A stretch of DNA of 64,000 bases from an uncultured Planctomycetaceae bacterium (GTDB lineage Bacteria; Planctomycetota; Phycisphaerae; SM23-33), in the NCBI GenBank assembly GCA_964557575.1, contig CAZLBC010000001.1, positions 2,296 through 66,295 of the forward strand. The letters are read 5' to 3'. Below, piece after piece: positions 1 to 64,000 of the stretch; positions within the stretch are counted from its first letter, which is position 1; the number at the start of each line of letters is the position of its first letter. The notes beneath the pieces are model-generated. The model ran no database searches, had not been told where the DNA came from, and saw only the letters and a list, made by a program, of their open reading frames with translations. The position numbers and the translations under genes were made by a program.

Positions 1-82
1 GCGGCCATGGTCGGTTTCCTCCAGTTAGTTGTTTCGTTCCCGGTCCGGCAATAAAAATATCACGGAGGATTACGATTTACAA

Positions 83-128
83 GAGTTTTCTCGGGAAGTT
101 TACAAGGTTTTTCTCGGGAAGTTTACCT
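83..128. promoter_or_regulatory. promoter-like direct repeat, two units of UUUUCUCGGGAAGUUUAC
   Basis: Same about 22-bp unit as at 1713, 6363, 16549, 21539, 52766 and, inverted, 55247. Confidence 0.4.
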
Positions 129-656
129 GCCGGAGATTTCCTCGCGACGCCACTGGAAACGGCGGCCAAGCTCAACGAACATCTGGCTGACGCGGGACTC
201 GGTGAGTCCGATTTCGTGTCCGATTTCCTTCATCGTCGCGCCGCTCATCCGCATCTTGACCATGCCGTTCTCGACTCCGGGCAAAACGGTGTCCACCCAG
301 TCCTCGACCGCGACCCGGGAATAGCCGTCGTAGGGGGCCGGGCTGCAAACGCAATCGCGCGACCCGGACGGATTCAGGTCTTCGAGATAGACGTCGTTAT
401 CCTTTTTCCGGCGCGCCGAATCCTCTCGGCCGTGTTCCTTTCGCATATAATCGATCGCGCGCTGTTTGACGCGAACGTTGATGAACGTGTCGATGCTCAA
501 CCCGTCGTCCCTGTAATCTTTAAGTTCCCGCCATACGGACAACAGGACCTCGTTGATCAGGTCGTCCCACTCGTGTCGGGGGAGCTTGTTGGCGCAGAAC
601 ATCCGCGCGCATTTCTCGATGTAAGCGATGTTGGCGTTGAAGAGTTCGTCTTGCAT
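123..656 (-). CDS. RNA polymerase sigma factor (sigma-70/ECF-like)
   Basis: ORF 123..959 trimmed to ATG at residue 102 (GAGGACGAGGAC upstream). Has a C-terminal HTH resembling sigma region 4 (TMKEIGHEIGLTESRVSQM) and a region-2-like helix (LINEVLLSVWREL). Confidence 0.55.
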   Translation of the reverse strand: MQDELFNANIAYIEKCARMFCANKLPRHEWDDLINEVLLSVWRELKDYRDDGLSIDTFINVRVKQRAIDYMRKEHGREDSARRKKDNDVYLEDLNPSGSRDCVCSPAPYDGYSRVAVEDWVDTVLPGVENGMVKMRMSGATMKEIGHEIGLTESRVSQMFVELGRRFQWRREEISGR

Positions 657-862
657 GGGTTTGTCCTCGTCCTCGAATGTTCGCTCGGAGGGCGACGCGT
701 CCAAACGCCGCCCTTGGTTGGTTTTTCGGTCCGACTGAAATAGTATGCGCGGTCCTCGCGGGTTCAAGGAAAAAACTCCAGAGTTCTTTCCTTGTCGGTA
801 AAACCCCCGGGCACCGTGCCCGGGGGCTGTTGCGGGCGGGGACCAGCCGCCCTGCTGGAGGA

Positions 863-1657
863 TCACAGCTTCTCGGCCGTGGCCGCTTCGCGGTTCCAGA
901 TCACGGTATCCCACTCCGATACCCACGGTTCGTGAAGCGAATTGTAGATGTCGATGCAATCGTGCGCGTCGAATCCGCCCGCGACGGCGATCTCACCGAT
1001 CCGGTCGTACTCCATGGCGTCGCGGATCATGCGCCGAAGTTCTTTCTTCGTCCCGTTCCACAGGCCGCAGTCGTCGCCGCAGTGAAAACCGGGGATGACT
1101 TCGCCGTTGATGTTGTAGATCACGACGTTGCGGCCGCGACTGCGAAGAATCGGGAACTCCCGGGAAACGCAGCGTTGCGCGCGGATCGCTCCGTTGTTGT
1201 ACGCGGCGGAGACCTTCTCCTTGATCTCCCGCAGGGTCGGCAGGGAATCGTAAATCTCTCCGCTCGACCACTGGTGACCGTGGCGCAGCACGTTGCGCCC
1301 GAAGTACCGCGAGATCACTTCGCGGGGGCCGTCCTTGCCGGGCACCTTGGTGACCCGGTTGACAACGCCGGAGCGTTCCCGCGCCTTGTGGTCGGACACG
1401 CTGCGGCGGCCGTGCAGGAACGTGTACAGCGCGTCCTCAAACTGGTTGACGTCGCTGAAGTAATGATCCGTGATCCGGTCGCCGGAGTCGGACGCGCTGA
1501 ACGCGTACCGGGTGTCCCGGCCGAAACTCCAAATCTTAGCAACGCGCTGGAACGCGTCGGCTTCCTCGTTCGTCAGGTGAACGGGAACGGTCATCCGACC
1601 GCTCTTGAGTCCCTCGATCACCGCTCGGATTCCTTCGTAGGTTTTTGTCTCGATCAT
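863..1657 (-). CDS. hypothetical protein
   Basis: ORF 863..1822 trimmed to Met56, which is preceded by GGAGGAGACA. The 5' leader is conserved with genes at 16477 and 21463. Confidence 0.5.
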   Translation of the reverse strand: MIETKTYEGIRAVIEGLKSGRMTVPVHLTNEEADAFQRVAKIWSFGRDTRYAFSASDSGDRITDHYFSDVNQFEDALYTFLHGRRSVSDHKARERSGVVNRVTKVPGKDGPREVISRYFGRNVLRHGHQWSSGEIYDSLPTLREIKEKVSAAYNNGAIRAQRCVSREFPILRSRGRNVVIYNINGEVIPGFHCGDDCGLWNGTKKELRRMIRDAMEYDRIGEIAVAGGFDAHDCIDIYNSLHEPWVSEWDTVIWNREAATAEKL

Positions 1658-1712
1658 GGTTGTCTCCTCCAGTGTTGTGGTCTTCGATCCTGTCGTCCGG
1701 AAGTAAATGTAA

Positions 1713-1760
1713 AAGATTTGTCGGGGAGTTTCAAGAAAAATATCGGGGAGTTTTGAAAAT
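1713..1760. promoter_or_regulatory. promoter-like direct repeat (two units) upstream of gene 863..1657
   Basis: GATTTGTCGGGGAGTTTCAAG and AAAAATATCGGGGAGTTTTGAAAA, 60-100 nt upstream of the minus-strand start. Confidence 0.45.
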
Positions 1761-1923
1761 AAATGCTTGGCGGCCCCCGTGAAAACCCTTGTAACGAGAA
1801 GCGGGAGCATGGTAAAGTTCACATGTGACCACCCGCGTACTTGGCATCGAAGGTGAAAGCGCGGGGACCGGATTTGCGCCGTACCGGGGAATCATCTAAA
1901 CTGCGCCAAGGAGGTCAAGAGCG

Positions 1924-2430
1924 ATGCAACGCTACCCGGTCCCGACTGAAGACGACTTCGTCGTCGAACTGAACGCGGACAGAAAGCTTTTATGCGACGC
2001 GGACGTTCACCCCGTGCGCGATCAGGTGCAGTCCGTCATCGACGGCCGCCAGCCTCCGCTCGAATGGCTTACCCTGTACAACAGCGCGGACATCGTCGCG
2101 GCGTACCGACGGCTTCGCGACGCCGTGACGGTCTACCGTGAAACCAAGCGGAAGCTGGCGGGTTCCGGCTGTTGGGTCAGCGTGTCCAACGCGGCGACGG
2201 TGCGCACCACGCCGGTCGAAATCGCGCAACGCGTAACCGAATGCCGGTGGAACCTCGTCGCCGCCGTCGTCGAAGGGTTGTACGGCGACGCGAAGTACCG
2301 CGCCGCGTCGCTTTGGAACCTGCGGAAGACATTGCTGGTTCGCATGGCGCGCCGTCGGAAGATCAAACGGTACTCCCGCATGCGCAAGCACGAACTGGTG
2401 TACGCGCTGGTCGCCGACGGCTTCGGCTAG
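1924..2430 (+). CDS. hypothetical protein (Rho_N-like C-terminal segment)
   Basis: AAGGAGG lies 9 nt upstream of ATG. One of only three plus-strand genes; TAG stop, followed by a hairpin terminator. Confidence 0.6.
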   Translation: MQRYPVPTEDDFVVELNADRKLLCDADVHPVRDQVQSVIDGRQPPLEWLTLYNSADIVAAYRRLRDAVTVYRETKRKLAGSGCWVSVSNAATVRTTPVEIAQRVTECRWNLVAAVVEGLYGDAKYRAASLWNLRKTLLVRMARRRKIKRYSRMRKHELVYALVADGFG

Positions 2431-2460
2431 AAGGCGGACATCGAACGGTTCGAATAAGCG

Positions 2461-2493
2461 AAACCCCCGGTATTACCCGGGGGTTTCTTTTTT
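2461..2493. terminator. bidirectional rho-independent terminator
   Basis: AAACCCCCGG-TATTAC-CCGGGGGTTT followed by TCTTTTTT. Lies between convergent genes. Confidence 0.6.
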
Positions 2494-2526
2494 CCGCGCG
2501 TCACATGTGTCGGGGGGACTGAACGG

Positions 2527-5500
2527 TTAGTTCGCGCGGAGTTCCTGTTCCTCTTGGCAGTTCGGACCGGAGCAGAACAGCGGGTCTTCGCCGTCCGAAC
2601 CAACGTATTCGGACCAGTCAAGCGGACGGATCGCGGCGCGCCGACGGTTGTACTCCTCTTCCGTGATCCCTTCCTGCGGCGACTGCGCGTACACGCCCGC
2701 CGCCGTGTGCGGAAGAAGCGAAACCGATTTCGTAACGGGAGCCAGCGTGGACAACACGTCTTCGATCTGGTCCTCCTCGTGCATCGGGTTGAACCGGTAC
2801 AGTTTCATGCCGGTTGAGTCGCTTGTTATCCGTATGGCGGAATCCGCGTACTCCTCGCTTTCGGACAGCGTCCGCAGGATTCGCGGCGCGTCGTGCGGGT
2901 CGATGATCGGGTCGTGCAACCCGAACAAAAAGCCTTGGAGTTCATCAGAGTTCGGCAACGCTTCCGGCTTCCACGCCTTTGTCAGGACCCACTTCGGTTT
3001 GAAGAAGAGAGTATTTGACACCGCATTATCAGACCACTCCCTTTGCACGAACATGAGGTTCGCGGCCTGCTCCCACAGACTCGCCTCCGTCGCGGGCTTC
3101 GCCGGTCCTTGAAGAACCGGGAACTCGAAGACGAGCGTTTTCGGGTTGACCTTGTCCGGTTCGCAGGGAACCCCGGCGTCCTGCAAGACAGACACGACAG
3201 GGGCCGTCTCGGAGACGCGCACGCGCATCAGCGTGTGGCGGAACGTCGGGTACCCGATCCCGCTGGTCCGGCCAGCCAACTTGGGCGTGGTTCCTCCCGG
3301 TTTCACGGTCGTGACGCGGATGCTTTCCGGGATACCGGCTTCGGCCGCGAGATCGCGGTTGACTTCACGAATCAAGTTGTAACCGTCTCGGAGCCACCGG
3401 GTGACCTTGTTGATCGGATGCGCCGCCTTCCAACCGGTCAGGTCGACGAGACCGACCCCGATGCGCCGGTTCCGCGCGACGACGCGGTTCGTTTCAGGAG
3501 AGTGCGTCGGAAGCAGGTTGACGCTGCTGCAGTAGATCGCGGCGTACCGGCACGCGTTGAGCCAGTCTTCGACGGTATTGCACCGCGTCGGGAGCGTCTC
3601 GGCGATGTTGCACGTTTCGAACGATTCCAAGGGGACCTCGCCGCACTGTTTGGACGAAACCCACACTTCCTTGTCTCGGCCCCCGTCGGTCGTACCCGCG
3701 AAACCTCCGATGAAGAAGCGGTGTGTTTCGTCCACGGTTCCGTTGTACACGTCTTCGTACCCGTCGAACTCCACAGATATAACTTTGTGGTTATACCCGT
3801 CGGCGCGTTTCTCCAAGTCCTTCCACGACTGGAACGGCGAGGACTTCCGGCAGATTTCAGAGGATACCCCGGACGCCCTGCACGCTTCCACCCATTCCAT
3901 CTTCTTCGGTGTCCGCCCCAGTTCAAACGACAAGTCCAAGAAGACTGCGATCTGTTGTTCCCGGACGTTCTCCCGGCGCGCGTCAAACGTCTTCTTCCTC
4001 CCCTCACGGCGTTTCGCGATCAATCCCGGGTCGGAGTTCATCGCGGCCAGCGAGACTTCGTGAGAGGCGTACGCTTGCTCTCTTCGGTTGGACGGTACGA
4101 TAAACGTTTCTCCTGTCGCTTCACAGACCTTCGTGACCATGACGCGCCCGTCAACAATACCCGCTTCCAGCCCGGATTCCAACAGTTCGTGCAACAGCCG
4201 CACGGTACGGGGGTCGCAATCGGAGAAGTCTTCGACTCCCGCCTTCGCGGCGCACCGCTTGGCGAACGCCGTAATCGTTCCAAGTTCAGCCTTCCGGAAT
4301 TTCGAGAACGACGTCGGAAGATCGCGAGTGACGGCGTACTCCTGCCATTCTTGCTTCGAAAACCTGCGACCGAGATGCCCGGCGAGGTTCACCCCGTGTT
4401 CTAAGAGCGCATCGTTAGTCACGCCGCAGTATCGGGAATTGCTCTCTCCGTCCGAGTGCTCAGACAGATGCGGGAACTCCGATCGGATTTCGAGGTTTTC
4501 AGTCCGGTTATCCGTTTTGCGGCCGTTTATGTGATGAACATGAAGTCCCTGCCGGGGTTCGATCCCGAAGTGCGCCTGCGCGATCAGCCTGTGTTCAGCG
4601 CGCGTTTCGCCGCCAATTGAGAACGTATTGTACTGATCGGCTCTCGATTCACTGCGTCCGTCCGGGAAGTACCGGCTCAAAATACGGAGGGAGTCCCCGC
4701 ACGAGAGTTCTTCGACGGCCTTGGTTTCCTGTCCGCCGCGCAGGTACAACTTGTGGTTCCCCGTCAAGCGCAGGATGTCGCCGCTGTCCAGCACGACCTT
4801 GTACACCGCGACTTTCTTGCCCGTCGCCCGGGGACGGCGCATCCAGTGGATGCCCAACGATCCGTCCAACAACTCGGTGAAGACCCGGACGTCCTGTCCG
4901 GATTCCGCGAGTTCCCGTATCGGGACGGCTCCCCGTCCGTCCGCCGTCAAAACCAGCGTATCTCCAGTCATACACGGGTTCAACCCGGTCGCCTTGTCTT
5001 CCCGCACGTTCGACGCTTTTCCGACGCGCAGGCGGCCGCGCTTCACGTTGACCATGTTCAGGTACCCCGGCTCGCCGTTCTTGATCACGCGTTCGGCGAT
5101 CTCTCCGAGCTTGGCGAAGTCCTCGGGGGTTTCGAGAATCACGCTGTTGTTCGACATCCATCCGATTTCGGCGCGATCCGGATGCTTTTCGTAGTCCTTC
5201 AAATCGGCGAACGTCGGATCGCTGACCGGGGCCAACGAAATTTCTGCGCTACGCCGGACATTTCCGGCGACAACGCAGCATCCGATCGCGTTGAAGATGT
5301 CGACCTTCAACCGCATGGAATCGTATTCGTGTTCGGGGTCGAGAATTTCCGATCCGGGGTTGATGTTGTTGCGCCATTCGCGGTATTTGCGGAAGTACGT
5401 TCGGATTCTCTCGTGCAGTTCCTTGAGCGGGCCGGGACCGGAAGCGCGTCCGCCGAATCCCCGGATCGGCGATCCCTCCGGACGGATTTCAGAGTAGTCG

Positions 5501-6159
5501 AACGTCCACTTCGGCTGGTCCGGGCGAAGATACGAGTCAATCAACCGTTGAACGGATTCGCACCAGCCTTCCCGGCTGTCCGGGATCACGTAGGTTTCTT
5601 CGTTTTCCTCGGGAGGTTCGACGACCTCCGTCAAGTCGTTGCGGTACGGGCGGAATCCGACGCCCACGCCGTTCATCAGGGCGTCCATCGTCCAGTACGC
5701 GGCTTTTCCGATGTTTTCCCTCACCTCGACGAAGGCGCAGTTGAACAGGGCCATTCCGCCGCGTTCGTAGATGTAATCGGTGCCCATCGCCCACAAGCCC
5801 CGGCCCGGCGGCATCCATTCCATCTTGAACGCGGAGACCGCCATTTTGTACGCGGTCTCCTGCCATTTGTCTTCGTCCCATCGGATGCGGTTCCGAATGT
5901 AATGGTTCTTCCGGATGGACAGAACGCCTTCGATCACGCGCTTGATCACTTGCCACCAGCGTTCCTGCCCGATCTGGACAGGATCGCCGTTTTCATCGCG
6001 GACCAGCTCTCCGGTATCCCGGTCGCGGTCCCAAACAGCGCGTGAATACGTGCGGTAAAAGACGAACTCGCCGATTTCCCCGAAGTCCGGTTCCATCGTA
6101 CGGAGATTGTAAACGGTCGATTCGGCGAGGGTGAAGCGGTTTTCTTTGGGTACGAACAC
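2527..6159 (-). CDS. nrdJ: class II (adenosylcobalamin-dependent, NrdJ-like) ribonucleotide reductase, intein-containing
   Basis: Has the FVFYRTYSR N-terminal motif. The catalytic-site motif NP-CGEVPLESFETCN is split by a 443-aa insert. GTG start with GGAGG 6 nt upstream (alternative ATG at 6096, or the ORF start at 6231). Confidence 0.8.
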   Translation of the reverse strand: MFVPKENRFTLAESTVYNLRTMEPDFGEIGEFVFYRTYSRAVWDRDRDTGELVRDENGDPVQIGQERWWQVIKRVIEGVLSIRKNHYIRNRIRWDEDKWQETAYKMAVSAFKMEWMPPGRGLWAMGTDYIYERGGMALFNCAFVEVRENIGKAAYWTMDALMNGVGVGFRPYRNDLTEVVEPPEENEETYVIPDSREGWCESVQRLIDSYLRPDQPKWTFDYSEIRPEGSPIRGFGGRASGPGPLKELHERIRTYFRKYREWRNNINPGSEILDPEHEYDSMRLKVDIFNAIGCCVVAGNVRRSAEISLAPVSDPTFADLKDYEKHPDRAEIGWMSNNSVILETPEDFAKLGEIAERVIKNGEPGYLNMVNVKRGRLRVGKASNVREDKATGLNPCMTGDTLVLTADGRGAVPIRELAESGQDVRVFTELLDGSLGIHWMRRPRATGKKVAVYKVVLDSGDILRLTGNHKLYLRGGQETKAVEELSCGDSLRILSRYFPDGRSESRADQYNTFSIGGETRAEHRLIAQAHFGIEPRQGLHVHHINGRKTDNRTENLEIRSEFPHLSEHSDGESNSRYCGVTNDALLEHGVNLAGHLGRRFSKQEWQEYAVTRDLPTSFSKFRKAELGTITAFAKRCAAKAGVEDFSDCDPRTVRLLHELLESGLEAGIVDGRVMVTKVCEATGETFIVPSNRREQAYASHEVSLAAMNSDPGLIAKRREGRKKTFDARRENVREQQIAVFLDLSFELGRTPKKMEWVEACRASGVSSEICRKSSPFQSWKDLEKRADGYNHKVISVEFDGYEDVYNGTVDETHRFFIGGFAGTTDGGRDKEVWVSSKQCGEVPLESFETCNIAETLPTRCNTVEDWLNACRYAAIYCSSVNLLPTHSPETNRVVARNRRIGVGLVDLTGWKAAHPINKVTRWLRDGYNLIREVNRDLAAEAGIPESIRVTTVKPGGTTPKLAGRTSGIGYPTFRHTLMRVRVSETAPVVSVLQDAGVPCEPDKVNPKTLVFEFPVLQGPAKPATEASLWEQAANLMFVQREWSDNAVSNTLFFKPKWVLTKAWKPEALPNSDELQGFLFGLHDPIIDPHDAPRILRTLSESEEYADSAIRITSDSTGMKLYRFNPMHEEDQIEDVLSTLAPVTKSVSLLPHTAAGVYAQSPQEGITEEEYNRRRAAIRPLDWSEYVGSDGEDPLFCSGPNCQEEQELRAN
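3646..4974 (-). mobile_element. intein with HNH homing-endonuclease domain inside nrdJ
   Basis: Begins CMTGDTLVLTADG (block A) with block B RLTGNHKLYL. Has an internal HHINGRKTDNRTENL HNH motif. Block F/G-like EDVYNGTVDETHRFFIGG ends ...SSKQ followed by extein Cys (CGEV), so it appears to end in Gln rather than Asn. Confidence 0.7.
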
Positions 6160-6362
6160 GGGCGGGCCTCCAAACGGTTGATGTTGCGCACAATCCTGTT
6201 TTATACATCGCCCGGATTGCGGTGTCCACACTCAATACATCGGGCAGGGAGGGCTAATCCGAACATAAACTTTTCGGGATTTTACAAAAAACATCACAAG
6301 TCGCTGGTTCCGTCCGGATTTTCAAACGAACTTGGAAACCCGGACGGACCCTGAAAAAATTT

Positions 6363-6414
6363 CAAGTTTTTTCGAGCCGGGACCGACACAAATTTTTCTT
6401 CGGGGAATTACAAA
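6363..6414. promoter_or_regulatory. promoter-like repeat units in nrdJ / peptidase divergent region
   Basis: TTTTTCGAGCCGGGACCGACAC and AATTTTTCTTCGGGGAATTACAAA. Confidence 0.4.
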
Positions 6415-6486
6415 TTTTTTCTTTGATAGTTTAACGAACCGGGGGTAAACTTGGCAAATGGAAGATTTCCAACTGGAGGAACGACC

Positions 6487-7347
6487 ATGGAAGACATCCG
6501 AAATACGCTGCGAAACCTAGCCGAGGCCGCTGATCGCGGGGATTTCATCCGATCCCTTCTGACGGAACGCGGCGTGCCTTTCCGCGACCAGCGGTTCCCC
6601 TGTCACGGGAAAACGAACATCCTCGTCGACTTCGGCCATCCCCCCGAATCGTGGCGGCACGTGTACGGCGCGCACTACGACGCGGTGTCCGGCTCTCCGG
6701 GAGCCAACGACAACGGCGCGGCGTGCTTGTCCTTGGTGCATCTCGCGGCGCGCGTTCACTCAGCGGGAGAAACGCCGCCCCTGTGCATCGTGTTCTTCGA
6801 CGGCGAAGAGCCGGAGAACCGGTACGACGACACCGGCGCGTACTGTCCCGGGTCGTACTTGTTCGCCGACGAGCTGATGATTTGCGCCGGGCAGCCGGAA
6901 CTCGCCGTCGTACTGGACGTGACCGGCTTCGGCGACACGCTGCTCTGGGACGGCGCGGGCGGCGAAGAAACGCCGATGACCGAGGCGGTGCGCCGCGTGG
7001 TCCCGGACGTCATCGGCGAATGGACTCCAACGTCGGACGAGCGGTTGATGGCGAACGCCGGAATGTACGCGATCCTGTTGACGGTGATCCCGTCCGAGGA
7101 AATCGCCGGAACCCGGACGACGTGGGAAACGCTGCACTCCATGGAAGACAACGCGGACACCGTGGACCCGGATAACATCCCGTGGGTATCGGAAATCCTG
7201 TGGTGCCTTTCCCGTCCGCTGTCAGGGCTTCCCGCTCCGCTGGCGGAGTCCAAGGCCCCTTCCAACGTAAACGCGCGTGAGAACGCGCTGGACGCGCTCT
7301 ACGCCGGTGCCCCTGACTTTGACGACGTTGAATCCTCCGAGGACTGA
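6487..7347 (+). CDS. M28-family zinc peptidase-like protein
   Basis: GGAGGA lies 6 nt upstream of ATG. HYDAV and GANDNGAA motifs are typical of M28 metallopeptidases. Confidence 0.45.
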   Translation: MEDIRNTLRNLAEAADRGDFIRSLLTERGVPFRDQRFPCHGKTNILVDFGHPPESWRHVYGAHYDAVSGSPGANDNGAACLSLVHLAARVHSAGETPPLCIVFFDGEEPENRYDDTGAYCPGSYLFADELMICAGQPELAVVLDVTGFGDTLLWDGAGGEETPMTEAVRRVVPDVIGEWTPTSDERLMANAGMYAILLTVIPSEEIAGTRTTWETLHSMEDNADTVDPDNIPWVSEILWCLSRPLSGLPAPLAESKAPSNVNARENALDALYAGAPDFDDVESSED

Positions 7348-7836
7348 TCAGTCCTCGGTTTTTCGATATACCTTTTCCTCGTGGACGTGACCGCCGCTGA
7401 ACGGTTCGGCGGACGGGTCATCCACGGGAAGCGGCGGAAGCATCGACCACCCGTTCGCTTCGTCCATCAGCCACTGGATGTCCCGGGAACACGCGTCACA
7501 CGCGCTGTCGGGGCATATCTTGTACAGGGTGTGAACGACAAACACGTTCGTGTCCGGCTCCCACTGGATGAAGCTCGGCTTCATGACGTAACTGTCGAGG
7601 GGAACCGCGATGTCCATGCGCGGGATGAACGGCATCTGAATCGTTTTTGAAAATCGGAATTGTTCTTCGATCGGGCGCGACGCGCCCTTCAAAATCTCCA
7701 TGTTCTCCCGGTACGTATCCTCGTCGAGATCGCCTGTTTCCCGGAGCTGTTCGAGTTGCGCCTTGTTCGACGCTTGCAACACCGGGTGCATTCCCCCGGT
7801 GTTGATAACGTGAAGCATGATTTGAACCGTGTGCAT
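7348..7836 (-). CDS. hypothetical Cys-rich protein
   Basis: ORF 7348..8208 trimmed to Met125 behind TAGGAGG. The conserved CCGATAAC..GGGTAGGAGG motif lies upstream. Its stop and the stop of the plus gene form the palindrome GAGGACTGATCAGTCCTC. Confidence 0.5.
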   Translation of the reverse strand: MHTVQIMLHVINTGGMHPVLQASNKAQLEQLRETGDLDEDTYRENMEILKGASRPIEEQFRFSKTIQMPFIPRMDIAVPLDSYVMKPSFIQWEPDTNVFVVHTLYKICPDSACDACSRDIQWLMDEANGWSMLPPLPVDDPSAEPFSGGHVHEEKVYRKTED

Positions 7837-7842
7837 GTCGTT

Positions 7843-7863
7843 ACCTCCTACCCGGTTATCGGC
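7843..7863 (-). promoter_or_regulatory. conserved motif CCGATAA(C/T)..CGGGT(A/G)GGAGG fused to RBS
   Basis: Five occurrences (7843, 16864, 18699, 22995, 47350), each ending in the SD 6-9 nt before a minus-strand start. Confidence 0.4.
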
Positions 7864-7892
7864 TAGCGAGGAAATTATCAGAAGTGATTTTG

Positions 7893-8348
7893 TCAAGAAT
7901 CTTCGAAATCGTCGTCGTGTCGTCCTTCGTGACGCGGTGATTCCGCGCCGAACCACCGGGGGGTCCCGTCGCGCGTCTTGGTGTGCATGAACCCCCATCC
8001 GCCGTCGTTCACGGCGTCGACGATCTGACGAAACGAAACCCACCCGTTTCCGTTCAGCGGCGGAACTTCGCCGTTCAGGATCATGTTCCGGATTTCCGGA
8101 TCGTCCGCGTGGTACGACGCCTCGGGCGTCAAAAGAAACAGGCTTTTCCCGATGTTGGACAAGGTGGGGCGTCCCTGCGCCTTGCGCTGGCGACGGACCT
8201 TGTGCCATATCCCGTTCACTAGAACAGCTTTACCAATATTGTACAGCTTCAAGTGGTGGACCGTAAGCATGTCGTCCGGGTCCCGGTCGTACGGTGTGCC
8301 AGACATTAATTCCAGAATTAAATTTCGTTTAGGTTCCCGTGTTGTCAT
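7893..8348 (-). CDS. hypothetical protein
   Basis: Long ORF, but no clear RBS at any of three candidate ATGs. Confidence 0.35.
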   Translation of the reverse strand: MTTREPKRNLILELMSGTPYDRDPDDMLTVHHLKLYNIGKAVLVNGIWHKVRRQRKAQGRPTLSNIGKSLFLLTPEASYHADDPEIRNMILNGEVPPLNGNGWVSFRQIVDAVNDGGWGFMHTKTRDGTPRWFGAESPRHEGRHDDDFEDS

Positions 8349-8418
8349 TGGAATTGAGCACCGATCCTCGTAAACTGTGAGCAGGGGAATTGATTATTCT
8401 AACTCAAAGGAGCGTGCG

Positions 8419-8559
8419 ATGCGCAGCGAAACCGCCAACCACGACAACATCAATTTTCTGAAATCCGCCCGAGCATTCACAATCACGATGTGGACGATAT
8501 CCATCGCGTCCGTCGTTTTGGGGATCGCCGCGCTCGTTCTCCGGGCGTTCGTCGACTAG
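8419..8559 (+). CDS. small membrane protein (46 aa)
   Basis: AAGGAG lies 6 nt upstream of ATG. Hydrophobic segment WTISIASVVLGIAALVL. Confidence 0.4.
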   Translation: MRSETANHDNINFLKSARAFTITMWTISIASVVLGIAALVLRAFVD

Positions 8560-9929
8560 CTGAAGAACATCCGGCGTATCTGCGTCCGGCGCGATTCCGT
8601 CAACGTCTCTTCGATTTCTTCGTCGTCTTCGTCTTCGTCTTCGTCTTCGTCTTCCGCGTCCACGTCGTCCGGCGGAACGTAGGCGTACGCCCGCTCCGCC
8701 TTCGCCCCGAACTGCGCCAAGAAATCCTCGAAGTCCTTCGAGAATTGTTCCCAGTCGACTTTCGGCTCCATGACGGCCGCCGTCTCGGGTTCCTCGAAAA
8801 GAATCGACTCTGAAACATTCGCGTATTCGCACTCGTCGGAATGCGCTTTGTCGTAGACTTCCCAATCAGCATCCTTGTCTAACCAGTCGTCATCATCGTG
8901 TTCCGTTTCTTTTTCTTCGAAGTCCAAAATCATACTGTCGTTCGAAATGCTTTGAATACCGAACTCAGCCGCGAGTTTGTCTGCCCACCCTTTATAAATC
9001 CTGCTCTTCCGGGGATTGTCGCCAATTCCAAACAGTTTCCATTTAAAACCATCCTCAAGAAGTGCTGGGATAATTTCGTCGTGAACGATCCTGTACACAG
9101 TGTGGAATATCCGGAGTGTTGCGAGTCCAGAGGCTTCTTCATCTGCGTCCCCGAACACGAAATCTTCGGGACCAAAATGAATTTCGTAGTCAAGTGGGCT
9201 TGTTGCGTACCAGCCGTCTCGCTTAACAATAAGTTTGAACTCGCCAACCGGGGTTGAAAACAGGTAATCTGGAAAAACTAATAGACCGTATTGGTTCTTT
9301 GTAACCTCACCCGTTGGTTTCCATGGATAAGGTTTGTCCCCGATCCGTTCAGCAATGCTGTAGTCTTCAAACAACGCGCGAAGAACGAGTTTCCGAGACT
9401 CCTCGACCTTGCCGGGTTTCGGCCGCCCCGCCACGGTGATATGAAATTCAAGCTCCATCCCGTTGTCGGCCGTCGGAAGCGGAGTCAGCCCCAACGACAT
9501 GCGCCTGCGTTGCAATTCCGGGGATTCGATACGGATGAACCAGACGCGGTCCATGGCGTCCCATCCGATCGGGTCGACATCGACCATGTCTTTCAGCCAA
9601 AATTCAAACTGGTCGCCGCCGGTGAGGATCGCGTCTTTCCACCCGTCCCTCCCGTAAACCTTCTGAAGCTCTTCAACCTCGGAAGCGCGGACGACGGTAA
9701 CATGCGGGTTGTCGTAGCGGGGTTCGCACGGAACGCCGTTATACTGCAGAGCTTGAAAAGCGGACGACGGGATTCCCTTGTCGACCTGCAGGAAAGCCCA
9801 TGGTCCGTTGTCGCCTTCCTCGGCCTTCAACGTTCCCGTGAATGTCACGGTTTGCGCCCGGAGTTCCGGCTCCCCGACGTAGGCTTCAACCAGCGAACGG
9901 ACATGCGCGCTCTGGTTTATTCGCATCAT
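8556..9929 (-). CDS. 2H phosphoesterase (LigT/CPDase-like) fused to a C-terminal domain with poly-acidic tail
   Basis: Two H-x-T/S-x motifs (PHVTVV and FHITVAG) about 80 aa apart in the N-terminal 180 aa. The C-terminal DEDEDEDEDEDDEE tail is encoded by a (GTCTTC)n repeat. Confidence 0.6.
   Translation of the reverse strand: MMRINQSAHVRSLVEAYVGEPELRAQTVTFTGTLKAEEGDNGPWAFLQVDKGIPSSAFQALQYNGVPCEPRYDNPHVTVVRASEVEELQKVYGRDGWKDAILTGGDQFEFWLKDMVDVDPIGWDAMDRVWFIRIESPELQRRRMSLGLTPLPTADNGMELEFHITVAGRPKPGKVEESRKLVLRALFEDYSIAERIGDKPYPWKPTGEVTKNQYGLLVFPDYLFSTPVGEFKLIVKRDGWYATSPLDYEIHFGPEDFVFGDADEEASGLATLRIFHTVYRIVHDEIIPALLEDGFKWKLFGIGDNPRKSRIYKGWADKLAAEFGIQSISNDSMILDFEEKETEHDDDDWLDKDADWEVYDKAHSDECEYANVSESILFEEPETAAVMEPKVDWEQFSKDFEDFLAQFGAKAERAYAYVPPDDVDAEDEDEDEDEDDEEIEETLTESRRTQIRRMFFS
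8621..8657. repeat. (GTCTTC)n hexanucleotide repeat
   Basis: Encodes the DE-repeat tail of the 2H phosphoesterase protein. Confidence 0.7.
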
Positions 9930-9939
9930 CGGCCCCCTG

Positions 9940-12282
9940 TTACCTGATCGTTGTGACGTCGTCCCCGTAATTCTCGACCTTCGGTTCGATCAGCGGCATG
10001 CCCGATTCGATCGCGGCTTCGATCCGAGTAAGTTCGTTCATGAACCGGTCCCTGCGCCAGCCCTGCACGTTGTAGACGTTGGTGTCGGGGCGCGTGGAAT
10101 AATACCGGGGTTCGTCTTCGTCGACGAAAACCAGTCGCTTGACGTCGTTCGGTTGTCCCGGGAGACGCGATGCGTAGTCGTCGATATTCCACACCGCATC
10201 GGCCGCGCCGTGCGTAATGAACTCAAGGAACCGCGTCCAGTCCGTTTCCCACCATGTTTTCTTTTGTGTCAGGACGACGCGCGCCGGAGGCTTCGTATCG
10301 TCACGTGTTTGCTGCTGTTGCTCGGCTTCCGGCTCCGGAAGTTGTTCGCCTTCCGGCTCCGTCGCGGCCTGCGGCATTCCAGCAGTCGGAGGCCCGTAGT
10401 CGAACGCGACTTCCGGGGCTTCCCGGCGCGGATCGTCCATGACTGACTGCTCAACGAGCGCGCGGAGCGACGGGTCCATACAAAGCGACGCGCCGAGTTG
10501 AGACGCGGAACGCTTGGTGTAAAAGTACACCGCGCGGCCGTTGAATGGTTTGACCCGGTACACCGCGTATTTTCCTTCGTCCGGCATCTTGTCGACGGAC
10601 TGCACGCCGCTTTGCCGCATCTTGTCGATCAGTTTCTCTTTCCCGACCGACCACGCCATTCCCTTGCCGCCAGCGTATCCGGCCATCTTGTAGAACGGGG
10701 AGTGCGCGTACATCTGCTGAAGGAAGTTCTCCGGGTTGTTCATCTGACTGTCAAGCCAGTTCGGCGGCGATCCGGTTGCCCGGTATCCCTGTCCCGGAGC
10801 CTGTTGCTGCCCTCGCGCTTGCGGTTGTCCCGGAACTTGCTGCTGTCCCGGGGCCGGGACGAATACGTTTCGCGAACCCGGAGCGGCTTGCTGTTGCGCT
10901 CCCCTCGCGGCTGGTGCGGCCTGTTGTTGCCGGGGAGCTGCCTGTTGTTGCCGGGGAGCTGCCTGTTGTTGCCGGGGAGCTGCCTGTTGTTGCTGCGCGG
11001 CGGCCGTTTGCTCACCGCGTTGCTGCTGTCGAAGCATTCGGAGTTCGTGCTTTTGCTGGTCTCGCGCGGCGACGCGTTGCTGCCGTTCCGGACTGGTGTA
11101 ATGCTGCCACCCGGCTTTTCCGACGGCTCCCGCCGCCCGGCCCAAAGCTCCCAGCGTTTTCCCGGCGACTCCGGCTGCGCCGCGCACGGCTTGTCCCGCA
11201 ACCTGCGCACCCTTTTGAAGAACCTGACCGGATACACGGGGGTCGCCGCTTTTGGAAACGGTTCCCGTTCCGGACCACCCGCCTTCGTAATTTGTATGAA
11301 GCTCGTATCTTTCCCCGTCCGGCATCATGACACGAAGCCACGAATTGTCGCCGGACAACGCGGTCTGCAAGCTCGGCCCGGTCGCGCGGACTTCGAACAA
11401 AAGACGTTCGCACTCCGAGAAAAGAGTTTCAATGACAAGCGGAACGCGTCCGCCCAACGCTTCCGCGAGCGATTCCTTCCACTCCCCGGCCTTCTTCAGA
11501 AATGCTTTGTAACTCCGATCGATTTCCTGCATGTTCTGCTGTTGCATCTCCGGAGTCATATTTCGGGATTGCAGCAACTTGTTGAGCATATCGACAAGTT
11601 TCTGTCCGTATTGCTTCGCTTCGGGACTCGCTTGCTGCAGCAACTGCTGCACGTGGTCCCGCGCCTGCGTGGCGTTCTGAACCAAGTCGGGGCGAAGCTG
11701 TTGGCCGCTTTGTTCCTGCCCGGCCGATTGCGCTCCTGAACCTTCCGGCGCGCCTTGCGCCCAATTTCGAGCCGCTTGTCCGGCGGATTTAACTCCCTGA
11801 TCAATTCGCTGCTGACCGCGCCCGACGGCTTGGTCCGCTCGCTGAAGCATCTCGCCGCCTTTCTCGACGGCTTGCCTTCCTTTCGCGGCGACCTGTTTCC
11901 CCTTTTCCACGGCTCCCTTGGCTGCGCGCGTGACGTCTCCCTGCTCCGGGTACAGAGCGGCGACTTCCGCCGCGAACGTCTTCGGGTCGACCGGCTGGCC
12001 GTTCTTCAGAACTTGGTCCGAGAACTTCAACGTGTCGGCCGCGAACTTCTCGGCGTGTCCGAGGTAGGTTCGGGCCATCGGCACGTTTCGCCACGCCGCT
12101 CCCTGTTCAGCTCCCGGCGTCGTTGGCAACGCCGCGCCCGCTCCGCCTTCCGGCTGCCCGGGCTGCGGTTGAACAGCTTGCGGATCACCTTGAACCGCTT
12201 GCGCCTGCGCCGCTGCGGCTTCTTCCTGCTCACGCAGGATTCGACGAACTTCCGGCGGGATACTCAGTTCTTCGTTTTTCAT
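9940..12282 (-). CDS. large Gln/Ala-rich repeat protein (possible virion-internal/ejected protein)
   Basis: 780-aa ORF. ATG overlaps the end of the downstream gene. Contains QQQAAPR x4 from a 21-bp tandem DNA repeat. The C-terminal 200 aa are non-repetitive. Confidence 0.55.
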   Translation of the reverse strand: MKNEELSIPPEVRRILREQEEAAAAQAQAVQGDPQAVQPQPGQPEGGAGAALPTTPGAEQGAAWRNVPMARTYLGHAEKFAADTLKFSDQVLKNGQPVDPKTFAAEVAALYPEQGDVTRAAKGAVEKGKQVAAKGRQAVEKGGEMLQRADQAVGRGQQRIDQGVKSAGQAARNWAQGAPEGSGAQSAGQEQSGQQLRPDLVQNATQARDHVQQLLQQASPEAKQYGQKLVDMLNKLLQSRNMTPEMQQQNMQEIDRSYKAFLKKAGEWKESLAEALGGRVPLVIETLFSECERLLFEVRATGPSLQTALSGDNSWLRVMMPDGERYELHTNYEGGWSGTGTVSKSGDPRVSGQVLQKGAQVAGQAVRGAAGVAGKTLGALGRAAGAVGKAGWQHYTSPERQQRVAARDQQKHELRMLRQQQRGEQTAAAQQQQAAPRQQQAAPRQQQAAPRQQQAAPAARGAQQQAAPGSRNVFVPAPGQQQVPGQPQARGQQQAPGQGYRATGSPPNWLDSQMNNPENFLQQMYAHSPFYKMAGYAGGKGMAWSVGKEKLIDKMRQSGVQSVDKMPDEGKYAVYRVKPFNGRAVYFYTKRSASQLGASLCMDPSLRALVEQSVMDDPRREAPEVAFDYGPPTAGMPQAATEPEGEQLPEPEAEQQQQTRDDTKPPARVVLTQKKTWWETDWTRFLEFITHGAADAVWNIDDYASRLPGQPNDVKRLVFVDEDEPRYYSTRPDTNVYNVQGWRRDRFMNELTRIEAAIESGMPLIEPKVENYGDDVTTIR
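10917..10998. repeat. 21-bp tandem repeat x4 (CTGCCTGTTGTTGCCGGGGAG)
   Basis: Read directly. Encodes QQQAAPR repeats. Confidence 0.7.
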
Positions 12283-12288
12283 GTCGAA

Positions 12289-13287
12289 TCAGCCCTTGCG
12301 GTTGCGGTTCTTTCGCGGACCTCTGCGTCCGATCGGTCCGCGCGGTTGACGCTTGCGACGTTTCTTCGCCTTTTCGTCGTCGAAATCGGGACCGTCGTCG
12401 ACCGGCATCGGGCAGCGGCCCGCGCCGCGACCGGTCCGAGGGCCTTCGCCTTCCGGTCCGGTGCCGTCGAGATTCCGTTCGCACAGCATGCGCCCGATGA
12501 CGCCGCGCATCGAATCGTGAACCGACCCGACTTTCGACCCGGTGTACTCGTCGCCGGTTTCGCTGTCCTTGTCGGACCTCTGGTACATGGAATTTCCGAC
12601 CGTCATGCCGGAAGTTCGCGGCAAGTCGGCGGTCTGAACGCCGGGTTTCTGGTTCCCGGCGGCGGGCGGAATGTCCGCCGGGTCGTCGCCTGATCCGCCT
12701 TCGCTGGCGGGGAAATCCTTGTGGCCGATGGAAGTGATCGCGCTTCCCGACGTAGGGATGGTCGTCGTGGCATGCGCTTTTTGACTGGCGAGGTTGTCCG
12801 GGTCGATGTCGCGGCGGTTGTCCGCGCGGTCGCGTTTCTTGGCCGGACCGTGCCCTTTGACGCCGAAATCTCCGGGAAGCGTGTGCGCCGGGTTCATCTC
12901 CGCTTCGGTCACCCGGTTGGTCAAATCGAGGTCGTCGAGCATGCCGAGTTGAATAACGATGTCTTGAACCGCCTCGTTCATGTAATCGATCAGACCCGTG
13001 TCCACAACACGCTGTAGGAAGTCGAGCATCTCGGAGTCGGAACCGTTGCCCCGTTGTCCGGACGTCAGCCTGTCCAGCGACTCGGCGACATACTCGACCG
13101 GGTCGATGTCCGGCGCGTCCATCGGAACGCCCATCCCGCCGCCGGGCGACGGCATCGGACCCCAGTCGGCCGACGCTTTCGGCCCCTCGATCGAAATGTC
13201 TTCCACGATTTCCCGCGCGCCCTCGCAGCCGATCTGCGTGTGGGACGGCATCAGGTTCTCTCGAATGATCCGGCGAATGTCGCTCAT
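12289..13287 (-). CDS. hypothetical protein with polybasic C-terminus
   Basis: Trimmed to Met19 behind TGGAGGA. The out-of-frame 414-aa Arg-rich ORF covering this region was rejected. Confidence 0.5.
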   Translation of the reverse strand: MSDIRRIIRENLMPSHTQIGCEGAREIVEDISIEGPKASADWGPMPSPGGGMGVPMDAPDIDPVEYVAESLDRLTSGQRGNGSDSEMLDFLQRVVDTGLIDYMNEAVQDIVIQLGMLDDLDLTNRVTEAEMNPAHTLPGDFGVKGHGPAKKRDRADNRRDIDPDNLASQKAHATTTIPTSGSAITSIGHKDFPASEGGSGDDPADIPPAAGNQKPGVQTADLPRTSGMTVGNSMYQRSDKDSETGDEYTGSKVGSVHDSMRGVIGRMLCERNLDGTGPEGEGPRTGRGAGRCPMPVDDGPDFDDEKAKKRRKRQPRGPIGRRGPRKNRNRKG

Positions 13288-13337
13288 GGGATAATCCTCC
13301 ATTCCGCAGGACATCATACGCCGGGGCGCGAAATAGA

Positions 13338-13526
13338 TCAAACGTCGTCTTCGACGGTTTCACATCCTCGGGGACATGTCCGGGTTCCCGATCCGCCGGT
13401 CCCCTCGCACAGCGGACACTCGACGGGACCGACTCCGGGTTCGTCCCATCCGCCCCTGCCAGCGCAGCCGTCACATGGAATCTCGACCATCTTCTCGCCG
13501 CACACAGGGCATTTAACGAGCTTCTC
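13338..13526 (-). CDS. zinc-ribbon protein (four CxxC, DnaJ-type CxxCxGxG)
   Basis: TTG start 7 nt after AAGGAG. Contains CPVC, CDGCAGRG, CPLCEGTG and CPRGC. Confidence 0.4.
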   Translation of the reverse strand, partial: EKLVKCPVCGEKMVEIPCDGCAGRGGWDEPGVGPVECPLCEGTGGSGTRTCPRGCETVEDDV

Positions 13527-13560
13527 CAAGGCTTTTCTCCTTATCCGGGTGCTGAAGCAC

Positions 13561-13590
13561 AAACGCAAAAAGGGCGTCCGTGGACGCCCT
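13561..13590 (-). terminator. rho-independent terminator after SNF2 gene
   Basis: AGGGCGTCC-ACG-GACGCCCT followed by TTTTGCGTTT on the minus strand. Confidence 0.55.
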
Positions 13591-13615
13591 GTATTCTATC
13601 CTGAAGGCCGTACCC

Positions 13616-16477
13616 CTAAAATGGGGCGACCGCAAGTTCCGATTCCGGCAGACGGGACAGGTCGTAAATGTTTGCCTTTTCCGCTTTCTTCGGCTTCGCG
13701 TCGGCGTGATCGCCGAGGTCGACCGGAGCTTCCGCCTTCCGGGAGTTCAACGCGGCGTCGATGTTGCGCGCCTTCTTCGCGATCGTCTCGGCGATGTACG
13801 CGTCCAGCGATTCGTCGACAACGATGTAGTAGCTGTTGACGCATTGCGTTTGCCCGATCCGATTGGCGCGGTCCTCGGCCTGATCGACATCGCCCGGCCG
13901 CCACGGCAGTTCGGCGAAAACGACCGACGTCGCTTCGGTCAGCGTGATTCCTTCCCGGCAGGCTTGGATCGATCCGACGAAGACGCGGATGCCGTCGTCG
14001 TTCTGGAAGCGGTCGATCGACTCCTGCTTGGCCGCGTCGTCCATGCCGCCCTGCACCTGCACGACGCCGTATTCGGAAAGCGCGGCGGCGACTTGGTCCT
14101 GCACGTCGCGGTGATGCGCGAAAACGATTACTTTCTTGTTGCCGGACAGGACCTGATCGGCGAACTCGGCCGCGTGCTTGATCTTCAGCGATCCGATTTC
14201 CGCGCGAAGTTTGCTCATTTCTTCGAACAGGGCCGGGCTTCCCCGCAATTCGGAGATCGCTTCTTCGGCGTTGCCTTCGTTGATGTCTTCGAGCGAAATC
14301 CCGGCGTCCGACAACAGCTTGCGCTGCCGGGCTAGAATCCGCGACGCGCCCTTGACGTCCGACGGGTCCAACCGGACGACAGTGCGAATCTTGCCGGGGA
14401 GTTCCGTCAGGACTTCGGACTTCATCCGGCGCAGCATGAACTTCGAACGCATGATGCGCTGCAATTCATCGAGATTCGTCGCGCCGTCGTCCACCCAGCC
14501 CCAGCGGCCTTGATGCGCGCCGCAGTAACGGCGGGTGTACTTCTTGTAACCGCGACCAAGGCCCTTGGGATCGAGGTGGCGCAGCATCGCGTACAATTCC
14601 TTCGGACGGTTCGGGCAGGGGGTTCCGGTCAGGAAGTAGTTGCGGTTCGCCCGGTGCGCGACGCCTTCGACCTCGCGCCTCTTGCCGGAATCCCAGTAGC
14701 CGAACGCGATTTTCGCGCGGGTGGCCGTCCGGGTGTTCTTTCCGTAGTGGGCTTCGTCCCACACGGCGACGTCCCACGAGTAGTTCATCAGCCCGGGGCG
14801 GACGTTCTTCTGCGACAGGTTCGACCATCCGCAGATAACGAAATTCGCACGGGGGTCAATCGTCTTGTTGCCGTTGACGACTTGGATGGTCCAATCGCCG
14901 ACGAGCCACTTCTCGGCTTCCCGCTTCCAGTTCAGCCGCACGCTGGGCGGACAAACGACCAGCACTTTGCGGACGGACTTGTCGGCGTTGACCGCGCCGA
15001 GGACCTGAATGGTGTTGTGTGTCAGGATCGCGTGTTCCGTAACGTACAATCGGTCGGCGGCGTCAACGGAAATACAAACGCTTTCCACGTCGCGGACGTA
15101 CTCGACAGACTTAACCGTGCGGACGGGGTGCGCGTGTTTTCCGGGGTTGTACTTAGAAACCTTGCGACGGATAGTAAAGGGAGCTATCGTTTTTGGCAGG
15201 CGAATACGCACGGGGTACTCCGTGGGTTTCCCCTCGGAAGATCGATCGTATTCGTGTACAGACGCGATGCCGCCCAAACACTCCACCAGTTCTTGAACAT
15301 CGCAGGCGAGCGACCGGCTCGTCGTGTGATACGTCAGCCGGTTCCGTTCGGCACTGCAGCCGCCATCGCAGTCCATGAGTCCCTGCAACAGAGCGATACG
15401 CTGCGCCGGGGAGGATTCAAGGTACTGACGTGGTATGCGTTTGTCCTTGCTTCCGACGTCCAACCCGAGTTCCCTGATGCTTCTGATCGTTTCAAGAATA
15501 ACCGTGCGCGACGCGTTATCATACGTTTGGATCGCCCCGATTTCCGCCCCTGCCTTGACGATGTTTTCAACTATCTCGTCCAAGTCGGCGGCGTTCACCG
15601 TCGCCACTGCGCTGCTGCCCCTGAGACCCCCGTTCGCTATCAGTACGCCGAGCACGTACGCGGGCACGGGCAGTTCGGCGGCAGCACCAAACCGGGCAGG
15701 TCCAGATAGCATAGGCAACTGCAGCTTCACACCTTCCAAGTTCAGCTTCGTCGCTCTACCCTTCTCGTGCGATAACTCGATAGTCGGCCGATCCAGAAGC
15801 TGCTGGGTAGTTAGCGTCAGGTCGCTCAAGGTTCGCCCCCCGCGCCAGTATTTGACAGTCCACAGGTGCTCTGGACCGGACTCTACGCGGGACTCGTCAC
15901 TGAAGGTAACACGGTAACTTGGCTTCACACCCTGCGGGAACACGCCGACGACGTTCACGGGATGTCCGTCGCTGCCAATGACACGATCGCCCACACGCAG
16001 TGAGCCTATCGTCGTCCACCCGGTCGGTGTCAGCACGTGTGTGTCCACAGGTTGCTGCTTTCCGAGGCCCATGTCGTCGGCCAACAGGACGTCGCTGCTG
16101 TTGACGAGGTACTCAATGCCCGCCTTCTGAAACGGCATGTAAGCGAGTCCCTCGGGGGCCGGGGCGTCGAAGTCGCCGGTCGTGGCGCGGGAGCCGTTGA
16201 TGCGGTCGAGGATCGGCTGCACGAGAGCTTTGACGGCGTCGTCGCAGTAGTCGATCAGCGGCACGCACTTGTCCGCTTGTTTCGCCCGGCAGAACCACGT
16301 GCAAGGGGTGCCGGTTTCAGAGCCGGACTTGTCGAACGCGAACCCGACGCCGCCGCGCTTCCTTGAAAGGGCCGAGACGTCGTTCCAGTACGCGTCGCGT
16401 TCGGCCGGGCTTCCCCGGAAGGCTCCGGACAGTTCCGCGACGATCAGGTTCTTGTCTTTGCTCAGGGTCAGTTTCAT
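13616..16477 (-). CDS. SNF2-family helicase, intein-containing
   Basis: GGAGGACACC RBS. The P-loop LLADDMGLGK-[349 aa]-TIQVLGAV reconstitutes DEMGLGKT. C-terminal helicase motifs are present (DEAHYGKN, LTGTPCPN). Confidence 0.8.
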   Translation of the reverse strand: MKLTLSKDKNLIVAELSGAFRGSPAERDAYWNDVSALSRKRGGVGFAFDKSGSETGTPCTWFCRAKQADKCVPLIDYCDDAVKALVQPILDRINGSRATTGDFDAPAPEGLAYMPFQKAGIEYLVNSSDVLLADDMGLGKQQPVDTHVLTPTGWTTIGSLRVGDRVIGSDGHPVNVVGVFPQGVKPSYRVTFSDESRVESGPEHLWTVKYWRGGRTLSDLTLTTQQLLDRPTIELSHEKGRATKLNLEGVKLQLPMLSGPARFGAAAELPVPAYVLGVLIANGGLRGSSAVATVNAADLDEIVENIVKAGAEIGAIQTYDNASRTVILETIRSIRELGLDVGSKDKRIPRQYLESSPAQRIALLQGLMDCDGGCSAERNRLTYHTTSRSLACDVQELVECLGGIASVHEYDRSSEGKPTEYPVRIRLPKTIAPFTIRRKVSKYNPGKHAHPVRTVKSVEYVRDVESVCISVDAADRLYVTEHAILTHNTIQVLGAVNADKSVRKVLVVCPPSVRLNWKREAEKWLVGDWTIQVVNGNKTIDPRANFVICGWSNLSQKNVRPGLMNYSWDVAVWDEAHYGKNTRTATRAKIAFGYWDSGKRREVEGVAHRANRNYFLTGTPCPNRPKELYAMLRHLDPKGLGRGYKKYTRRYCGAHQGRWGWVDDGATNLDELQRIMRSKFMLRRMKSEVLTELPGKIRTVVRLDPSDVKGASRILARQRKLLSDAGISLEDINEGNAEEAISELRGSPALFEEMSKLRAEIGSLKIKHAAEFADQVLSGNKKVIVFAHHRDVQDQVAAALSEYGVVQVQGGMDDAAKQESIDRFQNDDGIRVFVGSIQACREGITLTEATSVVFAELPWRPGDVDQAEDRANRIGQTQCVNSYYIVVDESLDAYIAETIAKKARNIDAALNSRKAEAPVDLGDHADAKPKKAEKANIYDLSRLPESELAVAPF
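15011..16057 (-). mobile_element. class-3-type intein with LAGLIDADG homing endonuclease in SNF2 P-loop
   Basis: Starts QQPVDTHVLTPTG (Gln at position 1, block A DT). Trp in block B (EHLW), Cys in block F (ESVCISVD) and Thr in block G (ILTHN|T) give the WCT signature. LAGLIDADG motifs YVLGVLIANGG and LLQGLMDCDGG. Confidence 0.7.
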
Positions 16478-16548
16478 GGTGTCCTCCAGTGTTGTGGTCT
16501 TCGGTCCTCGACTCCACCGGAAATCTTATCGTGACCCGGGTTCATGTT

Positions 16549-16596
16549 CAAGAAAAATATCGGGGAGTTTACAAATTTTTTCTCGGAGAAATACAA
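16549..16596. promoter_or_regulatory. promoter-like direct repeat (two units) upstream of SNF2 gene
   Basis: GAAAAATATCGGGGAGTTTACAAA and TTTTTTCTCGGAGAAATACAAA. Confidence 0.45.
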
Positions 16597-16619
16597 ACCC
16601 CGGGGATTCACGCCCCGGG
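16597..16619 (-). terminator. hairpin CCCCGGGG-ATTCACG-CCCCGGGG
   Basis: Followed by only UUUGUAUUU on the minus strand, so it is a weak terminator candidate. Confidence 0.3.
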
Positions 16620-16710
16620 GTCCACTCCTGCCCCGTATACAGTTTTGCTTCTCGGAAGGAAAGCGGACGTTAAGTAGGCGCGTGTGGTCTCCCGAACCGG
16701 GGCGTTATAT

Positions 16711-16848
16711 TTCTTATGTTGAAAGAAAAGGAGTGCTTTCGAAGCGTCCGGGGGCGCGCGGTTTCGGGTCTCCTCGGAAACGCGCGCGCGCCGACAGCGT
16801 CAACGCCATCGCCGCGATCGTCAGTATCGTGAGGAAACCAAGAAACAT
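16711..16848 (-). CDS. small hydrophobic protein (45 aa, MFLGFLTILTIAAMALTL...)
   Basis: Below the ORF-track threshold. GGGAGA lies 6 nt upstream. The conserved CCGATAATACGGGTGG motif lies immediately upstream. Confidence 0.3.
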
Positions 16849-16863
16849 CCATGTTCTCCCGTC

Positions 16864-16882
16864 TGCGTGTCCACCCGTATTA
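16864..16882 (-). promoter_or_regulatory. conserved motif CCGATAATACGGGTGG upstream of small ORF 16711..16848
   Basis: See 7843. Confidence 0.4.
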
Positions 16883-16904
16883 TCGGATGAATCGCCGGGC
16901 GACT

Positions 16905-17414
16905 TTAGAATAAATCAGGGTTTTCGTTCAATACGTCCTTGTCGAGGTAATCGTCGCCGCGCCAGATTATTTTCTCCGCGTCGTAACTCTCCGGAGAAAG
17001 ATTCGGGTAACCGACGACCTTGTCGGCGCGGGGGTCGAACACGACGCCGGAAACAGCCAGCCAGTAATGTCCGCCGTTTCCGCGATACATCTCAACGGGA
17101 AGCCCGGCACCCTGAAAAACGGGCATCCACTGCGCGCAGGAATCGTACGCGTTGCACCAGTCGCACCGCTGCGACATCTCCGGGTACGCCTGCACGATGA
17201 CCTGTCTCGTGTTCTGGTCGGCGCGGGGATCGATCCAGATTCCGTCCAGCTTTTCCGCCGGATCGAGGTCGATGATTTCCATGGCCGCCGGGTCGACGTC
17301 GAACGCTTCCTCGTCCTCGTCCTCGTCCTCGTCCTTGGTTTCTTCCTCGACGAGGTTCTGTATTTTCTCGGCTTCCAGCAAGAGACGGGCGAGCGCGCTT
17401 TCAGGAATCTTCAT
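16905..17414 (-). CDS. hypothetical acidic protein
   Basis: ORF 16905..17549 trimmed to Met46. Contains a DEDEDEDEE run. Confidence 0.45.
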   Translation of the reverse strand: MKIPESALARLLLEAEKIQNLVEEETKDEDEDEDEEAFDVDPAAMEIIDLDPAEKLDGIWIDPRADQNTRQVIVQAYPEMSQRCDWCNAYDSCAQWMPVFQGAGLPVEMYRGNGGHYWLAVSGVVFDPRADKVVGYPNLSPESYDAEKIIWRGDDYLDKDVLNENPDLF

Positions 17415-17590
17415 TGGTGTGCCTCGCGGATTTTCTGCATGCTCGCCTCCGATTTCCAGTATAGGCAGGGAACCGGACTCCGACAACTGTTTGTCGCCGG
17501 AGTCCGATCCTGCGGGGGCGGGATCAGGGGGAGGGCTGCGGGCGGGCACCCGTAGTATCGGCGCGTCGCCCCCCGGCCCTTTAACCCGAT

Positions 17591-18187
17591 TTACGAATTT
17601 TCCTCCGAAAACGTCGTGCCGTACAAAAGCCGGTACATGTTGTCCGCGTTCGCCTTCGCGCGAGACGGCGTCGCGGCGGCGACGGCCTCGTCCACGGTAT
17701 CGGAAAGCGTCTGCAAACGTTCCATCACTTCCCGGTGATGCAGTGCATTGCCCATGATGTTCGGGTACAAGCGCAAACTGTCGACTGCCACGGCGGACAG
17801 GGCCTCCACGAGGCTCAACGCCGCGACGCGGACAGAATCCGATTCACGGAGTCTCCGCTTGGCCGCCATCTGTCCGGCCGTCGAGGCGGCGCGGACGACG
17901 GCGTCGCGCTCACCCAAGCCCACGCCGTCGTGAAGCCATTCCTGCAAAACGCGCGGGTCCCCGTACCGGGCGCAGGTGTTAAACAACTCCGAAACCCCGC
18001 GTTGAGGTTCCATAACCCCGTCGACGATCATCAACGCCGTGTCAAAAAACCGTCGAAGCCCCTCGGTATACGTTGATTTTCCGATAAACATTTTTGTTGT
18101 TTTCGTTTCGTTTATTCGCCCGGAGGCGCGGCTTTCCCACCGGCGCATCAGCGTCTCCCACATGGGCGTGTGTTCGGTATCGTTCAC
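17591..18187 (-). CDS. hypothetical protein
   Basis: GTG start with AGGAG 9 nt upstream. Confidence 0.45.
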   Translation of the reverse strand: MNDTEHTPMWETLMRRWESRASGRINETKTTKMFIGKSTYTEGLRRFFDTALMIVDGVMEPQRGVSELFNTCARYGDPRVLQEWLHDGVGLGERDAVVRAASTAGQMAAKRRLRESDSVRVAALSLVEALSAVAVDSLRLYPNIMGNALHHREVMERLQTLSDTVDEAVAAATPSRAKANADNMYRLLYGTTFSEENS

Positions 18188-18212
18188 GAATACTCACTCC
18201 TGACCGCGATGG

Positions 18213-18695
18213 TCATTTCGTAGCGGGCTGAAGCGTGTTCGCTTTCACCCATTCGATCCAGATTTCCAGCGTATCCGGATTCGACAGGTCGTATACGGGG
18301 ACTTCGACGGCGTGCGCCGCGCGAATCGCCCAGTATTGCGGCCCGGACCGATACGGGTCCAGCCAAACGACCAGTTCCTCCACGGGATCGTCGCCCTCGA
18401 TGCCGAGCACGGCGGACACGCAGGCTGCGGCGCGCCGCTTGAACCGTTTGGGCATCGCGTCAATCGACGCGTCAAGCTGCAACATCCGCTCGTCCGCCCA
18501 CTTCTTGGCGTACTTGCCCTTGTAGATTTCGAACGTTCCGCCGACACGTCGCGCTCCGTCCTCGAACGGACCGTCTCCGACGCCGTCGCTGATTCGCAGC
18601 TTCTTGGCGACTCCGAAAACGCGCCCGATCCCGCGCATTACGTTCTGAACAACGACAGGGGCCATCGGCCCCGACAATCCGGCGTAGCTTTTCAT
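18213..18695 (-). CDS. hypothetical protein
   Basis: TAGGAGG RBS preceded by the conserved CCGATAATACGGGTAGGAGG motif. Confidence 0.6.
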   Translation of the reverse strand: MKSYAGLSGPMAPVVVQNVMRGIGRVFGVAKKLRISDGVGDGPFEDGARRVGGTFEIYKGKYAKKWADERMLQLDASIDAMPKRFKRRAAACVSAVLGIEGDDPVEELVVWLDPYRSGPQYWAIRAAHAVEVPVYDLSNPDTLEIWIEWVKANTLQPATK

Positions 18696-18698
18696 GCT

Positions 18699-18718
18699 CG
18701 TCCTCCTACCCGTATTAT
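18699..18718 (-). promoter_or_regulatory. conserved motif CCGATAATACGGGTAGGAGG
   Basis: See 7843. Confidence 0.45.
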
Positions 18719-18925
18719 CGGCACGAGGACTGAAATTTGATAAGGCTTTCCGTTATTTTCCACCAAGAAACATTCCGAGAACCTGCCGAATTATCGGTCC
18801 GGTGATCATCCCGCCGTGTTTTTTGATCATGTCCATGGCGTGTTTTCGCTTCTCGGGGGCGGCGTTGCGCAGTTTTCCCCACAACCACCGAGACCATGCG
18901 CGCTGCCGGTTTTGGCCGTCTTCGT

Positions 18926-19323
18926 TTATTTCGACGGCTGCCTGCGCCGCCCTCCCCGAAAAGGGCGCGGCGTCGACTCCAGAACGGATTTGACGATATC
19001 TTCCGAAACGCGCACCGTTTCGAACCGGGTGGCGTTTCGCGGATCGACGTCTTCCCAGTCGTCGGGATCGTGACTCGGTTCGTCGCGTTGGACCATGACG
19101 GTCGGCTTGTCGCGCTTGCGTCTCCGCTTTTTGCGTCGCATGTCGCGAACCCGGTCTCCGACGTCGGACGAACGTTTCGTTCCGGGAACGATGGTCGCGT
19201 CGATGTCGTCGTACTCTTCGGTCATGGTCTTGTGGACGCCGCGACCGCCTCCGGCGTATTCGGCCGCGCGCGCCGCTTCGGTCAACTGCATCGCCACCTT
19301 GTAGCGGGGATCGACGTTTCGCA
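18926..19323 (-). CDS. hypothetical protein with polybasic segment
   Basis: ORF 18926..19942 trimmed to internal Met (AGGAG 8 nt upstream). The Arg-rich N-terminal extension was rejected. ATGATCATG overlaps the upstream stop. Confidence 0.4.
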
Positions 19324-19326
19324 TGA

Positions 19327-19875
19327 TCATGGCTCCTGTTCGTTCACTTTCCTCACATTGTAAATCGAGTGCACCTCGGCGTTGTTTCCGGGCAAGTCCG
19401 CACGCCATATTACATTCGTCGCGGGGAGGGTCAACACGGTTCCGTTCGCGACGTCGCGAACCGTGAACTCCGTCGTGTGTTCCGAGTCCGGACCGGTGAA
19501 ACCCGTCAGTATTCCGCGCCGCTTCGACCGGCCGTCCGGGTGAACGTTGTACCAGACCTCGTCTCCGACGGAATACACGCGCTGCCCGCTTTGCAACTTC
19601 CAGTCGGTGCGCATCCAAATCTTCGCGGAGCCGTCCTGCCACAGGGCTTTCACGGCGTTGTTCCAAACGTTCAGAATGATCGCGTACGAATCTTTCCTCG
19701 GATACCCGAGACCCTGCAAAATATATTTGACGTGCTGTCCGATCTGAACGGGAAGGCCGACAAGCGAGGAGGACTGGTAGTCCTCGGACCGGTACACGAT
19801 TCCGTCGTTGAACCGCTCTCCGAGGTTCAATATGTTTTCGCTGCTTTCGTTTATCGGCCAACCGCTTTTTCGCAT
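19327..19875 (-). CDS. hypothetical protein
   Basis: GGAGGAC RBS. Confidence 0.6.
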   Translation of the reverse strand: MRKSGWPINESSENILNLGERFNDGIVYRSEDYQSSSLVGLPVQIGQHVKYILQGLGYPRKDSYAIILNVWNNAVKALWQDGSAKIWMRTDWKLQSGQRVYSVGDEVWYNVHPDGRSKRRGILTGFTGPDSEHTTEFTVRDVANGTVLTLPATNVIWRADLPGNNAEVHSIYNVRKVNEQEP

Positions 19876-19926
19876 TTGAAAGTCCTCCGCGCATAATCAT
19901 ACACGCACGGAGAGCTTCGACGCAAG

Positions 19927-20451
19927 TCAACGCATCCGGCATTCGCGCCAGATGTTGAACGCCTGTCGCGCCGCTTCAACGGTTTTGTTGATTGTGGACT
20001 GCGGATCGGTCGTCGCGACCAGCTCCTCGTCGCCGAGGATCACGTCGGCCGCGTACGTTCCGTCCGAGTTCGCGCGGAACACGAACTTCCCGACGACGAC
20101 AGCCGGTTCCGGGTTCACGTTCCGGTTGGCCTCCGCCGCGACGGCGGTTTCCCGCCGGTACCGCCAATGCCGCTTCGCCTCGACGGCGTCCGAATCTTTC
20201 AACTCCCCGGCGTCGCCGACGATCGCCCAACGTCGCACGGTGTGTTTCGGATTTCGGTTGTCCTTCTGTCCGTACCGGACGACGTCCCCGGGCTGCGCGT
20301 CGATCTCGACAACGCCGCCGTCGTCGTTCCCGAGGTACGACCCCCATTCAACCTCGGGCTGTTCGCCCGTCTTCCAGTCGATCACTTTGAAAACCCACGG
20401 CTTGCTGCAGCGGCGCGGATTGTAGGAGCCGAACTCGACGCTCACGTACAT
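19927..20451 (-). CDS. hypothetical protein
   Basis: AAGGAGG RBS. Start abuts the upstream stop. Confidence 0.6.
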   Translation of the reverse strand: MYVSVEFGSYNPRRCSKPWVFKVIDWKTGEQPEVEWGSYLGNDDGGVVEIDAQPGDVVRYGQKDNRNPKHTVRRWAIVGDAGELKDSDAVEAKRHWRYRRETAVAAEANRNVNPEPAVVVGKFVFRANSDGTYAADVILGDEELVATTDPQSTINKTVEAARQAFNIWRECRMR

Positions 20452-20452
20452 G

Positions 20453-20743
20453 TCATCCTCCTTGGTCGGCGCGTCGCGCCTTGTCCCGCGCGTCCTCTAT
20501 CAGGTCGTCGTATAACTCCTGCCCGCGATCCGCGTCGATCAGACGGCGTTCAAAGCTGTCCGGGTCCTCGAACCCCGCGTCGCCTTCGACGCTTGTGACG
20601 CGCTCCACGCGCCACTCCGGGTATTCCGCAGGAGCCGTCCTCGAAGCAGGAGCGTACCGACCGCTCACCGTGACAACGGCGCGAACTTCGTATTCCGCGC
20701 CGTCGTCTTCGATCACCGTCACCGCTTGAAAACTCCCGCCCAT
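20453..20743 (-). CDS. hypothetical protein
   Basis: AAGGGAGA RBS. Confidence 0.55.
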   Translation of the reverse strand: MGGSFQAVTVIEDDGAEYEVRAVVTVSGRYAPASRTAPAEYPEWRVERVTSVEGDAGFEDPDSFERRLIDADRGQELYDDLIEDARDKARRADQGG

Positions 20744-20758
20744 CGGTTTCTCCCTTTG

Positions 20759-21463
20759 TCATACCCGTCGAGCACACTCCGGGCCGATTCCCCGCTGCAC
20801 GCTTTCGGGATCGGTCAAGTCCCGGCCGCACCGCAGGCAACGCCCGAGGTGGAACACCCTGTAGCCGTCCGGCAGTTCGCCGTCATGCGCCTGCATGCGG
20901 TCGATCGCCCACAACAGAACCTGAATGCTCTTCGGAACGTCCGGGGCGTCCGCGTCTTTTTTCATGTGGCAGACCGTGTTCCAGTCCAGCCAATTAACCC
21001 ACTGTCCGTGCCACTTGCCCTTGACACGGATTGACTTTCGGGTGCTGCGGAGACCGTTGTTCTCCCACAGGCCGAGACTGGCGTAGGCGTACCGGTTGTC
21101 CGCGTTGCCGCCATGCCCTTCCTTCAACACGCCGACGAATACCGGCAGGTCGACTTCGTCCGGAGAGGTGAGGTCGGCGGTGTCTTCGTGCGAACGCAAA
21201 CCGACTTCGATACCGTACGCGCACGCGTCGGACCACAGTTCCCGCGCGTCCAGCGTTCGAGGGGCCGTCTTGGTTTTCTCGCGAATTATTTCGAGGTCCG
21301 CGTCCCGCTTCGCTTCGTCCTTGTACAGGATTTTAACGAATCGCGGCGACGCAATACGGTAGGTGAAATGCTCGCCCGTCTTGCTCTGAACGGTGAAGAT
21401 CGCCTGTCCGGCGAAAAGCAAACGGGGGTCGGTGATGGTTCCGGTTTGTTCGGTCATGGTCAT
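20759..21463 (-). CDS. hypothetical protein (C-terminal CxxC cluster)
   Basis: Trimmed to Met25 behind GGAGGA. Conserved leader and promoter-like repeats lie upstream. Confidence 0.5.
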   Translation of the reverse strand: MTMTEQTGTITDPRLLFAGQAIFTVQSKTGEHFTYRIASPRFVKILYKDEAKRDADLEIIREKTKTAPRTLDARELWSDACAYGIEVGLRSHEDTADLTSPDEVDLPVFVGVLKEGHGGNADNRYAYASLGLWENNGLRSTRKSIRVKGKWHGQWVNWLDWNTVCHMKKDADAPDVPKSIQVLLWAIDRMQAHDGELPDGYRVFHLGRCLRCGRDLTDPESVQRGIGPECARRV

Positions 21464-21538
21464 TGCTTGTCCTCCAGTTCCGGTTTGTTCGGTCCTCGAC
21501 TCCACCGGACAGTCTACAGGAGAGGCAAACGGCATGCA

Positions 21539-21585
21539 AGAAAAACATCGGGAAGTTTACAAATTTTTTATCGGGGAGTTACCCG
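21539..21585. promoter_or_regulatory. promoter-like direct repeat (two units) upstream of gene 20759..21463
   Basis: AAAAACATCGGGAAGTTTACAAA and TTTTTTATCGGGGAGTTACCC. Confidence 0.45.
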
Positions 21586-21971
21586 CGCCACGGACGGGCT
21601 TCCAAGGGCGGCTTGTCGTCGGCCTTCCCGCGCTCCGAGTGCCACTGCTCGCGTTCCCGGGCCTCGGACTGTTCGTCTTCCGACGGGGATTCGAGTTCCG
21701 TCACCGGGGAGTTCTGAATCGCGGGAACCGTCACGTTCATGATTCGCGCCTTGTCCTCCGCCACGGCAAACGCGACAAACGCCAGTTCAATGCACCGCTG
21801 CCGAAGGTCTCCCTCGCCGGTCGTCAGCGTTTTGATAACCGCCTCGGACTTGGAAACGAGGTGATCCCCCTTTTGAAGCGGCGGGATTTGCTTCCAATAA
21901 TTCCACGCGTGCGCCGCGCTGGCGTCGCACTGTTCGAAAAAACGCCGGAGCTTTTCGTGCATTTCGTTCAT
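21579..21971 (-). CDS. hypothetical protein
   Basis: ATGA overlap with the upstream gene. Confidence 0.5.
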   Translation of the reverse strand: MNEMHEKLRRFFEQCDASAAHAWNYWKQIPPLQKGDHLVSKSEAVIKTLTTGEGDLRQRCIELAFVAFAVAEDKARIMNVTVPAIQNSPVTELESPSEDEQSEAREREQWHSERGKADDKPPLEARPWRG

Positions 21972-22387
21972 TCAGGAGGGTCTCCAGACAACGGGATGTC
22001 GCGATCGAGGTACGCCGTAGCGGTTTGCCAGTATTTCCAGAACCGCTTTCGCCCGGCCGTGTCGGTCACGTGGTCCCCCGTCGAGAACTTCGCGTAGTAC
22101 ACTCCGCCGAGCGTCTCTTGGAAAACCGTCAGGTTGTCGTCGCGCACGTACGGCTTACTCGCGTACCCGAGAGTATGGTGCCACTGAACCCAGTGGTCCG
22201 GAAGCACTAAACCCATCGTTCGCATGTATGTTTTCGGTTTGTTTTCAACGTCCGCGATCGCGGCGTCCAACGCTTCAAGCTGGTTAAGAACGGCCGCGTC
22301 GGCCGTATCGCGCAAGAGGCGTACGAGCGAATCGTACGCCTCTCGAACACGCGGAAGTCTTGTCTTGAAATCAGTCATCGCTTTCAT
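21968..22387 (-). CDS. hypothetical protein
   Basis: Start ambiguous (Met58, Met62 or Met65). All lie inside the 3' end of the upstream gene. Confidence 0.4.
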   Translation of the reverse strand: MKAMTDFKTRLPRVREAYDSLVRLLRDTADAAVLNQLEALDAAIADVENKPKTYMRTMGLVLPDHWVQWHHTLGYASKPYVRDDNLTVFQETLGGVYYAKFSTGDHVTDTAGRKRFWKYWQTATAYLDRDIPLSGDPPE

Positions 22388-22964
22388 CCGGTTCGGCATC
22401 CGGTTCGCACACGTAGTCTTCCTCGTAATACTCCGCGTCATCGTACGTTTCGGTTTCGGCGCAGTGACGGAAAAGTGCGATCGCTTCCCGGATGTGTTCA
22501 ACGTGCTCTTCGAGCGTGGCGTGCGGTTCGACCGGCTTGCCGAAGATGAACTCCGACTGGCGAACGACATCGAACCGACGCGCGTAATCGGGATCGCAGC
22601 CGACCACGACCGCCGCGAACGGGGGCGTCAGACCGTTGTCGATGGACGATTTGAGCATTCCCATGGCGAAGCCCAACTCGTAGAGGCAGATCGGCCCGAC
22701 GGTGTCGTCGGTCATCCACATCGTGAACATGTCCGCCGTGTTCCAGAGGTTTTCGGCTTCCCACCGGATTTGCTCGACGCCCGCGTTCTTGTCGCCGACA
22801 TCGAACTCGGCGCGGCGCGGGTTCACCAGCGTGCATTCCTCGTTTTCCAAGGATTCACGGACTTTCGACTGCCAGTCCTCGCTGCCGGTGATCGTTCCGG
22901 CCATGAAAATGATCGGTCGCGGCGCGTCGGCGGGAACGGTGTTCGGGGATTCGACGTACAGCAT
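22371..22964 (-). CDS. nucleoside 2-deoxyribosyltransferase-like (DNPH1/Rcl-like) protein
   Basis: AGGAGG RBS. N-terminal PIIFMAGTITGSEDW is typical of the deoxyribosyltransferase-like fold. Confidence 0.5.
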   Translation of the reverse strand: MLYVESPNTVPADAPRPIIFMAGTITGSEDWQSKVRESLENEECTLVNPRRAEFDVGDKNAGVEQIRWEAENLWNTADMFTMWMTDDTVGPICLYELGFAMGMLKSSIDNGLTPPFAAVVVGCDPDYARRFDVVRQSEFIFGKPVEPHATLEEHVEHIREAIALFRHCAETETYDDAEYYEEDYVCEPDAEPDESDD

Positions 22965-22994
22965 GATTTCGGTCCTCCTGTTCGAGTGTAAAAT

Positions 22995-23015
22995 CCAAGT
23001 CCACCCCCTTTTTAT
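22995..23015 (-). promoter_or_regulatory. variant motif CCGATAAAAAGGGGGTGG
   Basis: See 7843. Confidence 0.3.
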
Positions 23016-23053
23016 CGGATACAAACCGGAACAACATGAGGAAAAATCCGAAA

Positions 23054-23557
23054 TTATCTCGGTTTTCGAAGCTGCGCGAAGGCGTCTTGCGCCCCGGGCG
23101 CAGCCGGAGCCTGACCCGGGCGGATGATCCGACCCTGTCTTTCCGGCGTGACGATTTGGTCGCTTTCCGGCGTGTACTGCTTTTTGATCACGTCCTTGAG
23201 TTGCTGCTCTCCGGGGGACGTGATGTCCAACCAGACGAACGGTCCGCCCATCAGGGCGCGGCAGAAGAACTTGACCGGCCGCCGGTTCTCGGGCTTGTTC
23301 AAGTCCTCGCTCCCGAGGAAAATCCCCATCTGCATGCGCGCTTCGCTGAACGTGCACATGACCTGCCCGTTCGGACTCGGCGATATCTGCATGTACACCG
23401 CGCGGTCGACGGTCAACACGCTGTCCGGGCCGACGGTCGGCTCCTCGTCGCCGTTCTCCACAGGTTCCCCGTCGATGTGCGTGACTTCCAAAAGGGTCGG
23501 ACGGCCCATGTTCATGGCGTGCAGCCACCAGCGGATTTCTTTTGTTTCTTCAGACAT
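23054..23557 (-). CDS. hypothetical protein
   Basis: GGGAG RBS. Trimmed to Met6. Confidence 0.5.
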   Translation of the reverse strand: MSEETKEIRWWLHAMNMGRPTLLEVTHIDGEPVENGDEEPTVGPDSVLTVDRAVYMQISPSPNGQVMCTFSEARMQMGIFLGSEDLNKPENRRPVKFFCRALMGGPFVWLDITSPGEQQLKDVIKKQYTPESDQIVTPERQGRIIRPGQAPAAPGAQDAFAQLRKPR

Positions 23558-23629
23558 CTTCGCTCCCTTCAAAAGAGGGTTGGGCCGGTTCGCTCTTGCG
23601 GCGACAATGGCCTGTTGATCGTATGCGGC

Positions 23630-24238
23630 TTATTCCGTTTCGCCGCCTGTTTTGGTCCAGTATTCCCGCACCCACGCAGTTCCGCGTTTCAGCAGCTTGT
23701 CCGCGCCGCCGGTAAGCATCGATTCCACGGTGGGCTTCCCCGGGAACGGCGACACCTGATTGGCCGCCCATTCGATGATCTGCGTGATTTTGGTCTCGCC
23801 GAGTTCTTCGACAATGTCGATGTCTTCGCGACCGAAGTGCGCCTGCGCGTCGGCCTTGATGCGGTCGGCCAGACCAGTCAGTTTGTCTTTGACCGCCACG
23901 CCGACCTGTGTAGCGTCGTCGCCCTTTTCCAGCCGGTCCACCGTGTACTCGGCGATCTCGAAGAAGTCGCGCTCGACGAAGCCGGACGCGCGCATCAGCG
24001 CGAACCGTTTGAAACGTTCCTCCAATCGTTCGGCGCGCGTCAGGTTTTCGTTTTCAAGCCTGACTTCCGAATTTTTGATCTGCGCCTTCAGCATTTTCTG
24101 GAGGTACCATCCGACGACCGGGATCACGAACACCATGACCAGCGTCAACAGCATGTTCGCCCACCACGGCGCGCCGGGGATTTCAATCGGTTGGACTTGA
24201 TCGACGGATTGCGCCAACGGAAGAAGGATCGGAAGCAT
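23630..24238 (-). CDS. membrane-anchored protein
   Basis: AGGAGGG RBS. N-terminal TM segment MLLTLVMVFVIPVVGWYL. Confidence 0.55.
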   Translation of the reverse strand: MLPILLPLAQSVDQVQPIEIPGAPWWANMLLTLVMVFVIPVVGWYLQKMLKAQIKNSEVRLENENLTRAERLEERFKRFALMRASGFVERDFFEIAEYTVDRLEKGDDATQVGVAVKDKLTGLADRIKADAQAHFGREDIDIVEELGETKITQIIEWAANQVSPFPGKPTVESMLTGGADKLLKRGTAWVREYWTKTGGETE

Positions 24239-24249
24239 GGAACGCCCTC

Positions 24250-24594
24250 CTACTGCAGCAGGACGCGCTTGACGACGTCCCGGCTTTCATGAATGGACTC
24301 CTTGATCGAAATCGTCCACGGCGACACGACGCGGTCGTCCTTGCGCGCCTTGTCGTTCGGTTTCAAACAGAACCCGGGGTGGCCCGACAAGATTTCGGCG
24401 ATCTGTCGGATGGCCCACTCCGACCCGTCGGCGAGCAGCACGATGTTTTTCCCGTCTTTCTCGAACTCCACTTCCGCTCCGTTGCCCGCGCGGAACACGG
24501 CGTTGCCGTCCTTCTCGGAGAGCAACACGTAGCCGTACGCCATCAGCGCGGCGTGGAGCTTGCGGACCCAATCGATCTTCGGCGTTGTGATCAT
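24250..24594 (-). CDS. hypothetical protein
   Basis: Sits in the coupled operon. Confidence 0.5.
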   Translation of the reverse strand: MITTPKIDWVRKLHAALMAYGYVLLSEKDGNAVFRAGNGAEVEFEKDGKNIVLLADGSEWAIRQIAEILSGHPGFCLKPNDKARKDDRVVSPWTISIKESIHESRDVVKRVLLQ

Positions 24595-25232
24595 GGTTCG
24601 AATCCTTCGTCACGGGCGAAATCGAATCCCTGCGCCCTGATGTCCCTTGTGAAATCGCTTCGGTAAAACGGCATCACCTTGAGAATGATGTCAAGGTGCT
24701 TGCAGATCACGCCCTTCATCTGCGGATTTCGCACGTCCGGGCGTATGTTTTGCGCGTAGACGGCGGCGTCCAACCCGTTCATGATATACCAGTATCCCCA
24801 ATATTTGAACGACGGGCACGTGCAATGCAACGCGATGTCGCCGGACATCATCATGAGATACACGCGATCGGCCATCGTCTCGCCGGGGCTGTTCATCGCG
24901 TCTTTGAAGTCGAGAAACGAGACCGTCTGGTACCACGCGTCGGTCCCGAACCGTTGCGGGTATCCGCGCTCGATCGATCGGGGCGACATCGGCGTCTTGT
25001 ACAACGCGAAAAACACCGGGTCGTTGTCCGGGATCGGGACTTCCGTGGCGGCGGTCATGTACCCGACGTGCGACGAGTTCTGCGGGCTGGAAGGGTTGTA
25101 CGGGACGTAGCGGACTCCACGTCGTTCGGTCTCCCGCCGGTACTCGCCGTGGTGAATGAAGTTCGGGTCGACGGCCTGCCGGATGTCCTGATACGTGAAC
25201 TCGTGGAGGAAACGGGTTCGAGGCGTTATCAT
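24591..25232 (-). CDS. SWIM-type zinc-finger protein
   Basis: GGAGA RBS. CTCPSF...CKH matches the CxCxnCxH SWIM pattern. Confidence 0.45.
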   Translation of the reverse strand: MITPRTRFLHEFTYQDIRQAVDPNFIHHGEYRRETERRGVRYVPYNPSSPQNSSHVGYMTAATEVPIPDNDPVFFALYKTPMSPRSIERGYPQRFGTDAWYQTVSFLDFKDAMNSPGETMADRVYLMMMSGDIALHCTCPSFKYWGYWYIMNGLDAAVYAQNIRPDVRNPQMKGVICKHLDIILKVMPFYRSDFTRDIRAQGFDFARDEGFEP

Positions 25233-25849
25233 TTCTTTCTCCGCTTCGCTCGCCTGCGACGGCGTTGCGCGCGCCGCTTGTTGGTCCGGTATTCCGGATT
25301 CGGTTTTCCGCTGGCGTACTTCGGAAACGCCCGACGACGGTACTGAACGGTCGTCTCGCCGCTCTTGTTCCGGAACTTCTGGAGGTAGCCTTTGCGAAAC
25401 AACGTCCACGTCAGGTAGTTGTACATGAACGGCGCGACCGGCTTCAGGCTTTTGATGTACCCCTTTGGAAGGCCGGACTTGCCCGGCTGCCCGTCTTCGG
25501 TCAGCCAACCCGCGAGATACGCTTCAAGCTCTTCCTGCAGGATCACGTCCCCGCTGGCGAGGACCGGTTCCATATCCAACTCGCGAATCGCGTATTCCTT
25601 GCCGCCGGTCGAGTTGGCTTCGGGAGAATGCCATACAACATGAATCAGTCCGTCGCCGGGAACGTCGGTCACCTTGTAAAACCCGGGTTCCACGTCGACC
25701 CCGATGTCGGCATCGGTCAGCGCGCCGTCGGAGACCACCTCGAAAGCATCCCCCGGCTCCAAGCCTTCGACGACGGGTATTCCCATGGATATGGCAAGCC
25801 GCTCTTCGTCGGTCAACGTCGGATGATACAGTATGTCTCTGTCAAGCAT
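25229..25849 (-). CDS. hypothetical protein with polybasic C-terminus
   Basis: GGAGGT RBS. C-terminal RRAQRRRRRAKRRKK. Confidence 0.55.
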   Translation of the reverse strand: MLDRDILYHPTLTDEERLAISMGIPVVEGLEPGDAFEVVSDGALTDADIGVDVEPGFYKVTDVPGDGLIHVVWHSPEANSTGGKEYAIRELDMEPVLASGDVILQEELEAYLAGWLTEDGQPGKSGLPKGYIKSLKPVAPFMYNYLTWTLFRKGYLQKFRNKSGETTVQYRRRAFPKYASGKPNPEYRTNKRRAQRRRRRAKRRKK

Positions 25850-25960
25850 CGCAACCTCCGCCGATTATTATGCGGCTTTCACACGTCCAACGCAAACCAT
25901 GGAGTTGATCGTCGAATATTCGTATTCGACCGTAAAGGATACTTAGGGGCGACCTGATCG

Positions 25961-26563
25961 TCAACCTGCATCCTCGACCAGCTCGATGGTCACCCGGGTT
26001 CCGCGCTCTTTTCCCGCGTCGAGGTCCTTCTTCAAGACTTGCTCCTGTCCCATGTAAAGATCGCACCACTCCGGCGTGTCGTCGCGGACCCACCCGAGTC
26101 GAACAAGCACGTCAAGAAGCCCCTTCGCGGAACCGCCGAACAGGCTTTGCCTGTCGATCTTGCGCTGCCGCAGGGAAAATATGGTAACGCGCACCTTCTT
26201 TTCCGCGCGCCGGACCTTGCCGATCCCGGCGGCTTCCAGCGCACGGTACGCCGCGCCCTTGTCTCGCACGCGCAGGTGCGGCGACATGTGGTATTCATTG
26301 ATGCTTCGACAGTGGAAATCAAGCGTCCACTCCTGCGGGAACTTCGGCTTCGGACAGTCGTCATTCGCCGGGTACCGCTCCTCGGCGGTCAGCATGCGCT
26401 TTCGTTTTTTCTTTTTCTTCTTTTTGGCCTTCGGCAAAATCCGCTTGTCCGAGTCCGGGGAACAGTACGGACACGGGGCCTTGTGCGGCGGACAAGTATC
26501 CAAGTCGTGCATAAACGACTGGCCGCAGGAAGTGCAAACGAGCTTTACCGTTCTGACCAGCAT
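25961..26563 (-). CDS. zinc-ribbon / RusA-like Holliday-junction resolvase fusion
   Basis: N-terminal CTSCGQ...CPYCSP, a poly-Lys linker and a C-terminal DRQSLFGGSAKGLLDVLVRLGWVRDD matching the RusA family core. Confidence 0.5.
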   Translation of the reverse strand: MLVRTVKLVCTSCGQSFMHDLDTCPPHKAPCPYCSPDSDKRILPKAKKKKKKKRKRMLTAEERYPANDDCPKPKFPQEWTLDFHCRSINEYHMSPHLRVRDKGAAYRALEAAGIGKVRRAEKKVRVTIFSLRQRKIDRQSLFGGSAKGLLDVLVRLGWVRDDTPEWCDLYMGQEQVLKKDLDAGKERGTRVTIELVEDAG

Positions 26564-26567
26564 GCGC

Positions 26568-27293
26568 TCACGCTCCGTATCCGAGCTTATTGTTAACACC
26601 GTCGAATCCGTGCGCGCGGTACGCGGCTTCGACAGAGTCGCTCCAGTAGTCTTGGAACCTTGAAGGCGAACCTCCGGAGTATGTAAGCGTTTCAGCCCCG
26701 ATCGCGTCCCGGAGGCTTTCCAGCGAAACGCCGTCCGCGCCCACCGCCTCCACAATCGAAACTAATGCCGTGCGCTGCGCGTCCTCGCCGTTCAACCCGG
26801 ACACGTCGGCGAACGCGACTTCGCGCGCGTCCGACCGACCGACCCAGTCAAGCAGCGGACGGATTCCGTCGTGAAGGTTTCCGTGAAACCGATCAATGAA
26901 AACCCGAAGGTTCTCACTCGGCGTTTTTCCCGGGGAACGCCACCCCCACCGACCGCTCCGTTCACACCACCGCATGAACGACACAAGCGTATCTCGAATG
27001 TCCCGGTGAACGAACAGAACAACACCGTCGAAATCTCCGACGGTTTCCGGACCAATGTGACCCACGACGAACTCGCCGGGATTCAGAGAAGCGCACACTT
27101 CGGGCGCGCGGATTCCACAAGCGTATTTTTCTGGATTCTCTCGCGCGTTGCGGATGTCCGGGTTCGCCCCGTAATTGCTGACGAACCCCGTGGACAGGTG
27201 AAGTCCGCGATTGGCAAGTCCGATACGCTTCAAGACTTCGGCAACAAGATACGTTCCGGACTTCGGTATGCTGCAGACGACTGTTTGTTTCAT
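26568..27293 (-). CDS. sulfotransferase
   Basis: 5'-PSB motif CSIPKSGTY and 3'-PB motif RDIRDTLVS of PAPS-dependent sulfotransferases. Confidence 0.65.
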   Translation of the reverse strand: MKQTVVCSIPKSGTYLVAEVLKRIGLANRGLHLSTGFVSNYGANPDIRNARENPEKYACGIRAPEVCASLNPGEFVVGHIGPETVGDFDGVVLFVHRDIRDTLVSFMRWCERSGRWGWRSPGKTPSENLRVFIDRFHGNLHDGIRPLLDWVGRSDAREVAFADVSGLNGEDAQRTALVSIVEAVGADGVSLESLRDAIGAETLTYSGGSPSRFQDYWSDSVEAAYRAHGFDGVNNKLGYGA

Positions 27294-27946
27294 TCCTTGG
27301 CGTTTCCGTCCTCGATCTTCGGCAACCAATGCTTGCGACAACTCTCGTAAAAGTCCAGAAACTCTCCATGTTTTTCTTTGACGACTTCCAAAACAGCGTT
27401 CCGGTCGAACTCCTCGTTCCACGTTGTGAAGTTGTGCAAGGGGGAAGCGTCCACTTTCTCAAAGCCCGTGATCGCGGACAATTTGTCGAAGCTCGCCTGC
27501 ATGTGTTCCGCGAATCCGCAGAACAGGAACATTTCCGGACAAGGGTTCTTCGGAAGGTACTCCATAAGCCGTACCGGAAACCGTTCTGCGAAGTCCAGAA
27601 CGCCTTTGGGTTCCCCTTCGAAGTATTTCCCGTGTATCAGCATAGTGTCGCCTTTGACCAGCCAATTCTTTATCCAGTAAAAATAGAACGACGCCATGAT
27701 GGACACCGGGTCTCGAAGCCACGTGATCATTTGCCCCGGTTCAAACGTTTCGATCGCGCGCCCCTGCAACCGGTCGAAGTGCGTAAACACGAGCCGGTGT
27801 TTTTCACGATCGAACGCTTCTTCCTTCGAACACCACCAACTCTGGTCCTGCGTGAACCACTTCTTCCGAAGAAATATTCTGACGGCCGTCCCGGCGGTCT
27901 TCGGAACGTGCACAAAATAAAGTATTTTTTCCGGGGCGTACCGCAT
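27290..27946 (-). CDS. sulfotransferase-like protein (second paralog)
   Basis: HVPKTAGT PAPS-loop-like motif. ATGA-coupled to neighbours. Confidence 0.5.
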   Translation of the reverse strand: MRYAPEKILYFVHVPKTAGTAVRIFLRKKWFTQDQSWWCSKEEAFDREKHRLVFTHFDRLQGRAIETFEPGQMITWLRDPVSIMASFYFYWIKNWLVKGDTMLIHGKYFEGEPKGVLDFAERFPVRLMEYLPKNPCPEMFLFCGFAEHMQASFDKLSAITGFEKVDASPLHNFTTWNEEFDRNAVLEVVKEKHGEFLDFYESCRKHWLPKIEDGNAKE

Positions 27947-27971
27947 GTTCGCGCCTCGCTGCAAGCCCGCG

Positions 27972-28625
27972 TCACTTCTTCTCGAACCAAACCGCTCCGT
28001 TGCCCCCGTCGACGGTGTTCAGCAAAACCTCGCCGAAATACTCGGCGACCGCCTTGCGACAACCCGCGAGGTTGTAATCGTCTATGATCACTATACCTCC
28101 CGAACTGACAAACGGGTACAGGTGTTCGAGGCAGACAAGCGTCGAAGAGTACAAATCGCCGTCCAGCCGCAGCAACGCAATCGGATCGCCGTCCCACAAC
28201 GGAACGGTGTGCTGAAACCATCCCTTGTGATACTGAAGAATTTCCTCCGGCACGCCCCACCGATCCATGAGGCGTTGAACGCCTTCCAACGAACAAACGG
28301 AGTGCCCCGAGGACACGAGTCTTCCGGCCGCGTCGGGAGCCTTCGGTCCGATTCCCGGCTGCTGGTCGTCTTCGGGACCGGCTTCGGGGATTCCCTCGAA
28401 CGAGTCGAACAGGTGAAACTTTCGCGGAGGACCGTCAGGGTCCAGTCCCATCTTCGCCAACGCCATGATCGCAACCTGCGCGCCGCGATAAACCCCGCAC
28501 TCCACAAAGTCTCCCGGAACGCCGTTCTTCAGAACACGCTCGGTCATTTCATGCGTGTGGCGGTACACCGGAGGAGGCGTCAACGCGTTGTTCATGACCA
28601 AGTCTACGATATCTTGCTTCTTCAT
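27972..28625 (-). CDS. TylF/MycF-family SAM-dependent O-methyltransferase
   Basis: GDFVECGVYRG, LFDSFEG, LRLDGDLY and GGIVIIDDY motifs. AAGGAAG RBS. Confidence 0.7.
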   Translation of the reverse strand: MKKQDIVDLVMNNALTPPPVYRHTHEMTERVLKNGVPGDFVECGVYRGAQVAIMALAKMGLDPDGPPRKFHLFDSFEGIPEAGPEDDQQPGIGPKAPDAAGRLVSSGHSVCSLEGVQRLMDRWGVPEEILQYHKGWFQHTVPLWDGDPIALLRLDGDLYSSTLVCLEHLYPFVSSGGIVIIDDYNLAGCRKAVAEYFGEVLLNTVDGGNGAVWFEKK

Positions 28626-29200
28626 TCTGCGGTCTTCCTTGCTATCAAAACCGGAGGATTCTGATGTTCGTGTTCCGGAAATTCAAACCACCGGGAAAGT
28701 TTATCCCGCCACCACGCCATGGGGTGAACGGTCAAATGCAGGTTCTCCACGCCTTCCGGCGCGGGCGTCGAAGCGTAATGGGTCGCGATCGTCATGAACA
28801 GCATGCCGCCCGGTTTCAACTTGTCGCTCCACGTTTCGAACGTCGGTTCGACGTCGAACTCCCGAAGATGCTCCAGCATGTCGAACGATGTGATGGCGTC
28901 AACGCGCCCGGGTACCGCGTCCAGATTCCACGCGCCTCCGTGCAAAAACGTTATTCCCGCAGGAACCGGATCGTGCCGATGTACGTCGACTCCGTACAAC
29001 CGAACAACATTCGCGTCGAACATCTTGAGAAAGTTGAACCGTCCGCAACCGCAGTCGATCATCGAAGGATTGTCGCGGTCCGACAGAAACCGGGATACGG
29101 ACGGCTGCAGTTCGCCGCCGTGATTCGTCGTTCCGTACTGTGGGTTTTCAGCATACACCTCGTCATACACGCGCCGGTAAAACGCTTCGTTCGCGCTCAC
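28622..29200 (-). CDS. class I SAM-dependent methyltransferase
   Basis: GTG start after GGAGGA. Motif I IDCGCGRFNFL; also DAITSFDMLEHL and LKPGGMLFM. Confidence 0.6.
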   Translation of the reverse strand: MSANEAFYRRVYDEVYAENPQYGTTNHGGELQPSVSRFLSDRDNPSMIDCGCGRFNFLKMFDANVVRLYGVDVHRHDPVPAGITFLHGGAWNLDAVPGRVDAITSFDMLEHLREFDVEPTFETWSDKLKPGGMLFMTIATHYASTPAPEGVENLHLTVHPMAWWRDKLSRWFEFPEHEHQNPPVLIARKTAE

Positions 29201-29946
29201 AAGTATTTCCTCCAGTCAACGGAAGGAAATACCTTCAGTCGCCCTCCCGTGCCGTTAAGTATCGTCATTTGAGGATTGGCGTCAGCCAACTTGGCCCAGT
29301 GTTTTAATGAAACTTCCAACGCGAGGTCGGTTGTCAATTTCTCGCCGTTCTCCTCTTTCTCGTACTGACGCGCCCGCGCTTCCATCCAAGGAAGAAGCCA
29401 CGCGTCTTCAGGCTGTCCGGGAAATTCGTAGAAGTATTTCTTTCCGTCCTCTACTTGACAGTCGTTTCCAAGAAGGATTATCGGACTGCACCCGAGAATG
29501 GCGGCGAAATGAACCGCGCACTGAATGGAAGAGTGCCCGTATATGAGATTCTTCGCGGAGGGGTCCATCAGCAGGGTTTCGTGAGTGCTGTCCGCGAACG
29601 CGTACAGCAAGTACCTGTACTGTGGTCGGTAAACTCCTCCCCACCAGTCAACGCACTGAATGTTTTGCGTCGCCATGACAATATCACAGTTCGCCCACCG
29701 AACCGTTTGCCAATGCTTTCGCCAGATTACCCGCCAGTCGCTTGAAAAGAAAAAAGGCGCGCTCGGAAACTTTACGATCGCGCTGTTCACGGCGATGACC
29801 GGTTTTCCCTTAAACGCATCTTGCGGAATGCTTCGAAGGCTCGGACCCGACGCCGCGACAAAACCGGGTTGGCCCTTGTACTGTCCGCGCACCGCGTGGA
29901 ACGGGTCGTTTTTATTATAAAAATCCGCTATCGAAAAAGGTTTCAT
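29197..29946 (-). CDS. DUF115/MptE-like (Maf-type) glycan-modification protein
   Basis: PVIAVNSAI...GHSSIQCAVHFAAILGCSPIILLGNDCQ resembles the 6-hydroxymethylpterin-diphosphokinase-like fold found in motility-accessory-factor glycosylation proteins. Confidence 0.45.
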   Translation of the reverse strand: MKPFSIADFYNKNDPFHAVRGQYKGQPGFVAASGPSLRSIPQDAFKGKPVIAVNSAIVKFPSAPFFFSSDWRVIWRKHWQTVRWANCDIVMATQNIQCVDWWGGVYRPQYRYLLYAFADSTHETLLMDPSAKNLIYGHSSIQCAVHFAAILGCSPIILLGNDCQVEDGKKYFYEFPGQPEDAWLLPWMEARARQYEKEENGEKLTTDLALEVSLKHWAKLADANPQMTILNGTGGRLKVFPSVDWRKYL

Positions 29947-30641
29947 TCCGGAACTTGCCCCATCCCTTGGTTTACGAAAAGAACGTGATCGGCGACTTCG
30001 GAATCCGGCGACGCGTAGACCATTTTAGACTTGTCGCTGTCTATCCAGTGCACGCCCATTCGCGCAGTTACAACGCTCATCGCGGTCTGATCATGCCGAT
30101 GGCCAAGCACGCGCGGATCGCTCGAACAAGAACCGTCGTTGTTGTTCCACGGACCCGGGAAGATGTTGCCATCATTCCCCATCTCGATCATCGTGTCAAG
30201 AAACGCGTTCGCCTTGTCGTTTCGAAAGTCAAGACCGACGATGCACCCCATCAAGTCCGTCATTTCCATGGCTTCGTCCCGGGTCAAACCAAGACGCTCC
30301 AACGCGGCGTCGTGGCACCACTGGCCGACTTTCCACCCGTTGTACTGAAAATACCATCCGGTCTTATCGATGTATTCCAGTATCGGGTCGATCGGCTTCA
30401 TGACGGCGATCGCCGAGTCGAGCCAAAGCACGACGTCGTGCCCGTTCTCCTTTGCAATGCGGATTGCGTGGAACTTGAACGCGTACGGCGACGCTTCATG
30501 CGTCGGACTCCCCGGAGGAAACTCGTTGGTCCATTTAAGGAGCGGAACTTCGGGAGAGTGACGATTGAGCGTTCGTTCGAGTCTTCGCTGCCCTCTCGGG
30601 TACCAGCCCCCGACCGCGACGTTGACAACAACGGGATTCAC
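29943..30641 (-). CDS. putative glycosyltransferase
   Basis: GTG start after AGGAGA. Only weak similarity to nucleotide-sugar transferases. Confidence 0.4.
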   Translation of the reverse strand: MNPVVVNVAVGGWYPRGQRRLERTLNRHSPEVPLLKWTNEFPPGSPTHEASPYAFKFHAIRIAKENGHDVVLWLDSAIAVMKPIDPILEYIDKTGWYFQYNGWKVGQWCHDAALERLGLTRDEAMEMTDLMGCIVGLDFRNDKANAFLDTMIEMGNDGNIFPGPWNNNDGSCSSDPRVLGHRHDQTAMSVVTARMGVHWIDSDKSKMVYASPDSEVADHVLFVNQGMGQVPE

Positions 30642-30651
30642 GCTTGTTCTC

Positions 30652-32910
30652 CTATTCGTGTCTGCGCGTCCGTCTGGACGACTTGCGATCGTGCGGGTCC
30701 TCCCGTTCGGCCTTCACGCCTTCCGTGCGAAAAGACGACCGATGGTGCGACGGCGGACCGTCCTCGTTTTTCTCGGCGGTTTCCCGCGCCTGCTGTTCCC
30801 GGATTTGCTGGCCGAAGACGGACGCCGCTCCTTCCGGCGTCGGCCGGTAAACGTACAACGGAACGGGGATGAACCGTTCGGTCTTGATCATTCCCGATTT
30901 CGCCATGCGCTCCGAATAATCGGCGTCCTCGCCGAAACTGGCGTTAATGAAGGGGAACTTGATCGCGATCGACCGGCGAACGGCGTTCCAGTGGTTCGGC
31001 GGCCGGAAGTACATGTGATCGTTCTCGAAATAATGGTCGTACATCAGGCTGTGAATGAACGGCTTGGGCGGGTCGGACATCATCATTCCGCCGAACGTGA
31101 CCGCGTCCACGTCTCCGGCGGCCAACGCGCCGAGGATCGTCTCCATGTACTTGTCAGAGACGTCGTCGTCATCGTCGAGGAACATGATGTATTCCCCGCG
31201 AGCGCGTTGAATCAAATTCGTTCGCTTCTCGCCGATCGTCCGCTGTCCGGAGTCCTCGTCGATCAGAATTTCAACGCTCCGTTCCATCCGGATCGCGCGA
31301 ATCTGGTCCGCGATCTTCCCGCACAACGCCGTGCGCATGTCGCGCCGCTTTACCATCGTCGGCATCAGGATCGATAAGAGCATGCGCGGCTGTACGCCGC
31401 CGAAATCCTCGGATTTTCGCCGAAGGTAGACCGGTTGGTCGATGTGGTAAAACTTGGAATCCCGGGAGTACAACTCGTCGGTAATCTCCGCGCCGTGCGT
31501 GGACGGGTGGACGTGGTGAACAACCGACCAGTCAATGTACGCCTGCCGGGCGAGGAGACCGCCGACGTCCGTGAACTCGTTGTCGCACCACATCCCCTGA
31601 TACGCGGGATTGTACGCGTACCCGAAGCGGTCGTAATACTTCTTTCCGACGATGACCTGCGTGTTCAACCGCTTGCCGACGCCGCCGTCGTGAAACCAAA
31701 GGCTCCCGTCGGTATCCGGGAAATACTTCTCCATGGCCATGAGGATCGCGTCGTCCCACCCGGCGAACTGGGGAATGACGTCGTCTTGCGCGAGCATCAT
31801 GACGTCCCACGGTTCCGTAACGTCGTTGATCCCCCGATTGAACGCGTCGATCTTGTTCCTCGACGAACCGCCGACGATCGTGATCTCGCATCCGTACGCT
31901 TCACACGCGGCGACGCGCTGCAGGATTTCCTCGGTCATGGTTTCATCGTCATCGTCGTACACGACGAGAAAGTGAACCTCGTTGCGCCGCGAAAGCTGCC
32001 TGCAGTATTTTTTCTCGAACACGTCGAGGAACTTCTCCGGACGTGAACGCGTCGGAAACTTGACCAAGAGCCGGTGCATCCGGCGAACGCCGCCGCCGAG
32101 TTGCAAGAAGTTGGACGCCGGACGTTCCGGCGCGTTGCCTCGTCCGACCATGTTCTCGATGTTGTGGCGCGCGAAATCGTTCCGGTTCGGTTCGTGCGCT
32201 TTGTCGTACAAGAGACTGTCGAGGTAATCCGCCGGGTTTTCCTCGGACTTCAGTTTCGATATCGGCACGACCGTCTTTCCGAACGACACGGCCTTGGACA
32301 CGGGACGTTCCGTTTCCCGCGCCGGATCGTAGAACACGACACGGGAACACATGATTGCCTTGTCAATGTCGTCCGGCATGCAGACCGAATAGTTCACCGG
32401 GAACTGCGACAGCGTGTCCACGACATCCTTGGTCACCGGGGGGAGGATCGTGAACTGCTGCCGGTTCTTCAAAAAAGCCTGAATCAACTTCAGCCATCCG
32501 GGGTCGTCCACCGGAAGGCCGTACACGCACACTTCGGATGACGGAACATTGAAAGACACCGGTGCCCACGCGCTGTTTCCGACCACGCTGCGAAGCGTGT
32601 CGACGTCGCTTTTCACGGCCGTGATGATCCCGGCGAACCGGCCTTCCTTGGCAGCCGTCATGGAACGGATCAGGAGTTTCCGATCGACGGACGCGACCAG
32701 TCCGAACACGCGCCCCGGAAACTGTTTGCACAAGTACCGGGTGCCAAACGCGTCCGGGTCGTCGGCGACGAAAAACCAGTCGTACCGGGACAGGCTGAGG
32801 TGCATCGCCCGGTCGATCGGGTAGAAATCGAACCCCTGCGCGACGGCGAGGGCCTCGGCATACGCGTAAGCGGCTTTCGTCTTTGTCGACGCGATTACAC
32901 AGGCTTTCAT
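30652..32910 (-). CDS. multidomain glycosyltransferase (two GT-A/GT2-like DxD domains)
   Basis: LSILMPTMVKRRD...IMFLDDDDDVSDKY and VHFLVVYDDDDETMTEEIL show GT2 DxD signatures. 752 aa. Confidence 0.7.
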   Translation of the reverse strand: MKACVIASTKTKAAYAYAEALAVAQGFDFYPIDRAMHLSLSRYDWFFVADDPDAFGTRYLCKQFPGRVFGLVASVDRKLLIRSMTAAKEGRFAGIITAVKSDVDTLRSVVGNSAWAPVSFNVPSSEVCVYGLPVDDPGWLKLIQAFLKNRQQFTILPPVTKDVVDTLSQFPVNYSVCMPDDIDKAIMCSRVVFYDPARETERPVSKAVSFGKTVVPISKLKSEENPADYLDSLLYDKAHEPNRNDFARHNIENMVGRGNAPERPASNFLQLGGGVRRMHRLLVKFPTRSRPEKFLDVFEKKYCRQLSRRNEVHFLVVYDDDDETMTEEILQRVAACEAYGCEITIVGGSSRNKIDAFNRGINDVTEPWDVMMLAQDDVIPQFAGWDDAILMAMEKYFPDTDGSLWFHDGGVGKRLNTQVIVGKKYYDRFGYAYNPAYQGMWCDNEFTDVGGLLARQAYIDWSVVHHVHPSTHGAEITDELYSRDSKFYHIDQPVYLRRKSEDFGGVQPRMLLSILMPTMVKRRDMRTALCGKIADQIRAIRMERSVEILIDEDSGQRTIGEKRTNLIQRARGEYIMFLDDDDDVSDKYMETILGALAAGDVDAVTFGGMMMSDPPKPFIHSLMYDHYFENDHMYFRPPNHWNAVRRSIAIKFPFINASFGEDADYSERMAKSGMIKTERFIPVPLYVYRPTPEGAASVFGQQIREQQARETAEKNEDGPPSHHRSSFRTEGVKAEREDPHDRKSSRRTRRHE

Positions 32911-33668
32911 CAGAAGAACCCTTTCAGCTTCTCGGGAATTTCCCCGTTTCGCAATTGTTCCATAGCTTCATCGGGGTTCACCCCGAGGTTGCGTATAAGA
33001 AACTCCAATGATTTTTCATCGTTTGGATTGATTCCGATCGCGTACAAACGCTGTCGAATCTTTTCGGCCATCTCCGGCGGAAGCTGCGCGAGCAGACCGG
33101 ACAACGTACGCTGCGCCGGGGTCTTGATCGGGTTGGCCCCTTCCTGTCCGCGCGCTTCGGCGATCCGCTGTTCTTCCGTCATGGCGATTCGCGCCGAGAA
33201 CGCTTCTCCGAGGCCGCTCATCACAACGCCCATCAACGGTTCGATGTATTCAATGCCGACCTGTCGGTCGGATACGTCCTCCAGCACGCCTTCCATGTTA
33301 AGTACGACCCGATCGACGATTTCGTGTATTTTGCGGCGCGTAAGCGCGACCTTGCTCATGTTGCGCGCGTCGTTCAACAGCTTGGAACTGGAAGTGCGGA
33401 CGGCGGCGAACAAGTCTTGGCGGGGGATCAACCGCATGCAGTAGTTGCTGCAATAGACTTTTATCATCGGTTTGAATCGCCGAAGACGCGCGGCGACAAG
33501 CGCGGTTTGCGGGCTTTCCGTGAACACCGACTTGGGGGCTTCCGGTTCGGTTTCCCGCTTCGGCTTGGCCTTGTCGGCGGCGTCGAACGCGGTAATGAAA
33601 TCACGCGCCTTGGACGCGCGTCCGCCCCACAGCTTTTTCTTTCTCGGTCTCGACGTGTCGTCGGTCAT
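32910..33668 (-). CDS. hypothetical protein
   Basis: Lies between the portal gene and the glycosyltransferase. ATGA overlap. Confidence 0.5.
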   Translation of the reverse strand: MTDDTSRPRKKKLWGGRASKARDFITAFDAADKAKPKRETEPEAPKSVFTESPQTALVAARLRRFKPMIKVYCSNYCMRLIPRQDLFAAVRTSSSKLLNDARNMSKVALTRRKIHEIVDRVVLNMEGVLEDVSDRQVGIEYIEPLMGVVMSGLGEAFSARIAMTEEQRIAEARGQEGANPIKTPAQRTLSGLLAQLPPEMAEKIRQRLYAIGINPNDEKSLEFLIRNLGVNPDEAMEQLRNGEIPEKLKGFF

Positions 33669-33712
33669 GGCCGCGCTCCACTCCGTAGGTGGTCAGGCCG
33701 CGCATCAAACGT

Positions 33713-35455
33713 TTATTCGGCGGTCTGCTCCGAGGTCTTGTCGGTCTTGTCGGACTTCTCTTTCTCTTTCTCCGCACGTTTGCGCTCTTCTTCGAGGGCG
33801 TCAAGCCGTTCGGCGAACTCCGCGCGGAACTTCACGCGTTCGTCGCCCTGCCGCAGGTCCGATTCAACCATTTTCATCAGGTCTCGCGGGAGCTGCAGTC
33901 CGACATTCCGAGACTCGACGCGCCATTCGACATTCCGTTGCTGACCCTCTTGGATCGCCTGCGCGACTTTCGGGTGCGTCATCACGTTTTCGGTCGCTTC
34001 CTCGGGAGACGCCCCGGTATTCCGAAGGTCGTGTAGCGCGTCGATGACGGTCTCGGTAAACGACTTCGTGAATATCGGAAACTCCGTAAGAACGACTTCC
34101 AACCACGCGGATTCATCGACCCCGAGCGTCGAACCGATCCGCGCGAGCGTCTCCATGGACCGCAGCCGCGCCTCGAACGTTTCCAGCCGGTATAGCTCTT
34201 CCAACGCGCTGGGCGGAACCATGCACAGGGTAAACGAATTTTCCTCGATGAGCGGATCGACGCCTCTGTACTTCAAATCCATCATCGCCAAACGGGCGAC
34301 CTCTGCAAGAAAAATCCTCTGGAGATTCGCGGCTTGCCGCGCGAACCTCGAATCCTGCTGAGACGGGCTTCGTTCGAAATTCGCTTGCCCCTCGTACCCG
34401 AAGTACCCCTTCGGCGCGCGCAACGCGCCGAACATGCGGTCGAGGAACATTTCGAGGTCCCGCATGTCGTCGACGCCCTTGGTTCCGGGAAGCACTTCAA
34501 CGTCCGTTTGATCCGCTTCGCGGAACCAGATGAAGAAATCCTCGTTTTCAGCCAGCAACGTGTACACGCTGGCGAAGTCGACGTTCGTCGGGTCGAAGTT
34601 ATAATCGCGCTTGACGTTCCGACGGTACTTCTCGATTTTCATTTCGGCGTCCACCGCGCCGAGACCGGTCACATCGATCTTGTGCTTGTAACGGTCGGGG
34701 TTTCGAAGCAACCGCATCAACGCGACCTTGTCCTCCATCATCTGAACCTGACGCCAGATGCGGCGGGCACCGAACAGCGTGGACGTTCCGTAAATTCGCC
34801 GCACGCTTCGCCCCAGTTTCCGGAAATGCAGGAAATCCCACGGCTTGGACAGAAGCTGAATGTTCTTCTGCTTGCTGACTTGCATGCCGTAGTTGTAGGT
34901 TTCCTCCGACTGGTACGGCGTGAAACCGCGAAGACGTCCGTACTCGTCGTGTACGCGGGAAATCGTCGCCGGGTGGTAGTTTATCAGCCGCTGAACGCCT
35001 GACTTCGGCTCCGCCAGAATGAACTCGAACTCGTCGCCGTACTTGGCCAACTGCCGCATGATCGGCTGCGCCAATTCGTCGGAAAGTCCGGTTTCGGCCA
35101 ACATGCTGTTGACCATGGACTCGACGTCCTTGTTGTGGCTCTCGCACCATACGATGACTCCGCGCCGGGCGTCGCGCTGCGTGGCGTCTTCGGTCAATTG
35201 TTCGAGGAACGCGAAGATCGTCGGGTCCAATTCCATCTCATCGTACAGGGCGTAGAGCAACGCCCGCTCCTCCTCGAACTGGAGGAGTTGGTTGTACATC
35301 ATCGACATCGGGTTCGGCACGACTCCGGTCGGCGTCTCGACGCCCATCGCGCCGGGGAACGGGAGCCGAACCGGTTGACGCGAAAGCGGCTTGTCGTAGC
35401 CGTAAAGCTGCAGAAGCGACGGTTCCGGAGAAAGAGAATATCTTTTGACAACCAC
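33713..35455 (-). CDS. portal protein (putative)
   Basis: 580-aa gene starting 3 nt after the terminase stop. GTG start after AGGGAGG. Call rests on size and position. Confidence 0.5.
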   Translation of the reverse strand: MVVKRYSLSPEPSLLQLYGYDKPLSRQPVRLPFPGAMGVETPTGVVPNPMSMMYNQLLQFEEERALLYALYDEMELDPTIFAFLEQLTEDATQRDARRGVIVWCESHNKDVESMVNSMLAETGLSDELAQPIMRQLAKYGDEFEFILAEPKSGVQRLINYHPATISRVHDEYGRLRGFTPYQSEETYNYGMQVSKQKNIQLLSKPWDFLHFRKLGRSVRRIYGTSTLFGARRIWRQVQMMEDKVALMRLLRNPDRYKHKIDVTGLGAVDAEMKIEKYRRNVKRDYNFDPTNVDFASVYTLLAENEDFFIWFREADQTDVEVLPGTKGVDDMRDLEMFLDRMFGALRAPKGYFGYEGQANFERSPSQQDSRFARQAANLQRIFLAEVARLAMMDLKYRGVDPLIEENSFTLCMVPPSALEELYRLETFEARLRSMETLARIGSTLGVDESAWLEVVLTEFPIFTKSFTETVIDALHDLRNTGASPEEATENVMTHPKVAQAIQEGQQRNVEWRVESRNVGLQLPRDLMKMVESDLRQGDERVKFRAEFAERLDALEEERKRAEKEKEKSDKTDKTSEQTAE

Positions 35456-35458
35456 GGC

Positions 35459-38400
35459 TTACGCCTCCCTGTTCTGAATCATTTCCCGGACCTTTTTAAG
35501 CGTCGACTCCTGATAGGTCATCGCGCCGTCGACGGTCGGAGTCAACAGTGTACCGACCTGCTCGTCCTGCATGCAATTCCAAACCGCGCCGCACACGGAG
35601 TCTGAAACATCCTTGCTGTTGTGCACAAAAACCCCGACCGAAAGAGCGAAATTATTCCACTCGTCGACTTCAAGGTCGTAGACGGGAACCGGCTCGTCCA
35701 GAGTAACCGGAATAACGTACCGGACTCGATGGTTGTCGCCGGTTTCATCAGCCAAGTACCGGTCCCGGCTTTCGTACCCGCCATTACGTGGAAACTGACG
35801 AGTTATCGGCATCAACCGGTCCCGCACGGGTACGAGGTCTTTGGCGCGCTTATACGAACCGTCTCGGAGCATCCATAGGTGTTCCGGAGTGCACCGAGCA
35901 ACCGCGCCGTTGTCGAGTATCACGTCAATCAGGTTCTTCGTGGTCTTCGTTTTACGCCCGCGCGCCCAACCGGCGACGATACTCCCGTCAGGCCGTGCGG
36001 AATAGACCCATCCTTCCCAACCGTCCAATTCCGAAATCCGGCGACACGTCCCGTCAAGCAGCGGGATTCGGGTGTCACCCGTAAAACAACCGCCCGGAGG
36101 GTGATCAATCTTGTCTTCGTCAGTCAACTCCAACGCGAGCAACTCGTCCTCAAGAACCTCGTGTTTCGGCCATGTAATCCGGTTCTCGTTCAGGATTGTT
36201 TTGAAAACATAATACTGTTCCGGACGCCTGTCGAGCGTCAGATACCCGGCTTCGATCCGGGACTTCTTCAGGTATTGAATTTCCCCCTGACCGGCCGGAG
36301 AGTCGTACGTTACTTTTCGGAGGACGAAGTTTTTCTCTTTCAGCCACAGGATGAAATCGCGGATTTTCTCCCAGTCCACTTCGTCCGTGTCAGGCGTGAT
36401 CTGAAGCGCGAAGTCGACCTCTATCGTCAACTCCGTACGCCGGTCGTAGTGTCCGGTGTCGGTACGGACCTGCCGCGAAACGGCTTTCGTCGGGTGGACC
36501 ATCGCGACGCCGACGGCGTCGCCGTTTCGCGAAATGTCAACATGGATGTACCGGGGGGAGTGCGGCATGCGTTTCGGGACGTCGCGGGAAGATCGAACCG
36601 TAAGGAACTCTTCGCGGAGAACGTAGTCCTGAATGCGGTCCGGGCGTTGAAGGTCGATCTTCATCGGACAGTCCCAGCGCGCTCCCATCCCGGCAACGAA
36701 CGGGTGCGGAAGAACGGCCTCCCCGTCGTTCTCCCACTCGACGGAAGCCTCTATAATCGGCTGGCCGCGAGGGAAGAACGGATTGATCGCTTCCGACGGT
36801 ATCCCGGCGATGTCGCGCAGGGAACCGATCGGGTCTTCGTTGAACGCGCGGAAATCCTCCACCGGGACGTCAATAGTGCGAACGCCGCGCGGAGGATTTC
36901 CTCCCTTCTTGATGCGAAACTGTCCGAATCCAAGGTTTTCCACGCCGTCGAGACAATGCGGCTTCACGAATTTGTTGCCGACAACAAATCGAAACGTCAA
37001 CCCCGATTCCCGCCGTCCGGATTTCGGCTGAAATTCCCACTGCGGGCCGCCGACGACGTGCACGTTCCGGTTGTTGGCAACCTCGCGCTTCCGAATTTCC
37101 AAGTACGAGTTTGACGCCTTCGTGGACGAAATGTGAATGATCATGCCGGACGTCGCGAACCGCGATTCCATGCGCCGGGAAGTTTGCTGGACGAGGCTGT
37201 GGACCTTCCCCTTCTCTTCCAACGTCTTGGCCTTCTTCTGCTTCTTCGTCTGCATGTGGAAGTTCATTTCGTCGATGGCCAGACAAAACAGGTTGTGTCC
37301 AAGAACGTGAAAAGCAGCGGAACCGATCATAAACTTAATATTCTTGGGGAAATGCAGTTCGCTGTACTGCTCCTTGTACCAGAACTTCTCCTTGAAATAC
37401 GGCGACTGGTCCAGAAGACCGAGAAGCGTCGACATTCCGACATCCGTCAATCTCAACGTCGCGTTGTAAATACCGAAGACGATCGGAGACCCCTTGGACA
37501 ACCCGTGGTATCCGGCGGGATCGCGCAGGCAGGACAACTGATAAAGTTTGAAGATCATCATGACCATGGAATTGAACGTGTTGTGACTCATGAATCCGTC
37601 GGAAACGTAACTCGGGTCGTCCTCCACCGACAAGTCGTAGCAGTGCGCGTGATCGTCGTCCACGGTTTCGACCGTATCAAATAGCAGGTGTCCTCTGGCG
37701 ATAGCGCACAGAACGTCAGGAAGCGTTCCCGCCGCATCCAAGACCTCGTTCAAGAGCCGTCTGGTTGCACGTTGTTTAACGAGGCGTCTCAGGAGCCGGG
37801 ACGGTCCCTTGCGCTTTTCGTACCCGTCTGGAGCCTCTCCGCGTTTGTGCCGGGGCTGCATCTTTCGAAGTTCAGCGACGCATGTCTCAGGAATCCTGAA
37901 CGAAAACGAGTGATCACAGTTTCGGTTCCACCGGGAAGCCCGTTCGATCAAAGCCGCTTGTTTCCGGTCGTGGTAGTGACCAATCTGCGCGGCGAACTTT
38001 GCTTGAGAGTCCGTACCGACAACCCGAACGGTATACGCCCGCCCTGTAACGTAACGAGTGCCTGCGTCAGTATACGCGGCTTCCTTTGACGTAACCGAAC
38101 AGTACATTCCGAGCGACGTCAAAAGAACCCGAACCTGACGCGCTAATTGCTCAGACGTTGTCGTGAGGGAACAGTCCGAATCGCCGCTGTACCCGTCGCC
38201 CGAGAACAAACCCCTGAGATACGCGCAAACTCCCGCTCGGCTGCTTCTGAAAACAACTGGAGGAATCGTGCGGGTCCCGCTTTTTTGACCTTCGCCTTCT
38301 CGAAGAACCGAATCCGGTCTTGGTTTAATCGTGAACTCTTTTGAAAACTCAGACCGTGCATCTCGGCTTCGTTCGTGAACCCACTCGATTCCAAGTTCTT

Positions 38401-39172
38401 CCCGAACGAAATCAAAAAGGTTCAAAACATAATCGTATTCCTCTTCGTGTACGCTTACTCGTGCATACCTGACGTCTGGTGTCCAACAACCTTCAGCCGT
38501 TTCCCAACCGAGGGCTTCCATCGCTCCTTCCGAAAAACCTGAATTTGTCGGGAAAGCGTACGGGTATTCCAGAACACAATCGCCTTCGACCAAGTCTTCC
38601 AACGCCACCCATTCGACGTCAAGCCCTCGAAGAACACGAATACGGTGGTTCGGTCGGCCTTCAAATACGTGTCCGTGTTTTGTAGTCACTTTCTTAGTTG
38701 AAGTCAGTCCTTCGTTGTGATACTCGGAAATCGGACAGTACCCTGACTCAGTCAGAACCTCGACGTTCATCCTGTTATCGACAATATCTTCGATTGGAAT
38801 CATCCCGCGAGACGTCGAGATCAGCGTACCTCTTCGGCTACACTTCCCGATTCCAATTCCGCCATCGATGATCACTTCGTTGATCTGATTCCTCGGGTCG
38901 AACGTCGTCAACAATTCCTTTTGCCATCGCGGCCAGATGTCCACGCCGCCGAGGTAGTACGGATTCGTGATAAACTCGTCGATTCCGACCGGAGGCTCGT
39001 CGTAGTCCATCTGCGTAATAAAATCCCGGGACAGCGACTTGCCGCTGTTCCGCAGCGATTCTTCAATTCCGCGAATCGCCCACGTCTTTTCACTGTCCGA
39101 CAACGAATCGAAAAACCGAAGGACTTCCGAGTCGAGCTTCGCCAGCGCAGCGCGAATTTGGTCGACGTTCAT
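35459..39172 (-). CDS. terL: terminase large subunit containing two inteins
   Basis: Walker A GGIGIGK-[intein]-TFNSM reconstitutes GIGKT. ATPase and nuclease regions are present. Position is upstream of the portal gene. Confidence 0.8.
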   Translation of the reverse strand: MNVDQIRAALAKLDSEVLRFFDSLSDSEKTWAIRGIEESLRNSGKSLSRDFITQMDYDEPPVGIDEFITNPYYLGGVDIWPRWQKELLTTFDPRNQINEVIIDGGIGIGKCSRRGTLISTSRGMIPIEDIVDNRMNVEVLTESGYCPISEYHNEGLTSTKKVTTKHGHVFEGRPNHRIRVLRGLDVEWVALEDLVEGDCVLEYPYAFPTNSGFSEGAMEALGWETAEGCWTPDVRYARVSVHEEEYDYVLNLFDFVREELGIEWVHERSRDARSEFSKEFTIKPRPDSVLREGEGQKSGTRTIPPVVFRSSRAGVCAYLRGLFSGDGYSGDSDCSLTTTSEQLARQVRVLLTSLGMYCSVTSKEAAYTDAGTRYVTGRAYTVRVVGTDSQAKFAAQIGHYHDRKQAALIERASRWNRNCDHSFSFRIPETCVAELRKMQPRHKRGEAPDGYEKRKGPSRLLRRLVKQRATRRLLNEVLDAAGTLPDVLCAIARGHLLFDTVETVDDDHAHCYDLSVEDDPSYVSDGFMSHNTFNSMVMMIFKLYQLSCLRDPAGYHGLSKGSPIVFGIYNATLRLTDVGMSTLLGLLDQSPYFKEKFWYKEQYSELHFPKNIKFMIGSAAFHVLGHNLFCLAIDEMNFHMQTKKQKKAKTLEEKGKVHSLVQQTSRRMESRFATSGMIIHISSTKASNSYLEIRKREVANNRNVHVVGGPQWEFQPKSGRRESGLTFRFVVGNKFVKPHCLDGVENLGFGQFRIKKGGNPPRGVRTIDVPVEDFRAFNEDPIGSLRDIAGIPSEAINPFFPRGQPIIEASVEWENDGEAVLPHPFVAGMGARWDCPMKIDLQRPDRIQDYVLREEFLTVRSSRDVPKRMPHSPRYIHVDISRNGDAVGVAMVHPTKAVSRQVRTDTGHYDRRTELTIEVDFALQITPDTDEVDWEKIRDFILWLKEKNFVLRKVTYDSPAGQGEIQYLKKSRIEAGYLTLDRRPEQYYVFKTILNENRITWPKHEVLEDELLALELTDEDKIDHPPGGCFTGDTRIPLLDGTCRRISELDGWEGWVYSARPDGSIVAGWARGRKTKTTKNLIDVILDNGAVARCTPEHLWMLRDGSYKRAKDLVPVRDRLMPITRQFPRNGGYESRDRYLADETGDNHRVRYVIPVTLDEPVPVYDLEVDEWNNFALSVGVFVHNSKDVSDSVCGAVWNCMQDEQVGTLLTPTVDGAMTYQESTLKKVREMIQNREA
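35618..36088 (-). mobile_element. intein 2 (mini-intein) in terminase C-terminal domain
   Basis: CFTGDTRIPLLDG start, block B CTPEHLWM, ends VGVFVHN|S. 157 aa with no endonuclease domain. Confidence 0.7.
37580..38842 (-). mobile_element. intein 1 (LAGLIDADG-type) in terminase P-loop
   Basis: CSRRGTLIST start, block B TKHGHVF, LAGLIDADG-like AMEALGWETAEG and AYLRGLFSGDGY, ends SHN|T. Confidence 0.7.
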
Positions 39173-39173
39173 G

Positions 39174-40241
39174 TCACTCCCCCAGTTGCTTCCTGCGGAT
39201 AATCTTCTTGAGGTGGCGCGGAACCGGCCATTCGAGAAGCATCGAAACGACTTCGTTTATTTCTTGCCAAGTCGCGTCGGGGAACCGCCGCTTCAACCAC
39301 TTCGTATCCGCGCCCAGCGCAGCGAAAGCCCACACCTTGTCCAACCTCGGAACACCTGTCGGAGAACCGACGACGTCCAAAAGCGTGGCGGGGGTGTGCG
39401 ACCGGCAAACGGCGTTCATCCGAAGACTGTGGTGGATCACGTTCGACACCAAGTTGTTCCGTGTCCTCCATTTCTGGACGCGCTGACATCCGCAACCCAT
39501 GACTCGCGCGATTTCGCCGTCCGACCATCCGTCAGCCCACATCTTACGGAAAAACTTTTCGTCCATCCCGAATTTACGCTGCTTCCCGGTCGGAACGCCT
39601 AATTTTCGAAGCCACCGCTTCAACGTGGACTTCGCGACTCCGACGCGTTCCGCGAGTTCCGCGTCGGACATCATCATTCCGCGATCCAAAACCAGTTTCC
39701 TTACCTGCTGCCCCACGGAAACGAACAAAAAGTCCCGGGCCTGCTGCGGGTCGCGGTTCATCCCGAGTTCGGACCGGAGTTTGACAACCGTCGTCTTGGC
39801 GCGTCCCACGGCTTCCGCCAGTTCCCTGTTGCTCAAATGCGGGTTTTCCGTCAGCACCCGTTGTATCTTGTTCCGCAGACGGGTTCGTGCGGCTTTCGAC
39901 CGTTTCGTCGCGACGCCGAGCTTGCGCCGTATGTACGACATCATATCACGCGACACGCCGAGAACCTCGGCTGCTGTTTTACATTTTGCTTTCGGGTTGT
40001 CCGCCATAAACCGCTTGTACCGCTCGCACAATTCGTCCATCTGCGCCGCCGTTCGTTTCGCCGGGCGTCCGACGCGAATGCGAATGACGGATACGTCGGA
40101 CTGGCTGATCATCAAGGCTTCGGCTATTTCAGGGTTCGGGGCGTCCGGGTGTTCATCCAAATAGTCAACCACCGCCTGCCGAAGTCGTTTCGTTTCCGCT
40201 TTCGTGCGACGTTTCTTCTTCTTCTTCTTCTTGCGCGCCAT
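39174..40241 (-). CDS. DNA-binding protein with five tandem HTH repeats (putative terminase small subunit)
   Basis: AGGAGG RBS. N-terminal poly-Lys from a (AAG)n run. Repeated HTH-like units ending ...RKLG or ...ELG. Located directly upstream of terL. Confidence 0.45.
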   Translation of the reverse strand: MARKKKKKKKRRTKAETKRLRQAVVDYLDEHPDAPNPEIAEALMISQSDVSVIRIRVGRPAKRTAAQMDELCERYKRFMADNPKAKCKTAAEVLGVSRDMMSYIRRKLGVATKRSKAARTRLRNKIQRVLTENPHLSNRELAEAVGRAKTTVVKLRSELGMNRDPQQARDFLFVSVGQQVRKLVLDRGMMMSDAELAERVGVAKSTLKRWLRKLGVPTGKQRKFGMDEKFFRKMWADGWSDGEIARVMGCGCQRVQKWRTRNNLVSNVIHHSLRMNAVCRSHTPATLLDVVGSPTGVPRLDKVWAFAALGADTKWLKRRFPDATWQEINEVVSMLLEWPVPRHLKKIIRRKQLGE

Positions 40242-40959
40242 CTTCCGGGGCCTCCTGCACTGGAACGTCAATGACGGGTCCGTCCGGCCCGGCGGAAACC
40301 AAATCGGACCTACCGGCTCCTTCCAAAGCCTTCCAGAACTCGCGCAACCGGTCCCGGGATCGCGGGGATTCCGGAGGTTCGGGCGCGTCGGGATCGTGTT
40401 CGAATATGTTGATAACCGTGTTTGTCTGGTTGAAAAGCTCGTCGACTCCCTTGTTCCGGTCGACGGACATTTTCTTGACGTAGTCCAACGCTTCGCTCAT
40501 CGACTTTTCCATGATCTGGTAGACCTTGGCGAGATTACTGTCGGACATGTCGGCCAAGCGTGCGGGGTCGAGGAGGAGTTCGCGGATGTCTTCCAGTTGT
40601 TCGTACAGCGTGCCGACGGTTTGGATGCGTCGAACGGCAAACAGGTTCAGCGCGACCCGAAATCGCGCGTCGTGGTCCTTCAACAGGTTGTGAATGACCT
40701 GCTGCGCGATGTTGTCGATCTGGTCGTCGGACAGAATATTGCGAACGACGGTGTCCGTAATGGCGGGCATCGAGTCAGGATCGGACAAGTCAAGGAGATT
40801 CAGGTCTTCGCTCGGCGACACCGCACCGTACTTTTCCTGAAACTCCTCCATCGACATCCCGTGCTTCTGCCGGAGATGCGTGTTCGTGATCCGCTTCATC
40901 GACTGCCCGCATATCGGACACTCAATCAGCCTTCGCGCTTTCTTCTTCTTCTTTGCCAT
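40165..40959 (-). CDS. zinc-finger protein (CPICGQ...HLRQKH)
   Basis: Overlaps both neighbours. Both the 3' end and the start are uncertain. Confidence 0.35.
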   Translation of the reverse strand: MAKKKKKARRLIECPICGQSMKRITNTHLRQKHGMSMEEFQEKYGAVSPSEDLNLLDLSDPDSMPAITDTVVRNILSDDQIDNIAQQVIHNLLKDHDARFRVALNLFAVRRIQTVGTLYEQLEDIRELLLDPARLADMSDSNLAKVYQIMEKSMSEALDYVKKMSVDRNKGVDELFNQTNTVINIFEHDPDAPEPPESPRSRDRLREFWKALEGAGRSDLVSAGPDGPVIDVPVQEAPEDGAQEEEEEETSHESGNETTSAGGG

Positions 40960-41476
40960 GTTTCCAACCGAAATTCATCGACTTTTCAAGGTGCGCCACC
41001 CGCCGCCGGATTTCCCGGTCGTCGACTCCGCTCCGCTCGGCGAGAACGCCGACGGGAACTCCCCTATGGTATTCCTTCAGAATGTCGACATTCCGGATCG
41101 CGGCTTTCACCGCACCGATAGTCGGAAACTTGACGGAAAGTCCGCCGAAAATTTCAATGATCCGAAGGAATTTCTCAGGGCCGATGATTTGGAGGATTTC
41201 CGGACAAAGATCGAACGGATCAATTCCGACAAGGGCCAATGACAAAGACTCGCCGTCGATAGTCGGCGAGTCTTTGTCTTGGTTCCCGGAACGGAACACG
41301 GCTTCCGCGACTTGTGTCAGCTTCACCGCTCGCGATCCGTCGATTTCATGTACGTGCGCCATGTTCGCGGAATCCGGCTTCGACCCGGATTCCAAGTGCG
41401 CCATCGCTTCGTTCAATGCTTCACGAAACTGGCCGCCATGGCGTATTTCGAGGGTTTCACGCGATTTTTCCACCAT
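40922..41476 (-). CDS. Mor-like transcriptional activator
   Basis: ILQIIGPEKFLRIIEIFGGLSVKFP matches the Mor-family core; a C-terminal HTH follows. Start uncertain. Confidence 0.45.
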   Translation of the reverse strand: MVEKSRETLEIRHGGQFREALNEAMAHLESGSKPDSANMAHVHEIDGSRAVKLTQVAEAVFRSGNQDKDSPTIDGESLSLALVGIDPFDLCPEILQIIGPEKFLRIIEIFGGLSVKFPTIGAVKAAIRNVDILKEYHRGVPVGVLAERSGVDDREIRRRVAHLEKSMNFGWKHGKEEEESAKAD

Positions 41477-41564
41477 ATCGTACGCCCGCCCACAAGGGAA
41501 ACAACGGGTCGATGATACAGGCGCAGGGTGGTCCTATGCAAGTAAATTTCAGAACCGCGCGGCA

Positions 41565-44033
41565 TCAGACCGTTTCGTACGAAGTGATCCCGTCTTCCTT
41601 CACGGCTTTTAGGACGGTGTGAGGGCCGATGATCGCCACGTCTCCCCGGTGCGTGATCAAGATTTTCGTACTGACCGACACATCGCGCAGGAGAAGCTGC
41701 ACAACGCGACTCGCAGCCTCTCCGTCGAGGTTTGACAGGATTTCATCGTAGGCTTCCACGTTGGGCTGCACCGTGCTGGCAGACCGGTTGAGGTCCCGGA
41801 AGGCCAAAAACAGCGCGACGTCGACTTTTCTCCGCTCTCCGCCGCTGGACGCGTCGTAGGAGCCTCCGGCCGTTGAAACGTACAGCGTGATCTTGTCGAT
41901 CAGGTTCTTGTCCTTTTTCTGCCGCACCGGGGACAGCGAAATCTGCGTATGCACGTCGAAAAGGTACGCACAGTGAGCTTTCAACCGCTCGTTCAGGTAT
42001 TGCAACACCGAATCCATCATGAACGACCGGATTCCGGCCAATCCGAAGGACTTCACCACGTATTCGAGGACGTACGCTCGGTCCGTGGCCTCTTTCACCT
42101 TCTCACGGCGGACCGCCACCAGCGAATCGATCTGCTTTATCTGGTTTTCGATCGATTTCACCGTCACGTACGGGTCGGACTCCCGGAGCGTCTTCAACGC
42201 ACCCTCCGTGCGAACGATTTCCGTCGCCAAGTCGCCGGAAACCCGGCGTTTATCCGCCAAAACGGCATCGATGTCGTTCCGATACTTGTCCCGGATTTTG
42301 TACACCTCGCGCAACGACGTTTCAGCGGCGTCCACCTGCGCCTTCGCTTCGGAAACGCTCGTCGCCGACCGGGATTCGAACTCCTCGACCTCCTGATCAT
42401 GGACCGCTTGGACGCGCGCCCGTTCCGCGTCCGCCGCGCCTTGCTCATACGACCGCTTCTGCTGCAAATGGCCTATGCGCCGGTCGATCTCGTCAAGTCC
42501 TTCCGGCTGGCTGTCGGACAAGCGCGCGAGTTCTTCGTTGGCGGCCGCCGTTTCCTGGTCGCGCGCCGCTGTCAACGCGTTGATCGCGTCCACGACGGAA
42601 TTGCGCTCTTCGTGCAGCTTCGCTCGCTCGTCGTTGTGCGCCGCGACGAGCTTTTCGTCTTCGGCGATGGCGGTCTTCGCGGCCTCGATCCTGTTCACGA
42701 TCTCGCAACGCGCCTCGTCCGGGTTCAGCATCTCCGAAATATGCTGACGCATGGACTGAGCCGAAACGACGCCGCCGCACGTCGGACACTTGGAACCCGG
42801 TTCCAGCGTCATCTCCTCGATACGACGATCAAGCGTCGCCAGATCGCTTTCAGCGGCTTGTAAACGGCCTCTGACGGTCATATCGGGTTGGCGCGGGGTC
42901 CAAGCCCGGAGTTGAGCGTCCAACGCGCTGATCCGTTCGTTGTGCGGAGCGACGGATTCGGTTAAATCCGTGTTCGCCTTCGCTATCCGCGCCCGGATTT
43001 CCTCCGCCTTTTGATTGTGCGCCGAGATCGCGGCGTTCCGCATTGCGTTGTCGTTCGCGATCTCGGCGTCAATCGCGGAAACCTTCGACTGAAGCGTGGA
43101 AACGGCCTCGGTCATGTGTCGCCGCTGGTTTTCCATGAGCGCGTTTCGTTGCGCGTTCACCTGATCCTCGACCGTTTGCAAATTTTGCTTCAAGCCTTGG
43201 ATATGCGTGTTCCACCCGTCGATCTGACTATCGTACTGACCGATGTTCGCCGCCTTCTGCTTCTCGGTTTCGGCGATTTCCCTCGACAAGGCGTCGAAGC
43301 CGGTCTGGCGCGTTTGCAGCAACTCGGAAAGACGCGCGATTTCCGTGTCGATCGACGTTTTCTTGAAGTCCGCGTCGACATTTTCCGCTGAAAGCGTGAT
43401 GTTCAACTCCGCCTTCTGATCCTCCAAAGCGACAATGGCGGATTCTTCCTGCGCTACAGCGGCTTTTACGGCGTTCAACCGGTGCTTGGCCTCGTCGTGA
43501 GCTTCCGCGAAGACGTTCGCTCCGATAAGCCCCTCGATGAACTCCTTCAGTTCCCGATCCGACATGTCCGTGTACCGGAATTGGAATCCCTGCCCGATCA
43601 AAACGAGCCGGGCGAACGCGTCGGCGTCCATTCCGAGTTCCCGCGTCACGACGTTCTGCGTAACGCGCGGGTCGGTTCCGGAAATGTCGGTCCCGTCCAG
43701 CACGGCGATGAACGCATGCTTGTGCTCCTTGTGCTTGCGATACCGGTCCACGACGAGTTCGCCGTTGGCGACCTGCACGACAACGCGGACGTGGCAGTTC
43801 TTCTTGGTCTTCTTGTTGACGACGTTGTCGACGTACCGAACTCCGCGCAGCGTCTTTCCGTAAAGACACCAATACAACGCCTCAATCATGGCGGACTTGC
43901 CGGAACCGTTGGACTCCGCGCTCGGATCGTCCCGATTCTCGCCGGTCACGACAAGCAGTCCCCGGTTTTCGACGTCGAGGTCCATCGACCCGATGGACAT
44001 GAAATTTTCAGCTTGGATTCTTTTGAATTTCAT
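41565..44033 (-). CDS. sbcC: SbcC/Rad50-like recombination ATPase
   Basis: N-terminal Walker A NGSGKSAMIEAL, a long coiled coil, zinc hook CPTCGG, and C-terminal SGGERRKV with Walker B ILITH. Confidence 0.75.
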   Translation of the reverse strand: MKFKRIQAENFMSIGSMDLDVENRGLLVVTGENRDDPSAESNGSGKSAMIEALYWCLYGKTLRGVRYVDNVVNKKTKKNCHVRVVVQVANGELVVDRYRKHKEHKHAFIAVLDGTDISGTDPRVTQNVVTRELGMDADAFARLVLIGQGFQFRYTDMSDRELKEFIEGLIGANVFAEAHDEAKHRLNAVKAAVAQEESAIVALEDQKAELNITLSAENVDADFKKTSIDTEIARLSELLQTRQTGFDALSREIAETEKQKAANIGQYDSQIDGWNTHIQGLKQNLQTVEDQVNAQRNALMENQRRHMTEAVSTLQSKVSAIDAEIANDNAMRNAAISAHNQKAEEIRARIAKANTDLTESVAPHNERISALDAQLRAWTPRQPDMTVRGRLQAAESDLATLDRRIEEMTLEPGSKCPTCGGVVSAQSMRQHISEMLNPDEARCEIVNRIEAAKTAIAEDEKLVAAHNDERAKLHEERNSVVDAINALTAARDQETAAANEELARLSDSQPEGLDEIDRRIGHLQQKRSYEQGAADAERARVQAVHDQEVEEFESRSATSVSEAKAQVDAAETSLREVYKIRDKYRNDIDAVLADKRRVSGDLATEIVRTEGALKTLRESDPYVTVKSIENQIKQIDSLVAVRREKVKEATDRAYVLEYVVKSFGLAGIRSFMMDSVLQYLNERLKAHCAYLFDVHTQISLSPVRQKKDKNLIDKITLYVSTAGGSYDASSGGERRKVDVALFLAFRDLNRSASTVQPNVEAYDEILSNLDGEAASRVVQLLLRDVSVSTKILITHRGDVAIIGPHTVLKAVKEDGITSYETV

Positions 44034-44410
44034 TCGGTATCGTCTTCCGTGTAATCGAAAACAACGCTTTTGTGTTCAAACCACCGCTTCACGAAATCGC
44101 GGATCGCCGCGTCTCTGTCGGGGTCCCTGAAACAGTCCAAAATCCCCTCGCGGAACCGCTGGTTCGGAAGCTCGGCCAAGAACATGTGAAACAGCGGAAG
44201 CGCGATCCGACCGTGCATCGCCTCGGCCATGGCGCGCTCGACCTTTACTTGTTCCTGTATCCCGGAAACGATCGATCGCGCCTGCGGACTTTCCGGGTCG
44301 CCGACGGCCTTGCGAAGAAACCGAACGATGTTCGGACACTTCGCTTCGACGTCGCGGACCTGCTCCGGCGTGATCGGATCGGGTACATCGGGATGCTTCT
44401 CATTCACCAT
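44030..44410 (-). CDS. hypothetical protein
   Basis: GAGGAAGG RBS. ATGA coupled. Confidence 0.5.
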   Translation of the reverse strand: MVNEKHPDVPDPITPEQVRDVEAKCPNIVRFLRKAVGDPESPQARSIVSGIQEQVKVERAMAEAMHGRIALPLFHMFLAELPNQRFREGILDCFRDPDRDAAIRDFVKRWFEHKSVVFDYTEDDTE

Positions 44411-45482
44411 GCGGACGCACCTTCCTCAAAATGTCCAACCCTTCCGCCTCGACGGCTTTCGCCAGCCGGACCGGAGGGACCTGCCGCGTGTACTCCCGGA
44501 ACGCGTCCTCGGGAGACGTGTGCGCGTTGATGTCGCTCCGGTTGACGACGTCGGGCGGATCGTCCGGAACCACGGTGACCTTCATGCCCTTCGGAACGCG
44601 ACGTCCGTCCAGCTTGTCGCCTTCCGCCGACGGAAGATACGTCCGCACGTTCCACCGGTCGACCGGGATGTCGCAAACGTCCCGGAGCCGCTTCATTTCG
44701 TCCTCGGCTTGCACGTGCGTGTCAGCCTGTATGGTGTGGACCGGGCGCGCCGCCGGGTTGGAAATCCATTTGAAATCCTGCAGGACGGGCAGCCGGGGTT
44801 CGGGCAGGTCGAGGAGCACCGCTCCGCGCGGGCAATCGACGATGTGGTCCTTGTACGTGTGGTACAAGCACGAACCGACGACCAAGCTGTGCCCGACGAC
44901 CTGCGGATGATGGTAGTGACCGCCGACGTAATAGATCGCGTCCTCGTTCCCGATTCCGGGGCCGAACGTGTTGTCGACGCCGCGCTCCTCGATCAGACCG
45001 CCGGGTTCATACATCGCTCCGGAGACCTCAAGGTGTCCCACCATGAAGCTCGCGTCCGGGTCGGAAGTGTACCCGACTTCGTTGAACGGGATCACGCGAA
45101 TCTTCACGCCGCCGATTTCCACCGTCGTTTCCTTGTTGATGACGCGCATCTTGTCGTTGGGAAACACGTCGGAAATCACTTCGACGGAAGTCCACAGACC
45201 GCCCTTCTTGAACATGTCGTGGTTTCCGGGGATGGCGTACACCGGAGCGTCGGACGTCGTGACCAAATGCCGGAATCCGGACTTGACCGCGTGAATGCTC
45301 GGCGTGTCGACCGACTTCTGGAAGTGGAACACGTCGCCGAGAAAGAACACGGCGTCAACGTTTTCGGCATTCGCGCGATCCGCGACAAACTCGAACGTTC
45401 CCTTGATCTGATCCAGAAAGCTCATGCCGAAAAGGCCGTGCTTGATGGTCGCGTGCAAGTCGGTGAAGAACAGTATTTTCAT
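44400..45482 (-). CDS. sbcD: SbcD/Mre11-like nuclease
   Basis: Calcineurin-like phosphoesterase motifs: ILFFTDLH, FLGDVFH, GNHD, GHYHH. Confidence 0.75.
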   Translation of the reverse strand: MKILFFTDLHATIKHGLFGMSFLDQIKGTFEFVADRANAENVDAVFFLGDVFHFQKSVDTPSIHAVKSGFRHLVTTSDAPVYAIPGNHDMFKKGGLWTSVEVISDVFPNDKMRVINKETTVEIGGVKIRVIPFNEVGYTSDPDASFMVGHLEVSGAMYEPGGLIEERGVDNTFGPGIGNEDAIYYVGGHYHHPQVVGHSLVVGSCLYHTYKDHIVDCPRGAVLLDLPEPRLPVLQDFKWISNPAARPVHTIQADTHVQAEDEMKRLRDVCDIPVDRWNVRTYLPSAEGDKLDGRRVPKGMKVTVVPDDPPDVVNRSDINAHTSPEDAFREYTRQVPPVRLAKAVEAEGLDILRKVRPHGE

Positions 45483-45703
45483 TCGGAGTCTTCCTTTTCA
45501 GTTTCATTCCGCAGTTCGGCGCAGCGTGAACACACAAGGTTTCCGTTCGCGTCTTCCTCGGCGCACGCGTCGCAAATCGTCGCGCCGCATTCGCACTCCG
45601 TGATGTCGCCTTTGTACACGACTGCGCCGCAACCGACACACTCGGCGTCATCCGGCCCGATGTCATGCGGGTTCGGTTCGATGTAATCATCAGGATACGT
45701 CAT
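45479..45703 (-). CDS. Cys-rich small protein
   Basis: Trimmed to ATG 7 nt after GGAGG. Eight Cys in 74 aa. Confidence 0.5.
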   Translation of the reverse strand: MTYPDDYIEPNPHDIGPDDAECVGCGAVVYKGDITECECGATICDACAEEDANGNLVCSRCAELRNETEKEDSE

Positions 45704-46424
45704 CTTCACGCCTCCACTCAAAATGATGAAACATTCCGCCGTCCTGCTTGTGCTGGCGGAGCTTCGCCGCGACTTGCCTGCCCAAACCCGTCAGCTTGAA
45801 CACCGGGTTGACCCCGGTTCCATCCCATATCAAGAGACCTTCGGCCTCGGCGTCCTTGCAACAGGACCAGTCGTCGTGACCGTACAAATCGATCGACGAC
45901 GCGCCGCCTTGTCCCTCGAGACGCGTCGGATGCTCTTTGTCCCCGCAACGCGCCGTCGGGATTCCGGCCCCGTGGCAGGTGTTCCGCATGTGCTGCGGAT
46001 TGGCGACGCCCCCGTAATCGACGACCCGGGTCTCGATGTACGCGAATGTCGACCAGTGGTCTTTTCCCCACATCTCGACCGGAATCTGCGTGAATCCGCT
46101 GGCGAGGCGTCGAAAGCGGCCGTCGACACCGTACCCGTAACCGACGGGAACCTTGATGTAATCCCGGTGGTCCACGCGGTCGACAAAAACAACCGGCGCG
46201 CCACAGGACGGACACGGCTTCCCGCTCGCGAAACGCGAATACGCTCCGCGCGTCGGCGCGTCGGCGGACCGAGTGAGCTTCCGGCCGCAAAGCGTGCATT
46301 TATAGTGCGCCATCTCCGCGCGGCCGTAAAGCCGGATGCGCTTCATCTTCGGCTTGGGAAGCCGCCAGTTGGCCGGTTCCGCCGTTTTCAACTGAAACGT
46401 CCCGGTTTCGCTCTTGTCGCGCAT
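45690..46424 (-). CDS. hypothetical protein with zinc-ribbon motifs
   Basis: GGAGGA RBS; ATG one codon after GTG. Contains CTLCGRK...CPSCG. Confidence 0.5.
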   Translation of the reverse strand: MRDKSETGTFQLKTAEPANWRLPKPKMKRIRLYGRAEMAHYKCTLCGRKLTRSADAPTRGAYSRFASGKPCPSCGAPVVFVDRVDHRDYIKVPVGYGYGVDGRFRRLASGFTQIPVEMWGKDHWSTFAYIETRVVDYGGVANPQHMRNTCHGAGIPTARCGDKEHPTRLEGQGGASSIDLYGHDDWSCCKDAEAEGLLIWDGTGVNPVFKLTGLGRQVAAKLRQHKQDGGMFHHFEWRREDDVS

Positions 46425-46702
46425 CACGTGTCCTCCGGTCCCATCGGGGTTCCAACGGGAGGGAACCCCAATTCCTCTTGTACGTCAACGACATTCTTCG
46501 CAATCCGCTGAAGAAGGGTTTGCCCGCACGCCGAACAGTACACTTCATACTGTTCAACATCTTTTCCCTTGATCCGCCCCACGCTCTTGACCTTGAGCCG
46601 GTGTTCCCGGATCGCGCAACCGCACACGCCGCAGGCTTTTCGCATCTGCGCGGTTACCGGCTCGACGCTGGCCAAAAATCCTTTCGGGAACTCAAGCGAC
46701 AT
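46424..46702 (-). CDS. zinc-ribbon protein
   Basis: CGVCGC...CSACG. GGAG RBS. Confidence 0.5.
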   Translation of the reverse strand: MSLEFPKGFLASVEPVTAQMRKACGVCGCAIREHRLKVKSVGRIKGKDVEQYEVYCSACGQTLLQRIAKNVVDVQEELGFPPVGTPMGPEDT

Positions 46703-46703
46703 G

Positions 46704-47336
46704 TCAACTCCACAAAAGCTCTTTCATCGTGTGCCACTTCTTCTCGATCGCTTCCAATTCTTCGACGCGCGCCTTCAACTGATCGGCTTCCGCGAGTTTC
46801 CGCTGTTGGGCCGCCGTTGCGCCCTTGACGAACTCCTGCGCCTCGGCGAGCGCGGCCTTCGACTGGTCCAACTCTTCCCGCAACTCAGCGTTTTCCGCGT
46901 AAAGCGTGTTCAAAGACGACATCAAGTGGTCGATCACGGAAAGTTCCGCCGCGTTGTCGACGCCCTTATCGGATTCCGCGCTTTCAAGGAACCGGTTCGC
47001 CTTGTTCATCGCCCTGTTCATCGCGCGGTACTGGCGAAGGTCCCGCGTGTCCCGGAGATTGAATTTACGTGCGACGTAATTCAACGTCCCGAGCGTGTCC
47101 ATGCGCGGATCGCACACGATGGAATCGTCGCCGTTGTCTTTGGCCCCGGGGCCATGGTCGCTCACGCGGATCGAAAACAACAGGGTTCCGTTGTCCGTGT
47201 ACGCATGAAGATATATCGATCCGCGTTCGGAACGATGCTCCGTGCATTCCATCTTCCACACGTACTTAATGTACTCGCGGCACTTGTCCGCCGCTGCTTC
47301 AACTTGCTCTTGGGTCGGCTTGTCGTGTACGCTCAT
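46704..47336 (-). CDS. hypothetical coiled-coil protein
   Basis: Trimmed to Met6 behind GGAGGAC. Motif 2 lies upstream. Confidence 0.55.
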   Translation of the reverse strand: MSVHDKPTQEQVEAAADKCREYIKYVWKMECTEHRSERGSIYLHAYTDNGTLLFSIRVSDHGPGAKDNGDDSIVCDPRMDTLGTLNYVARKFNLRDTRDLRQYRAMNRAMNKANRFLESAESDKGVDNAAELSVIDHLMSSLNTLYAENAELREELDQSKAALAEAQEFVKGATAAQQRKLAEADQLKARVEELEAIEKKWHTMKELLWS

Positions 47337-47349
47337 AAAAATGTCCTCC

Positions 47350-47372
47350 ACCCGGTATATCGGGTAGAGGAC
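47350..47372 (-). promoter_or_regulatory. variant motif CCGATATACCGGGTGGAGGAC
   Basis: See 7843. Confidence 0.35.
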
Positions 47373-47403
47373 GGCGATTCATGAGGATAATTTTGAATTT
47401 TAT

Positions 47404-47491
47404 GGCGGAATGCGGAGGACACGATCCTCAGTCGCCCTGCGACCCAACGGGTTAGCAACCCGCGCCAGCACGCCTGTCTGATTCGCATTCC
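47404..47491 (-). tRNA. tRNA-Ser (anticodon GCU), class II
   Basis: Acceptor GGAATGC/GCATTCC, G73 and encoded CCA. Anticodon loop UUGCUAA, long variable arm GTCGC-AGG-GCGAC. T-loop is unusual (AUCGUGU). Confidence 0.6.
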
Positions 47492-47493
47492 GA

Positions 47494-47582
47494 TGGCGGA
47501 GAGCGGAGGACACGATCCTCACACCGTATCGGTGCAAACGACTTTCGAGGCCGCTCCGGCGCGCCTGTCCGGTTCACTCTCC
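47494..47582 (-). tRNA. tRNA-Ser (anticodon CGA), class II
   Basis: Acceptor GGAGAGU/GCUCUCC. Loop CUCGAAA; long variable arm CACCG-AUA-CGGUG. Same unusual T-arm. Confidence 0.6.
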
Positions 47583-47729
47583 GCTGTTTCGCCGATCGAT
47601 CTCTTCGTTTACAACCCGCAAACGTTCCGCGTACTTCGGCCCCCACTGCTCGTACATCTTGCGATGAATCTTCAGCTTCGTCACGCAGAAGCTCTTGATC
47701 CTGCGCGCGTAATGTTCCAAGTCTTCCAT
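47574..47729 (-). CDS. small hypothetical protein
   Basis: GAGGA RBS; coupled to the upstream gene. The last codons and TGA lie within the 5' end of tRNA-Ser(CGA). Confidence 0.35.
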   Translation of the reverse strand: MEDLEHYARRIKSFCVTKLKIHRKMYEQWGPKYAERLRVVNEEIDRRNSGE

Positions 47730-47730
47730 G

Positions 47731-47985
47731 TCAATCCTCGACGACGTACTTGTCCGACGCGACCGTGACATAGTCGTAGTTCGTCGACAAATCCGATCCG
47801 AAATGAAGCTCGTCCATGGTGAACGGGCCGCCTTCCGCGTGCCTGCGCTTCACGCGCTTGACTCTTTCAACGTGGTCGACTTCCACGACGGAATCCTTGG
47901 CGAACTTCTCGTCGGTTGCCGTGTGCATAAAACACCCGCCAAAGCGTCTTTCGAGTTGCAAGTCTTCGACGAATCTAACCAGCAT
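47731..47985 (-). CDS. hypothetical protein
   Basis: Trimmed to the Met just downstream of tRNA-Ser(GGA). AGGGGAATAGGA upstream. Confidence 0.45.
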   Translation of the reverse strand: MLVRFVEDLQLERRFGGCFMHTATDEKFAKDSVVEVDHVERVKRVKRRHAEGGPFTMDELHFGSDLSTNYDYVTVASDKYVVED

Positions 47986-48003
47986 TCCTATTCCCCTGTA
48001 AAA

Positions 48004-48095
48004 TGGCGGAGAGCGGAGGACACGATCCTCAGGCGGTTTCTTCCGACCCGTCCGGATTCCAACCGGAGCCAGCGCGCCTGTCTGGTTCACTCCCC
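48004..48095 (-). tRNA. tRNA-Ser (anticodon GGA), class II
   Basis: Stem UCCGG/CCGGA with loop UUGGAAU. Shares its T-arm and acceptor 3' end with the other two Ser genes. Confidence 0.55.
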
Positions 48096-48226
48096 GGGAG
48101 TGCGAAATCGAGTTTGATCTTTTCAATCGGTCGCGCCGGAACGACGGTGACCTTGGTCACCTCGGTGATGTTCCCGAATCGGTCTCCGTAGAGAACAACA
48201 TCGGTTGCCACACTGTGAATGTTCAT
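48029..48226 (-). CDS. small hypothetical protein
   Basis: ATGA coupled to the upstream gene. The ORF runs 22 codons into tRNA-Ser(GGA); its true end is uncertain. Confidence 0.3.
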   Translation of the reverse strand: MNIHSVATDVVLYGDRFGNITEVTKVTVVPARPIEKIKLDFALPGSEPDRRAGSGWNPDGSEETA

Positions 48227-48504
48227 GTCGCGTCCGCCGCCTTCCCGTCCTCGACGTTCTGAAGAACATGCAACGCCGCGTCTTCCCAGTATGAGTCCCA
48301 AAACGGACAATGACTGTCGATGTCGGTTCGAACGCGGTGCAACGACGATTCCGGGTTCTTGCAGAAAAACTCGGCGGTCGCCGGAAGGTTTTCACGACCT
48401 TCGCTTCCGCGATACCAATGCCTGCACGTCCGGCATTTTTCCATCCAATCGGCGTGGACGCGGACCGCGAAACCCCACGGGTCTTCCTTCACGTGATACG
48501 CCAT
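48223..48504 (-). CDS. Cys/His-rich protein
   Basis: CRTCRH...HCPFW. Confidence 0.5.
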   Translation of the reverse strand: MAYHVKEDPWGFAVRVHADWMEKCRTCRHWYRGSEGRENLPATAEFFCKNPESSLHRVRTDIDSHCPFWDSYWEDAALHVLQNVEDGKAADAT

Positions 48505-48543
48505 TTCGCCCGACCTTTCATTTCAACCTGCTCCCGTAAAATG

Positions 48544-48633
48544 GCGGAAGGAGGGGGAGTCGAACCCCCAAGGCTTTTACGCTCGACCGGGTTCAGGCCG
48601 GTTGCCGTCTCCTGTTTCGGATTGCCCTTCCGC
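48544..48633 (-). tRNA. tRNA-Ser (anticodon UGA), class II
   Basis: T-arm GGGGGUUCGACUCCCCC. Acceptor GGAAGGG/UCCUUCC-G-CCA. Loop CCUGAAC (C33 is unusual). Confidence 0.5.
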
Positions 48634-48915
48634 GTCCCACGATATTCTACTTTTGAAAATTTCTGAAAGAGCCGGGTCAACACCCTTGAACTTTTCGTAC
48701 AGTTCTCGGTACGTCATCGAATACGCGCCTTCCGGGACTTCCTCCACCCATATAGGCGTGAACGGCGGTTCGAACGTTTTGCCAAAATGTTCTATCGTTA
48801 CCGGACCTTTTTCCCGGAGTACCCCGGTTACAGGTTCCAGCGCAGCGCGCGGTCCCAAGTATTTACGAAAAACCGGTTGAAGCGCGCCAAACGATTCCCT
48901 GTTACCGCCGCTCAT
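48577..48915 (-). CDS. hypothetical protein
   Basis: GGAAGGA RBS at Met29. The 3' end overlaps tRNA-Ser(UGA). Confidence 0.4.
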   Translation of the reverse strand: MSGGNRESFGALQPVFRKYLGPRAALEPVTGVLREKGPVTIEHFGKTFEPPFTPIWVEEVPEGAYSMTYRELYEKFKGVDPALSEIFKSRISWDAEGQSETGDGNRPEPGRA

Positions 48916-49058
48916 CGGCTTGTCCTTCCGCGACACGATCGGGCTTTCGACCCTTCGTTGCTTCAACGATCCGGTTGCTCGCGTCAATGATCGCGGCAAC
49001 CAGATCGTCCTTTTCCTTTTGCGTAGAACGCTTTTCTTGCTCGTTCATACCGATCCAC

Positions 49059-49634
49059 CTATGTCTTGACGAACGGCTGCCACGCGGGACGGGTCGCCGC
49101 CAGTTCAGCCAGTCGACGGTACGCCATCCACGAAGGCTTCTTCGGATCGACCCGAAGCCGCATTCCGGCTTGCTTCGGAGTCCGGTCAGCCTTGGTTTCG
49201 TTGCACTTCCGGCAGGACGCCACGCAGTTTTCCCACGTGGTCCTGCCTCGCTGGGACCGGGGAACGACGTGATCGATCGTCAACTCCTTCTTTTCGAACT
49301 GCTCGCCGCAGTAGGCGCAGCAGTTGTGCTCCCGCTTGAAGACCGCCGACTTGGAGTAGTTCACGGTGCGCTGCGGAACCTTGTCGTACTCCGCGAGAAC
49401 GATCACTTCCGGACATTCGAACTTGAAATCGCGCGCGCCGGGAACAAACGGCCGATCGGGCCGCACGCCGCGCTCGGCCCAGTCGTCCCACGTGTACGTT
49501 ATGAACGTCTCGTGGTCGACGACCGTCGCGCCGCCGGTGTATAGGTGGCCGATCGCGTCAGCGACCGTCGACACCGCGATCGGCATCCAGTTCCGGTTCA
49601 GAACCAGAACCGACATCTGAAGCACGTCCTGCAT
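49059..49634 (-). CDS. HNH homing endonuclease (free-standing)
   Basis: AAGGAGGG RBS. CAYCGEQF...LTIDHVVPRSQRG...WENCVASCRKCNETK HNH core. Confidence 0.7.
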   Translation of the reverse strand: MQDVLQMSVLVLNRNWMPIAVSTVADAIGHLYTGGATVVDHETFITYTWDDWAERGVRPDRPFVPGARDFKFECPEVIVLAEYDKVPQRTVNYSKSAVFKREHNCCAYCGEQFEKKELTIDHVVPRSQRGRTTWENCVASCRKCNETKADRTPKQAGMRLRVDPKKPSWMAYRRLAELAATRPAWQPFVKT

Positions 49635-49935
49635 CGCTGACGCCCTCCTTTGAAACAGGGACCCTTGAAAATTTTTCCCGAAGGAAATCGATATCACACC
49701 AGATGATTTTCCCTTCGAGCGTCAACAGGACGCCCGGATGATTCGGCGTTCGAACTGGGAGTCGAATGTGAACGGGGAAATCGCCGCCGGGCGGGACAGC
49801 CCGGACCTTGGCTTTCTTTCCATCCGCTCGATTGTACCAGACCCCCTCCCATTCGCTTCGGTGGTCCCGGGACGCCTTCTTTGGATTTCGCCGCTTCTGC
49901 GGACGCTTCTTGCGATTCTTTTTTTGTTTCGGCAT
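49558..49935 (-). CDS. hypothetical protein with polybasic N-terminus
   Basis: GAGGG RBS. The 3' end overlaps the HNH gene by about 77 nt. Confidence 0.4.
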   Translation of the reverse strand: MPKQKKNRKKRPQKRRNPKKASRDHRSEWEGVWYNRADGKKAKVRAVPPGGDFPVHIRLPVRTPNHPGVLLTLEGKIIWCDIDFLREKFSRVPVSKEGVSDAGRASDVGSGSEPELDADRGVDGR

Positions 49936-49956
49936 TCCGCCCTCGATCGTTAAAAA

Positions 49957-50030
49957 TGCCCCCGGTGAGGGTCGAACTCACACTGCCCGAGGCTTAAACT
50001 CGGTCCCTCTGCCAATTGGGGTACGGGGGC
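49957..50030 (-). tRNA. tRNA with Leu anticodon UAA, class I architecture
   Basis: Acceptor GCCCCCG/CGGGGGC, A73. D-arm CCCC-AAUUGGCAGA-GGGA. Anticodon stem CCGAG/CUCGG with loop UUUAAGC. 5-nt variable loop. Confidence 0.5.
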
Positions 50031-50036
50031 GTCGGT

Positions 50037-50324
50037 TTAGTCGTTGAAATCGAACCGCTCCCGGCGTTCCTCGTCTTCAATCCGCACCGACTCGGCTTCC
50101 GCCTGAACCGCCGGGTTTTCCATGTATGTCCGAAGCGCGCGGTAAACCGGAAAACGCTGCCCGTCGTACACCGACGGCGGATCATCTTCCATTTCGCCGA
50201 CGAGCCAGTCCAGATATAAAATGTCTTCGTCGGCGATGTCGCCGATCGTGGAACCCTTGTACTTGCCGAACGGAACGACGGTGTCTTCGGCTTGGCTGAA
50301 CGGCATTTCGTTTTGATCGGTCAT
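50037..50324 (-). CDS. DUF3820-like protein (PFGKYKG motif)
   Basis: GGGAGG RBS. VPFGKYKGSTIGDI...LDWL. Confidence 0.5.
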   Translation of the reverse strand: MTDQNEMPFSQAEDTVVPFGKYKGSTIGDIADEDILYLDWLVGEMEDDPPSVYDGQRFPVYRALRTYMENPAVQAEAESVRIEDEERRERFDFND

Positions 50325-50407
50325 CTAAAGCACCTCCCTCAACCGTAATATCGGATCAAAGGCGCGAAACGTTAAGTGCTTTTTCAAATTACAGGGGAAA
50401 TTTATAG

Positions 50408-50481
50408 TCCTCCGGGCGGGATTCGAACCTGCAACCGTCCCGTTATGAGCGGGGAACTCTAACCGTTGAGTTTACCGGAGG
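50408..50481 (-). tRNA. tRNA-Met (anticodon CAU; elongator or Ile-lysidine type)
   Basis: Acceptor CCUCCGG/CCGGAGG, A73. Loop CUCAUAA. Confidence 0.6.
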
Positions 50482-50484
50482 AGA

Positions 50485-50520
50485 TGGCGCGCCCGCGAGG
50501 ACTCGAACCCCGAATCTTCC
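50485..50520 (-). other. tRNA 3'-half-like fragment (T-arm + acceptor 3' strand + CCA)
   Basis: CGGGG-UUCGAGU-CCUCG-CGGGCGC-G-CCA with no 5' acceptor partner. Followed upstream by a 16-bp hairpin. Confidence 0.4.
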
Positions 50521-50554
50521 TGCGCCTTTCGTCTTTTCGACCAGTACCTCCTGC

Positions 50555-50591
50555 TTCTAAACAGTAGAAGCAGAGGGTACGAATGCCAAGA
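50555..50591. repeat. 16-bp near-perfect hairpin
   Basis: GTACCTCCTGCTTCTA-AACAG-TAGAAGCAGAGGGTAC between tRNA-like elements. Confidence 0.5.
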
Positions 50592-50597
50592 TAAAAG

Positions 50598-50678
50598 CAG
50601 CGGCGACGGGAGTCGAACCCGCATGTGTCCAGTTACCCTTTCTCCAGTTTAGAAGACTGAGGGGATACACCGCTGATC
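50598..50678 (-). tRNA. tRNA-like gene, anticodon undetermined
   Basis: Good acceptor (AGCGGUG/CGCCGCU) and T-arm (GCGGG-UUCGACU-CCCGU), but the central cloverleaf could not be resolved by eye. Confidence 0.35.
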
Positions 50679-50865
50679 CGTTGTGCTATGAGCGCGTTTA
50701 GTTTTGGCCTGCCGTCGGGTTACGATCCCGACTCCCCAGTCTCGCCTCCAGCTTCAGGATGGCCATCCGTCTGCTATCGGCCCACGTGGAAGGGGCGCGG
50801 TCCAACGATCATCGACAGGTTTTGAAAAACGCGAGTTTTCCGTGCCCGGAAAACGGGAAATTCAA

Positions 50866-50943
50866 TGGTGCCCCCGGTCGGATTCGAACCGACACCTTGA
50901 CCGCTTTTGAAGCGGCTCCCTCTGCCAATTGGGGTACGGGGGC
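50866..50943 (-). tRNA. tRNA with Leu anticodon CAA, class I architecture
   Basis: Same 5' half as 49957..50030. Loop UUCAAAA. A73 and CCA encoded. Confidence 0.5.
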
Positions 50944-51101
50944 GACCTCGGACGCCTTGCGCTCCCTCTTCGACGAAGGACACCTTGGCAGGTCTGCGCC
51001 TTGCCGGTGCCGGGATCGCCGGGGTATTTAGGCCACCGGCCCGTCAGAGTCCCCGACGCAACCCGCGTCGCGAAGTACGAGCCTGTCGTACAGGACCCTG
51101 A

Positions 51102-51126
51102 CGGGCCGAACGGGATTCGAACCCGC
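51102..51126 (-). other. tRNA 3'-half-like fragment
   Basis: GCGGG-UUCGAAU-CCCGU-UCGGCCC-G with no 5' partner. The next tRNA starts 27 nt away. Confidence 0.35.
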
Positions 51127-51152
51127 ATCTTCCGAGCTTCTCTAAAATCAAA

Positions 51153-51227
51153 TGGGACGGGTGGGATTCGAACCCACGGTTTCCTGATTAAAAGTCAGGT
51201 GCATTAGGCCAACTATGCTACCGACCC
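51153..51227 (-). tRNA. tRNA-Lys (anticodon UUU)
   Basis: Stem CCUGA/UCAGG with loop CUUUUAA. D-stem GCAU/AUGC. Confidence 0.6.
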
Positions 51228-51426
51228 GTGTACTTTTTCCACCGAACAACCTCCGTCCACTTGTTTTTCGCCGATGGAGGCTCGACTTCCATAATCTGTT
51301 TCGCACTGCATTCCACACAGTATCGAAATTCAGCCCATCGCTGCCATTTATGAAATCCAATCGAGCAACGAAGAGGACGTTTCAAAAATCCCAGCATCGC
51401 CAAACGCCTCGAAAAAACAGTAAGAG

Positions 51427-51499
51427 CTGCTCCGGCAGGGTTCGAACCTGCAATCTTCTGATTCAGAGTCAGACGCGTTTCCATTTACGCCACGGAGCA
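51427..51499 (-). tRNA. tRNA-Gln (anticodon CUG)
   Basis: U1:A72 as in tRNA-Gln. Stem UCUGA/UCAGA with loop CUCUGAA. Confidence 0.65.
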
Positions 51500-51501
51500 G
51501 A

Positions 51502-51577
51502 TGGTCCTGCCGGAAGGAATCGAACCTTCTAATACCACCTTATCAGAGTGGCCTCTGTACCATTCGAGTTCGACAGG
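51502..51577 (-). tRNA. tRNA-Ile (anticodon GAU)
   Basis: Loop CUGAUAA. CCA encoded. Confidence 0.6.
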
Positions 51578-51582
51578 AAAAA

Positions 51583-51656
51583 TACGTCCGGCGGGATTCG
51601 AACCCGCGACCTTCGGTTTAGGAAACCGATGCTCTATCCGATTGAGCCACGGACGC
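51583..51656 (-). tRNA. tRNA-Arg (anticodon CCU)
   Basis: D-arm GCUC-AAUCGGAUA-GAGC. Loop UUCCUAA. Confidence 0.65.
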
Positions 51657-51657
51657 G

Positions 51658-51891
51658 TCACGATCCGCCGTAGACGGGATTGTACGGCGACGTCGCAGAA
51701 GCATTCATTTCATACACGCTCACGCCGGTCGCGTCCGTCACGACGGTCTCTTCGGTGACGATGGACACGTCGGCGTAATACTGCGAAAGCAGAGAAGTCA
51801 TCTCGGCGGCGACGCCGGTCAAGACGACTTTCTTCTCGGCTCCGGGAAGCGTTGAATCCGGGATGGTAACGACGATTTTGAATCCGGCCAT
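51658..51891 (-). CDS. hypothetical protein
   Basis: GGAGGAG RBS. Abuts tRNA-Arg(CCU). Confidence 0.5.
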   Translation of the reverse strand: MAGFKIVVTIPDSTLPGAEKKVVLTGVAAEMTSLLSQYYADVSIVTEETVVTDATGVSVYEMNASATSPYNPVYGGS

Positions 51892-51924
51892 GACGGTCTC
51901 CTCCGTTGTTTCAACCGAGGCGGA

Positions 51925-52749
51925 TTATAACACGAGCCGGAAACCGTCGCCAACAGACAGGGTGGACACGTACGACATGGCCTTCTCGCGCGCTTCCAAC
52001 AGGCGGACGAACTCTTTTTGAGAGCCGCCCTTGTCGGGGTGCGCGACCTTGGCTTTCTCGCGGAAGTTGCGCATGACGACGCGCTTCGCCGCTTCCATGT
52101 CGTCCGGGAGTTCCACGCGGCTGACGTCGAGGACGTCCCACCACCATTCCGACGGAGGCTTGACAGGTTCCGGTTCCCTCGCGGGATCAGGTTCCGACCG
52201 AGCCGATCCGAGTTTCGGAATGAAGTGGATTACGCTCAACGACTTGTCGGAGTCCGGGTAGCCGAACATGGTCAACGTCGTCTTGAACGTCAACCCGTGG
52301 TGCGCCGCGACGACAAGCGGTTCAATCGCCTGTTCGCGGACTCCGGGATTCGTCCGAAGCTGGACGTACTCCCTGACCTCGGCGAGCGTCGGCTTGTCCG
52401 CCTTCGACTTCAAAAAGACGTCCGCCGCGTGGTAAATCTCCCACGGGGTGGACAGCCAGCTTCCGACTGTTTCCTCCCCGTCACCATCCGGTCTTTGCGG
52501 GAACTCGCCCTGCGGAAAATGCACGTACTCGGCGGTGTACCAAGGTTCGCGTTCGTACACGCCCATTCGGCTCAATTTCATCTCCGGCTTCACGTTATAC
52601 GCGACGACGGGCATCCCCGTGGCGGTGCGTCCCTTAAACACGGTTCGAGTTCCCATGAAGTCCGTCTTCTCGTACGTGTAAACGTAGACGGGGCGCGGTC
52701 TAGGCGGTTCTCGCGTGTAGTCGGTGAACAGGATAAGAAGCTCGTTCAT
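51925..52749 (-). CDS. J-domain (DnaJ-like) protein
   Basis: C-terminal ...KVAHPDKGGSQKEFVRLLEAREKA with an HPD motif. A promoter-like motif lies upstream. Confidence 0.55.
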   Translation of the reverse strand: MNELLILFTDYTREPPRPRPVYVYTYEKTDFMGTRTVFKGRTATGMPVVAYNVKPEMKLSRMGVYEREPWYTAEYVHFPQGEFPQRPDGDGEETVGSWLSTPWEIYHAADVFLKSKADKPTLAEVREYVQLRTNPGVREQAIEPLVVAAHHGLTFKTTLTMFGYPDSDKSLSVIHFIPKLGSARSEPDPAREPEPVKPPSEWWWDVLDVSRVELPDDMEAAKRVVMRNFREKAKVAHPDKGGSQKEFVRLLEAREKAMSYVSTLSVGDGFRLVL

Positions 52750-52765
52750 GGATCAAGAAATAACT

Positions 52766-52785
52766 CGGGAAGTTTCGTGCGTCAA
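52766..52785. promoter_or_regulatory. single promoter-like unit upstream of J-domain gene
   Basis: AACTCGGGAAGTTTCGTGC. Confidence 0.3.
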
Positions 52786-52797
52786 ATGAAAAATAGA

Positions 52798-52872
52798 TGG
52801 TACTCCCGGCAGGAGTCGAACCTGCATCTCGACATTCGGAGTGTCGCGCCTTGTCCGTTGGGCCACGGGAGT
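52798..52872 (-). tRNA. tRNA-Arg (anticodon CCG)
   Basis: Stem CGACA/UGUCG with loop CUCCGAA. CCA encoded. Confidence 0.6.
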
Positions 52873-52877
52873 AAAAA

Positions 52878-52954
52878 TGGCATCCGGCGAGGGACTCGAA
52901 CCCCCAATCGCGACATTCGTAGTGTCGTGCCTTATCCAGTTAGGCCAGCCGGAT
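52878..52954 (-). tRNA. tRNA-Arg (anticodon ACG)
   Basis: D-arm GCCU-AACUGGAUA-AGGC. Loop CUACGAA. Confidence 0.6.
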
Positions 52955-52995
52955 GCATTCGCGGAACGTTATCGGTTGTCAAAGAGCATTCAAAA

Positions 52996-53068
52996 TTACC
53001 CCGGCAGGGTTCGAACCTGCAACCTTCTGATTCAAAGTCAGAAACGCTTCCAGTTGCGCCACGGGGTA
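52996..53068 (-). tRNA. tRNA-Gln (anticodon UUG)
   Basis: U1:A72. Stem UCUGA/UCAGA with loop CUUUGAA. Confidence 0.65.
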
Positions 53069-53076
53069 CCGAATAT

Positions 53077-53152
53077 TGGAGGCCCCAGCCGGAGTCGAAC
53101 CGAGCGATAAACGATTTTGCAAACCGTCCCCTTGCCGCTTGGGTATGGAGCC
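53077..53152 (-). tRNA. tRNA-Cys (anticodon GCA)
   Basis: Loop UUGCAAA. U73 discriminator and CCA. Confidence 0.6.
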
Positions 53153-53158
53153 ATGGAG

Positions 53159-53232
53159 GGTGACCGACGAGGTTCGAACTCGTACTCTTCTGACTCACAA
53201 TCAGGTATGTTGCCAATTACACTACGGTCACC
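53159..53232 (-). tRNA. tRNA-His (anticodon GUG)
   Basis: Extra G-1 pairing with C73. Loop UUGUGAG. Confidence 0.65.
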
Positions 53233-53243
53233 GTCGAATGCTA

Positions 53244-53333
53244 TGGTGCGGGATGAAGGAATTGAACCTTGTCGGCAGCCACCACGATGTTTTGCGCCAG
53301 AGACTTTACAGGCCCCCTCGTGGAACATCCCGC
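53244..53333 (-). tRNA. tRNA-Tyr-like (anticodon GUA), atypical 90-nt structure
   Basis: Perfect acceptor GCGGGAU/AUCCCGC-A-CCA and a T-loop UUCAAUU. Loop CUGUAAA in a GGGGC/GUCUC stem, but no room for a normal D-arm. CCACGA/UCGUGG pairing encloses the anticodon arm. Confidence 0.35.
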
Positions 53334-53349
53334 ACTTGGTTTTCAAAGA

Positions 53350-54291
53350 TCAAGCCTGCGACAGTTTCAGCCAGATCGCGACCATGATTTCGTCGACGAC
53401 TTCGTCAACGGTGCGATCCTTGGTTTCAACAACGCAGTCGGCTTCCGCCGGTTCTTCGTACGGATCGTCGATCCCGGTGAATCCCTTGATCTCACCGGCG
53501 CGGGCTTTCGCGTACAAGCCCTTGACGTCCCGCGCTTCGCACTCTTCGAGACTGGTGGCGACGTGGACCATGAAGAACCGCTTGTCGCCGATCAGGTCTC
53601 TCGCGGACTGCCGGGCTTCCGCATACGGCGAGATCGCCGCCGTGATCGCGATTCCTCCGACGTCGGCGACCGACTTCGCCACGAAGGAAAGCCTTCGAAT
53701 GTTTTCGTCCCGGTCCTCTTTCGAGAATCCGAGTCCCCGGTTCAAGTTCGTCCGGACCTCGTCGCCGTCCAGAACCTTCACCCGGTGTCCGAGTTCGTTC
53801 AACCGGCTTTCAAGAGCCACAGCGATAGTGCTCTTGCCAGAACCTGACAGCCCGGTAAACCAGATGACAAGGCCATTGCCTGCGTCACCACCGGTTGCGA
53901 GGACTTCCGCCGTCGCCATTGGAACCTTTTCCCGCCACGACTCGTCGCCTTCCGCCATGAGCGTTCGGACTTGGGTCGCCGAGATTCCGCCGATCTCCGG
54001 CGGCACGACGTCCTGTAAGTCACGAACTTCATAGCCGACCTTTCGTCCGACGACCACCGCCGCGATGTCCGGGATGGCCATGACGCGAACACAACCGGTT
54101 TTGATTTCGTCGGAGTACACGGCGCGGATCATCGCGATCCGCTCTCCCAGCGTGTACGGGTCTCCGTCGTTGACCGGCGTGTCCCGCACGGCGATCAAGA
54201 CGTTCTCGTCGCGATCCAGAGCTTGCTGGATCAGCCATTTGTGGCCATTGTGGAACGGCTGCCACCGGCCGATGTAAAGCGCGTACTTCAT
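53350..54291 (-). CDS. cysC: bifunctional HxGH-nucleotidyltransferase-like / adenylylsulfate (APS) kinase
   Basis: N-terminal [12 protein letters not shown] ((H/T)xGH nucleotidyltransferase). C-terminal [13 protein letters not shown]...LDGDEVR...AISPY matches the APS kinase core. GAAGGGAG RBS. Confidence 0.75.
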
Positions 54292-54356
54292 TCGTAAACT
54301 CCCTTCAAAAAAATTTGCGCTGAAGAGAGGATAGCAACGCCGCGCTTTTCATTCAA

Positions 54357-54433
54357 TGGTGCTCCGGGTGAGAGTCGAACTCACACTGTACAGTGTCTGA
54401 AACTGCTCCCTCTGCCAATTGGGGTACCGGAGC
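54357..54433 (-). tRNA. tRNA with Leu anticodon CAG, class I architecture
   Basis: Same D-arm and T-arm family as 49957..50030. Stem GCAGU/ACUGU with loop UUCAGAC. A73 and CCA. Confidence 0.5.
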
Positions 54434-54438
54434 GTAGA

Positions 54439-54512
54439 TGTCCACGGTGAGAGTCGAACTCACACTTTCATGATCCTTAGTCATGTCCCTCTGCCAATTG
54501 GGGTACGTGGAC
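54439..54512 (-). tRNA. tRNA with Leu anticodon AAG, class I architecture
   Basis: Stem CAUGA/UCAUG with loop CUAAGGA. A73. Confidence 0.5.
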
Positions 54513-54518
54513 GAATTT

Positions 54519-54594
54519 TGGCTCTCCGGGGTGGACTCGAACCACCAACCTACTGCTTAACAGGCAGTCGCTGCTACCATTGAGCTACCGGAGA
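54519..54594 (-). tRNA. tRNA-Asn (anticodon GUU)
   Basis: Stem ACUGC/GCAGU with loop CUGUUAA. CCA encoded. Confidence 0.6.
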
Positions 54595-54601
54595 ACGTAA
54601 A

Positions 54602-54674
54602 TGGACCGGAGGGGAATCGAACCCCTGACCTTCTACTTGCAAAACAGATGCTCTACCGATTGAGCTACCAGCCC
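54602..54674 (-). tRNA. tRNA-Ala (anticodon UGC)
   Basis: G3:U70 wobble pair. Loop UUUGCAA. Confidence 0.65.
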
Positions 54675-54766
54675 GTGAACGCCGTCGGAAAAGGTTGCCG
54701 GGCGTTATTTGATTGTGCATCATTCACATTGATGTGCGTTTACCAGTTACGCCAACCCGCCGTCAA

Positions 54767-54793
54767 GGTGGCGGGTGAAGGATTCGAACCTCC
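54767..54793 (-). other. tRNA 3'-half-like element in a hairpin
   Basis: GGAGG-UUCGAAU-CCUUC-ACCCGCC-A-CC. The acceptor-like strand pairs with a downstream GGCGGGU instead of a 5' tRNA half. Confidence 0.3.
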
Positions 54794-54838
54794 ATTACTG
54801 AAACGTCTGGACAGGTTCCGACGGCGAATATTGCGTCA

Positions 54839-54910
54839 ACGAGTGCCGGATTCGAACCCAAAACCAACCACCCTCGTACACGCGGGTTCGTCGCGCTAGG
54901 ACTCGTTGAC
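54839..54910 (-). pseudogene. degenerate tRNA-like sequence
   Basis: Perfect 7-bp acceptor AACGAGU/ACUCGUU and UUCGAAU loop, but a poor T-stem and no D-arm. Confidence 0.3.
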
Positions 54911-54936
54911 TTGATTTTCAAAGATCGAAAAATTTA

Positions 54937-55011
54937 TGGTGGCTCCCCGCCGAGTCGAACGGCGACTTCCGCGTTTTCAGCGCGGCGTACACTCCAGTAT
55001 ACGAGAGAGCC
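54937..55011 (-). tRNA. tRNA-Phe (anticodon GAA)
   Basis: Stem CCGCG/CGCGG with loop CUGAAAA. CCA encoded. Confidence 0.6.
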
Positions 55012-55013
55012 AA

Positions 55014-55050
55014 TTAAAAAACCCCTGTCCGGAGGGCCGAACAGGGGTTT
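55014..55050. terminator. rho-independent terminator (strong on minus strand)
   Basis: CCCCTGT-CCGGAGGGCCGA-ACAGGGG flanked by an A-run and a T-run. Precedes tRNA-Phe on the minus strand. Confidence 0.55.
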
Positions 55051-55246
55051 CGTGTGTGCAACCGGTGTTCAGCCCTACGTGGTGCCCTCCAAATTGAAGG
55101 CATAAATCGCCGCGCACGACAGGAGGTTTCTGTCGTTGTGGCGATGTATCTGTTGGCTGAATCGTTTGGTGAACATCATCATGTTTCCGTTCGCGCCTTT
55201 CGGCGTTCCGTTCGTATCACGATGGAAATGTACAAGGGTCGACGCG

Positions 55247-55272
55247 CGGCGTCAAGAAACTTCCCAATATTT
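55247..55272. promoter_or_regulatory. same unit in inverted orientation within palindrome CAAGAAA...TTTCTTG
   Basis: CAAGAAACTTCCCAATATTTTTCTTG. Confidence 0.3.
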
Positions 55273-55281
55273 TTCTTGTTT

Positions 55282-55527
55282 TTATTCCGACGTCTTCCAC
55301 GTCCACGTTACCGCTTCCTCCGGCTCTTCCGGACCGCGATCCGGAATAATCACGATCCGGCTCGTCAACGAAACATCGCAAACCGCGTCGGATTCCGCGA
55401 TTTCCCGGATCAACTCCCGAATCGCGGTCATGTGCTTCGTGATCTTCGATCGGTACTCCGCGAGTTCCGGACGGATGTCGTTCACGAGTTCTTCCTTCGG
55501 AACAAGCACGTTTTTAACGGTTTTCAT
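55282..55527 (-). CDS. hypothetical protein
   Basis: GAGGTGA RBS. Confidence 0.5.
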   Translation of the reverse strand: MKTVKNVLVPKEELVNDIRPELAEYRSKITKHMTAIRELIREIAESDAVCDVSLTSRIVIIPDRGPEEPEEAVTWTWKTSE

Positions 55528-55530
55528 GCG

Positions 55531-56136
55531 TCACCTCGCGTTATGGTTCGATTGCACCTGCCGGATTCCAAACCCGTCGCTGTGCATAACGATTTGCGAT
55601 GCGGGATTGTTCGTCTCGGAACCTGCGTCAAGCCGAACGCGGTACGCTTCGCCGAAAGACTCGTCCAGCCGTTCGACGATAACGCCCGGCGTGCGCGCGC
55701 TGAAAACATCGGTGATCACCCCGTCGCCGACCCGGTAGTCCACGCCAATGTCTCGCAAGTTGAAAACGGCCTGCAAACCGCCGAGCGAAGACATGCTGTC
55801 CAGTACGCGCGGGTCGTCCGGGTTCCTGTCCACATCGAACGACCGCTCTTCGCCGTCGCCGTAAAACGCGGACACCTTGCGGCCGACGACGTCAACCACC
55901 GCGCCGAACAGCGCGCCGATAACGTGATCGCTGGCGATCCACAACACGGGGTCGCCTACGCGGAAATCCTTCGTGAGAAGCGTTGGGGGCGCGACAGGAC
56001 GTCGAACGCGCTGCAGTACGGCATCTGCGGACGGGGGAAGGTTAAACGCCGCCAGAGAAGCGTACAAACGGCTTCCGCGCGGAACGCCGTTGTCCACGAC
56101 CTTCCCGCGAACGTGAAACTTCATGTTGGATTCCAC
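55531..56136 (-). CDS. hypothetical protein
   Basis: GTG start after GAGGAG. Confidence 0.5.
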   Translation of the reverse strand: MESNMKFHVRGKVVDNGVPRGSRLYASLAAFNLPPSADAVLQRVRRPVAPPTLLTKDFRVGDPVLWIASDHVIGALFGAVVDVVGRKVSAFYGDGEERSFDVDRNPDDPRVLDSMSSLGGLQAVFNLRDIGVDYRVGDGVITDVFSARTPGVIVERLDESFGEAYRVRLDAGSETNNPASQIVMHSDGFGIRQVQSNHNAR

Positions 56137-56600
56137 TGCACGATCTCCTCGACGTCAACATCCTCGAAATCCGTCAAGGGGATCGCGCGGCCCTCCTTGC
56201 GAAGTCCGAGTACCGTCTGGTCTAACAACTGAAGTATCGGCGGACTGACAAACACGAGGCACTTCCGGAACTCGTCTTCCGCGACGTCGGCGATCTTCCT
56301 AAGCGGGGTTAAACGGATCGCCTGCCGGAACATGTGAAGGGAGGCGCGCATGTAGACTTCCGTGTCGAGGCTGTCGCCCAACCGGTAACCTTCAACGCGG
56401 CGATGCGGCGCGCCGCGCTCCACGGGACCCGCGTTCTTGGCTAAGTCGCGCTCAACCCGCAAGCGGCGCGACACGAACTCCAGCGAATCATAGACAACGA
56501 TCCCGATCGGAAACGCGTCGGGGTTGATGACAACCGGGGCGATCACCGTGTTTCCCTCGGCGACGTACGCGTAAACCCATTTTCCCTCAAATCGGGGCGT
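56121..56600 (-). CDS. C-terminal portion of a protein that may be joined to the upstream ORF by a +1 frameshift
   Basis: The protein-like frame begins with no start codon at ...FEGKWVYAYVAEG. It is reached from ORF 56587..56901 by a +1 shift at AUU UGA G. Confidence 0.3.
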   Translation of the reverse strand, partial: TPRFEGKWVYAYVAEGNTVIAPVVINPDAFPIGIVVYDSLEFVSRRLRVERDLAKNAGPVERGAPHRRVEGYRLGDSLDTEVYMRASLHMFRQAIRLTPLRKIADVAEDEFRKCLVFVSPPILQLLDQTVLGLRKEGRAIPLTDFEDVDVEEIVQWNPT

Positions 56601-56901
56601 CAGCACAACTGGATTCCTCTCCGAACCGTCCCTTGCGAAGCACGCGAAGAAGCGGGTACACTTTCGGGTTCTCTTCCGCAAGCGCGGCGAAGAAACGACA
56701 CCGCTTGACAATGAAGTCGGTGCGCCCCACACCGCCGACCACGCAAGCGACACGCGGCGACGGTTCGTCTTCCATGTAAACGCGCGCGACCTCGGCTTCC
56801 GGGATGATCTTCGAAAGCATCACGAAGGCTTCGTTGAACTCCCGGCGGAGGCCGTTCTCGTTAACCCAGTTCAGGACTTCCGGTTCCACGTTCTTTTTCA
56901 T
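56587..56901 (-). CDS. hypothetical protein (N-terminal part of possible frameshifted gene)
   Basis: GGAGAG RBS. Ends at a TGA that overlaps the continuing frame. Confidence 0.45.
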   Translation of the reverse strand: MKKNVEPEVLNWVNENGLRREFNEAFVMLSKIIPEAEVARVYMEDEPSPRVACVVGGVGRTDFIVKRCRFFAALAEENPKVYPLLRVLRKGRFGEESSCADAPI

Positions 56902-57094
56902 TATCGCTCTCCGTGCCGCGTTCCGCGTCGAGAGCAGTATCCGAGATCAGTTTCGAATAGTCAAATTCGTCCCCGGTCGGGCTTTCAACCGTTGAAAGCA
57001 TGACCGACGCAAGCTGATGTCCGATGCTCGATCTCCAAAGCCATGTGGACCTTTTCCGGGGAAAACCCCCGAATTTCATTGAACGAAATCATCC
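56861..57094 (-). CDS. small protein whose two halves lie in different frames (possible +1 frameshift)
   Basis: ATG at 57094 sits 7 nt after AAGGAG and gives MISFNEIRGFSPEKVHMALEIEHRTSACVGHAFNG, then TGA. The +1 frame continues ESPTGDEFDYSKLISD... to 56861. Confidence 0.3.
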
Positions 57095-57171
57095 GGTTTC
57101 TCCTTGTAAAAGAAGCCCGCGAGGGGAACGCGGGCTGCTGACGGGGTGATCGACGGATTTTGGGGATACCG

Positions 57172-57486
57172 TCAATCGTTGGGTTTCGGGTGGATTCGGG
57201 CCAGAATGTCGACTTGAGAAATCAGCATGTAATCCTCGTCGTCGACTTTGATTTCGGTTCCCCCGTACATCGCGATGATGACGCGGTCTCCGCTTTTGAG
57301 GGGGCACTCCCCGTCCCCGTCCTCGACGGGAACATTGATCACGGTCGCCTTGTTCGTGGCCTGCTGCGCCGTGTGCGGCAGTATAATGCCGCCTTTCGAG
57401 ACGTCTTCCGGCTTGTCTTTTTGAACGAGAATACGATCGTTCAACGGTTCAAGTCGGCACGTCTTCTTTTTCGCTTCGGACGTCAT
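57172..57486 (-). CDS. groES: co-chaperonin GroES
   Basis: GGAAGGAG RBS. LEPLNDRILVQK...GGIILPHTAQ...GDRVIIAMYGGTEIKVDDEDYMLISQVDILA matches the Cpn10 family. Confidence 0.8.
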   Translation of the reverse strand: MTSEAKKKTCRLEPLNDRILVQKDKPEDVSKGGIILPHTAQQATNKATVINVPVEDGDGECPLKSGDRVIIAMYGGTEIKVDDEDYMLISQVDILARIHPKPND

Positions 57487-57533
57487 TCCGGACTCCTTCC
57501 TGAAAAAATGGTGGATCGTGCTAAAAAATTTTT

Positions 57534-57640
57534 GACCCTGACAGGATTCGAACCTGCACTGCATTAGTTTCTTGCACCACTTCACAGCCCGGCTCTTGGT
57601 GCAACACACCGGGGCGTCTGCCATTTCCGCCACAGGATCA
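57534..57640 (-). other. tRNA-like element (about 107 nt) with unresolved fold
   Basis: 3' end GCAGG-UUCGAAU-CCUGU-CAGGGUC-A pairs with GAUCCUG 107 nt upstream. D-loop AAAUGGCAGA resembles the Leu-type family. Confidence 0.25.
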
Positions 57641-57648
57641 AATTCTAA

Positions 57649-57670
57649 ACACACACACACACACACACAC
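57649..57670. repeat. (AC)11 dinucleotide microsatellite
   Basis: ACACACACACACACACACACAC in the non-coding region between the tRNA-like element and the tmRNA. Confidence 0.8.
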
Positions 57671-57852
57671 GACTTTGGCGAACCGCAGCGTAACGCATCC
57701 GCACCGACCGCCATTGACCCTACTCCGGTAACGCGGCTCAGTCCTGACCAAGCCCCTTCGGGTCCGCGCCGACCTGATGGATGCCGAACTATAGCGTCAC
57801 GTGCCGGACTTACAACATCACGTACTCGACGATCTCAAAGCCGTGAATATTT

Positions 57853-58315
57853 TGGTGGAGGCGAGGGGAATCGAACCCCTGTGCTGAATCTCTTCCGTAT
57901 CAGCGTCCCCATGTTCACCCTAGTCCTGCCTCACTCCAAGGGTACGGTGAGGGGCTTGTTGTGACACGTTTCCAGTGCCGCACACGGGTCGTGCGCAAAT
58001 GAGGAGTGCGTCTTTCCGCGTCGTCCCTCGTATGTACCTCGAACGCCGGGACTTACTTGTCAGCCGTCTCTCCGCACAGGGTTGTCCCCGTGGCCCCCAT
58101 GTTTCGCTCGCCGCTACTTAGGGTGCGCTGTCCGTTCTTGTAGGTGTCCCCATGACGTTACCAGAACAATCTCACGTCATGGAGTGCGGCTAGGCCGCGT
58201 TTGCTAAAGCAGGTTCAGCAATTAGTTGTTGAGCGCAGTTTTTAACGTGGACTGACGTTCATACCACGACATGCAGCCGATACTTCCAACGACCAGTCGA
58301 AACCAAGTCGCCCCC
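57853..58315 (-). ncRNA. ssrA: tmRNA (SsrA-like)
   Basis: 5' end GGGGGCGACUUGGUUUCGACUGG pairs with 3' end AGGGG-UUCGAUU-CCCCU-CGCCUCC-A-CCA. The UUCGAC 5' motif matches bacterial tmRNAs. Internal candidate tag reading frame ...AEPALANAA-UAG. No protein-coding ORF over 800 nt. Confidence 0.55.
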
Positions 58316-58352
58316 GATTTTCAAAGATCACGCTGAAACGGGTAATTCCGTT

Positions 58353-58850
58353 TCAGCGGCGCAAAATACTGTCGAAAATCCCGGAGAATCCGCTGACGAA
58401 AACCGGGCAATTACAAAATTCGATCCCGGCGGCTTCGATCCGCTGCTCGATCTCAGCCTGCAACACGAGCCAAGCGATCGTCCCGATCTTGTCCGCCGTA
58501 GAACGCCCGACGGGCTTCTCCGAAAATGTTCCGTCATCGTCGGGAACCATCACCGAGACGCGGAATCCGGACGGTTTGACTGGTACCGTGACCGCGTCTT
58601 CGGAATACTTGGCCGCGCTTTCGTCAGCCGAGTAGGTCTCCGTGACGTAGATTTCGCGTACTCCCTTGAATTTGACCTTGATCAGTTCGTCCCCCGCGTC
58701 CTCGTGCGAGACGGCCTCTTGATCCGGCATGTCGACCTCTGCGGCCGTAAACATGTCGGAAACCAAATCGACGAGTTCAAACAAACGCTTGACGCGCTCT
58801 TCCTCGGTCCGCTCGACACGGAGCTTCGCTTCAACCTGAATCTTCGGCAT
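58353..58850 (-). CDS. hypothetical protein
   Basis: GAGGAGG RBS. Lies downstream of the tmRNA. Confidence 0.55.
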   Translation of the reverse strand: MPKIQVEAKLRVERTEEERVKRLFELVDLVSDMFTAAEVDMPDQEAVSHEDAGDELIKVKFKGVREIYVTETYSADESAAKYSEDAVTVPVKPSGFRVSVMVPDDDGTFSEKPVGRSTADKIGTIAWLVLQAEIEQRIEAAGIEFCNCPVFVSGFSGIFDSILRR

Positions 58851-58918
58851 CTTTTTTTTCCTCCTCGATTACCGATTCCTCTACACCCGTATATATCGGC
58901 AAACGAGGGCAAAAAACA

Positions 58919-59386
58919 TTAGTCTTTCTTCGACTTTTTCTTCTTTTTTCGTTTCTTGCGGTTCAGCGGCGACGGCTCGTCCTGCGGAAGGTACCCGCTT
59001 CCGGGTTGTCCCATCGCAGCGGAGGTCTGCGAGAATCCGCCGACATTCCCCGACGTCATCGCTTCGCCGACGGTGCCCTTGTCGGCATTGTCCCGGACTG
59101 TCCGCGCGGCTTTCAGCAGTCCGGCCTTGACCTCGTCGAACGGGATCACCGTGGAGTAGTAATACGGGTCCTCCGTCAGGTGATCCAGCGTGATTTCCAA
59201 CGCCTCTCCGGCGTCGTCGGTGTGTTCCATTTCAACAGCAATGCCCGCGACAATCTGGCAGTAGCAAAAATCTCTGACACGTGCGTCGTCCCCGACGCCG
59301 CCTTCGACCTCATTACCCGCCATGCTCGGGTCGTCATCGGATTCCCGGAGCATCCGGTGCATCACGTCTCGACTTGTACGCTTCAT
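58919..59386 (-). CDS. hypothetical protein with poly-Lys C-terminus
   Basis: ACGGAGGG RBS at Met19. Confidence 0.5.
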   Translation of the reverse strand: MKRTSRDVMHRMLRESDDDPSMAGNEVEGGVGDDARVRDFCYCQIVAGIAVEMEHTDDAGEALEITLDHLTEDPYYYSTVIPFDEVKAGLLKAARTVRDNADKGTVGEAMTSGNVGGFSQTSAAMGQPGSGYLPQDEPSPLNRKKRKKKKKSKKD

Positions 59387-59444
59387 AAAAAAGCCCTCCG
59401 TTTCGCAACCAAGTATGCGACGGAGGGCCTCACGTGTCAAATAA

Positions 59445-59515
59445 TGCGTCGGACGGGGATCGAACCCGTTACCACGTTTTTAGAGAACGCCGCCTATCCA
59501 TTCGGCTTCCGACGC
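59445..59515 (-). tRNA. tRNA with anticodon CUA (amber-suppressor-like)
   Basis: Acceptor GCGUCGG/CCGACGC, A73. Anticodon stem GCGUU/AACGU with loop CUCUAAA (U33, anticodon CUA, purine 37). T-arm ACGGG-UUCGAUC-CCCGU. Confidence 0.5.
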
Positions 59516-59523
59516 AATTCGAC

Positions 59524-60216
59524 TTAAACGTCCGAGATGCGGCCGGTCTTGGGATCGACGTCGACGACAAACGGGGAAACGGAAGGTCCGTACCGGTTCA
59601 CCGGGACCGACACCTCGGCTCGATTGTGCATCCGAAGGTCTTCCGGACGGTGAATCTCGATCACCGCTGTCGCCATCGCCGCCGTCGCCCACGGGGCTTC
59701 CCCGGGACCTTCCCTCGAAGACTCCTTTGACGATCCGCTGTCGAAATCCCCGTTGCGTCGCAACTGGGTACTGGTGAACACCGGACACCCCAGCGCGGCC
59801 CCGACGCGCTGCAGCGCGCAAAAAGCCAAAGACGTGCTGATACGCGGAATCGGGTCCACGATCAGCATGTCGGTCTGGAAAGCCGCACGCGAGACCACGC
59901 CCAACACGTCGAAGAAAACCAAATCGGGCGACAACGTCCGGTACGTGTCGGAAAACAACGATCCGTCAACCTCGTTCGGGAGAAAGTCGCTGTACTTGAG
60001 CATGACCTCGCTCGGCGACAATTCGAAGTCGGAGGTCATGTGGATCACGTTGAACCCGTTCAACGCGGCGTGCGCTCCGATGGAGCAAAGCATCGAAGTC
60101 TTCCCGTCCTTCGGGCGCGCCGCGACCACGACCACGTCACCCGCGTGAAACCCTTTGTCCGGGTGACTCGCGCGAACGGCGTTGTTGATTTTTGAAAAGG
60201 GAGTTTCAATCGACAT
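59524..60216 (-). CDS. DnaB-like / RecA-fold ATPase domain protein
   Basis: VVVAARPKDGKTS Walker A and LIVDPIP Walker B-like. Only the C-terminal helicase domain is present. Confidence 0.5.
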   Translation of the reverse strand: MSIETPFSKINNAVRASHPDKGFHAGDVVVVAARPKDGKTSMLCSIGAHAALNGFNVIHMTSDFELSPSEVMLKYSDFLPNEVDGSLFSDTYRTLSPDLVFFDVLGVVSRAAFQTDMLIVDPIPRISTSLAFCALQRVGAALGCPVFTSTQLRRNGDFDSGSSKESSREGPGEAPWATAAMATAVIEIHRPEDLRMHNRAEVSVPVNRYGPSVSPFVVDVDPKTGRISDV

Positions 60217-60286
60217 GATTCGGTCCTCGATTAGAAAAAGGTGAAAAGAAAAGCCGAACCCTGTCCAAAGGTTCGGCCGGTTTCAG

Positions 60287-60652
60287 TCATTCGCGTTCGG
60301 AGCAATACTGCATGGTCGTCATCGCGAACTGCTGCGACCAACCCCATTCGTCCATGACGAACTGGTTGAACTCCTCGGTCGTCAGTTCGACTTCGTCGCC
60401 GACTTGAAGCTCGAACATCCGAATGAACTTGTTGTACTCCTTCTCGAACGTCCGTGGTGCCTGTTTGGCGAACGGGACGAGAGGGTCTCCGTTGCTGACG
60501 CGTTCGATCTGCTCCTGCAGGTGCTTGACGACCTGCTTCTGGTAGATTTCCTGCGCCTCTTCGGCGTTCTTGATGTGCGTCTCCCGATTCTTCCGGAGAA
60601 TCTCCAGAATCTCGGCCTTGGGAAAACGACGTACCGTCGCGTTGCGGTTCAT
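60287..60652 (-). CDS. hypothetical protein
   Basis: ORF 60287..61042 trimmed to Met131 behind GAGGAGG. Confidence 0.5.
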   Translation of the reverse strand: MNRNATVRRFPKAEILEILRKNRETHIKNAEEAQEIYQKQVVKHLQEQIERVSNGDPLVPFAKQAPRTFEKEYNKFIRMFELQVGDEVELTTEEFNQFVMDEWGWSQQFAMTTMQYCSERE

Positions 60653-60675
60653 GTCGTGTACCTCCTCAAAGTGGT

Positions 60676-60713
60676 AAAAAAAAAACGAACCGGTCAGACG
60701 TTCTGACCGGTTT
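60676..60713 (-). terminator. rho-independent terminator
   Basis: 11-bp stem AACCGGTCAGA/TCTGACCGGTT followed by U10 on the minus strand. Confidence 0.6.
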
Positions 60714-60879
60714 CCTGTTCCTGTTGTACCGCCCGGATCACCGCGATGTGCTGGATAAACGCTTCTTTCGCGAATTTCTCGACTTCGTGTTTTTGCGCGA
60801 CCGCGTCTTTCGAACCGTAGTGTTTCGCGATTGACTCGCGAACGGCGCGTTCGACATCGATTGTGACCTTGACCTTCAT
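60694..60879 (-). CDS. small hypothetical protein
   Basis: CGGAGGA RBS at Met22. The stop lies inside the terminator stem. Confidence 0.45.
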   Translation of the reverse strand: MKVKVTIDVERAVRESIAKHYGSKDAVAQKHEVEKFAKEAFIQHIAVIRAVQQEQETGQNV

Positions 60880-61011
60880 CGGTTCCTCCGAGAATAAAAC
60901 CGCGCCGGTCGCCTCCCCCGGTGTCAGATACCGCAGTGCCAAAGAACCGGGTTATCGTCCTGCGGTCTGTGAGGCGGCAATCGCTCCACCATGACCGGCG
61001 CGGAATTTTAA

Positions 61012-61084
61012 TCGTCGCGGAGGGATTCGAACCCCCAACCAACTGGGTGTAAACCAGTCACTCTAACCGTTGAGTTACGCGACG
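61012..61084 (-). tRNA. tRNA-Val (anticodon UAC)
   Basis: D-arm ACUC-AACGGUUA-GAGU. Stem ACUGG/CCAGU with loop UUUACAC. Confidence 0.6.
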
Positions 61085-61092
61085 GATGCCCG

Positions 61093-61410
61093 CTACATTT
61101 CCAACGTGATGGTTCCCTGTTTTCCTCCGGAACTTCCGACAATTTCGCCATGGAGGATGTAGCAGTTCTCCATGGAACGAACCGCGTCGCGCTTCAAAAT
61201 GAAATCGTCGGGGTCGCCGTCGGATTCCTTCACGACAACGAAAACATCCCGGGGCGTCATCGTCAGCTTTTTCGGGATGTCCGGGACATCGCCCGCTTGC
61301 GTTTCGAACACCTTGACGGCGCATCCCGCGTCCGCAAGAGAATGCCGAATTGCTTCGGCGACTGTCGTCTTTCCCGCGCCGACCGGGCCTTCAATCGTAA
61401 TCTTCAACAT
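61093..61410 (-). CDS. P-loop NTPase (small kinase-like)
   Basis: GAGGTGGA RBS at Met18. GPVGAGKTT Walker A. Confidence 0.5.
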   Translation of the reverse strand: MLKITIEGPVGAGKTTVAEAIRHSLADAGCAVKVFETQAGDVPDIPKKLTMTPRDVFVVVKESDGDPDDFILKRDAVRSMENCYILHGEIVGSSGGKQGTITLEM

Positions 61411-61463
61411 TAGTGTCCACCTCGTGTTCAAACTATAAAATGAACTGAGCTGCCGCACCAACT

Positions 61464-62564
61464 TTATTGCGCGCCTTTTCTACGATTACAATCCGCGCAA
61501 AGCATACGTCCATTATTCGTATCCGTCTTGCCGCCTTGAGACCATGGAGTAATATGGTCGGCGTGCATTTCCGCCAGATCGCATTCTTTATCACATTGCG
61601 CGCATTGGCCGCTTTGTTTCTCATACATCGTGCGTCGTTGCTTCTTATCGAAAGCTCGAATGTTGAGATGTTTTACTTCTCCCGTGAGAACATACGCATA
61701 AATCCCGCGTTTATTCGTCACGTCTTCATCAGCCATCAACACGGAAATCCGATCTTCCAACTCTTCAGCATCAAGCGTGTCATTTTTGTGAGCTTCGTAC
61801 ATTTCATTCCACGGCAAGCCCTTCATCTCTTTGCGGTATTCCGTAAATACCGTTTGGACCCAGCGTATCACTTTTTTGAAGTAGTTCCATAGAGAATTTG
61901 CATTTTGCCGGTGCTGATGGGTCGCCATGTAAGATCGAATGTGCATGTCGTTCGGCTGATTCTCTTTCGTCGCCCACTTGATGGCCAATTCAAGCAATTC
62001 TTGCCGAATCGGACTGCCTTTGACGTAGGCCCCTCCAAGTTGATAAGCCGCACAGCTTCTCCGAGAAAACCGTCTCTTCGCGTCGGACAACCATGGACCA
62101 GTATATACAGCGTTGCGTAGTTCTTGTTCAGTTAATGGTTCTCCGGCAATGTTAACGGTCTTGAACCATTCCAATAACTCGGTATGACTTCCCGAGCACT
62201 GATAAATCATGAGTTCGTAGTCAAGAATGCGGGACTGGGTCTCTTCACCCAAGTTGGCAAAGTTCATTGCATTGACTTGGAACATGCCGGAAACGTATTG
62301 GCAGATTGAAATAGTGCGTTGCTGTCCGTCGAGGATTTCGAAAGTGTCATCATCATGTTTGGCCCAGTACATGATATTAAGGGGCAAGCCTTTGAGCACG
62401 GAGTCAATAACCGCATTACGTTGGGCGGCGTCATAAACGAACTCTCGTTGATATGGCGGTCGGATGTCTAACAGGCCGTTGTAGCCTTTGACTCCTTCTT
62501 CCGCGTTATCTTCGTACCCGGCCACAACTTCGCGAATCGGGATATTGTGCAGTTCAACTCTCAT
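61464..62564 (-). CDS. DUF262 + HNH (GmrSD-like type IV restriction endonuclease-like)
   Basis: N-terminal ILDGQQRT (DGQQR, DUF262/ParB-like NTPase). C-terminal HADHITPWSQGG...N...CADCNRRKG (HNH/DUF1524). Low GC compared with its surroundings. Confidence 0.7.
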   Translation of the reverse strand: MRVELHNIPIREVVAGYEDNAEEGVKGYNGLLDIRPPYQREFVYDAAQRNAVIDSVLKGLPLNIMYWAKHDDDTFEILDGQQRTISICQYVSGMFQVNAMNFANLGEETQSRILDYELMIYQCSGSHTELLEWFKTVNIAGEPLTEQELRNAVYTGPWLSDAKRRFSRRSCAAYQLGGAYVKGSPIRQELLELAIKWATKENQPNDMHIRSYMATHQHRQNANSLWNYFKKVIRWVQTVFTEYRKEMKGLPWNEMYEAHKNDTLDAEELEDRISVLMADEDVTNKRGIYAYVLTGEVKHLNIRAFDKKQRRTMYEKQSGQCAQCDKECDLAEMHADHITPWSQGGKTDTNNGRMLCADCNRRKGAQ

Positions 62565-62628
62565 GAGGTTATTCCTTTGTTGTCATTTGTTTCTGTACAG
62601 TTCTGTCATGTATGCGTAGGAATAATGA

Positions 62629-62826
62629 TTATACATCTTCCTCTGTAATATCGCCTATCTTGATTAAGACGTATTGGTAAAACCTACTGTCATTACTAGG
62701 ACTTAAAGAAATACGTCCTATTGGCACCTTAAAACAGGGGTCATTTTCTGTGGTTTTGATCTCTATCGTATTACCTGTTTGCCTACAAAAGTAAGTATTA
62801 ATACGGGTTCTTTTCTTGTCTTTCAT
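62629..62826 (-). CDS. small hypothetical protein (island)
   Basis: AT-rich 65-aa ORF between the MTase and the GmrSD-like gene. Confidence 0.4.
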   Translation of the reverse strand: MKDKKRTRINTYFCRQTGNTIEIKTTENDPCFKVPIGRISLSPSNDSRFYQYVLIKIGDITEEDV

Positions 62827-62836
62827 GTCTTGTTTC

Positions 62837-63820
62837 CTATTCCTCTGTTGTTATTGGATGAAGGTTGCGAATGAGTACCCTGACATACTTAGTCTTCCCA
62901 TTAACTGATCCTTCTTTATCTTTGATTAGTCCATGAGGTTTGCTCGGTATTGCTCGTGACTTTTTGAGGTCATTGCAATTTAGTATCTCAAATTGTCTTG
63001 GGCAATATTTATCAAGGAACGTAATTGGCACGCCCATCACTCCGGGATAGTCCTCGGGAATATCTTTTACGCTATCGACGTTAATGGCGTCGTAGTTATC
63101 ATAGGCGAGATGTTTGTCGGGGTCGTAAAGCGCGATCAGGTCAATTGGTTGGTTGCGTTTCTTGTGGTTCATGTTGGTAAACCAACATGTATTGCCTAAT
63201 TTGACAAACTTCTGTCCCCCATCCTCATAACATCCACGTTTTCCTATTGGAGTATTATCGGGTACTCGATAAGAGCGACTTCCGCCTACTACCCCCATCC
63301 ATACCTTGTTCTCCCTGATAAGCGGAAACATCTCCTTATATGTAAGCGCATTCATATTGCCGATGATCAAGAACTTCTTTTTATACTGGACAAGTTGTGC
63401 GACGTATTCACGAAACAGGGAGAATGGCGGGTTGGTACAAACTATGTCGGCTTCCTTTAGCAACTCCACGCACTCCGGGCTGCGAAAATCCCCGTCACCC
63501 GCCAAAGGGGTAATCTCGATTTCATCTATATCAGGAACGCCGTTGCCGTTTTGGTCGCCTTCATATACGAACTTCATGGCGCGACCTGTTAGTCCGCCGA
63601 TGTATGAAGTCGCGATAAGCTTCTTTAGCTTCAGATGCTCGAACTGCTTGGCGAAGTAATCCCAGAACTTTGATTCCAACGGGTCGTCGCAATTCAGGTA
63701 GACGACTTTGTTCTTGAAATGTCGCCAGTAATGGTATGCCTCGGCTTCGATATCCTCAAGGCGGGTATAGAACTCGTCGTTCTTCGTCGTCTTCGCTTTA
63801 TGCAGATTGCGATTTGCCAT
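62837..63820 (-). CDS. DNA methyltransferase (N6-adenine/N4-cytosine, NPPF motif)
   Basis: AAGGAG RBS. CTNPPFS motif IV and an FxGxG-like IATSYIGG. AT-rich relative to the rest of the window. Confidence 0.7.
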   Translation of the reverse strand: MANRNLHKAKTTKNDEFYTRLEDIEAEAYHYWRHFKNKVVYLNCDDPLESKFWDYFAKQFEHLKLKKLIATSYIGGLTGRAMKFVYEGDQNGNGVPDIDEIEITPLAGDGDFRSPECVELLKEADIVCTNPPFSLFREYVAQLVQYKKKFLIIGNMNALTYKEMFPLIRENKVWMGVVGGSRSYRVPDNTPIGKRGCYEDGGQKFVKLGNTCWFTNMNHKKRNQPIDLIALYDPDKHLAYDNYDAINVDSVKDIPEDYPGVMGVPITFLDKYCPRQFEILNCNDLKKSRAIPSKPHGLIKDKEGSVNGKTKYVRVLIRNLHPITTEE

Positions 63821-63841
63821 TCATCTTCTCCTTCCGGCTAT

Positions 63842-63905
63842 CAAATAAAGACCGCCGACCTGATGGTTATGAGCCACCCGAGCTACCTGACTGCTCCATC
63901 CCGCG
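63842..63905 (-). pseudogene. 3'-truncated initiator tRNA-fMet-like gene
   Basis: CGCGGGAUGGAGCAGUCAGGUAGCUCGGGUGGCUCAUAACCAUCAGGUCGGCGGU closely matches the bacterial initiator tRNA 5' two-thirds (anticodon CAU). It breaks after the 5' T-stem, where the RBS of the AT-rich MTase gene begins. Confidence 0.5.
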
Positions 63906-63919
63906 ATCGATTTTCAAAA

Positions 63920-63991
63920 AGCCGAGAGCCGGATTCGAACCGGCGACCTGCGGTTTACAAAACCGCTGCACTGCCTCTGTGCTATCCCGGC
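63920..63991 (-). tRNA. tRNA-Thr (anticodon UGU)
   Basis: Stem GCGGU/ACCGC with loop UUUGUAA. T-arm GCCGG-UUCGAAU-CCGGC. Confidence 0.6.
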
Positions 63992-64000
63992 GTAGTGTCG

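Follow-up and report, generated by a model that had tools for sequence, protein, structure and literature searches.

A short repeat scattered over the genome of an uncultivated phage appears to be the upstream module of a reused promoter cassette, which would be served by a host-type RNA polymerase together with a sequence-specific protein, most likely an activator; judged from sequence, this account has about an even chance of being right. The window, the whole 64,000-nt stretch of DNA that was analysed, comes from a phage genome of ~198 kb; for several proteins of this phage, the only match among 5.8 billion clusters is the protein itself.

The repeat family and its distribution

On the gene (minus) strand the unit reads TTTGT-AAACTYCCCGA, and an A/T-rich 8-mer comes after it. 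Its exact core, AAACTYCCCGA, occurs seven times in the window against 0.10 expected, a count that none of 100 shuffles reached, and all seven copies are intergenic and lie on the gene strand. In addition, a PWM scan over 73 kb (the window plus an extension along the same phage, contig L020) recovered ten copies at 19–29 bits, all of them intergenic, with the next best match (11.8) at background level. The unit is asymmetric, tandem copies are direct repeats 22–23 bp apart, and singles and pairs, scattered across a distance of more than 60 kb, all keep register with a promoter. These counts bear out the repeat family described in the first-pass annotation. The sites concerned are the following:

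6..129, minus strand: cassette P1, located right behind the sigma gene's stop codon and leading into a gene (ATG 6-8) that runs past the window
114-124 and 91-101, minus strand: exact P1 cores, AAACTTCCCGA twice, 23 bp apart
77-82 and 54-59, minus strand: P1 -35 TTGTAA and -10 TATTTT, followed by the leader GGAACGAA plus ACTGGAGGA (17-25)
1655..1758, minus strand: cassette P2, serving a 264-aa ORF (863-1657)
1743-1753 and 1721-1731, minus strand: exact P2 cores, the first at about -54..-44, the second overlapping the -35 and the spacer
1729-1734 and 1706-1711, minus strand: P2 -35 TTGAAA and -10 TACATT, found by an independent promoter scan (9/12)
1658-1700, minus strand: P2 leader, GGATCGAA plus ACTGGAGGA (1665-1673)
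16475..16598, minus strand: cassette P4, serving an intein-containing SNF2 helicase (13616-16477)
16560-16570 and 16583-16593, minus strand: exact proximal P4 core and degenerate distal unit TATTTCTCCGA
16546-16551, 16523-16528 and 16478-16520, minus strand: P4 -35 TTGAAC, -10 TAAGAT and leader
21461..21586, minus strand: cassette P5, serving a DUF6011 protein (20759-21463)
21548-21558 and 21571-21581, minus strand: exact P5 core and one-mismatch core TAACTCCCCGA, the latter overlapping the stop codon of the upstream gene
21534-21539, 21511-21516 and 21464-21510, minus strand: P5 -35 TTGCAT, -10 TAGACT and leader
52751..52780, minus strand: single unit just downstream of tRNA-Arg, exact core 52765-52775, TTGATC (52751-52756) after 8 nt
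55227..55278, both strands: inverted unit, one-mismatch core AAACTTCCCAA (55257-55267, plus strand) inside the palindrome CAAGAAA…TTTCTTG (55253-55278)
6271..6489, both strands: divergent RNR / M28-peptidase control region, degenerate units only
6400-6410, minus strand: degenerate unit TAATTCCCCGA, with a weak copy at 6367-6391
6271-6288, minus strand: degenerate unit TTTGTAAAATCCCGA (PWM 11.4)
6423-6451 and 6472-6489, plus strand: promoter TTGATA-17-TAAACT and family leader ACTGGAGGAACGACC-ATG of the gene 6487-7347
123..656, minus strand: phage sigma-70-family factor, 177 aa, regions 2 and 4, a neighbouring gene and no cassette member

Six of the places originally named hold real copies, including the inverted one, which does lie in a palindrome near 55247; the copy near 6363 (6367-6391) is background-like. 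The spacing of 55–100 nt to a minus-strand start does not extend to the copy at 52766, only 17 nt from ATG 52749, or to the 6363/6400 site, where the distance to the RNR start (6159) is ~240 nt.

Promoter anatomy next to the unit

In every promoter-proximal copy, a TTGNNN hexamer begins exactly 8 nt after the core (TTGTAA, TTGAAA, TTGAAC, TTGCAT, TTGATC and TTGACG, and TTGTAA in the related contig L021 described below), and in five of six a TANNNT hexamer follows exactly 17 nt past it (TATTTT, TACATT, TAAGAT, TAGACT and TATATT, and TATTTT in L021). Both parts of a sigma-70-type promoter are thus present, a -35 resembling TTGACA and a -10 of the form TAnnnT at 16–18 nt. The sixth case is the copy at 52766, where the position 17 nt on holds no TANNNT and the would-be spacer contains the annotated ATG 52749; it is probably an incomplete member of the cassette. 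A further cassette, at 18733 of L020, carries TTGACG-17-TATATT, which matches the consensus at 10/12 positions, and a leader with a 5' hairpin.

Relative to these core promoters the unit is centred near -51.5, with the second unit, where present, 22–23 bp further upstream. The A/T-rich 8-mer, found in all copies, falls at about -43..-36. UP elements are A/T-rich stretches at -40 to -60 that alpha-CTD contacts; the conserved core here, at -54..-44, is instead G/C-rich. The core promoters agree with the sigma-70 consensus at 7–10 of 12 positions, four of the six at only 7–9, and among the regions scanned P2 is the sole cassette to pass a stricter 9-of-12 promoter scan. Comparison of P4 and P5 by eye shows that they have units and leader in common, yet agree at only 1/17 spacer bases. 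The unit is missing from other intergenic sigma-70-like promoters, among them those of the sigma gene (TTGAAC-16-TACTAT, -35 at 762-767) and of a gene labelled Mor-like, so it marks a subset of promoters, or regulon. The proposal of a promoter or activator-binding site family therefore needs dividing: the family is phage-specific, promoter-associated and followed by a common 5' leader, and an activator-binding site fits its anatomy best, whereas the promoter is something other than the ~22-bp unit, since the proximal unit stands a fixed 8 nt upstream of TTGNNN, with TANNNT 17 nt further on.

Inverted copies also adjoin sigma-70-type promoters. The 55257 unit lies 1 nt upstream of a minus-strand promoter, TTGACG (55250-55255), 17 nt, TACATT (55227-55232), that faces a tRNA-Phe/Ala/Asn/Leu cluster, and the plus strand after this unit has no usable -10. 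The 6400 core is inverted relative to the promoter of the plus-strand gene 6487-7347 and lies 12 nt upstream of its -35; on the minus strand at the 6363/6400 site, no -10 was found where one would be expected for RNR. Such placement favours a bound factor over an element read by sigma. The intergenic region of P2 is likewise shared, with a divergent plus-strand gene (1924-2430) that has its own promoter, TTGTAA-18-TAAAGT at 1789-1818.

The shared leader

The transcripts have in common the leader blocks CCGG…GGAYCGAA…ACTGGAGGA-N4-7-ATG. The leaders at 1663-1704, 16480-16521 and 21468-21509 are 74–83% alike, and GGAYCGAA and ACTGGAGGA also occur in those at 9-53 and at L020 18733. With eight matches against 0.27 expected, ACTGGAGGA is nearly confined to these leaders. 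The sharing reported earlier is therefore real, but "near-identical" was too strong a term, the 1658-1700 leader being 74% alike. The onset, CCGG, sits 2–9 nt after the -10, in keeping with the start expected ~7 nt past that hexamer at a sigma-70-type promoter, and transcripts would start near it, giving a predicted leader of ~30–50 nt as counted from the -10 (~40 nt in the four window cassettes). The leaders showed no significant fold (z -0.26 to +0.89) and had no matches in Rfam; GGAYCGAA and ACTGGAGGA-N4-7-AUG would make for strong ribosome binding and not for a folded RNA element.

Conservation in a related phage

One related contig, L021 (4 kb), whose sigma factor is 60% identical, carries the motif, so conservation here refers to a single orthologous promoter. 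In both phages tandem units directly follow the sigma gene, and L021 keeps the units, -35, -10 and leader in the same register. The counterpart of P1 (1085-1203 in L021) is 87% identical overall, whereas the adjacent sigma coding sequence is 66% identical and the -35/-10 spacer agrees at only 8/17 positions, which argues for selection on the units, the -35, the -10 and the leader. Homology between L021 and the window phage runs through the cassette and about four codons beyond, then gives way to ~500 nt of unrelated sequence before resuming at 86–93% amino acid identity; on this one case, the cassette may act as a recombination joint. The motif was not found in more distant relatives, whose SNF2 proteins are 45–51% identical.

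A model for the cassette, and its rivals

In the model we favour, TTGNNN-17 nt-TANNNT would be read by a host-type (sigma-70-like) RNA polymerase, the A/T-rich 8-mer (~-43..-36) may act as a proximal UP subsite, and the predicted protein site is the 16-nt element TTTGTAAACTYCCCGA, which lies near -51.5 and in most cases has a further copy at about -74, two helical turns upstream. A specific protein is implied because the invariant G/C-rich CCCGA is unlike an alpha-CTD UP element. Its binder, phage-encoded or possibly from the host, would most likely activate or time these moderately strong promoters. The presumed targets are DNA-metabolism or middle genes, namely those for the SNF2 helicase, the DUF6011 protein, the post-sigma gene product, the 264-aa ORF and a 220-aa ORF in L020, and probably also the tRNA cluster and the M28 peptidase.

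There are sigma-70 promoters that depend on activators bound upstream in helical phase, as with class I CRP, the ~21-bp direct repeats AraC I1-I2, Fis and the UP element at rrnB P1, Mu Mor at Pm and P2 Ogr. The cassette resembles them in its fixed-distance sites by the -35, about two helical turns apart, its A/T tract, where alpha-CTD could be placed, and its sub-consensus cores; sub-consensus promoters (7–10/12) with upstream units in helical phase amount to an activator-like geometry. Unlike the sites of Mor/C, Ogr and CRP, the unit has no dyad; the cassette also departs from this type in that every -35 keeps TTG and in having copies that are inverted or run into the core promoter. T4 middle promoters, in which a MotA box replaces the -35, offer another parallel, since there too a phage-specific motif in the upstream/-35 region tags a temporal class of host-polymerase promoters at DNA-metabolism genes. 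In contrast, the cassette keeps a normal TTGNNN -35 with its motif further upstream, and neither MotA nor AsiA had a homologue among those window proteins that were scanned.

The bound factor may instead be a repressor that shuts these promoters off at the switch to later transcription, which we regard as unlikely. Because TTG is kept throughout and several promoters are close to consensus (L020 18733 at 10/12), they could fire unaided and may not need an activator. Core 1721-1731 lies within the -35 and spacer of P2, and the -35 of the tRNA promoter is directly adjacent to the inverted core at 55257; both positions are more typical of repression and sit awkwardly with activation. Nevertheless, most units are set back from the -35, starting at -44 or further upstream with a constant distance and in helical phase, where polymerase would not be occluded, and the weakness of four of the six core promoters also speaks against an operator.

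A similarly small chance attaches to a cassette read by polymerase alone, with the unit and A/T tract forming an extended UP-like or curved DNA element and a strong early-promoter cassette spread by copy-and-paste recombination. The precedent is the PeSLs (promoter-early stem-loops) of the T4-type phages RB49 and phi1, ~100-bp conserved intergenic cassettes at early or non-structural genes (PMC2839356; PMC4122927), in which sigma-70-like promoters with AT-rich upstream sequence are repeated (PMC2839356). Ours is likewise a multi-copy conserved cassette with a sigma-70-like promoter and an A/T-rich stretch upstream of the -35, A/T tracts flank each core, and the one breakpoint at the cassette edge, in L021 about four codons past it, may be a counterpart of the PeSL joints between promoter and downstream gene start. 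However, most cassettes lack the stem-loop by which PeSLs are defined, a stable terminator that is often GGGG…CCCC: only P4 has a terminator-like hairpin just upstream (CCCCGGGG…CCCCGGGG, near 16598-16620), and only the L020 18733 leader has its 5' hairpin. In addition, the upstream part is a G/C-containing direct repeat, AAACTYCCCGA in one or two copies, rather than merely A/T-rich, the leader and Shine–Dalgarno block is shared within the unit, and the phage, at 58% GC, is of an unrelated lineage. The invariant CYCCCGA is unlike UP elements, the core is kept while the spacer diverges (P4 against P5, and the window against L021), and inverted copies exist, all of which weigh against polymerase as the sole reader.

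Two proteins had been proposed earlier as readers. The sigma factor at 123-656 scores 46.6 bits against TIGR02937 (cutoff 42.9) and weakly matches FliA/WhiG, but it is not the best candidate, as neither a sigma-28 nor an ECF factor could work with the -35/-10 geometry of the unit, which also occurs in inverted copies. The "Mor-like" label of 40922-41476 is weak: its Pfam match (E = 1.4e-3) misses the cutoff, and comparison with PDB sequences found nothing. This protein, a multi-HTH protein (39174-40241) that may be the small terminase, and the Rho_N-domain protein 1924-2430 are weak or ambiguous candidate binders.

Three known site types were tried and rejected. As a sigma-28/FliA promoter, the unit has no TAAA at 15 nt in single or distal copies, the distance in tandems is 14 nt, and the copies at 55257 and 6400 are inverted; as an ECF promoter, which would need a -35 with AAC (GGAAC/TGAAAC) and a CGT-like -10 after a 16–17 nt spacer, it contains GTAAAC, but 16–17 nt on there is only the variable TTGNNN and no conserved CGT; and as a Mor/C or Ogr-type activator site, it forms asymmetric direct repeats rather than a dimer-bound dyad centred at about -43 to -55, with the Mor-like protein below the Pfam cutoff.

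Sigma-28 (FliA/WhiG) promoters have the form TAAA-N15-GCCGATAA. The CCGATA-like bases of the core recall their -10 element, an observation that does not sit easily with the activator model. It is improbable, in our judgement, that the unit is a single-block promoter for the sigma factor 123-656, in tandem with the downstream host sigma-70 promoter. Its TAAAC…CCCGAKA, with CCGA(T/G)A in the core and TAAAC(T)T before it, resembles the sigma-28 elements TAAAGTTT and GCCGATAA, the small sigma of the phage is weakly similar to FliA/WhiG, both phages place tandem units right after the sigma gene, and the targets are middle-type DNA-metabolism genes. However, the two halves are contiguous, 0–1 nt apart instead of ~15; distal and single copies lack TAAA at the right distance, and the tandem spacing is 14 nt; the T after CCCGA is unconserved (G in five copies); and units occur in both orientations, so that the copy at 55257 would fire antisense with no gene downstream. 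Such a promoter would also leave the exact TTG-N20-TANNNT unexplained, and a better sigma-28-like family exists elsewhere: nCCGATAw-N1-3-CGGGT (…GCCGATAA-N-CGGGT) has seven matches against 0.33 expected, with a TAAAG-like -35 about 16–17 nt upstream, and this class probably belongs to the phage's own sigma factor.

Highly improbable, though of more consequence, is that the phage's small sigma-28/ECF-like factor itself docks on the 16-nt unit, one to two helical turns upstream of the host-type promoters, and contacts a fused TAAAC/CCCGAKA with its regions 4 and 2 in a non-canonical geometry or as free sigma. If true, the host sigma-70 holoenzyme could pass the same DNA-metabolism genes on to a phage-sigma holoenzyme, or the units could titrate sigma, and the mode of sigma–DNA recognition would be one previously undescribed. 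Finally, it is scarcely credible that the repeats are non-transcriptional (replication iterons, partition or packaging sites) and intergenic by coincidence: their 22–23 bp periodicity is iteron-like and CAAACTTCCCGAA arrays occur in unrelated low-GC phage contigs (IMG/VR), but the copies stand in ones and twos over more than 60 kb, without the cluster of three or more direct repeats beside an initiator gene that marks iterons, they keep a constant register relative to the -35/-10 elements and the gene starts, and no DNA-binding or Rep protein common to the window and the CAAACTTCCCGAA contigs was found.

Implications

Large phages as a rule carry both repeated promoter cassettes and upstream activator sites, and the cassette is an ordinary, PeSL-like kind of phage gene control that leaves current ideas unchallenged. 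As a practical matter, the units offer short DNA baits for finding the regulator, and the cassette could serve as a compact, portable promoter-plus-RBS part. For the phage itself, which has almost no sequence relatives, the cassette maps one transcriptional class. Judging from their elements, the window would hold at least three promoter classes: plain sigma-70-type, sigma-70-type with AAACTYCCCGA units and the common leader, and sigma-28-like GCCGATAA; these three classes suggest a temporal cascade.

The repeat family

The repeat family reported in the first-pass annotation is real and highly non-random. On the gene strand the unit reads TTTGT-AAACTYCCCGA, followed by an A/T-rich 8-mer, and the window has seven exact copies of its 11-mer core, AAACTYCCCGA, where 0.10 are expected, and 0 of 100 shuffles reached this count; all seven copies are intergenic and lie on the gene strand. 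One more exact core is found in L020, a contig that carries sequence 9.1 kb past window position 1; L039, which carries sequence 3.5 kb past position 64000 on the other side, holds zero further copies.

Copies of the unit core
114-124, minus strand: exact, intergenic
91-101, minus strand: exact, intergenic
1743-1753, minus strand: exact, intergenic
1721-1731, minus strand: exact, intergenic
16560-16570, minus strand: exact, intergenic
21548-21558, minus strand: exact, intergenic
52765-52775, minus strand: exact, intergenic
21571-21581: one mismatch
55257-55267, plus strand: one mismatch, opposite strand
L020, 18733: exact

Tandem units are spaced 22-23 bp apart, and degenerate distal copies lie at 16583-16593 and upstream of the L020 copy. 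A position weight matrix (PWM) run over 73 kb returned ten copies at 19-29 bits, all intergenic, with the next best match at 11.8 bits, while random sequence yields about ten matches at 9 bits or more; this separation is partly circular because the matrix was trained on the same copies, which is not the case for the exact-match statistic. The proposed member at 6363 drops out, with 6367-6391 scoring at background level and its neighbours TAATTCCCCGA (6400-6410) and TTTGTAAAATCCCGA (6271-6288, 11.4 bits) being degenerate.

Promoter anatomy

All promoter-proximal copies stand in a fixed register, namely the core (11 nt), the A/T-rich 8-mer, TTGNNN, 17 nt and TANNNT. The 8-mer is TATTTTTC in three cases (inverted copy counted) and otherwise TGTTTTTC, GTTATTTC, TAAATTTA or GAAAACTC, and a -10-like hexamer lies exactly 17 nt from the -35 in five of six. 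At site 52766, TTGATC is present without a -10, and the annotated ATG falls inside the would-be spacer.

Core promoter hexamers next to the units
P1 cassette (6-129, minus strand): -35 TTGTAA, -10 TATTTT
P2 cassette (1655-1758, minus strand): -35 TTGAAA, -10 TACATT
P4 cassette (16475-16598, minus strand): -35 TTGAAC, -10 TAAGAT
P5 cassette (21461-21586, minus strand): -35 TTGCAT, -10 TAGACT
L020, 18733: -35 TTGACG, -10 TATATT

With background base frequencies, the chance of TTG at its fixed offset is p ~0.013 and that of TANNNT p ~0.009, and their co-occurrence is therefore far beyond chance. The cassette promoters rank among the best intergenic promoter candidates in our own sigma-70 scoring; in a stricter promoter scan of the stretches 1-2000 and 16300-21800, P2 alone passes, and the other core promoters match 7-10 of 12 consensus positions. 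If transcription starts about 7 nt past the -10, the 16-nt element would be centred near -51.5 and a second copy near -74. The original interpretation was right in kind, in that it took the repeat as promoter-associated, factor-binding and linked to a common UTR, and wrong in taking the unit for the promoter itself.

Two sites depart from this register. In P2 the second core (1721-1731) sits within the -35 and spacer; the 55257 core, in inverted orientation, lies 1 nt from the -35 of TTGACG-17-TACATT, a good promoter on the minus strand that is directed at the tRNA-Phe cluster. A further core, degenerate and also inverted, is found at 6400-6410 and precedes by 12 nt the -35 of a plus-strand promoter (TTGATA-17-TAAACT, 6423-6451) that serves the M28 peptidase gene at 6487-7347. 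As a separate observation, divergent sigma-70-like promoters overlap at 6423-6457, where this plus-strand promoter shares its DNA with a minus-strand TTGCCA-18-TAAACT directed towards the ribonucleotide reductase (RNR) gene, so that each -35 lies over the other's -10. The RNR leader also contains a long hairpin at ~6310-6350.

The shared leader

The shared leader was confirmed as a sequence family (D12, 74-83% identity). It opens with CCGG, 2-9 nt past the -10, and continues with GGAYCGAA and then ACTGGAGGA-N4-7-ATG. The window has eight occurrences of ACTGGAGGA where 0.27 are expected; five of its six gene-strand copies in the window and L020 lie within cassette leaders, and one more copy, on the opposite strand, is in the leader of the M28 peptidase gene, which has the family's ACTGGAGGAACGACC-ATG. 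Folding of the leaders is nothing unusual (z from -0.26 to +0.89) and a search of Rfam with them gave no match, and on these grounds a structured RNA was rejected. The leaders look like a sequence-level translation-initiation context rather than a riboswitch-like element.

Conservation in a related phage

A single relative with the motif was found, a 4-kb Logan contig of run SRR10018917 (L021) whose sigma factor is 60% identical to the phage sigma-like factor encoded at 123-656. Directly after the sigma stop codon it reads AAACTCCCCGA-GAAAAAAT-TTGT-AAACTCTCCGA-TAAAAAAC-TTGTAA-17 nt-TATTTT, followed by the same leader. Compared with P1, the cassette is 87% identical, the sigma coding sequence 66%, and the -35/-10 spacer agrees at 8 of 17 positions. 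Within the window, P4 and P5 have units and leader in common, while by eye 1 of 17 spacer bases is alike. Conservation in blocks of this kind points to units, -35, -10 and leader being under selection and speaks against a recent neutral duplication.

Homology between the two phages stops about 4 codons past the cassette and is back about 500 nt later at 86-93% amino acid identity. The break is reminiscent of the module exchange mediated by promoter-early stem-loop (PeSL) cassettes in T4-type phages (PMC2839356). The gene under P1 starts at window position 8, continues in L020 at 10935-11865 and reads MAATLDVIDK… for ~120 codons; it leaves frame near L020 11290, where a 192-aa ORF carries on in a different frame, and a frameshift, a gene split or a misassembly could account for this. 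L021 has an unrelated 149-aa ORF in place of the N-terminal part of this gene. A ~40-nt stretch, AAAACCAACCAAGGGCGGCGTTTGGACGCGTCGCCCTCC (window ~686-724, minus strand; L021 483-522), with a hairpin GGGCGGCG/CGTCGCCC, lies in the sigma gene's own 5′ leader; it is nearly identical in L021 despite the 66% identity of the coding sequence, and may regulate sigma expression as an RNA element.

Distribution of the motif

The five contigs with the closest SNF2 helicase homologues (L024-L028, 45-51% identity) have sigma-70-type promoters and lack the unit motif. In one of these more distant relatives, a 107-kb JGI contig with a 51% identical SNF2 (L024), a repeated promoter context of its own, AAAAGTTTA-TTGACT-17-TAnnnT, at 9230-9260 and 9940-9975, precedes the DUF6011 and SNF2 genes; the core promoter type is common to both phages and the upstream element lineage-specific.

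A tandem-motif scan of IMG/VR gave six loci (L001-L006), all in unrelated low-GC phages with arrays of the same 11-mer, CAAACTTCCCGAA; in these contigs (e.g. IMGVR_UViG_3300045988_157242, L002 and L005) CAAACTTCCCGAA or GAAACTCCCCGATATATCACGCTT units lie 21-24 bp apart. No candidate binder is common to the window and the six loci, the sole shared protein being a distant SNF2 helicase in L002. The leader 16-mer matched 13 IMG/VR loci (pattern matches only), and the full module ten, about the estimated chance number, none of them with window-like composition or a second copy. The tandem pattern gave two chance matches in JGI metagenomes, both in low-GC bacterial contigs, the pattern scan of GTDB genome contigs gave 0 matches, and a literature search for the 11-mer returned unrelated primer matches only.

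The phage sigma factor and a second promoter family

The protein at 123-656 is a bona fide small member of the sigma-70 family, with a TIGR02937 score of 46.6 bits (cutoff 42.9), a weak FliA/WhiG match and region 2 detected by Pfam. The sigma-28 -10 element is GCCGATAA, of which the CCGA(T/G)A within the core is reminiscent, and this sigma factor had been favoured as the reader of the unit. The details speak against it: the TAAAC part directly adjoins the CCCGA part, a -35 at a workable distance is missing from single and distal copies, the T of CCGA(T/G)A varies, the unit is found in either orientation, and the exact downstream TTG-N20-TANNNT is left unexplained. Readings of the unit as an ECF, sigma-28, sigma-32, NtcA, CRP or LexA-like site, compared by eye with textbook consensus sequences, were rejected because of spacing or symmetry.

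A much better candidate for the promoters of the phage sigma factor is a separate family, nCCGATA(A/T/C)-N1-3-CGGGT(A/G), whose pattern has seven matches against 0.33 expected.

Copies of the nCCGATA family
7850-7862, minus strand: intergenic
16873-16886, minus strand: intergenic
17548-17561, minus strand: intergenic
18708-18721, minus strand: intergenic
47350-47363, minus strand: intergenic
58885-58899, minus strand: intergenic
near 50355 and 23019: looser copies

These copies often have a TAAAG-like element ~16 nt upstream and AGGAGG-ATG ~20 nt downstream; they resemble sigma-28/FliA promoters and probably mark targets of the phage sigma factor. The unit is absent from the promoters of the sigma and Mor-like genes, which are of the plain sigma-70 type, and therefore the simplest scheme would comprise three promoter classes: host-type promoters of the plain kind, with those of the regulator genes among them; host-type promoters that carry AAACTYCCCGA units, for DNA-metabolism genes; and sigma-28-like promoters.

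The phage genome

The window is a portion of a large phage-like genome, with a GC content of ~58%, nearly all genes on the minus strand, a portal gene, 23 tRNA genes within 47494-63991 and a phage-borne tmRNA.

Selected genes of the window
59444-59516, minus strand: tRNA with CUA anticodon (amber suppressor), labelled Pyl by ARAGORN
57853-58315, minus strand: tmRNA
2527-6159, minus strand: class II ribonucleotide reductase with intein (HNH homing endonuclease)
13616-16477, minus strand: SNF2 helicase with intein (LAGLIDADG homing endonuclease)
35459-39172, minus strand: 1237-aa protein adjoining the portal gene, with two intein signatures and a homing-endonuclease domain

Its proteins were found only in one 198,081-bp NCBI contig and in Logan contigs of SRR7048227. 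INPHARED, queried by megablast with 20 kb, returned nothing, and the window is absent from that database; tblastn against known phages found nothing with the sigma protein and matches through the domain only with the DUF6011 protein, and sigma peptides found nothing in IMG/VR. The lineage of this phage is poorly sampled.

A putative mechanism

The unit is a putative binding site of a sequence-specific protein, which would most likely activate or time the neighbouring host-type promoters. This is suggested by the constant 8-nt distance to the -35, by the helical phase of the copies, by the sub-consensus core promoters and by the A/T tract where an alpha-CTD could sit. With copies inside or next to the core promoter (P2, 55257), some promoters may instead be repressed.

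Candidate binders
1924-2430: Rho_N-domain protein, divergently transcribed
40922-41476: weakly Mor-like protein (Pfam E = 1.4e-3, PHROG E = 9e-6)
39174-40241, minus strand: multi-HTH protein, 355 aa, just upstream of the 1237-aa protein and the portal gene

A sequence comparison of the Mor-like protein with the PDB gave no Mor match. The multi-HTH protein has at least four tandem helix-turn-helix motifs (residues ~5-53, 121-154, 190-220 and 234-261) and may act as a small terminase or bind DNA at several sites; the first of these readings comes from its position beside the packaging genes. Large phages commonly have repeated promoter cassettes with regulatory sites upstream, and the cassette belongs to this known type of phage regulation, here in a poorly sampled lineage.

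Follow-up and report, generated by a model that had tools for sequence, protein, structure and literature searches.

Inteins ending in Gln, inteins of the HNH type and the insertion site described here have each been published already. Gln-terminated inteins splice experimentally, i.e., those of the Chilo iridescent virus (CIV) RNR and of the Pab and Mma Pol II (PMC4031507), and in the CIV RNR intein Gln supports better splicing than Asn does (PMC4031507, PMC8229266); in Pab Pol II, by contrast, Gln is suboptimal. Functional inteins without the penultimate His, or without the C-terminal Asn, are both on record (PMC4031507), and the block F His has been proposed as an aid to Gln cyclization (PMC8229266). 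Insertion before the catalytic Cys of an RNR, with that Cys as the +1 nucleophile, was on record in 2009 (PMC2677866). In-frame HNH inteins were described by Dalgaard et al. 1997 (cited in bioRxiv 10.1101/2025.01.02.630785); the citing survey presents HNH inteins as rare and non-canonical, and its hosts are DNA polymerase, capsid, terminase and thymidylate synthase, with RNR not among them.

The 64,000-nucleotide stretch of DNA analyzed here (the window) contains, on its minus strand, an ORF for a class II, RTPR-like NrdJ precursor (2527..6231), which has 1234 codons when the GTG that comes first is taken as codon 1. Translation probably begins at the GTG of codon 25 (6157..6159), in agreement with a database model of 1210 aa (P0001). 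The ORF matched Pfam RNR_Alpha (PF17975, E = 2.2e-21) and RNR-II_ins_dom (PF21995, E = 1.1e-13), as well as TIGR02505 RTPR (E = 4.6e-69), although the score for the latter (233 bits) was below the equivalog cut-off of 340 bits, so that the assignment to an RTPR-like subfamily is approximate. The host gene is thus classed, from its sequence, as a phage adenosylcobalamin-dependent class II RNR of the RTPR-like type. The N-extein (4975..6159, minus strand) ends ...DKATGLNP, and the C-extein (2527..3645, minus strand) runs from CGEVPLESFETCN... up to the stop codon at 2527..2529. The ORF extends for 3.7 kb without interruption, and both exteins are homologous from end to end to functional-looking NrdJ proteins. 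To an annotator, the 1234-codon ORF should read as a functional-looking NrdJ precursor, neither a fusion nor a pseudogene, with a mature enzyme of about 767 aa; from the codon-25 start, the computed spliced RNR has 767 aa and a mass of 87,132 Da.

The intein itself comprises 443 aa, from Cys1 to Gln443 (3646..4974, minus strand), as defined by codon reading, profile matches and the predicted fold. The initial annotation had placed an HNH-type intein at 3646-4974, and the codon-level reading gave exactly these limits for the insert. Position 1 is a Cys (codon 4972..4974) in the context ...GLNP/CMTGDTLV..., where the slash marks the junction. The C-terminal junction reads ...VWVSSKQ/CGEVPLESFETCN, i.e., the intein ends in Lys442-Gln443, followed by Cys+1. 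Gln443 is encoded by CAG (3646..3648, minus strand), and Cys+1 by TGC (3643..3645, minus strand); the latter is the putative splice nucleophile as well as the Cys of NPCGE, the thiyl-radical site. The insert thus separates the Pro from the catalytic Cys in the active-site motif NPCGE.

When residues 420-862 were excised in silico, GLNP-CGEVPLE was restored, and the product aligned without a gap at the junction with 66 intein-less homologues carrying NPCGE. This realignment placed the junction at NP/CGE, in line with the original proposal of an intein that splits NPCGE in a class II RNR. The spliced extein was 63% identical to the intein-less protein P0016 over aa 31-783, and GLNPCGEVPLE aligned without a gap. 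A shifted register (NPC/.../GE) was rejected, because the intein would then begin with Met and the +1 residue would be Gly, leaving no nucleophiles. His-Asn was absent from the last 25 residues of the intein (HRFFIGGFAGTTDGGRDKEVWVSSKQ), and the residue before the extein Cys is indeed Gln, as had been suspected. The initial annotation had named an upstream HN with a different extein junction as the finding that would overturn its reading; realignment revealed neither. An independent second assembly (P0121, Logan) encodes an identical protein, and this speaks against the Gln codon being a sequencing error. CAG and AAY are two substitutions apart.

The intein alone scored 37.8 bits with Pfam Intein_splicing (cut-off 35.8) and 37.8 bits with TIGR01445 intein_Nterm (cut-off 24.5, aa 1-77), and the NCBIfam scan gave no match to C-terminal intein models of the TIGR01443 type. 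The N-terminal lobe of the HINT domain (aa 1-115; 4630..4974, minus strand; defined by TIGR01445 and 7qil) carries block A, with C1, and block B, with T71..H74 (LRLTGNHKL) at 4753..4764. Both blocks are canonical, as originally described, and the DnaE intein in the PDB (7qil) aligns to aa 3-82. The C-terminal lobe (aa 391-443; 3646..3804, minus strand; defined by alignment and AF2) carries blocks F and G and ends ...SSKQ. Block F is VYNGTVDETH (3721..3744), with N411 at F:4 and H418 at F:13. It is separated from block G by an extended β-hairpin (strands at aa 419-428 and 434-442 by AF2) that is about 14 residues longer than usual in the AF2 model, a trait of the family. The AF2 model of the intein had a mean pLDDT of 87.1, and in a Foldseek search of the PDB the top 37 matches at E ≤ 1e-3 were all inteins or related bacterial intein-like (BIL) domains, with the Ssp DnaB, Npu DnaE, Mtu RecA and PI-PfuI inteins as the best.

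The residues involved in splicing were conserved in almost all of 155 relatives (C1 in 155, T71 in 152, H74 in 155, N411 in 151, D415 in 148 and H418 in 153). The window copy departs from the family near its C-terminus, with Ser-Ser rather than Asn-Asn at -3/-4 and R419 in place of Asn. Of the class 1 features, Cys1, Thr-x-x-His in block B, Cys+1, the HINT fold and an in-frame excision that restores the motif are all present, whereas the penultimate His and C-terminal Asn are replaced by Lys442-Gln443. Class 2 (KlbA-like, with Ala1 or another non-nucleophile and no WCT triplet) was rejected because Cys1 is present. Class 3, defined by Trp at B:12, Cys at F:4, Thr at G:5 and the lack of Cys, Ser or Thr at position 1 (PMC2807308), was rejected for the same reason, and because Leu76 lies two residues past His74, with Asn411 at F:4 and Ser441 at G:5. 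Asn411 aligns with an Asp of the DnaE intein 7qil; the residues common at F:4 in studied inteins are Asp, Cys and Trp, and Asn is not listed (PMC4031507), so that catalytic details may depart from the textbook pathway.

Between the two lobes lies an HNH_3 nuclease motif at aa 128-163, ...LHVHHINGRKTDNRTENLE... (4486..4593, minus strand). It includes the string HHINGRKTDNRTENL, which the initial annotation had named for the HNH nuclease, and it matched Pfam HNH_3 (PF13392) with E = 1.1e-10 and 41.4 bits (cut-off 24.8); HNH endonuclease families in PHROG matched as well. The motif VHHINGRKTDNRTENLE...H..EH aligns with the intein family and follows the ββα-metal pattern (His-His...Asn...Asn...His). 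The helical and β-strand part of the endonuclease (aa 185-390; 3805..4422, minus strand; AF2 secondary structure) is presumably DNA-binding. Two weak HEARO-like repeats (PF18780) were detected in this region, at E ≤ 0.0014 in two relatives and at E = 0.19 in the window copy; the latter value was too weak, and the assignment was dropped. A degenerate zinc ribbon, C284/T287/A303/V307 (4054..4125, minus strand), corresponds to the family pattern CxxC...CxxxC. All four Cys residues are present in 143 of 155 relatives, the Deinococcus frigens copy being one with an intact ribbon, whereas the window copy has kept one and lost three. This suggests that the homing function of the predicted endonuclease is decaying, although loss of zinc ligands alone is no proof of inactivity. 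We also considered whether an endonuclease might be encoded on the opposite strand, but the long plus-strand ORFs that overlap the intein (3043..4404, 4753..6045, 4088..4534 and 3557..4063) had no Pfam match at E ≤ 0.1; this idea was rejected, and all four are taken as spurious antisense ORFs, as expected at about 60% GC.

With the intein as query, exhaustive phmmer searching gave 252 cluster representatives at E ≤ 1e-30, a family match far beyond chance. Members of the family occur in at least 109 species of bacteria and archaea, at a common RNR insertion site, and the hosts of the family are phages, CPR bacteria, Chloroflexota, Acidobacteriota, Deinococcus, cable bacteria and Asgard archaea. 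Examples are proteins annotated "HNH endonuclease" in Andersenbacteria and an archaeon, and one in Deinococcus frigens DSM 12807. Members of the "VYNGTVDEFHNFFVGGF...NNxQ/CGE" type, from metagenomes and MAGs, are 32-50% identical to the window intein over the full 443 aa. They have the same architecture, insertion site and Gln/Asn terminus, whereas the window copy is in a phage RTPR-like NrdJ, has SSKQ for NNxQ and has lost the three zinc-ribbon Cys. The next-best relative of the window copy has an overall identity of 51%. Among 50,697 phage genomes, megablast with the gene gave no match, and tblastn with the intein gave only partial matches to distant HNH inteins and no full-length relative; a scan of IMG/VR gave no close relative, with a best identity of 36%. 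A literature search, with most subscription journals and InBase outside its scope, returned no paper on this RNR HNH intein family.

The last residue was Gln in 120 and Asn in 61 of 181 family members, with no third residue, and none had a penultimate His. In the genomes of 80 species, the terminus was Gln (CAG or CAA) in 42 and Asn (AAT or AAC) in 38, followed by Cys in all 80. Ser at -3 occurred in 31 of the 181 relatives, and a Lys-Gln terminus in 7. Interchange between CAR and AAY takes two nucleotide changes, via His or Lys intermediates. Fitch parsimony required 38 changes between Gln and Asn, compared with 42.5 after shuffling, so that no phylogenetic signal was evident on the neighbor-joining tree, which is unreliable at such divergence. 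By sequence, the window intein is an ordinary member of a large family in which Gln is the usual last residue. The terminal Gln, to which the initial annotation had drawn attention, is therefore less significant than that annotation suggested, because Gln is the majority state in the family and both Gln-ended inteins and the insertion site have been published (PMC4031507, PMC2677866).

We estimate at about 0.85 the probability that the element is a class 1 intein carrying an in-frame HNH_3 domain, is inserted between Pro and Cys of NPCGE in a phage class II RNR, and splices as follows. An N-S acyl shift at Pro(-1)-Cys1 would be followed by trans-thioesterification onto Cys+1. Gln443 would then cyclize to a glutarimide, releasing the intein, probably helped by His418 of block F, there being no penultimate His throughout the family. 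Finally, an S-N shift would create the Pro-Cys bond and regenerate NPCGE, so that the RNR active-site loop would form only after removal of the intein. The computed mass of the intein is 49,554 Da in the glutarimide form and 49,572 Da when hydrolyzed. Class 1 splicing with Gln cyclization is the most likely mechanism for the window intein, although its catalytic details may differ from the textbook pathway and, given Ser-Ser at -3/-4 and R419, its activity might conceivably be reduced or conditional.

Three other explanations were weighed. One is that the intein actually ends at a different point, in a canonical His-Asn and with another extein boundary, which is exceedingly improbable. All that speaks for it is that a His-Asn terminus is the rule among inteins in general (PMC4031507), whereas the HN dipeptide is missing from the last 25 residues, the alignment to intein-less homologues is gap-free only with exactly residues 420-862 removed, a shift of one residue gives Met1 and Gly+1 without nucleophiles, and 181 relatives have a common junction, with Gln or Asn directly before CGE. 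We also think it improbable that the intein is a splicing-dead relic and nrdJ in effect a pseudogene, with the phage depending on the RNR of its host or on one encoded outside the window. The C-terminal departures (SSKQ rather than NNxQ, and R419 rather than N) and the decayed zinc ribbon would fit such a relic, and with 64 kb of a 198-kb contig in view there could be a second RNR. However, all residues with a known role in splicing are kept, the uninterrupted 3.7-kb ORF has exteins with full-length homology to functional-looking NrdJ proteins, and Ser at -3 and Lys-Gln ends recur among the relatives (31 and 7 of 181, respectively).

The remaining explanation, to which we attach an equally low likelihood, is that the intein does splice, but with C-terminal cleavage occurring other than by Gln cyclization, either via a route involving Asn at F:4 and the hairpin or conditionally (e.g., redox control through Cys1 and Cys+1). 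Alternative mechanisms have been proposed for inteins with atypical termini, with the comment that "other mechanisms are possible" (PMC4031507, Figure 3 legend), and the family unites Asn at F:4, the lack of His at G:6 and an F-G hairpin longer by about 14 residues. Against this, all of 261 sequences end in either Gln or Asn, precisely the two residues whose side-chain amide allows cyclization, and this points to the amide as the functional group. For the family as a whole, the Gln majority, the lack of penultimate His, Asn at F:4, the longer hairpin and the interchange of Gln and Asn without phylogenetic signal could together reflect a distinct catalytic solution for the third step of splicing; we regard this idea as unlikely.

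The RNRs that contain the closest inteins (48-50% identity) share only about 27% identity with the window RNR, and the closest extein (63% identity) is intein-less, both of which point to past mobility. GC3 is 0.727 in the intein and 0.752 and 0.793 in the exteins; this host-like base composition, together with the decayed zinc ribbon, makes it probable that the element has long been resident, with homing in decay and with splicing that would be kept through selection on the RNR.

On its own, the window copy carries little weight beyond annotation. Although a terminal Gln tends to be mentioned as an oddity of a handful of inteins, it is the commonest state in this widespread RNR intein family. 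Models that expect His-Asn may miss or truncate such inteins, and here the NCBIfam scan gave no C-terminal intein match. The family constitutes a natural experiment comparing Gln with Asn cyclization and, if glutarimide formation proved as efficient as succinimide formation is elsewhere, it could become a model for tuning of the third step and a source of new splicing tools.

Among known systems, the CIV RNR intein, compared here by description, is likewise a class 1 intein in a viral RNR with Gln followed by Cys. The Pol II inteins of Pyrococcus and Methanoculleus are also of class 1, with Gln as last residue and Cys next, but they are mini-inteins with a penultimate His (His165-Gln166 in Pho Pol II; PMC8229266), where the window intein has Lys. 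Apart from the general HINT fold, the comparison revealed no specific sequence kinship with these Gln-ended Pol II inteins (Pab Pol II, 2lcj, ranked 34th with Foldseek). The window intein has in common with the RNR site reported in PMC2677866 its insertion point and the use of the catalytic Cys as +1 nucleophile, whereas the split NrdJ-1 intein of that study is inserted one residue further on. Homologous phage NrdJ proteins contain, at the same NPCGE site, LAGLIDADG-type inteins ending ...SN, from which the window element differs in its HNH_3 endonuclease and its Gln end. As in other in-frame HNH inteins, the splicing domain has the HNH domain nested between its two lobes but, compared with the HNH inteins of bioRxiv 10.1101/2025.01.02.630785, the family to which the window intein belongs is large and RNR-specific.

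The intein lies in an ORF (2527..6231, minus strand; 1234 codons counted from the first GTG) that encodes the precursor of a phage class II ribonucleotide reductase (RNR), NrdJ. An identical protein of 1210 residues, with the codon-25 GTG as its start, is present in a public protein collection (on a 198-kb NCBI contig), and an independent Logan assembly also encodes an identical protein, placed in the same cluster. The ORF matched the Pfam domains RNR_Alpha (E=2.2e-21) and B12-dependent RNR insertion domain (E=1.1e-13), together with HNH_3 (residues 547-582) and Intein_splicing (residues 430-841). The best NCBIfam model for the exteins was TIGR02505 (adenosylcobalamin-dependent ribonucleoside-triphosphate reductase), which at 233 bits fell short of the equivalog cut-off of 340 bits.

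Codon reading (minus strand; slashes mark junctions) placed intein residue 1, a Cys, at 4972..4974 (...DKATGLNP/CMTGDTLV...) and residue 443, a Gln encoded by CAG, at 3646..3648, with the TGC of Cys+1 directly after it (...VWVSSKQ/CGEVPLESFETCN...). Both the limits 3646-4974 and the terminal Gln proposed in the initial annotation are thus exact. Its placement of the insertion within the RNR NPCGE motif also held, because all 66 intein-less proteins among the whole-protein relatives carry an uninterrupted NPCGE, and because the protein spliced in silico aligned with P0016, its closest intein-less relative (63% identity, residues 31 to 783), and the alignment is ungapped at GLNPCGEVPLE. The only alternative register restoring NPCGE, in which the insert begins with Met1 and is followed by Gly, was rejected; both junctions would then be without a nucleophile. 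The dipeptide His-Asn is absent from the last 25 intein residues, so there is no canonical upstream junction of the kind that the initial annotation had named as refuting it. The earlier observation is confirmed and its interpretation supported.

When the intein was analyzed alone, both Intein_splicing (37.8 bits; cut-off 35.8) and HNH_3 (41.4 bits; cut-off 24.8) exceeded their Pfam cut-offs, bearing out its description as an HNH-type intein, and the NCBIfam model TIGR01445 (intein_Nterm) also scored above cut-off. As expected given the atypical block G, none of the C-terminal intein models in the NCBIfam scan matched it. A PDB sequence search recovered DnaE and DnaB inteins, with both the N-lobe and block F aligned and N411 opposite the block F Asp. 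An AlphaFold2 model of the intein with 10 flanking residues per side, using 35 relatives, had a mean pLDDT of 87.1, and its Foldseek matches in the PDB were all inteins (Ssp DnaB, Npu DnaE, Mtu RecA, PI-PfuI, VMA inteins and the NrdJ-1 split intein). The last two strands of the model are long (residues 419-428 and 434-442), and the Pfam profile alignment ends at I422, seven profile positions short, with 21 intein residues remaining after it; the F-G hairpin in this family is therefore about 14 residues longer than usual. Membership of class 2 and class 3 was also considered and rejected, the intein carrying neither signature.

An exhaustive phmmer search of 1.84 billion cluster representatives with the intein gave 3524 matches at E<=1e-3 and 252 at E<=1e-30, the best relatives being 44-51% identical across the whole 443 residues. 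All family members examined are inserted at N-P/C-G-E, and their hosts are RNR catalytic subunits of different kinds, i.e., RTPR-like NrdJ and PF02867/PF00317-barrel proteins. A scan of a one-genome-per-GTDB-species collection for VYNGTVD[ED], the block F signature, identified 109 places with tblastn confirmation, in taxa including Chloroflexota, CPR phyla, Acidobacteriota, Eremiobacterota, cable bacteria, Asgard archaea and Deinococcus (among them the cultured D. frigens DSM 12807).

Of 181 family proteins, 120 end in Gln and 61 in Asn, with no other terminal residue, and the penultimate residue (Leu, Arg, Lys, Pro and others) was never His. At 80 genomic loci the terminal codon was CAG (28), CAA (14), AAT (28) or AAC (10), in every case followed by a Cys codon. 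Judged by these family counts, the Gln terminus of the studied intein is the normal state of its family, neither an oddity nor an error. Blocks A and B are canonical, as first described: in an alignment of 155 family sequences, Cys1 (155/155), Thr71 (152) and His74 (155) are conserved, as are Asn411 at F:4 (151), Asp415 (148) and His418 at F:13 (153), and at all six positions the window copy conforms to the family. Gln (CAR) and Asn (AAY) toggle within one bacterial family (Pyrinomonadaceae, loci L012-L026) and in Deinococcus (locus L047 versus L079). Such a switch takes two substitutions, via His or Lys codons, neither of which was a terminus in 261 sequences. The parsimony count of terminal changes (38, versus 42.5 in shuffles) carried no phylogenetic signal. 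The tree is too weak at this divergence to count events.

For class 1 inteins, a four-step splicing scheme is established (PMC4031507). Here, the Pro(-1)-Cys1 bond would undergo an N-S acyl shift, the N-extein would be moved onto Cys+1, the terminal amide residue would cyclise to set the intein free, and an S-N shift would follow; with Gln, the third step would yield a six-membered glutarimide. This route is documented both for the intein of CIV RNR, in which Gln supports better splicing than Asn, and for two Pol II inteins (Pab and Mma), which are slower with Gln (PMC4031507). In the Pho Pol II intein the block F His has been proposed as the activator of Gln (PMC8229266); because the penultimate His is absent, H418 is the obvious candidate for this role in the studied intein. 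The restriction of the last position to Gln or Asn in the 261 sequences supports the side-chain amide as the functional group. The +1 nucleophile is the NPCGE Cys, the thiyl-radical site. The RNR would necessarily be inactive until spliced.

The closest inteins (48-50% identity) sit in RNRs that are about 27% identical to the window RNR or not alignable, those intein-bearing NrdJ proteins whose exteins are nearest (52-55%) have inteins only 42-44% identical, and the closest extein (63%) has no intein. With a Spearman rho of 0.18 between intein and extein scores, the two relationships are decoupled, which points to mobility of the intein in the past. Other homologues carry LAGLIDADG inteins ending in ...SN at the same site. 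Downstream of the HNH motif, which is intact in the window copy, the family consensus has a four-Cys ribbon (K-x-C-E-x-C...R-E-x-x-x-C-S-x-x-C) that is intact in 143 of 155 sequences; in the window copy (KVCEATGETF...REQAYASHEV) only the first Cys (C284) is kept, T287, A303 and V307 replacing the others. Its composition (GC 0.589, GC3 0.727) matches that of the exteins (GC 0.589 and 0.621, GC3 0.752 and 0.793). Its terminus is S-S-K-Q, versus N-N-x-Q in most relatives, and Ser at -3 and Lys-Gln termini are found elsewhere in the family. We infer an old, compositionally ameliorated resident at a late stage of the homing cycle, in which selection on the RNR maintains the splicing residues and the endonuclease is decaying in its DNA-binding part.

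The window is phage DNA, encoding a T4-like portal (PF07230, E=2e-39), terminase large subunit, SMC-like ATPase and glycosyltransferase, and holds three further inteins, making four in 64 kb. A 348-residue LAGLIDADG intein (15014..16057, minus strand) interrupts the P-loop of a SNF2-family helicase (ORF 13616..16477; DDMGLGK/QQPVDTHV...HAILTHN/TIQVLGA). Its first residue is Gln, not a nucleophile, and by eye it has the class 3 signature: EHLW (Trp two residues past the block B His), SVCISVD (Cys at F:4) and T-H-N (Thr at G:5). It resembles published class 3 Snf2 and DnaB inteins (PMC2807308). The other two, both canonical and on the minus strand, lie in ORF 35459..39172: a 421-residue LAGLIDADG intein splitting Walker A (37580..38842; GIGIGK/C...SHN/T) and a 157-residue mini-intein (35618..36088; HPPGG/CFTGDT...VFVHN/S). 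The 659-residue product spliced in silico matches terminase large subunit (phrog_2, E=1.5e-9). Directly upstream of the terminase gene, a 365-residue ORF (39174..40271, minus strand) has PHROG matches to HTH DNA-binding and HNH-endonuclease-associated families and, weakly, to terminase small subunit; this may be a free-standing gene resembling a homing endonuclease or a small terminase. A 457-residue ORF (8556..9929, minus strand) with a strongly acidic DEDEDEDED tail matches a 2H-phosphoesterase ('Swiss Army Knife') domain weakly, below the Pfam cut-off, and the large neighboring ORFs 9940..12282, 12230..13474 and 44229..45686 have no Pfam match. Two antisense ORFs over the nrdJ/intein gene (3043..4404, plus strand, 453 residues; 4753..6045, plus strand, 430 residues), also without a Pfam match, are most likely spurious, of the sort typical at about 60% GC. 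GC falls to 0.46 at 62001..64000, versus about 0.58 in the rest.

We found no paper on this HNH/RNR intein family, or on the predominance of Gln in it, in a literature coverage that was incomplete and excluded InBase. The most novel, though unlikely, reading concerns the family as a whole, which may carry out the third splicing step by a catalytic route of its own, with Gln as the main state, Asn at F:4, no His at G:6, a lengthened hairpin, and Gln and Asn often interchanged although two nucleotides separate their codons. Every single feature of the studied intein is already known: in-frame HNH inteins go back to 1997 in the literature and are treated as rare (bioRxiv 10.1101/2025.01.02.630785), and a terminal Gln and a missing penultimate His are both documented variants (PMC4031507). 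The Gln terminus itself is shared with the Pab and Mma Pol II and CIV RNR inteins.

Follow-up and report, generated by a model that had tools for sequence, protein, structure and literature searches.

A probable sigma-28-type -10 box used at least eight times in a large T4-like phage, with likely hairpin gating of translation

The conserved motif that precedes a set of minus-strand genes in this DNA is probably the -10 box of a known promoter class, the sigma-28 or FliA type, which a large T4-like phage uses at least eight times and probably combines with hairpin gating of translation. Overall, the best explanation is that the copies mark a set of eight or more phage promoters in the sigma-28 class, most likely read by a sigma factor that the phage itself encodes and in part gated by hairpins, and we give this reading a probability of about 0.65. 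The window analyzed is the whole stretch of 64,000 nucleotides, and no close relative of the phage was found in any collection searched. A preliminary description of the motif had proposed five copies of the consensus CCGAUAAUACGGGU(A/G)GGAGG. All five copies exist, at most a few bases away from the positions they were given, but the count rises to eight, and the consensus as written fits a single copy (18702-18721), even when 3 mismatches are allowed. What the copies share is a shorter core, CCGATA-N(2-5)-(C)GG[GT]T-R. The features are collected in Table 1.

Table 1. Promoters, hairpins and associated genes in the window. Start sites and targets are predictions; "long" is the unpaired probability of the Shine-Dalgarno sequence (SD) in the long RNA and "short" that in RNA started at +1.
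Feature	Coordinates	Strand	-35 (position)	Spacer (nt)	-10 (position)	Predicted +1	First C of core	Target or other details
Sigma-70-family sigma factor, 177 aa	123-656	-						Candidate reader of the promoters
Promoter A	7848-7863	-	None (best match 3/8)		GCCGATAA (7856-7863)	G 7848, first base of GGAGG	7862	Gene 7348-7836
Hairpin A	7844-7871	-						CCUC.CUA.CCG-AUAAC-CGG.UAG.GAGG; SD in 3' arm; z -2.74; long 0.01, short 0.21
Promoter B	16872-16907	-	TAAAGTCG (16900-16907)	12	TCCGATAA (16880-16887)	G 16872	16886	44-aa ORF 16714-16848, upstream of SNF2 helicase gene
Hairpin B	16865-16895	-						UUCAUCCG-AUAAUA-CGGGUGGA with outer GCG/CGC; SD outside; z -2.12
Promoter H (new copy)	17547-17583	-	TAAAGGGC (17576-17583)	13	GCCGATAC (17555-17562)	G 17547	17561	Gene 16905-17414; leader of ~130 nt
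Hairpin at promoter H	17538-17573	-						z -1.44
Promoter C	18707-18740	-	TCAAATTT, -35-like (18733-18740)	10	GCCGATAA (18715-18722)	A 18707	18721	Gene 18213-18695; discriminator TACGGGT
Hairpin C	18700-18730	-						GUCCUC.UGCC-loop-GGUA.GAGGAC; SD (GGAGG) in 3' arm; z -3.85; long 0.20, short 0.78
Promoter D	23004-23039	-	TCATGTTG, weak (5/8)	12	TCCGATAA (23012-23019)	G 23004	23018	Gene 22371-22964, nucleoside 2-deoxyribosyltransferase-like protein; local hairpin not significant (z -0.34)
Terminator-like hairpin	23048-23062							Just upstream of promoter D
Promoter E	47349-47364	-	None (best match 4/8)		CCCGATAT (47357-47364)	G 47349, first base of GGAGG	47363	Gene 46704-47336
Hairpin E	47343-47372	-						Perfect 12-bp stem GUCCUCUACCCG-AUAUAC-CGGGUGGAGGAC, then AUUUUUAUG; terminator-like, sequesters SD; z -5.77; long 0.00, short 0.49; opening energy 19.4 to 1.8 kcal/mol
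Promoter F (new copy)	50340-50374	-	TAACGTTT (50367-50374; 7/8)	11	TCCGATAT (50348-50355)	G 50340	50354	Gene 50037-50324
Hairpin at promoter F	50330-50365	-						z -2.44; long 0.05, short 0.39
Promoter G (new copy)	58885-58921	-	TAATGTTT (58914-58921; 7/8)	13	GCCGATAT (58893-58900)		58899	Gene 58353-58850

A pattern search of the window places all eight copies of the core in intergenic DNA and on the minus strand, which is the coding strand, while the plus strand of the window contains none. Dinucleotide shuffles give a chance expectation of 0.2-0.5 copies and a maximum of 2-3 for both strands together; because the pattern was written after the copies had been seen, this excess is indicative and carries no clean P value. 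Across 6.95 kb of sense intergenic DNA there are 14 occurrences of the hexamer CCGATA alone, against about 1.6 predicted from composition, and there are none on the antisense intergenic strand of the window. Copies resemble one another only within the box, with flanks that show no relationship, and this points to selection on the box itself. It is the same feature that makes it very improbable that we are looking chiefly at mobile cassettes with a regulatory or recombination role, or at terminator and attenuator hairpins, duplicated beside ORFan genes in the manner of PeSL cassettes and conserved by descent as opposed to sigma recognition. Such an origin would suit the three copies that lie within a 4.3-kb block of small genes of unknown function, inserted between DUF6011 and helicase genes that adjoin in a relative (L045), as well as the U-run after hairpin E and the terminator-like hairpin before promoter D. 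In PeSLs, too, the -10 box is overlapped by a stem-loop, and an SD comes next (PMC2839356). Most of the hairpins, however, are missing a U-tract, and mobility is in any case compatible with promoter function and so no true alternative to it.

The published consensus of sigma-28 (FliA/SigD/WhiG) promoters is TAAAGTTT-N11-GCCGATAA (PMC2859248), and in the fliC promoter of Pseudomonas aeruginosa the -10 element reads (-15)GCCGATAA(-8), in which GC forms the extended -10 and CGA the core (PMC12784957). The GATAAT part of the motif had been proposed as a -10 element with transcription starting at the SD, and that proposal is supported in the sense that the octamer fits the sigma-28 class and is accompanied by a matching -35. 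Agreement with GCCGATAA extends to 8/8 positions in two copies, 7/8 in four and 6/8 in two, with GCCGATAA and TCCGATAA each occurring twice and the remaining octamers once. C-14, C-13, G-12, A-11, T-10 and A-9 are invariant across the eight, and variation is found at -8 and at -7 (four T, three A, one C). Sigma-28 promoters likewise, and unlike sigma-70 promoters, have a conserved A-11 and an unconserved -7, and in the fliC promoter A-11 is flipped out (PMC12784957). The upstream element was searched for with the literature octamer TAAAGTTT alone at spacers of 10-13 nt, independently of the copies. Best matches are 7, 7, 6, 6, 5, 5, 4 and 3 of 8 positions, a mean of 5.4/8 compared with 3.0 over all intergenic positions (P<1e-5, Monte Carlo). 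Spacers vary from 10 to 13 nt and equal 11 nt in one copy only, and over this range no -35 is recognizable at the copies at 7862 and 47363. The region from -60 to -31 is 60-72% A+T, against about 42% in the genome.

The base 8 nt past the octamer is a purine in 7/8 copies and is preceded by T in 5/8. We infer that transcription starts at this purine, directly after a conserved CGGGT that separates the -10 from +1. CGGGT is absent from the published sigma-28 consensus, and we can account for its conservation only through the hairpin or the start-site context. In four copies, 0-3 nt separate the predicted start from the GGAGG downstream, which would account for the apparent fusion of the motif to the SD. 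The preliminary description had taken the SD to be the last bases of every copy; this is correct for those at 7862, 18721 and 47363, as it is for the new copy at 50354, but not for those at 16886 and 23018. In the other four copies, the SD lies downstream of the predicted start by 13 nt (16886), 26 nt (23018), 21 nt (58899) and 121 nt (17561), and fusion to the ribosome-binding site is not general. The small ORF that had been noticed past the 16886 copy is present in the sequence; it encodes 44 aa when read from its second ATG (16848), begins MFLGFLTILTIAAMALTLSARARF... and has a hydrophobic N-terminus. At the far end of the set, a tmRNA gene (57853-58315) is located 37 nt past the predicted target of promoter G.

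A candidate reader is encoded in the same window. The 177-aa protein matches phrog_1740 (E 4.8e-12) and Sigma70_r2 of Pfam (33.6 bits) and passes the general sigma-70 model TIGR02937, scoring 46.6 bits where the cut-off is 42.9. Among specific families it comes nearest to FliA and WhiG, and its best PDB matches are FliA, but with 39.5 bits it remains below the cut-off of 189.6 for the FliA_WhiG model TIGR02479 and is no bona fide member of that family. Pfam recognizes region 2 and, weakly, region 4, while region 3 is not found; in the AlphaFold model, whose confidence is low (pLDDT 57), residues 78-125 are unstructured. In P. aeruginosa FliA, the -10 element is read by Y76, R80, D87, R90 and R97, of which R80, D87 and R90 read positions -13/-12 and R97 reads the extended -10 (PMC12784957). 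A HMMER alignment to FliA, in which this segment scores only 7 bits, gives F, R, D, R and D at the equivalent positions. On that 7-bit segment, the equivalents of R80, D87 and R90 are kept and that of R97 is lost, so that 4/5 are compatible. Upstream of the gene itself lie a terminator and a promoter of sigma-70-like type, TTGAAC-N16-TACTAT.

Alternatively, the promoters may be of this same class and be read by the sigma-28 of the host (FliA/SigD/WhiG), leaving the phage sigma to serve another promoter set. This would tie the phage genes to the motility or developmental state of the host. The box is indeed very close to the bacterial consensus, completely so in two copies, and the phage protein is far under the FliA_WhiG cut-off and seems to be without region 3. 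Host sigma-28 is absent in non-motile cells, and relying on it would be risky for a lytic phage. [quoted passage not shown] With a phage-encoded sigma in the same window whose nearest specific relative is FliA, we regard reading by the host factor as unlikely. With regard to region 3, in sigma-28 it is this part that reads the extended -10 GC (PMC12784957). It is most improbable that we are dealing with late promoters of the T4 type, for which a gp55-like sigma would act with the sliding clamp. In favor of this, the phage resembles T4 in having a gp20-type portal and Rad50/Mre11-like genes, and its hairpins are arranged like the one at T4 gene e. Against this, the box differs from TATAAATA, a -35 partner is present here that T4 late promoters do not have, and the sigma of the window shows no similarity to T4 gp55 (E 3.8) and has a region-4 match.

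An RNA structure controlling translation initiation had also been suggested, and this idea is partly supported, as a layer added to the promoter. At 5-6 promoters, the DNA on the two sides of the box, the spacer upstream and the sequence downstream, is complementary, so that read-through transcripts from upstream genes would fold with the box at the tip. Hairpins of this kind are significant in 5-6 copies and specific to each, with a 5' arm that is an anti-SD. The z-scores of the eight copies are -5.8, -3.9, -2.7, -2.4, -2.1, -1.4, -0.7 and -0.3, and at 23018 and 58899 the hairpin is weak or missing. Native 5' flanks outdo random 12-mers in hairpin formation. Compared with 49 control genes, the SDs of motif-bearing genes are more paired (P 0.003 for the 4 fused copies, 0.026 for all 8), and in folding they open once the RNA starts at +1. 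In 4/8 copies (A, C, E and F, not B, D, G or H), the ribosome-binding site is predicted to be sequestered by a hairpin with a promoter inside. In these four, the SD is unpaired with a probability of 0.00-0.20 in read-through RNA compared with 0.21-0.78 in RNA started at +1. Given that hairpins are weak or absent at two sites and that the SD is sequestered in four copies only, gating cannot be the function of every copy.

It is also possible to read the element purely as RNA, a hairpin operator with a conserved loop and closing pairs, CCG-AUA..-CGG, at which a phage protein would bind and either repress translation or direct cleavage, similar to the coat-protein operator of MS2 or the gp43 and RegA operators of T4. 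Besides the significant hairpins, this would be in keeping with the SD lying within the stem in four copies and with conserved bases on both sides of the loop. The preliminary description had allowed for such a protein or RNA-structure binding site, but no covarying structure is common to the copies. They vary in their loops (5-9 nt long), in the register of the stem and in their bulges, and the RNAalifold consensus has only 6 pairs (-2.1 kcal/mol) and lacks a positive covariation term. This copy-specific geometry argues against a protein-recognized RNA operator. Four copies, moreover, are 13-121 nt from the SD, and a hairpin operator would leave unexplained why the -35 octamer is enriched 10-13 nt upstream, at a place outside the hairpin or at its edge. 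No Rfam family matches a motif site at the gathering score, and the matches in the window are tRNAs and one tmRNA only. Taken together, we consider an RNA operator quite improbable.

Under the favored reading of the boxes as sigma-28-class promoters, the box would serve as a binding site for RNA polymerase that contains a sigma-28-like factor. The likeliest such factor is the 177-aa phage protein, which would be made early from its sigma-70-type promoter, with host sigma-28 as the alternative. DNA melting by the polymerase would take place at the invariant A-11, with initiation at the purine following CGGGT, and at four promoters the mRNA would then begin at its own SD. In read-through RNA, the SD of four copies would be buried in the 3' arm, while transcripts started at the box would be without the 5' arm and therefore translatable. 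It is possible that the hairpin also attenuates read-through.

The proposed promoters share with known sigma-28 promoters the -10 octamer, including the invariant CCGATA and A-11 and the variable -7, a TAAAGTTT-type -35 at similar spacing, and a predicted start 8 nt past the octamer. They differ in serving phage genes of unknown function or nucleotide metabolism as opposed to flagellar or developmental genes, in their spacers of 10-13 nt, and in the extra CGGGT. Canonical sigma-28 is also a three-domain protein (sigma2, sigma3, sigma4), whereas the candidate phage sigma seems to be a short two-domain protein. A close parallel in geometry comes from the T4 genes e, soc, 49 and I-TevI, in which the ribosome-binding site is sequestered by a hairpin enclosing a late promoter (reviewed in PMC3014915). 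When T4 gene e was folded for comparison, its late promoter came to lie at the hairpin tip with AGGAGG 3 nt downstream in the 3' arm. Both systems have an anti-SD 5' arm, the promoter box at the tip and the SD a few bases on in the 3' arm, and in both only box-started transcripts are predicted to be free for translation. Here, however, the box is GCCGATAA with a -35, in contrast to TATAAATA without one in T4, and one conserved cassette is used at several genes, with the SD buried in only 4/8.

PeSL cassettes of RB49/phi1-type T4-like phages, whose promoters are early ones with a sigma-70 consensus (PMC2839356), are likewise short conserved intergenic cassettes that combine an AT-rich upstream region, a promoter, a stem-loop over the -10, an SD and a start codon, beside small ORFans in variable regions. 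The motif described here belongs to another sigma class, and no TTGACA-like -35 was found at its promoters. Sigma-70 consensus promoters do occur elsewhere in this phage, such as TTGAAC-N17-TAAGAT at ~16500-16563, where they had been described as a first motif. As for the reader, sigma factors that a phage makes early and that turn host RNA polymerase to a phage-specific promoter set are described both for SPO1, with its middle and late sigma factors (PMC13401047), and for T4, with gp55 (PMC3014915). An early phage sigma directing host RNA polymerase to its own promoter set is what we propose here as well. The difference is that the link between sigma and promoter is one we infer, and that the promoters are of a class also widespread in bacteria, sigma-28.

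The five copies listed in the preliminary description are present in the sequence, and the motif they represent is a real, non-random element. The 20-mer offered there as their shared consensus did not hold up: it matches 18702-18721 only, even with 3 mismatches allowed. Because this search gave a single match, the consensus was redefined as what the copies share, which is CCGATA, 2 to 5 bases, (C)GG[GT]T and a purine. This pattern occurs eight times (copies A to H in the table), always intergenic and on the coding strand and never on the other strand of the window, compared with 0.2-0.5 copies expected by chance from dinucleotide shuffles. In the intergenic sense strand of the window (6.95 kb), CCGATA itself is found 14 times against about 1.6 predicted from composition; the antisense intergenic DNA has none. 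Fusion to the Shine-Dalgarno sequence (SD), claimed for the motif as a whole, applies to half of the copies (A, C, E, and F); in the other four the SD lies 13-121 nt further downstream. The small ORF said to follow copy B is there, but reads as 44 aa instead of 45, and its N-terminus is hydrophobic.

A gene for a sigma-70-family sigma factor at 123-656 turned up in the window with FliA and WhiG as its nearest specific relatives, and the motif was therefore compared with FliA/WhiG-type promoters. The published sigma-28 promoter consensus is TAAAGTTT-n11-GCCGATAA (PMC2859248). For the fliC promoter of P. aeruginosa, the -10 element is given as (-15)GCCGATAA(-8), its GC forming an extended -10, A-11 is flipped out, and position -7 is not conserved, in contrast to sigma-70 promoters (PMC12784957). 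With the base before CCGATA included, the octamers of the eight copies are GCCGATAA (twice), TCCGATAA (twice), GCCGATAC, GCCGATAT, CCCGATAT, and TCCGATAT; all copies agree from -14 to -9 and differ at -8 and -7. The -35 element had no role in finding the copies and so provides an independent test. Scored against the literature octamer TAAAGTTT with spacers of 10-13 nt allowed, the copies have a mean match of 5.4, compared with 3.0 over all intergenic positions (Monte Carlo P<1e-5), and A+T at -60 to -31 is 60-72% versus ~42% genome-wide. By sigma-28 numbering, the predicted +1 is the base directly after CGGGT; seven of the eight copies have a purine there, and in five a T comes before it. The predicted 5' end of copies A, C, E, and F falls 0-3 nt ahead of GGAGG, and this accounts for the apparent fusion of the motif to the ribosome-binding site.

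Judged by its sequence, the motif is a set of sigma-28-class promoters, an already known class. This assignment is based on two independent sequence elements together with position, strand, and composition, and we further infer the start sites, the sigma used, and translational gating. Other promoter types fit poorly. There is no consistent TTGACA-like -35 as in a sigma-70 promoter, and a consensus scan flagged one copy only. A T4 middle or late promoter was rejected because the TATAAATA box is missing here and the protein encoded at 123-656 has no similarity to T4 gp55; with a different box sequence and no such similarity, the T4-type late promoter is excluded at the sequence level. Hairpin promoters of the N4 type, read by a phage RNA polymerase, were rejected as no such polymerase was seen among the window proteins. 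Further CCGATA copies (1746, 16563, 21574, 52975, 50780, and 18797) were set aside as promoters of this class with -35 matches of only 2-4/8; the first three are inside cassettes of the "first motif," another repeat of the window, and that at 52975 is part of a separate repeat, TCTTTGAmAAyC.

Features of the window, with copies A to H placed by the first C of CCGATA (-35: best match to the literature octamer; z: hairpin z versus shuffles)
Feature	Position	Strand	Details
Copy A	7862	-	-35 TTCTGATA, 3/8, spacer 12 nt; z -2.7
Copy B	16886	-	-35 TAAAGTCG, 6/8, spacer 12 nt; z -2.1
Copy H	17561	-	-35 TAAAGGGC, 5/8, spacer 13 nt; z -1.4
Copy C	18721	-	-35 TCAAATTT, 6/8, spacer 10 nt; z -3.9
Copy D	23018	-	-35 TCATGTTG, 5/8, spacer 12 nt; z -0.3
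Copy E	47363	-	-35 TCATGAAT, 4/8, spacer 12 nt; z -5.8
Copy F	50354	-	-35 TAACGTTT, 7/8, spacer 11 nt; z -2.4
Copy G	58899	-	-35 TAATGTTT, 7/8, spacer 13 nt; z -0.7
"First motif" (sigma-70-like promoter cassette)	1-122, 1700-1760, 6300-6480, 16500-16580, 21500-21578	-	aaaTTTGTAAACtccCCGATAtttttCTTGAA, 17 nt, TAnnnT, conserved 5' UTR
SD-sequestering hairpins, other loop sequences	19876-19926, 54292-54356, 59387-59443, ~29200-29260	-	before genes including starts 19875, 54291, 59386
tmRNA	57853-58315	-	Rfam RF00023, 88.9 bits; 37 nt downstream of gene driven by predicted promoter G
tRNA, CUA anticodon	59444-59516	-	amber suppressor; ARAGORN: tRNA-Pyl
Repeat TCTTTGAAAAYC	53338-53349, 54913-54924, 58316-58327, 63909-63920, 52974-52985	-	3 exact copies, 2 with one mismatch
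tRNA-like sequence	53232-53337		no ARAGORN call; ends ...CCCGCACCA
Weak Rfam tRNA matches	57533-57639, 50598-50674		no ARAGORN call
(GT)n microsatellite, ~24 nt	in 57600-57700	-	RNA-rich spacer between tmRNA and tRNA-like sequence
Ribonucleotide reductase (RNR)	2527-6231	-	HNH intein
SNF2 helicase	13616-16477	-	LAGLIDADG
1237-aa protein	35459-39172	-	LAGLIDADG + intein splicing domain
Free-standing HNH genes	49059-49634, 61464-62564		
Multi-HTH DNA-binding protein	39174-40271	-	cluster of possible transcription regulators, 39174-41362
Ros/MucR-type zinc-finger protein	40165-40959	-	same cluster; 27 bits, cut-off 25.4
Weak Mor-like match	40922-41362	-	same cluster; below threshold
Adenine/DNA methyltransferase-like gene	62837-63820		inside low-G+C right end

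[quoted passage not shown] Its matches are to phrog_1740 (annotated "RNA polymerase sigma factor," E 4.8e-12) and to Pfam Sigma70_r2 above threshold (33.6 bits) and Sigma70_r4 weakly. In NCBIfam, TIGR02937 scores 46.6 bits (cut-off 42.9), and next comes the FliA/WhiG model with 39.5 bits, far under its cut-off of 189.6. Its best solved relative is FliA (E 0.004). Residues Y76, R80, D87, and R90 of P. aeruginosa FliA are reported to stack on A-11 and contact -13/-12 (PMC12784957), and their equivalents in the aligned phage protein are F, R, D, and R. An equivalent of R97, the extended -10 reader, is not retained in this alignment, Pfam detected no region 3, and the AlphaFold model has low confidence (pLDDT 57) and leaves residues 78-125 unstructured. 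That a host sigma-28 reads the boxes instead of the phage protein is a live alternative. The phage gene lies behind a terminator and a sigma-70-like promoter (TTGAAC-N16-TACTAT), and the protein is therefore probably expressed early. The "first motif" is also a sigma-70-like promoter cassette (for example, TTGAAC-N17-TAAGAT with a terminator ahead), often placed after a strong terminator and upstream of the genes for RNR, helicase, DUF6011, and others. L052, a relative whose sigma is 60% identical, also has this cassette, there with a hairpin in its spacer.

When 40 nt around each box are folded, stem-loops form that present the box at their tip. The native 5' flank outdoes 1000 random genomic 12-mers in copies A, C, E, and H (P ~0.02 or less). 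The 5' arm lies within the promoter spacer and is specific to each copy (GUCCUCUACCCG in E, CCUC.CUA.CCG in A, and UUCAUCCG in B), and as a consequence RNAalifold returned only a very weak consensus for the eight copies, which argues against a single fold recognized by a protein. An RNA operator is unlikely, given that hairpin geometry varies among copies, four copies are far from any SD, and a -35 element is present; Rfam has no match at the motif sites. If the element were purely a terminator or recombination cassette, the end of identity at the box edges would be left unexplained. The SD forms the 3' arm in A, C, E, and F, and its unpaired probability there is 0.01, 0.20, 0.00, and 0.05 in RNA from 80 nt upstream, rising to 0.21, 0.78, 0.49, and 0.39 in RNA from the predicted +1. 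The SDs of these copies are more paired than those of 49 other good-SD genes of the window (Mann-Whitney P 0.003; P 0.026 for all eight copies against the same genes). By analogy with T4 gene e, the hairpin around most promoters probably gates translation. Hairpins with other loop sequences sequester SDs elsewhere in the window, which suggests that a masked SD combined with other boxes is a general design in this phage. The hairpin before 19875 reads CUCUCCGUGCGUGU-AUGAUU-AUGCGCGGAGGA, and that before 59386 is a terminator with the SD as its 3' arm, overlapped by TTGACA-N17-CATACT.

The source of the window is a large, divergent T4-like phage (G+C ~58%) with a gp20-type portal, Rad50/SbcD-like genes, 23 tRNA genes, and one tmRNA, and with nearly all window genes on the minus strand. 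Its genome is ~198 kb; the helicase was found identical on a 198-kb contig, and the phage is present in sample SRR7048227. A protein search with this helicase found no close relatives, the next-best homologue anywhere having only 51% identity. The motif is absent from relatives found via a 160-aa protein, the portal, and the helicase, at identities of up to 61% (portal) and 42% (helicase). Exact CCGATAATACGGGTRG matches in IMG/VR (16 contigs, one chance-like match each) included no relative, and contigs with P0004, P0007, and P0011 turned out to be unrelated phages. Inteins interrupt the RNR and SNF2 helicase genes. At the right end of the window (62565-64000), G+C falls to ~0.50, and the methyltransferase-like gene there may be a recent acquisition.

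L045, the one syntenic relative that was read, has a helicase 51% identical to that of the window and only a 52-aa ORF between its DUF6011 and helicase genes; in the window these genes are 4.3 kb apart, with ~8 small unknown genes and 3 cassettes between them. Of the seven sense-strand CCGATA occurrences in L045, five precede a gene start or the 5' end of the tmRNA by 21-54 nt (binomial P ~1e-5); at the tmRNA, GCCGATAT begins 22 nt and CCGATA 21 nt before the 5' end. The -35 matches of these boxes are weak (4-5/8), so the result is only a hint that the CCGATA box may be used across the clade. In the window, the repeat TCTTTGAAAAYC immediately precedes the tmRNA and tRNA-like sequences without an ARAGORN call; it could act in the processing of RNA genes or as their promoter, and these genes may be ones with insertions. 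The long ORFs of the window read normally in table 11.

Jointly, these observations would describe a ~198-kb T4-like phage whose own compact two-domain FliA-like sigma reads flagellar-type GCCGATAA promoters and so runs part of its programme. With the promoter inside a hairpin, one 45-bp cassette would both silence read-through RNA by SD masking, perhaps with attenuation, and launch translatable transcripts. In addition, the phage sigma could evade FlgM, the anti-sigma of the host, and activate the host sigma-28 regulon. We regard this joint reading as tentative, with a probability of about 0.3. The promoter assignment gives a hitherto anonymous repeat a place in a regulatory map of an uncultivated large phage that can be tested: at least eight promoters with predicted starts, a candidate sigma, and a likely switch from early to later expression. 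Should the phage sigma indeed read the boxes, sigma-28 specificity would reside in a minimal sigma, a useful case for studying recognition of the -10 and extended -10 in the absence of region 3, and the question of phage cross-talk with the host flagellar regulon would arise.

Comparable arrangements are known from T4-like phages. The PeSL elements of RB49 and phi1 combine an AT-rich region with a promoter whose -10 box overlaps a stem-loop, and the SD comes next (PMC2839356); the cassettes resemble them, although PeSL promoters are of the sigma-70 type. The cassettes with the SD in the 3' arm have the same arrangement as the T4 genes e, soc, 49, and I-TevI, whose early read-through transcripts hide the ribosome-binding site in a helix, while transcripts from a late promoter within that structure lack the 5' strand and are translated (PMC3014915). 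When folded, the T4 gene e leader presents its TATAAATA box at the tip of the hairpin, and AGGAGG follows 3 nt later, within the 3' arm. The hairpin arrangement described here suggests that the gene e trick, a promoter within a hairpin that masks the ribosome-binding site, arose earlier and is more widespread in T4-like phages than the few T-even examples would indicate.
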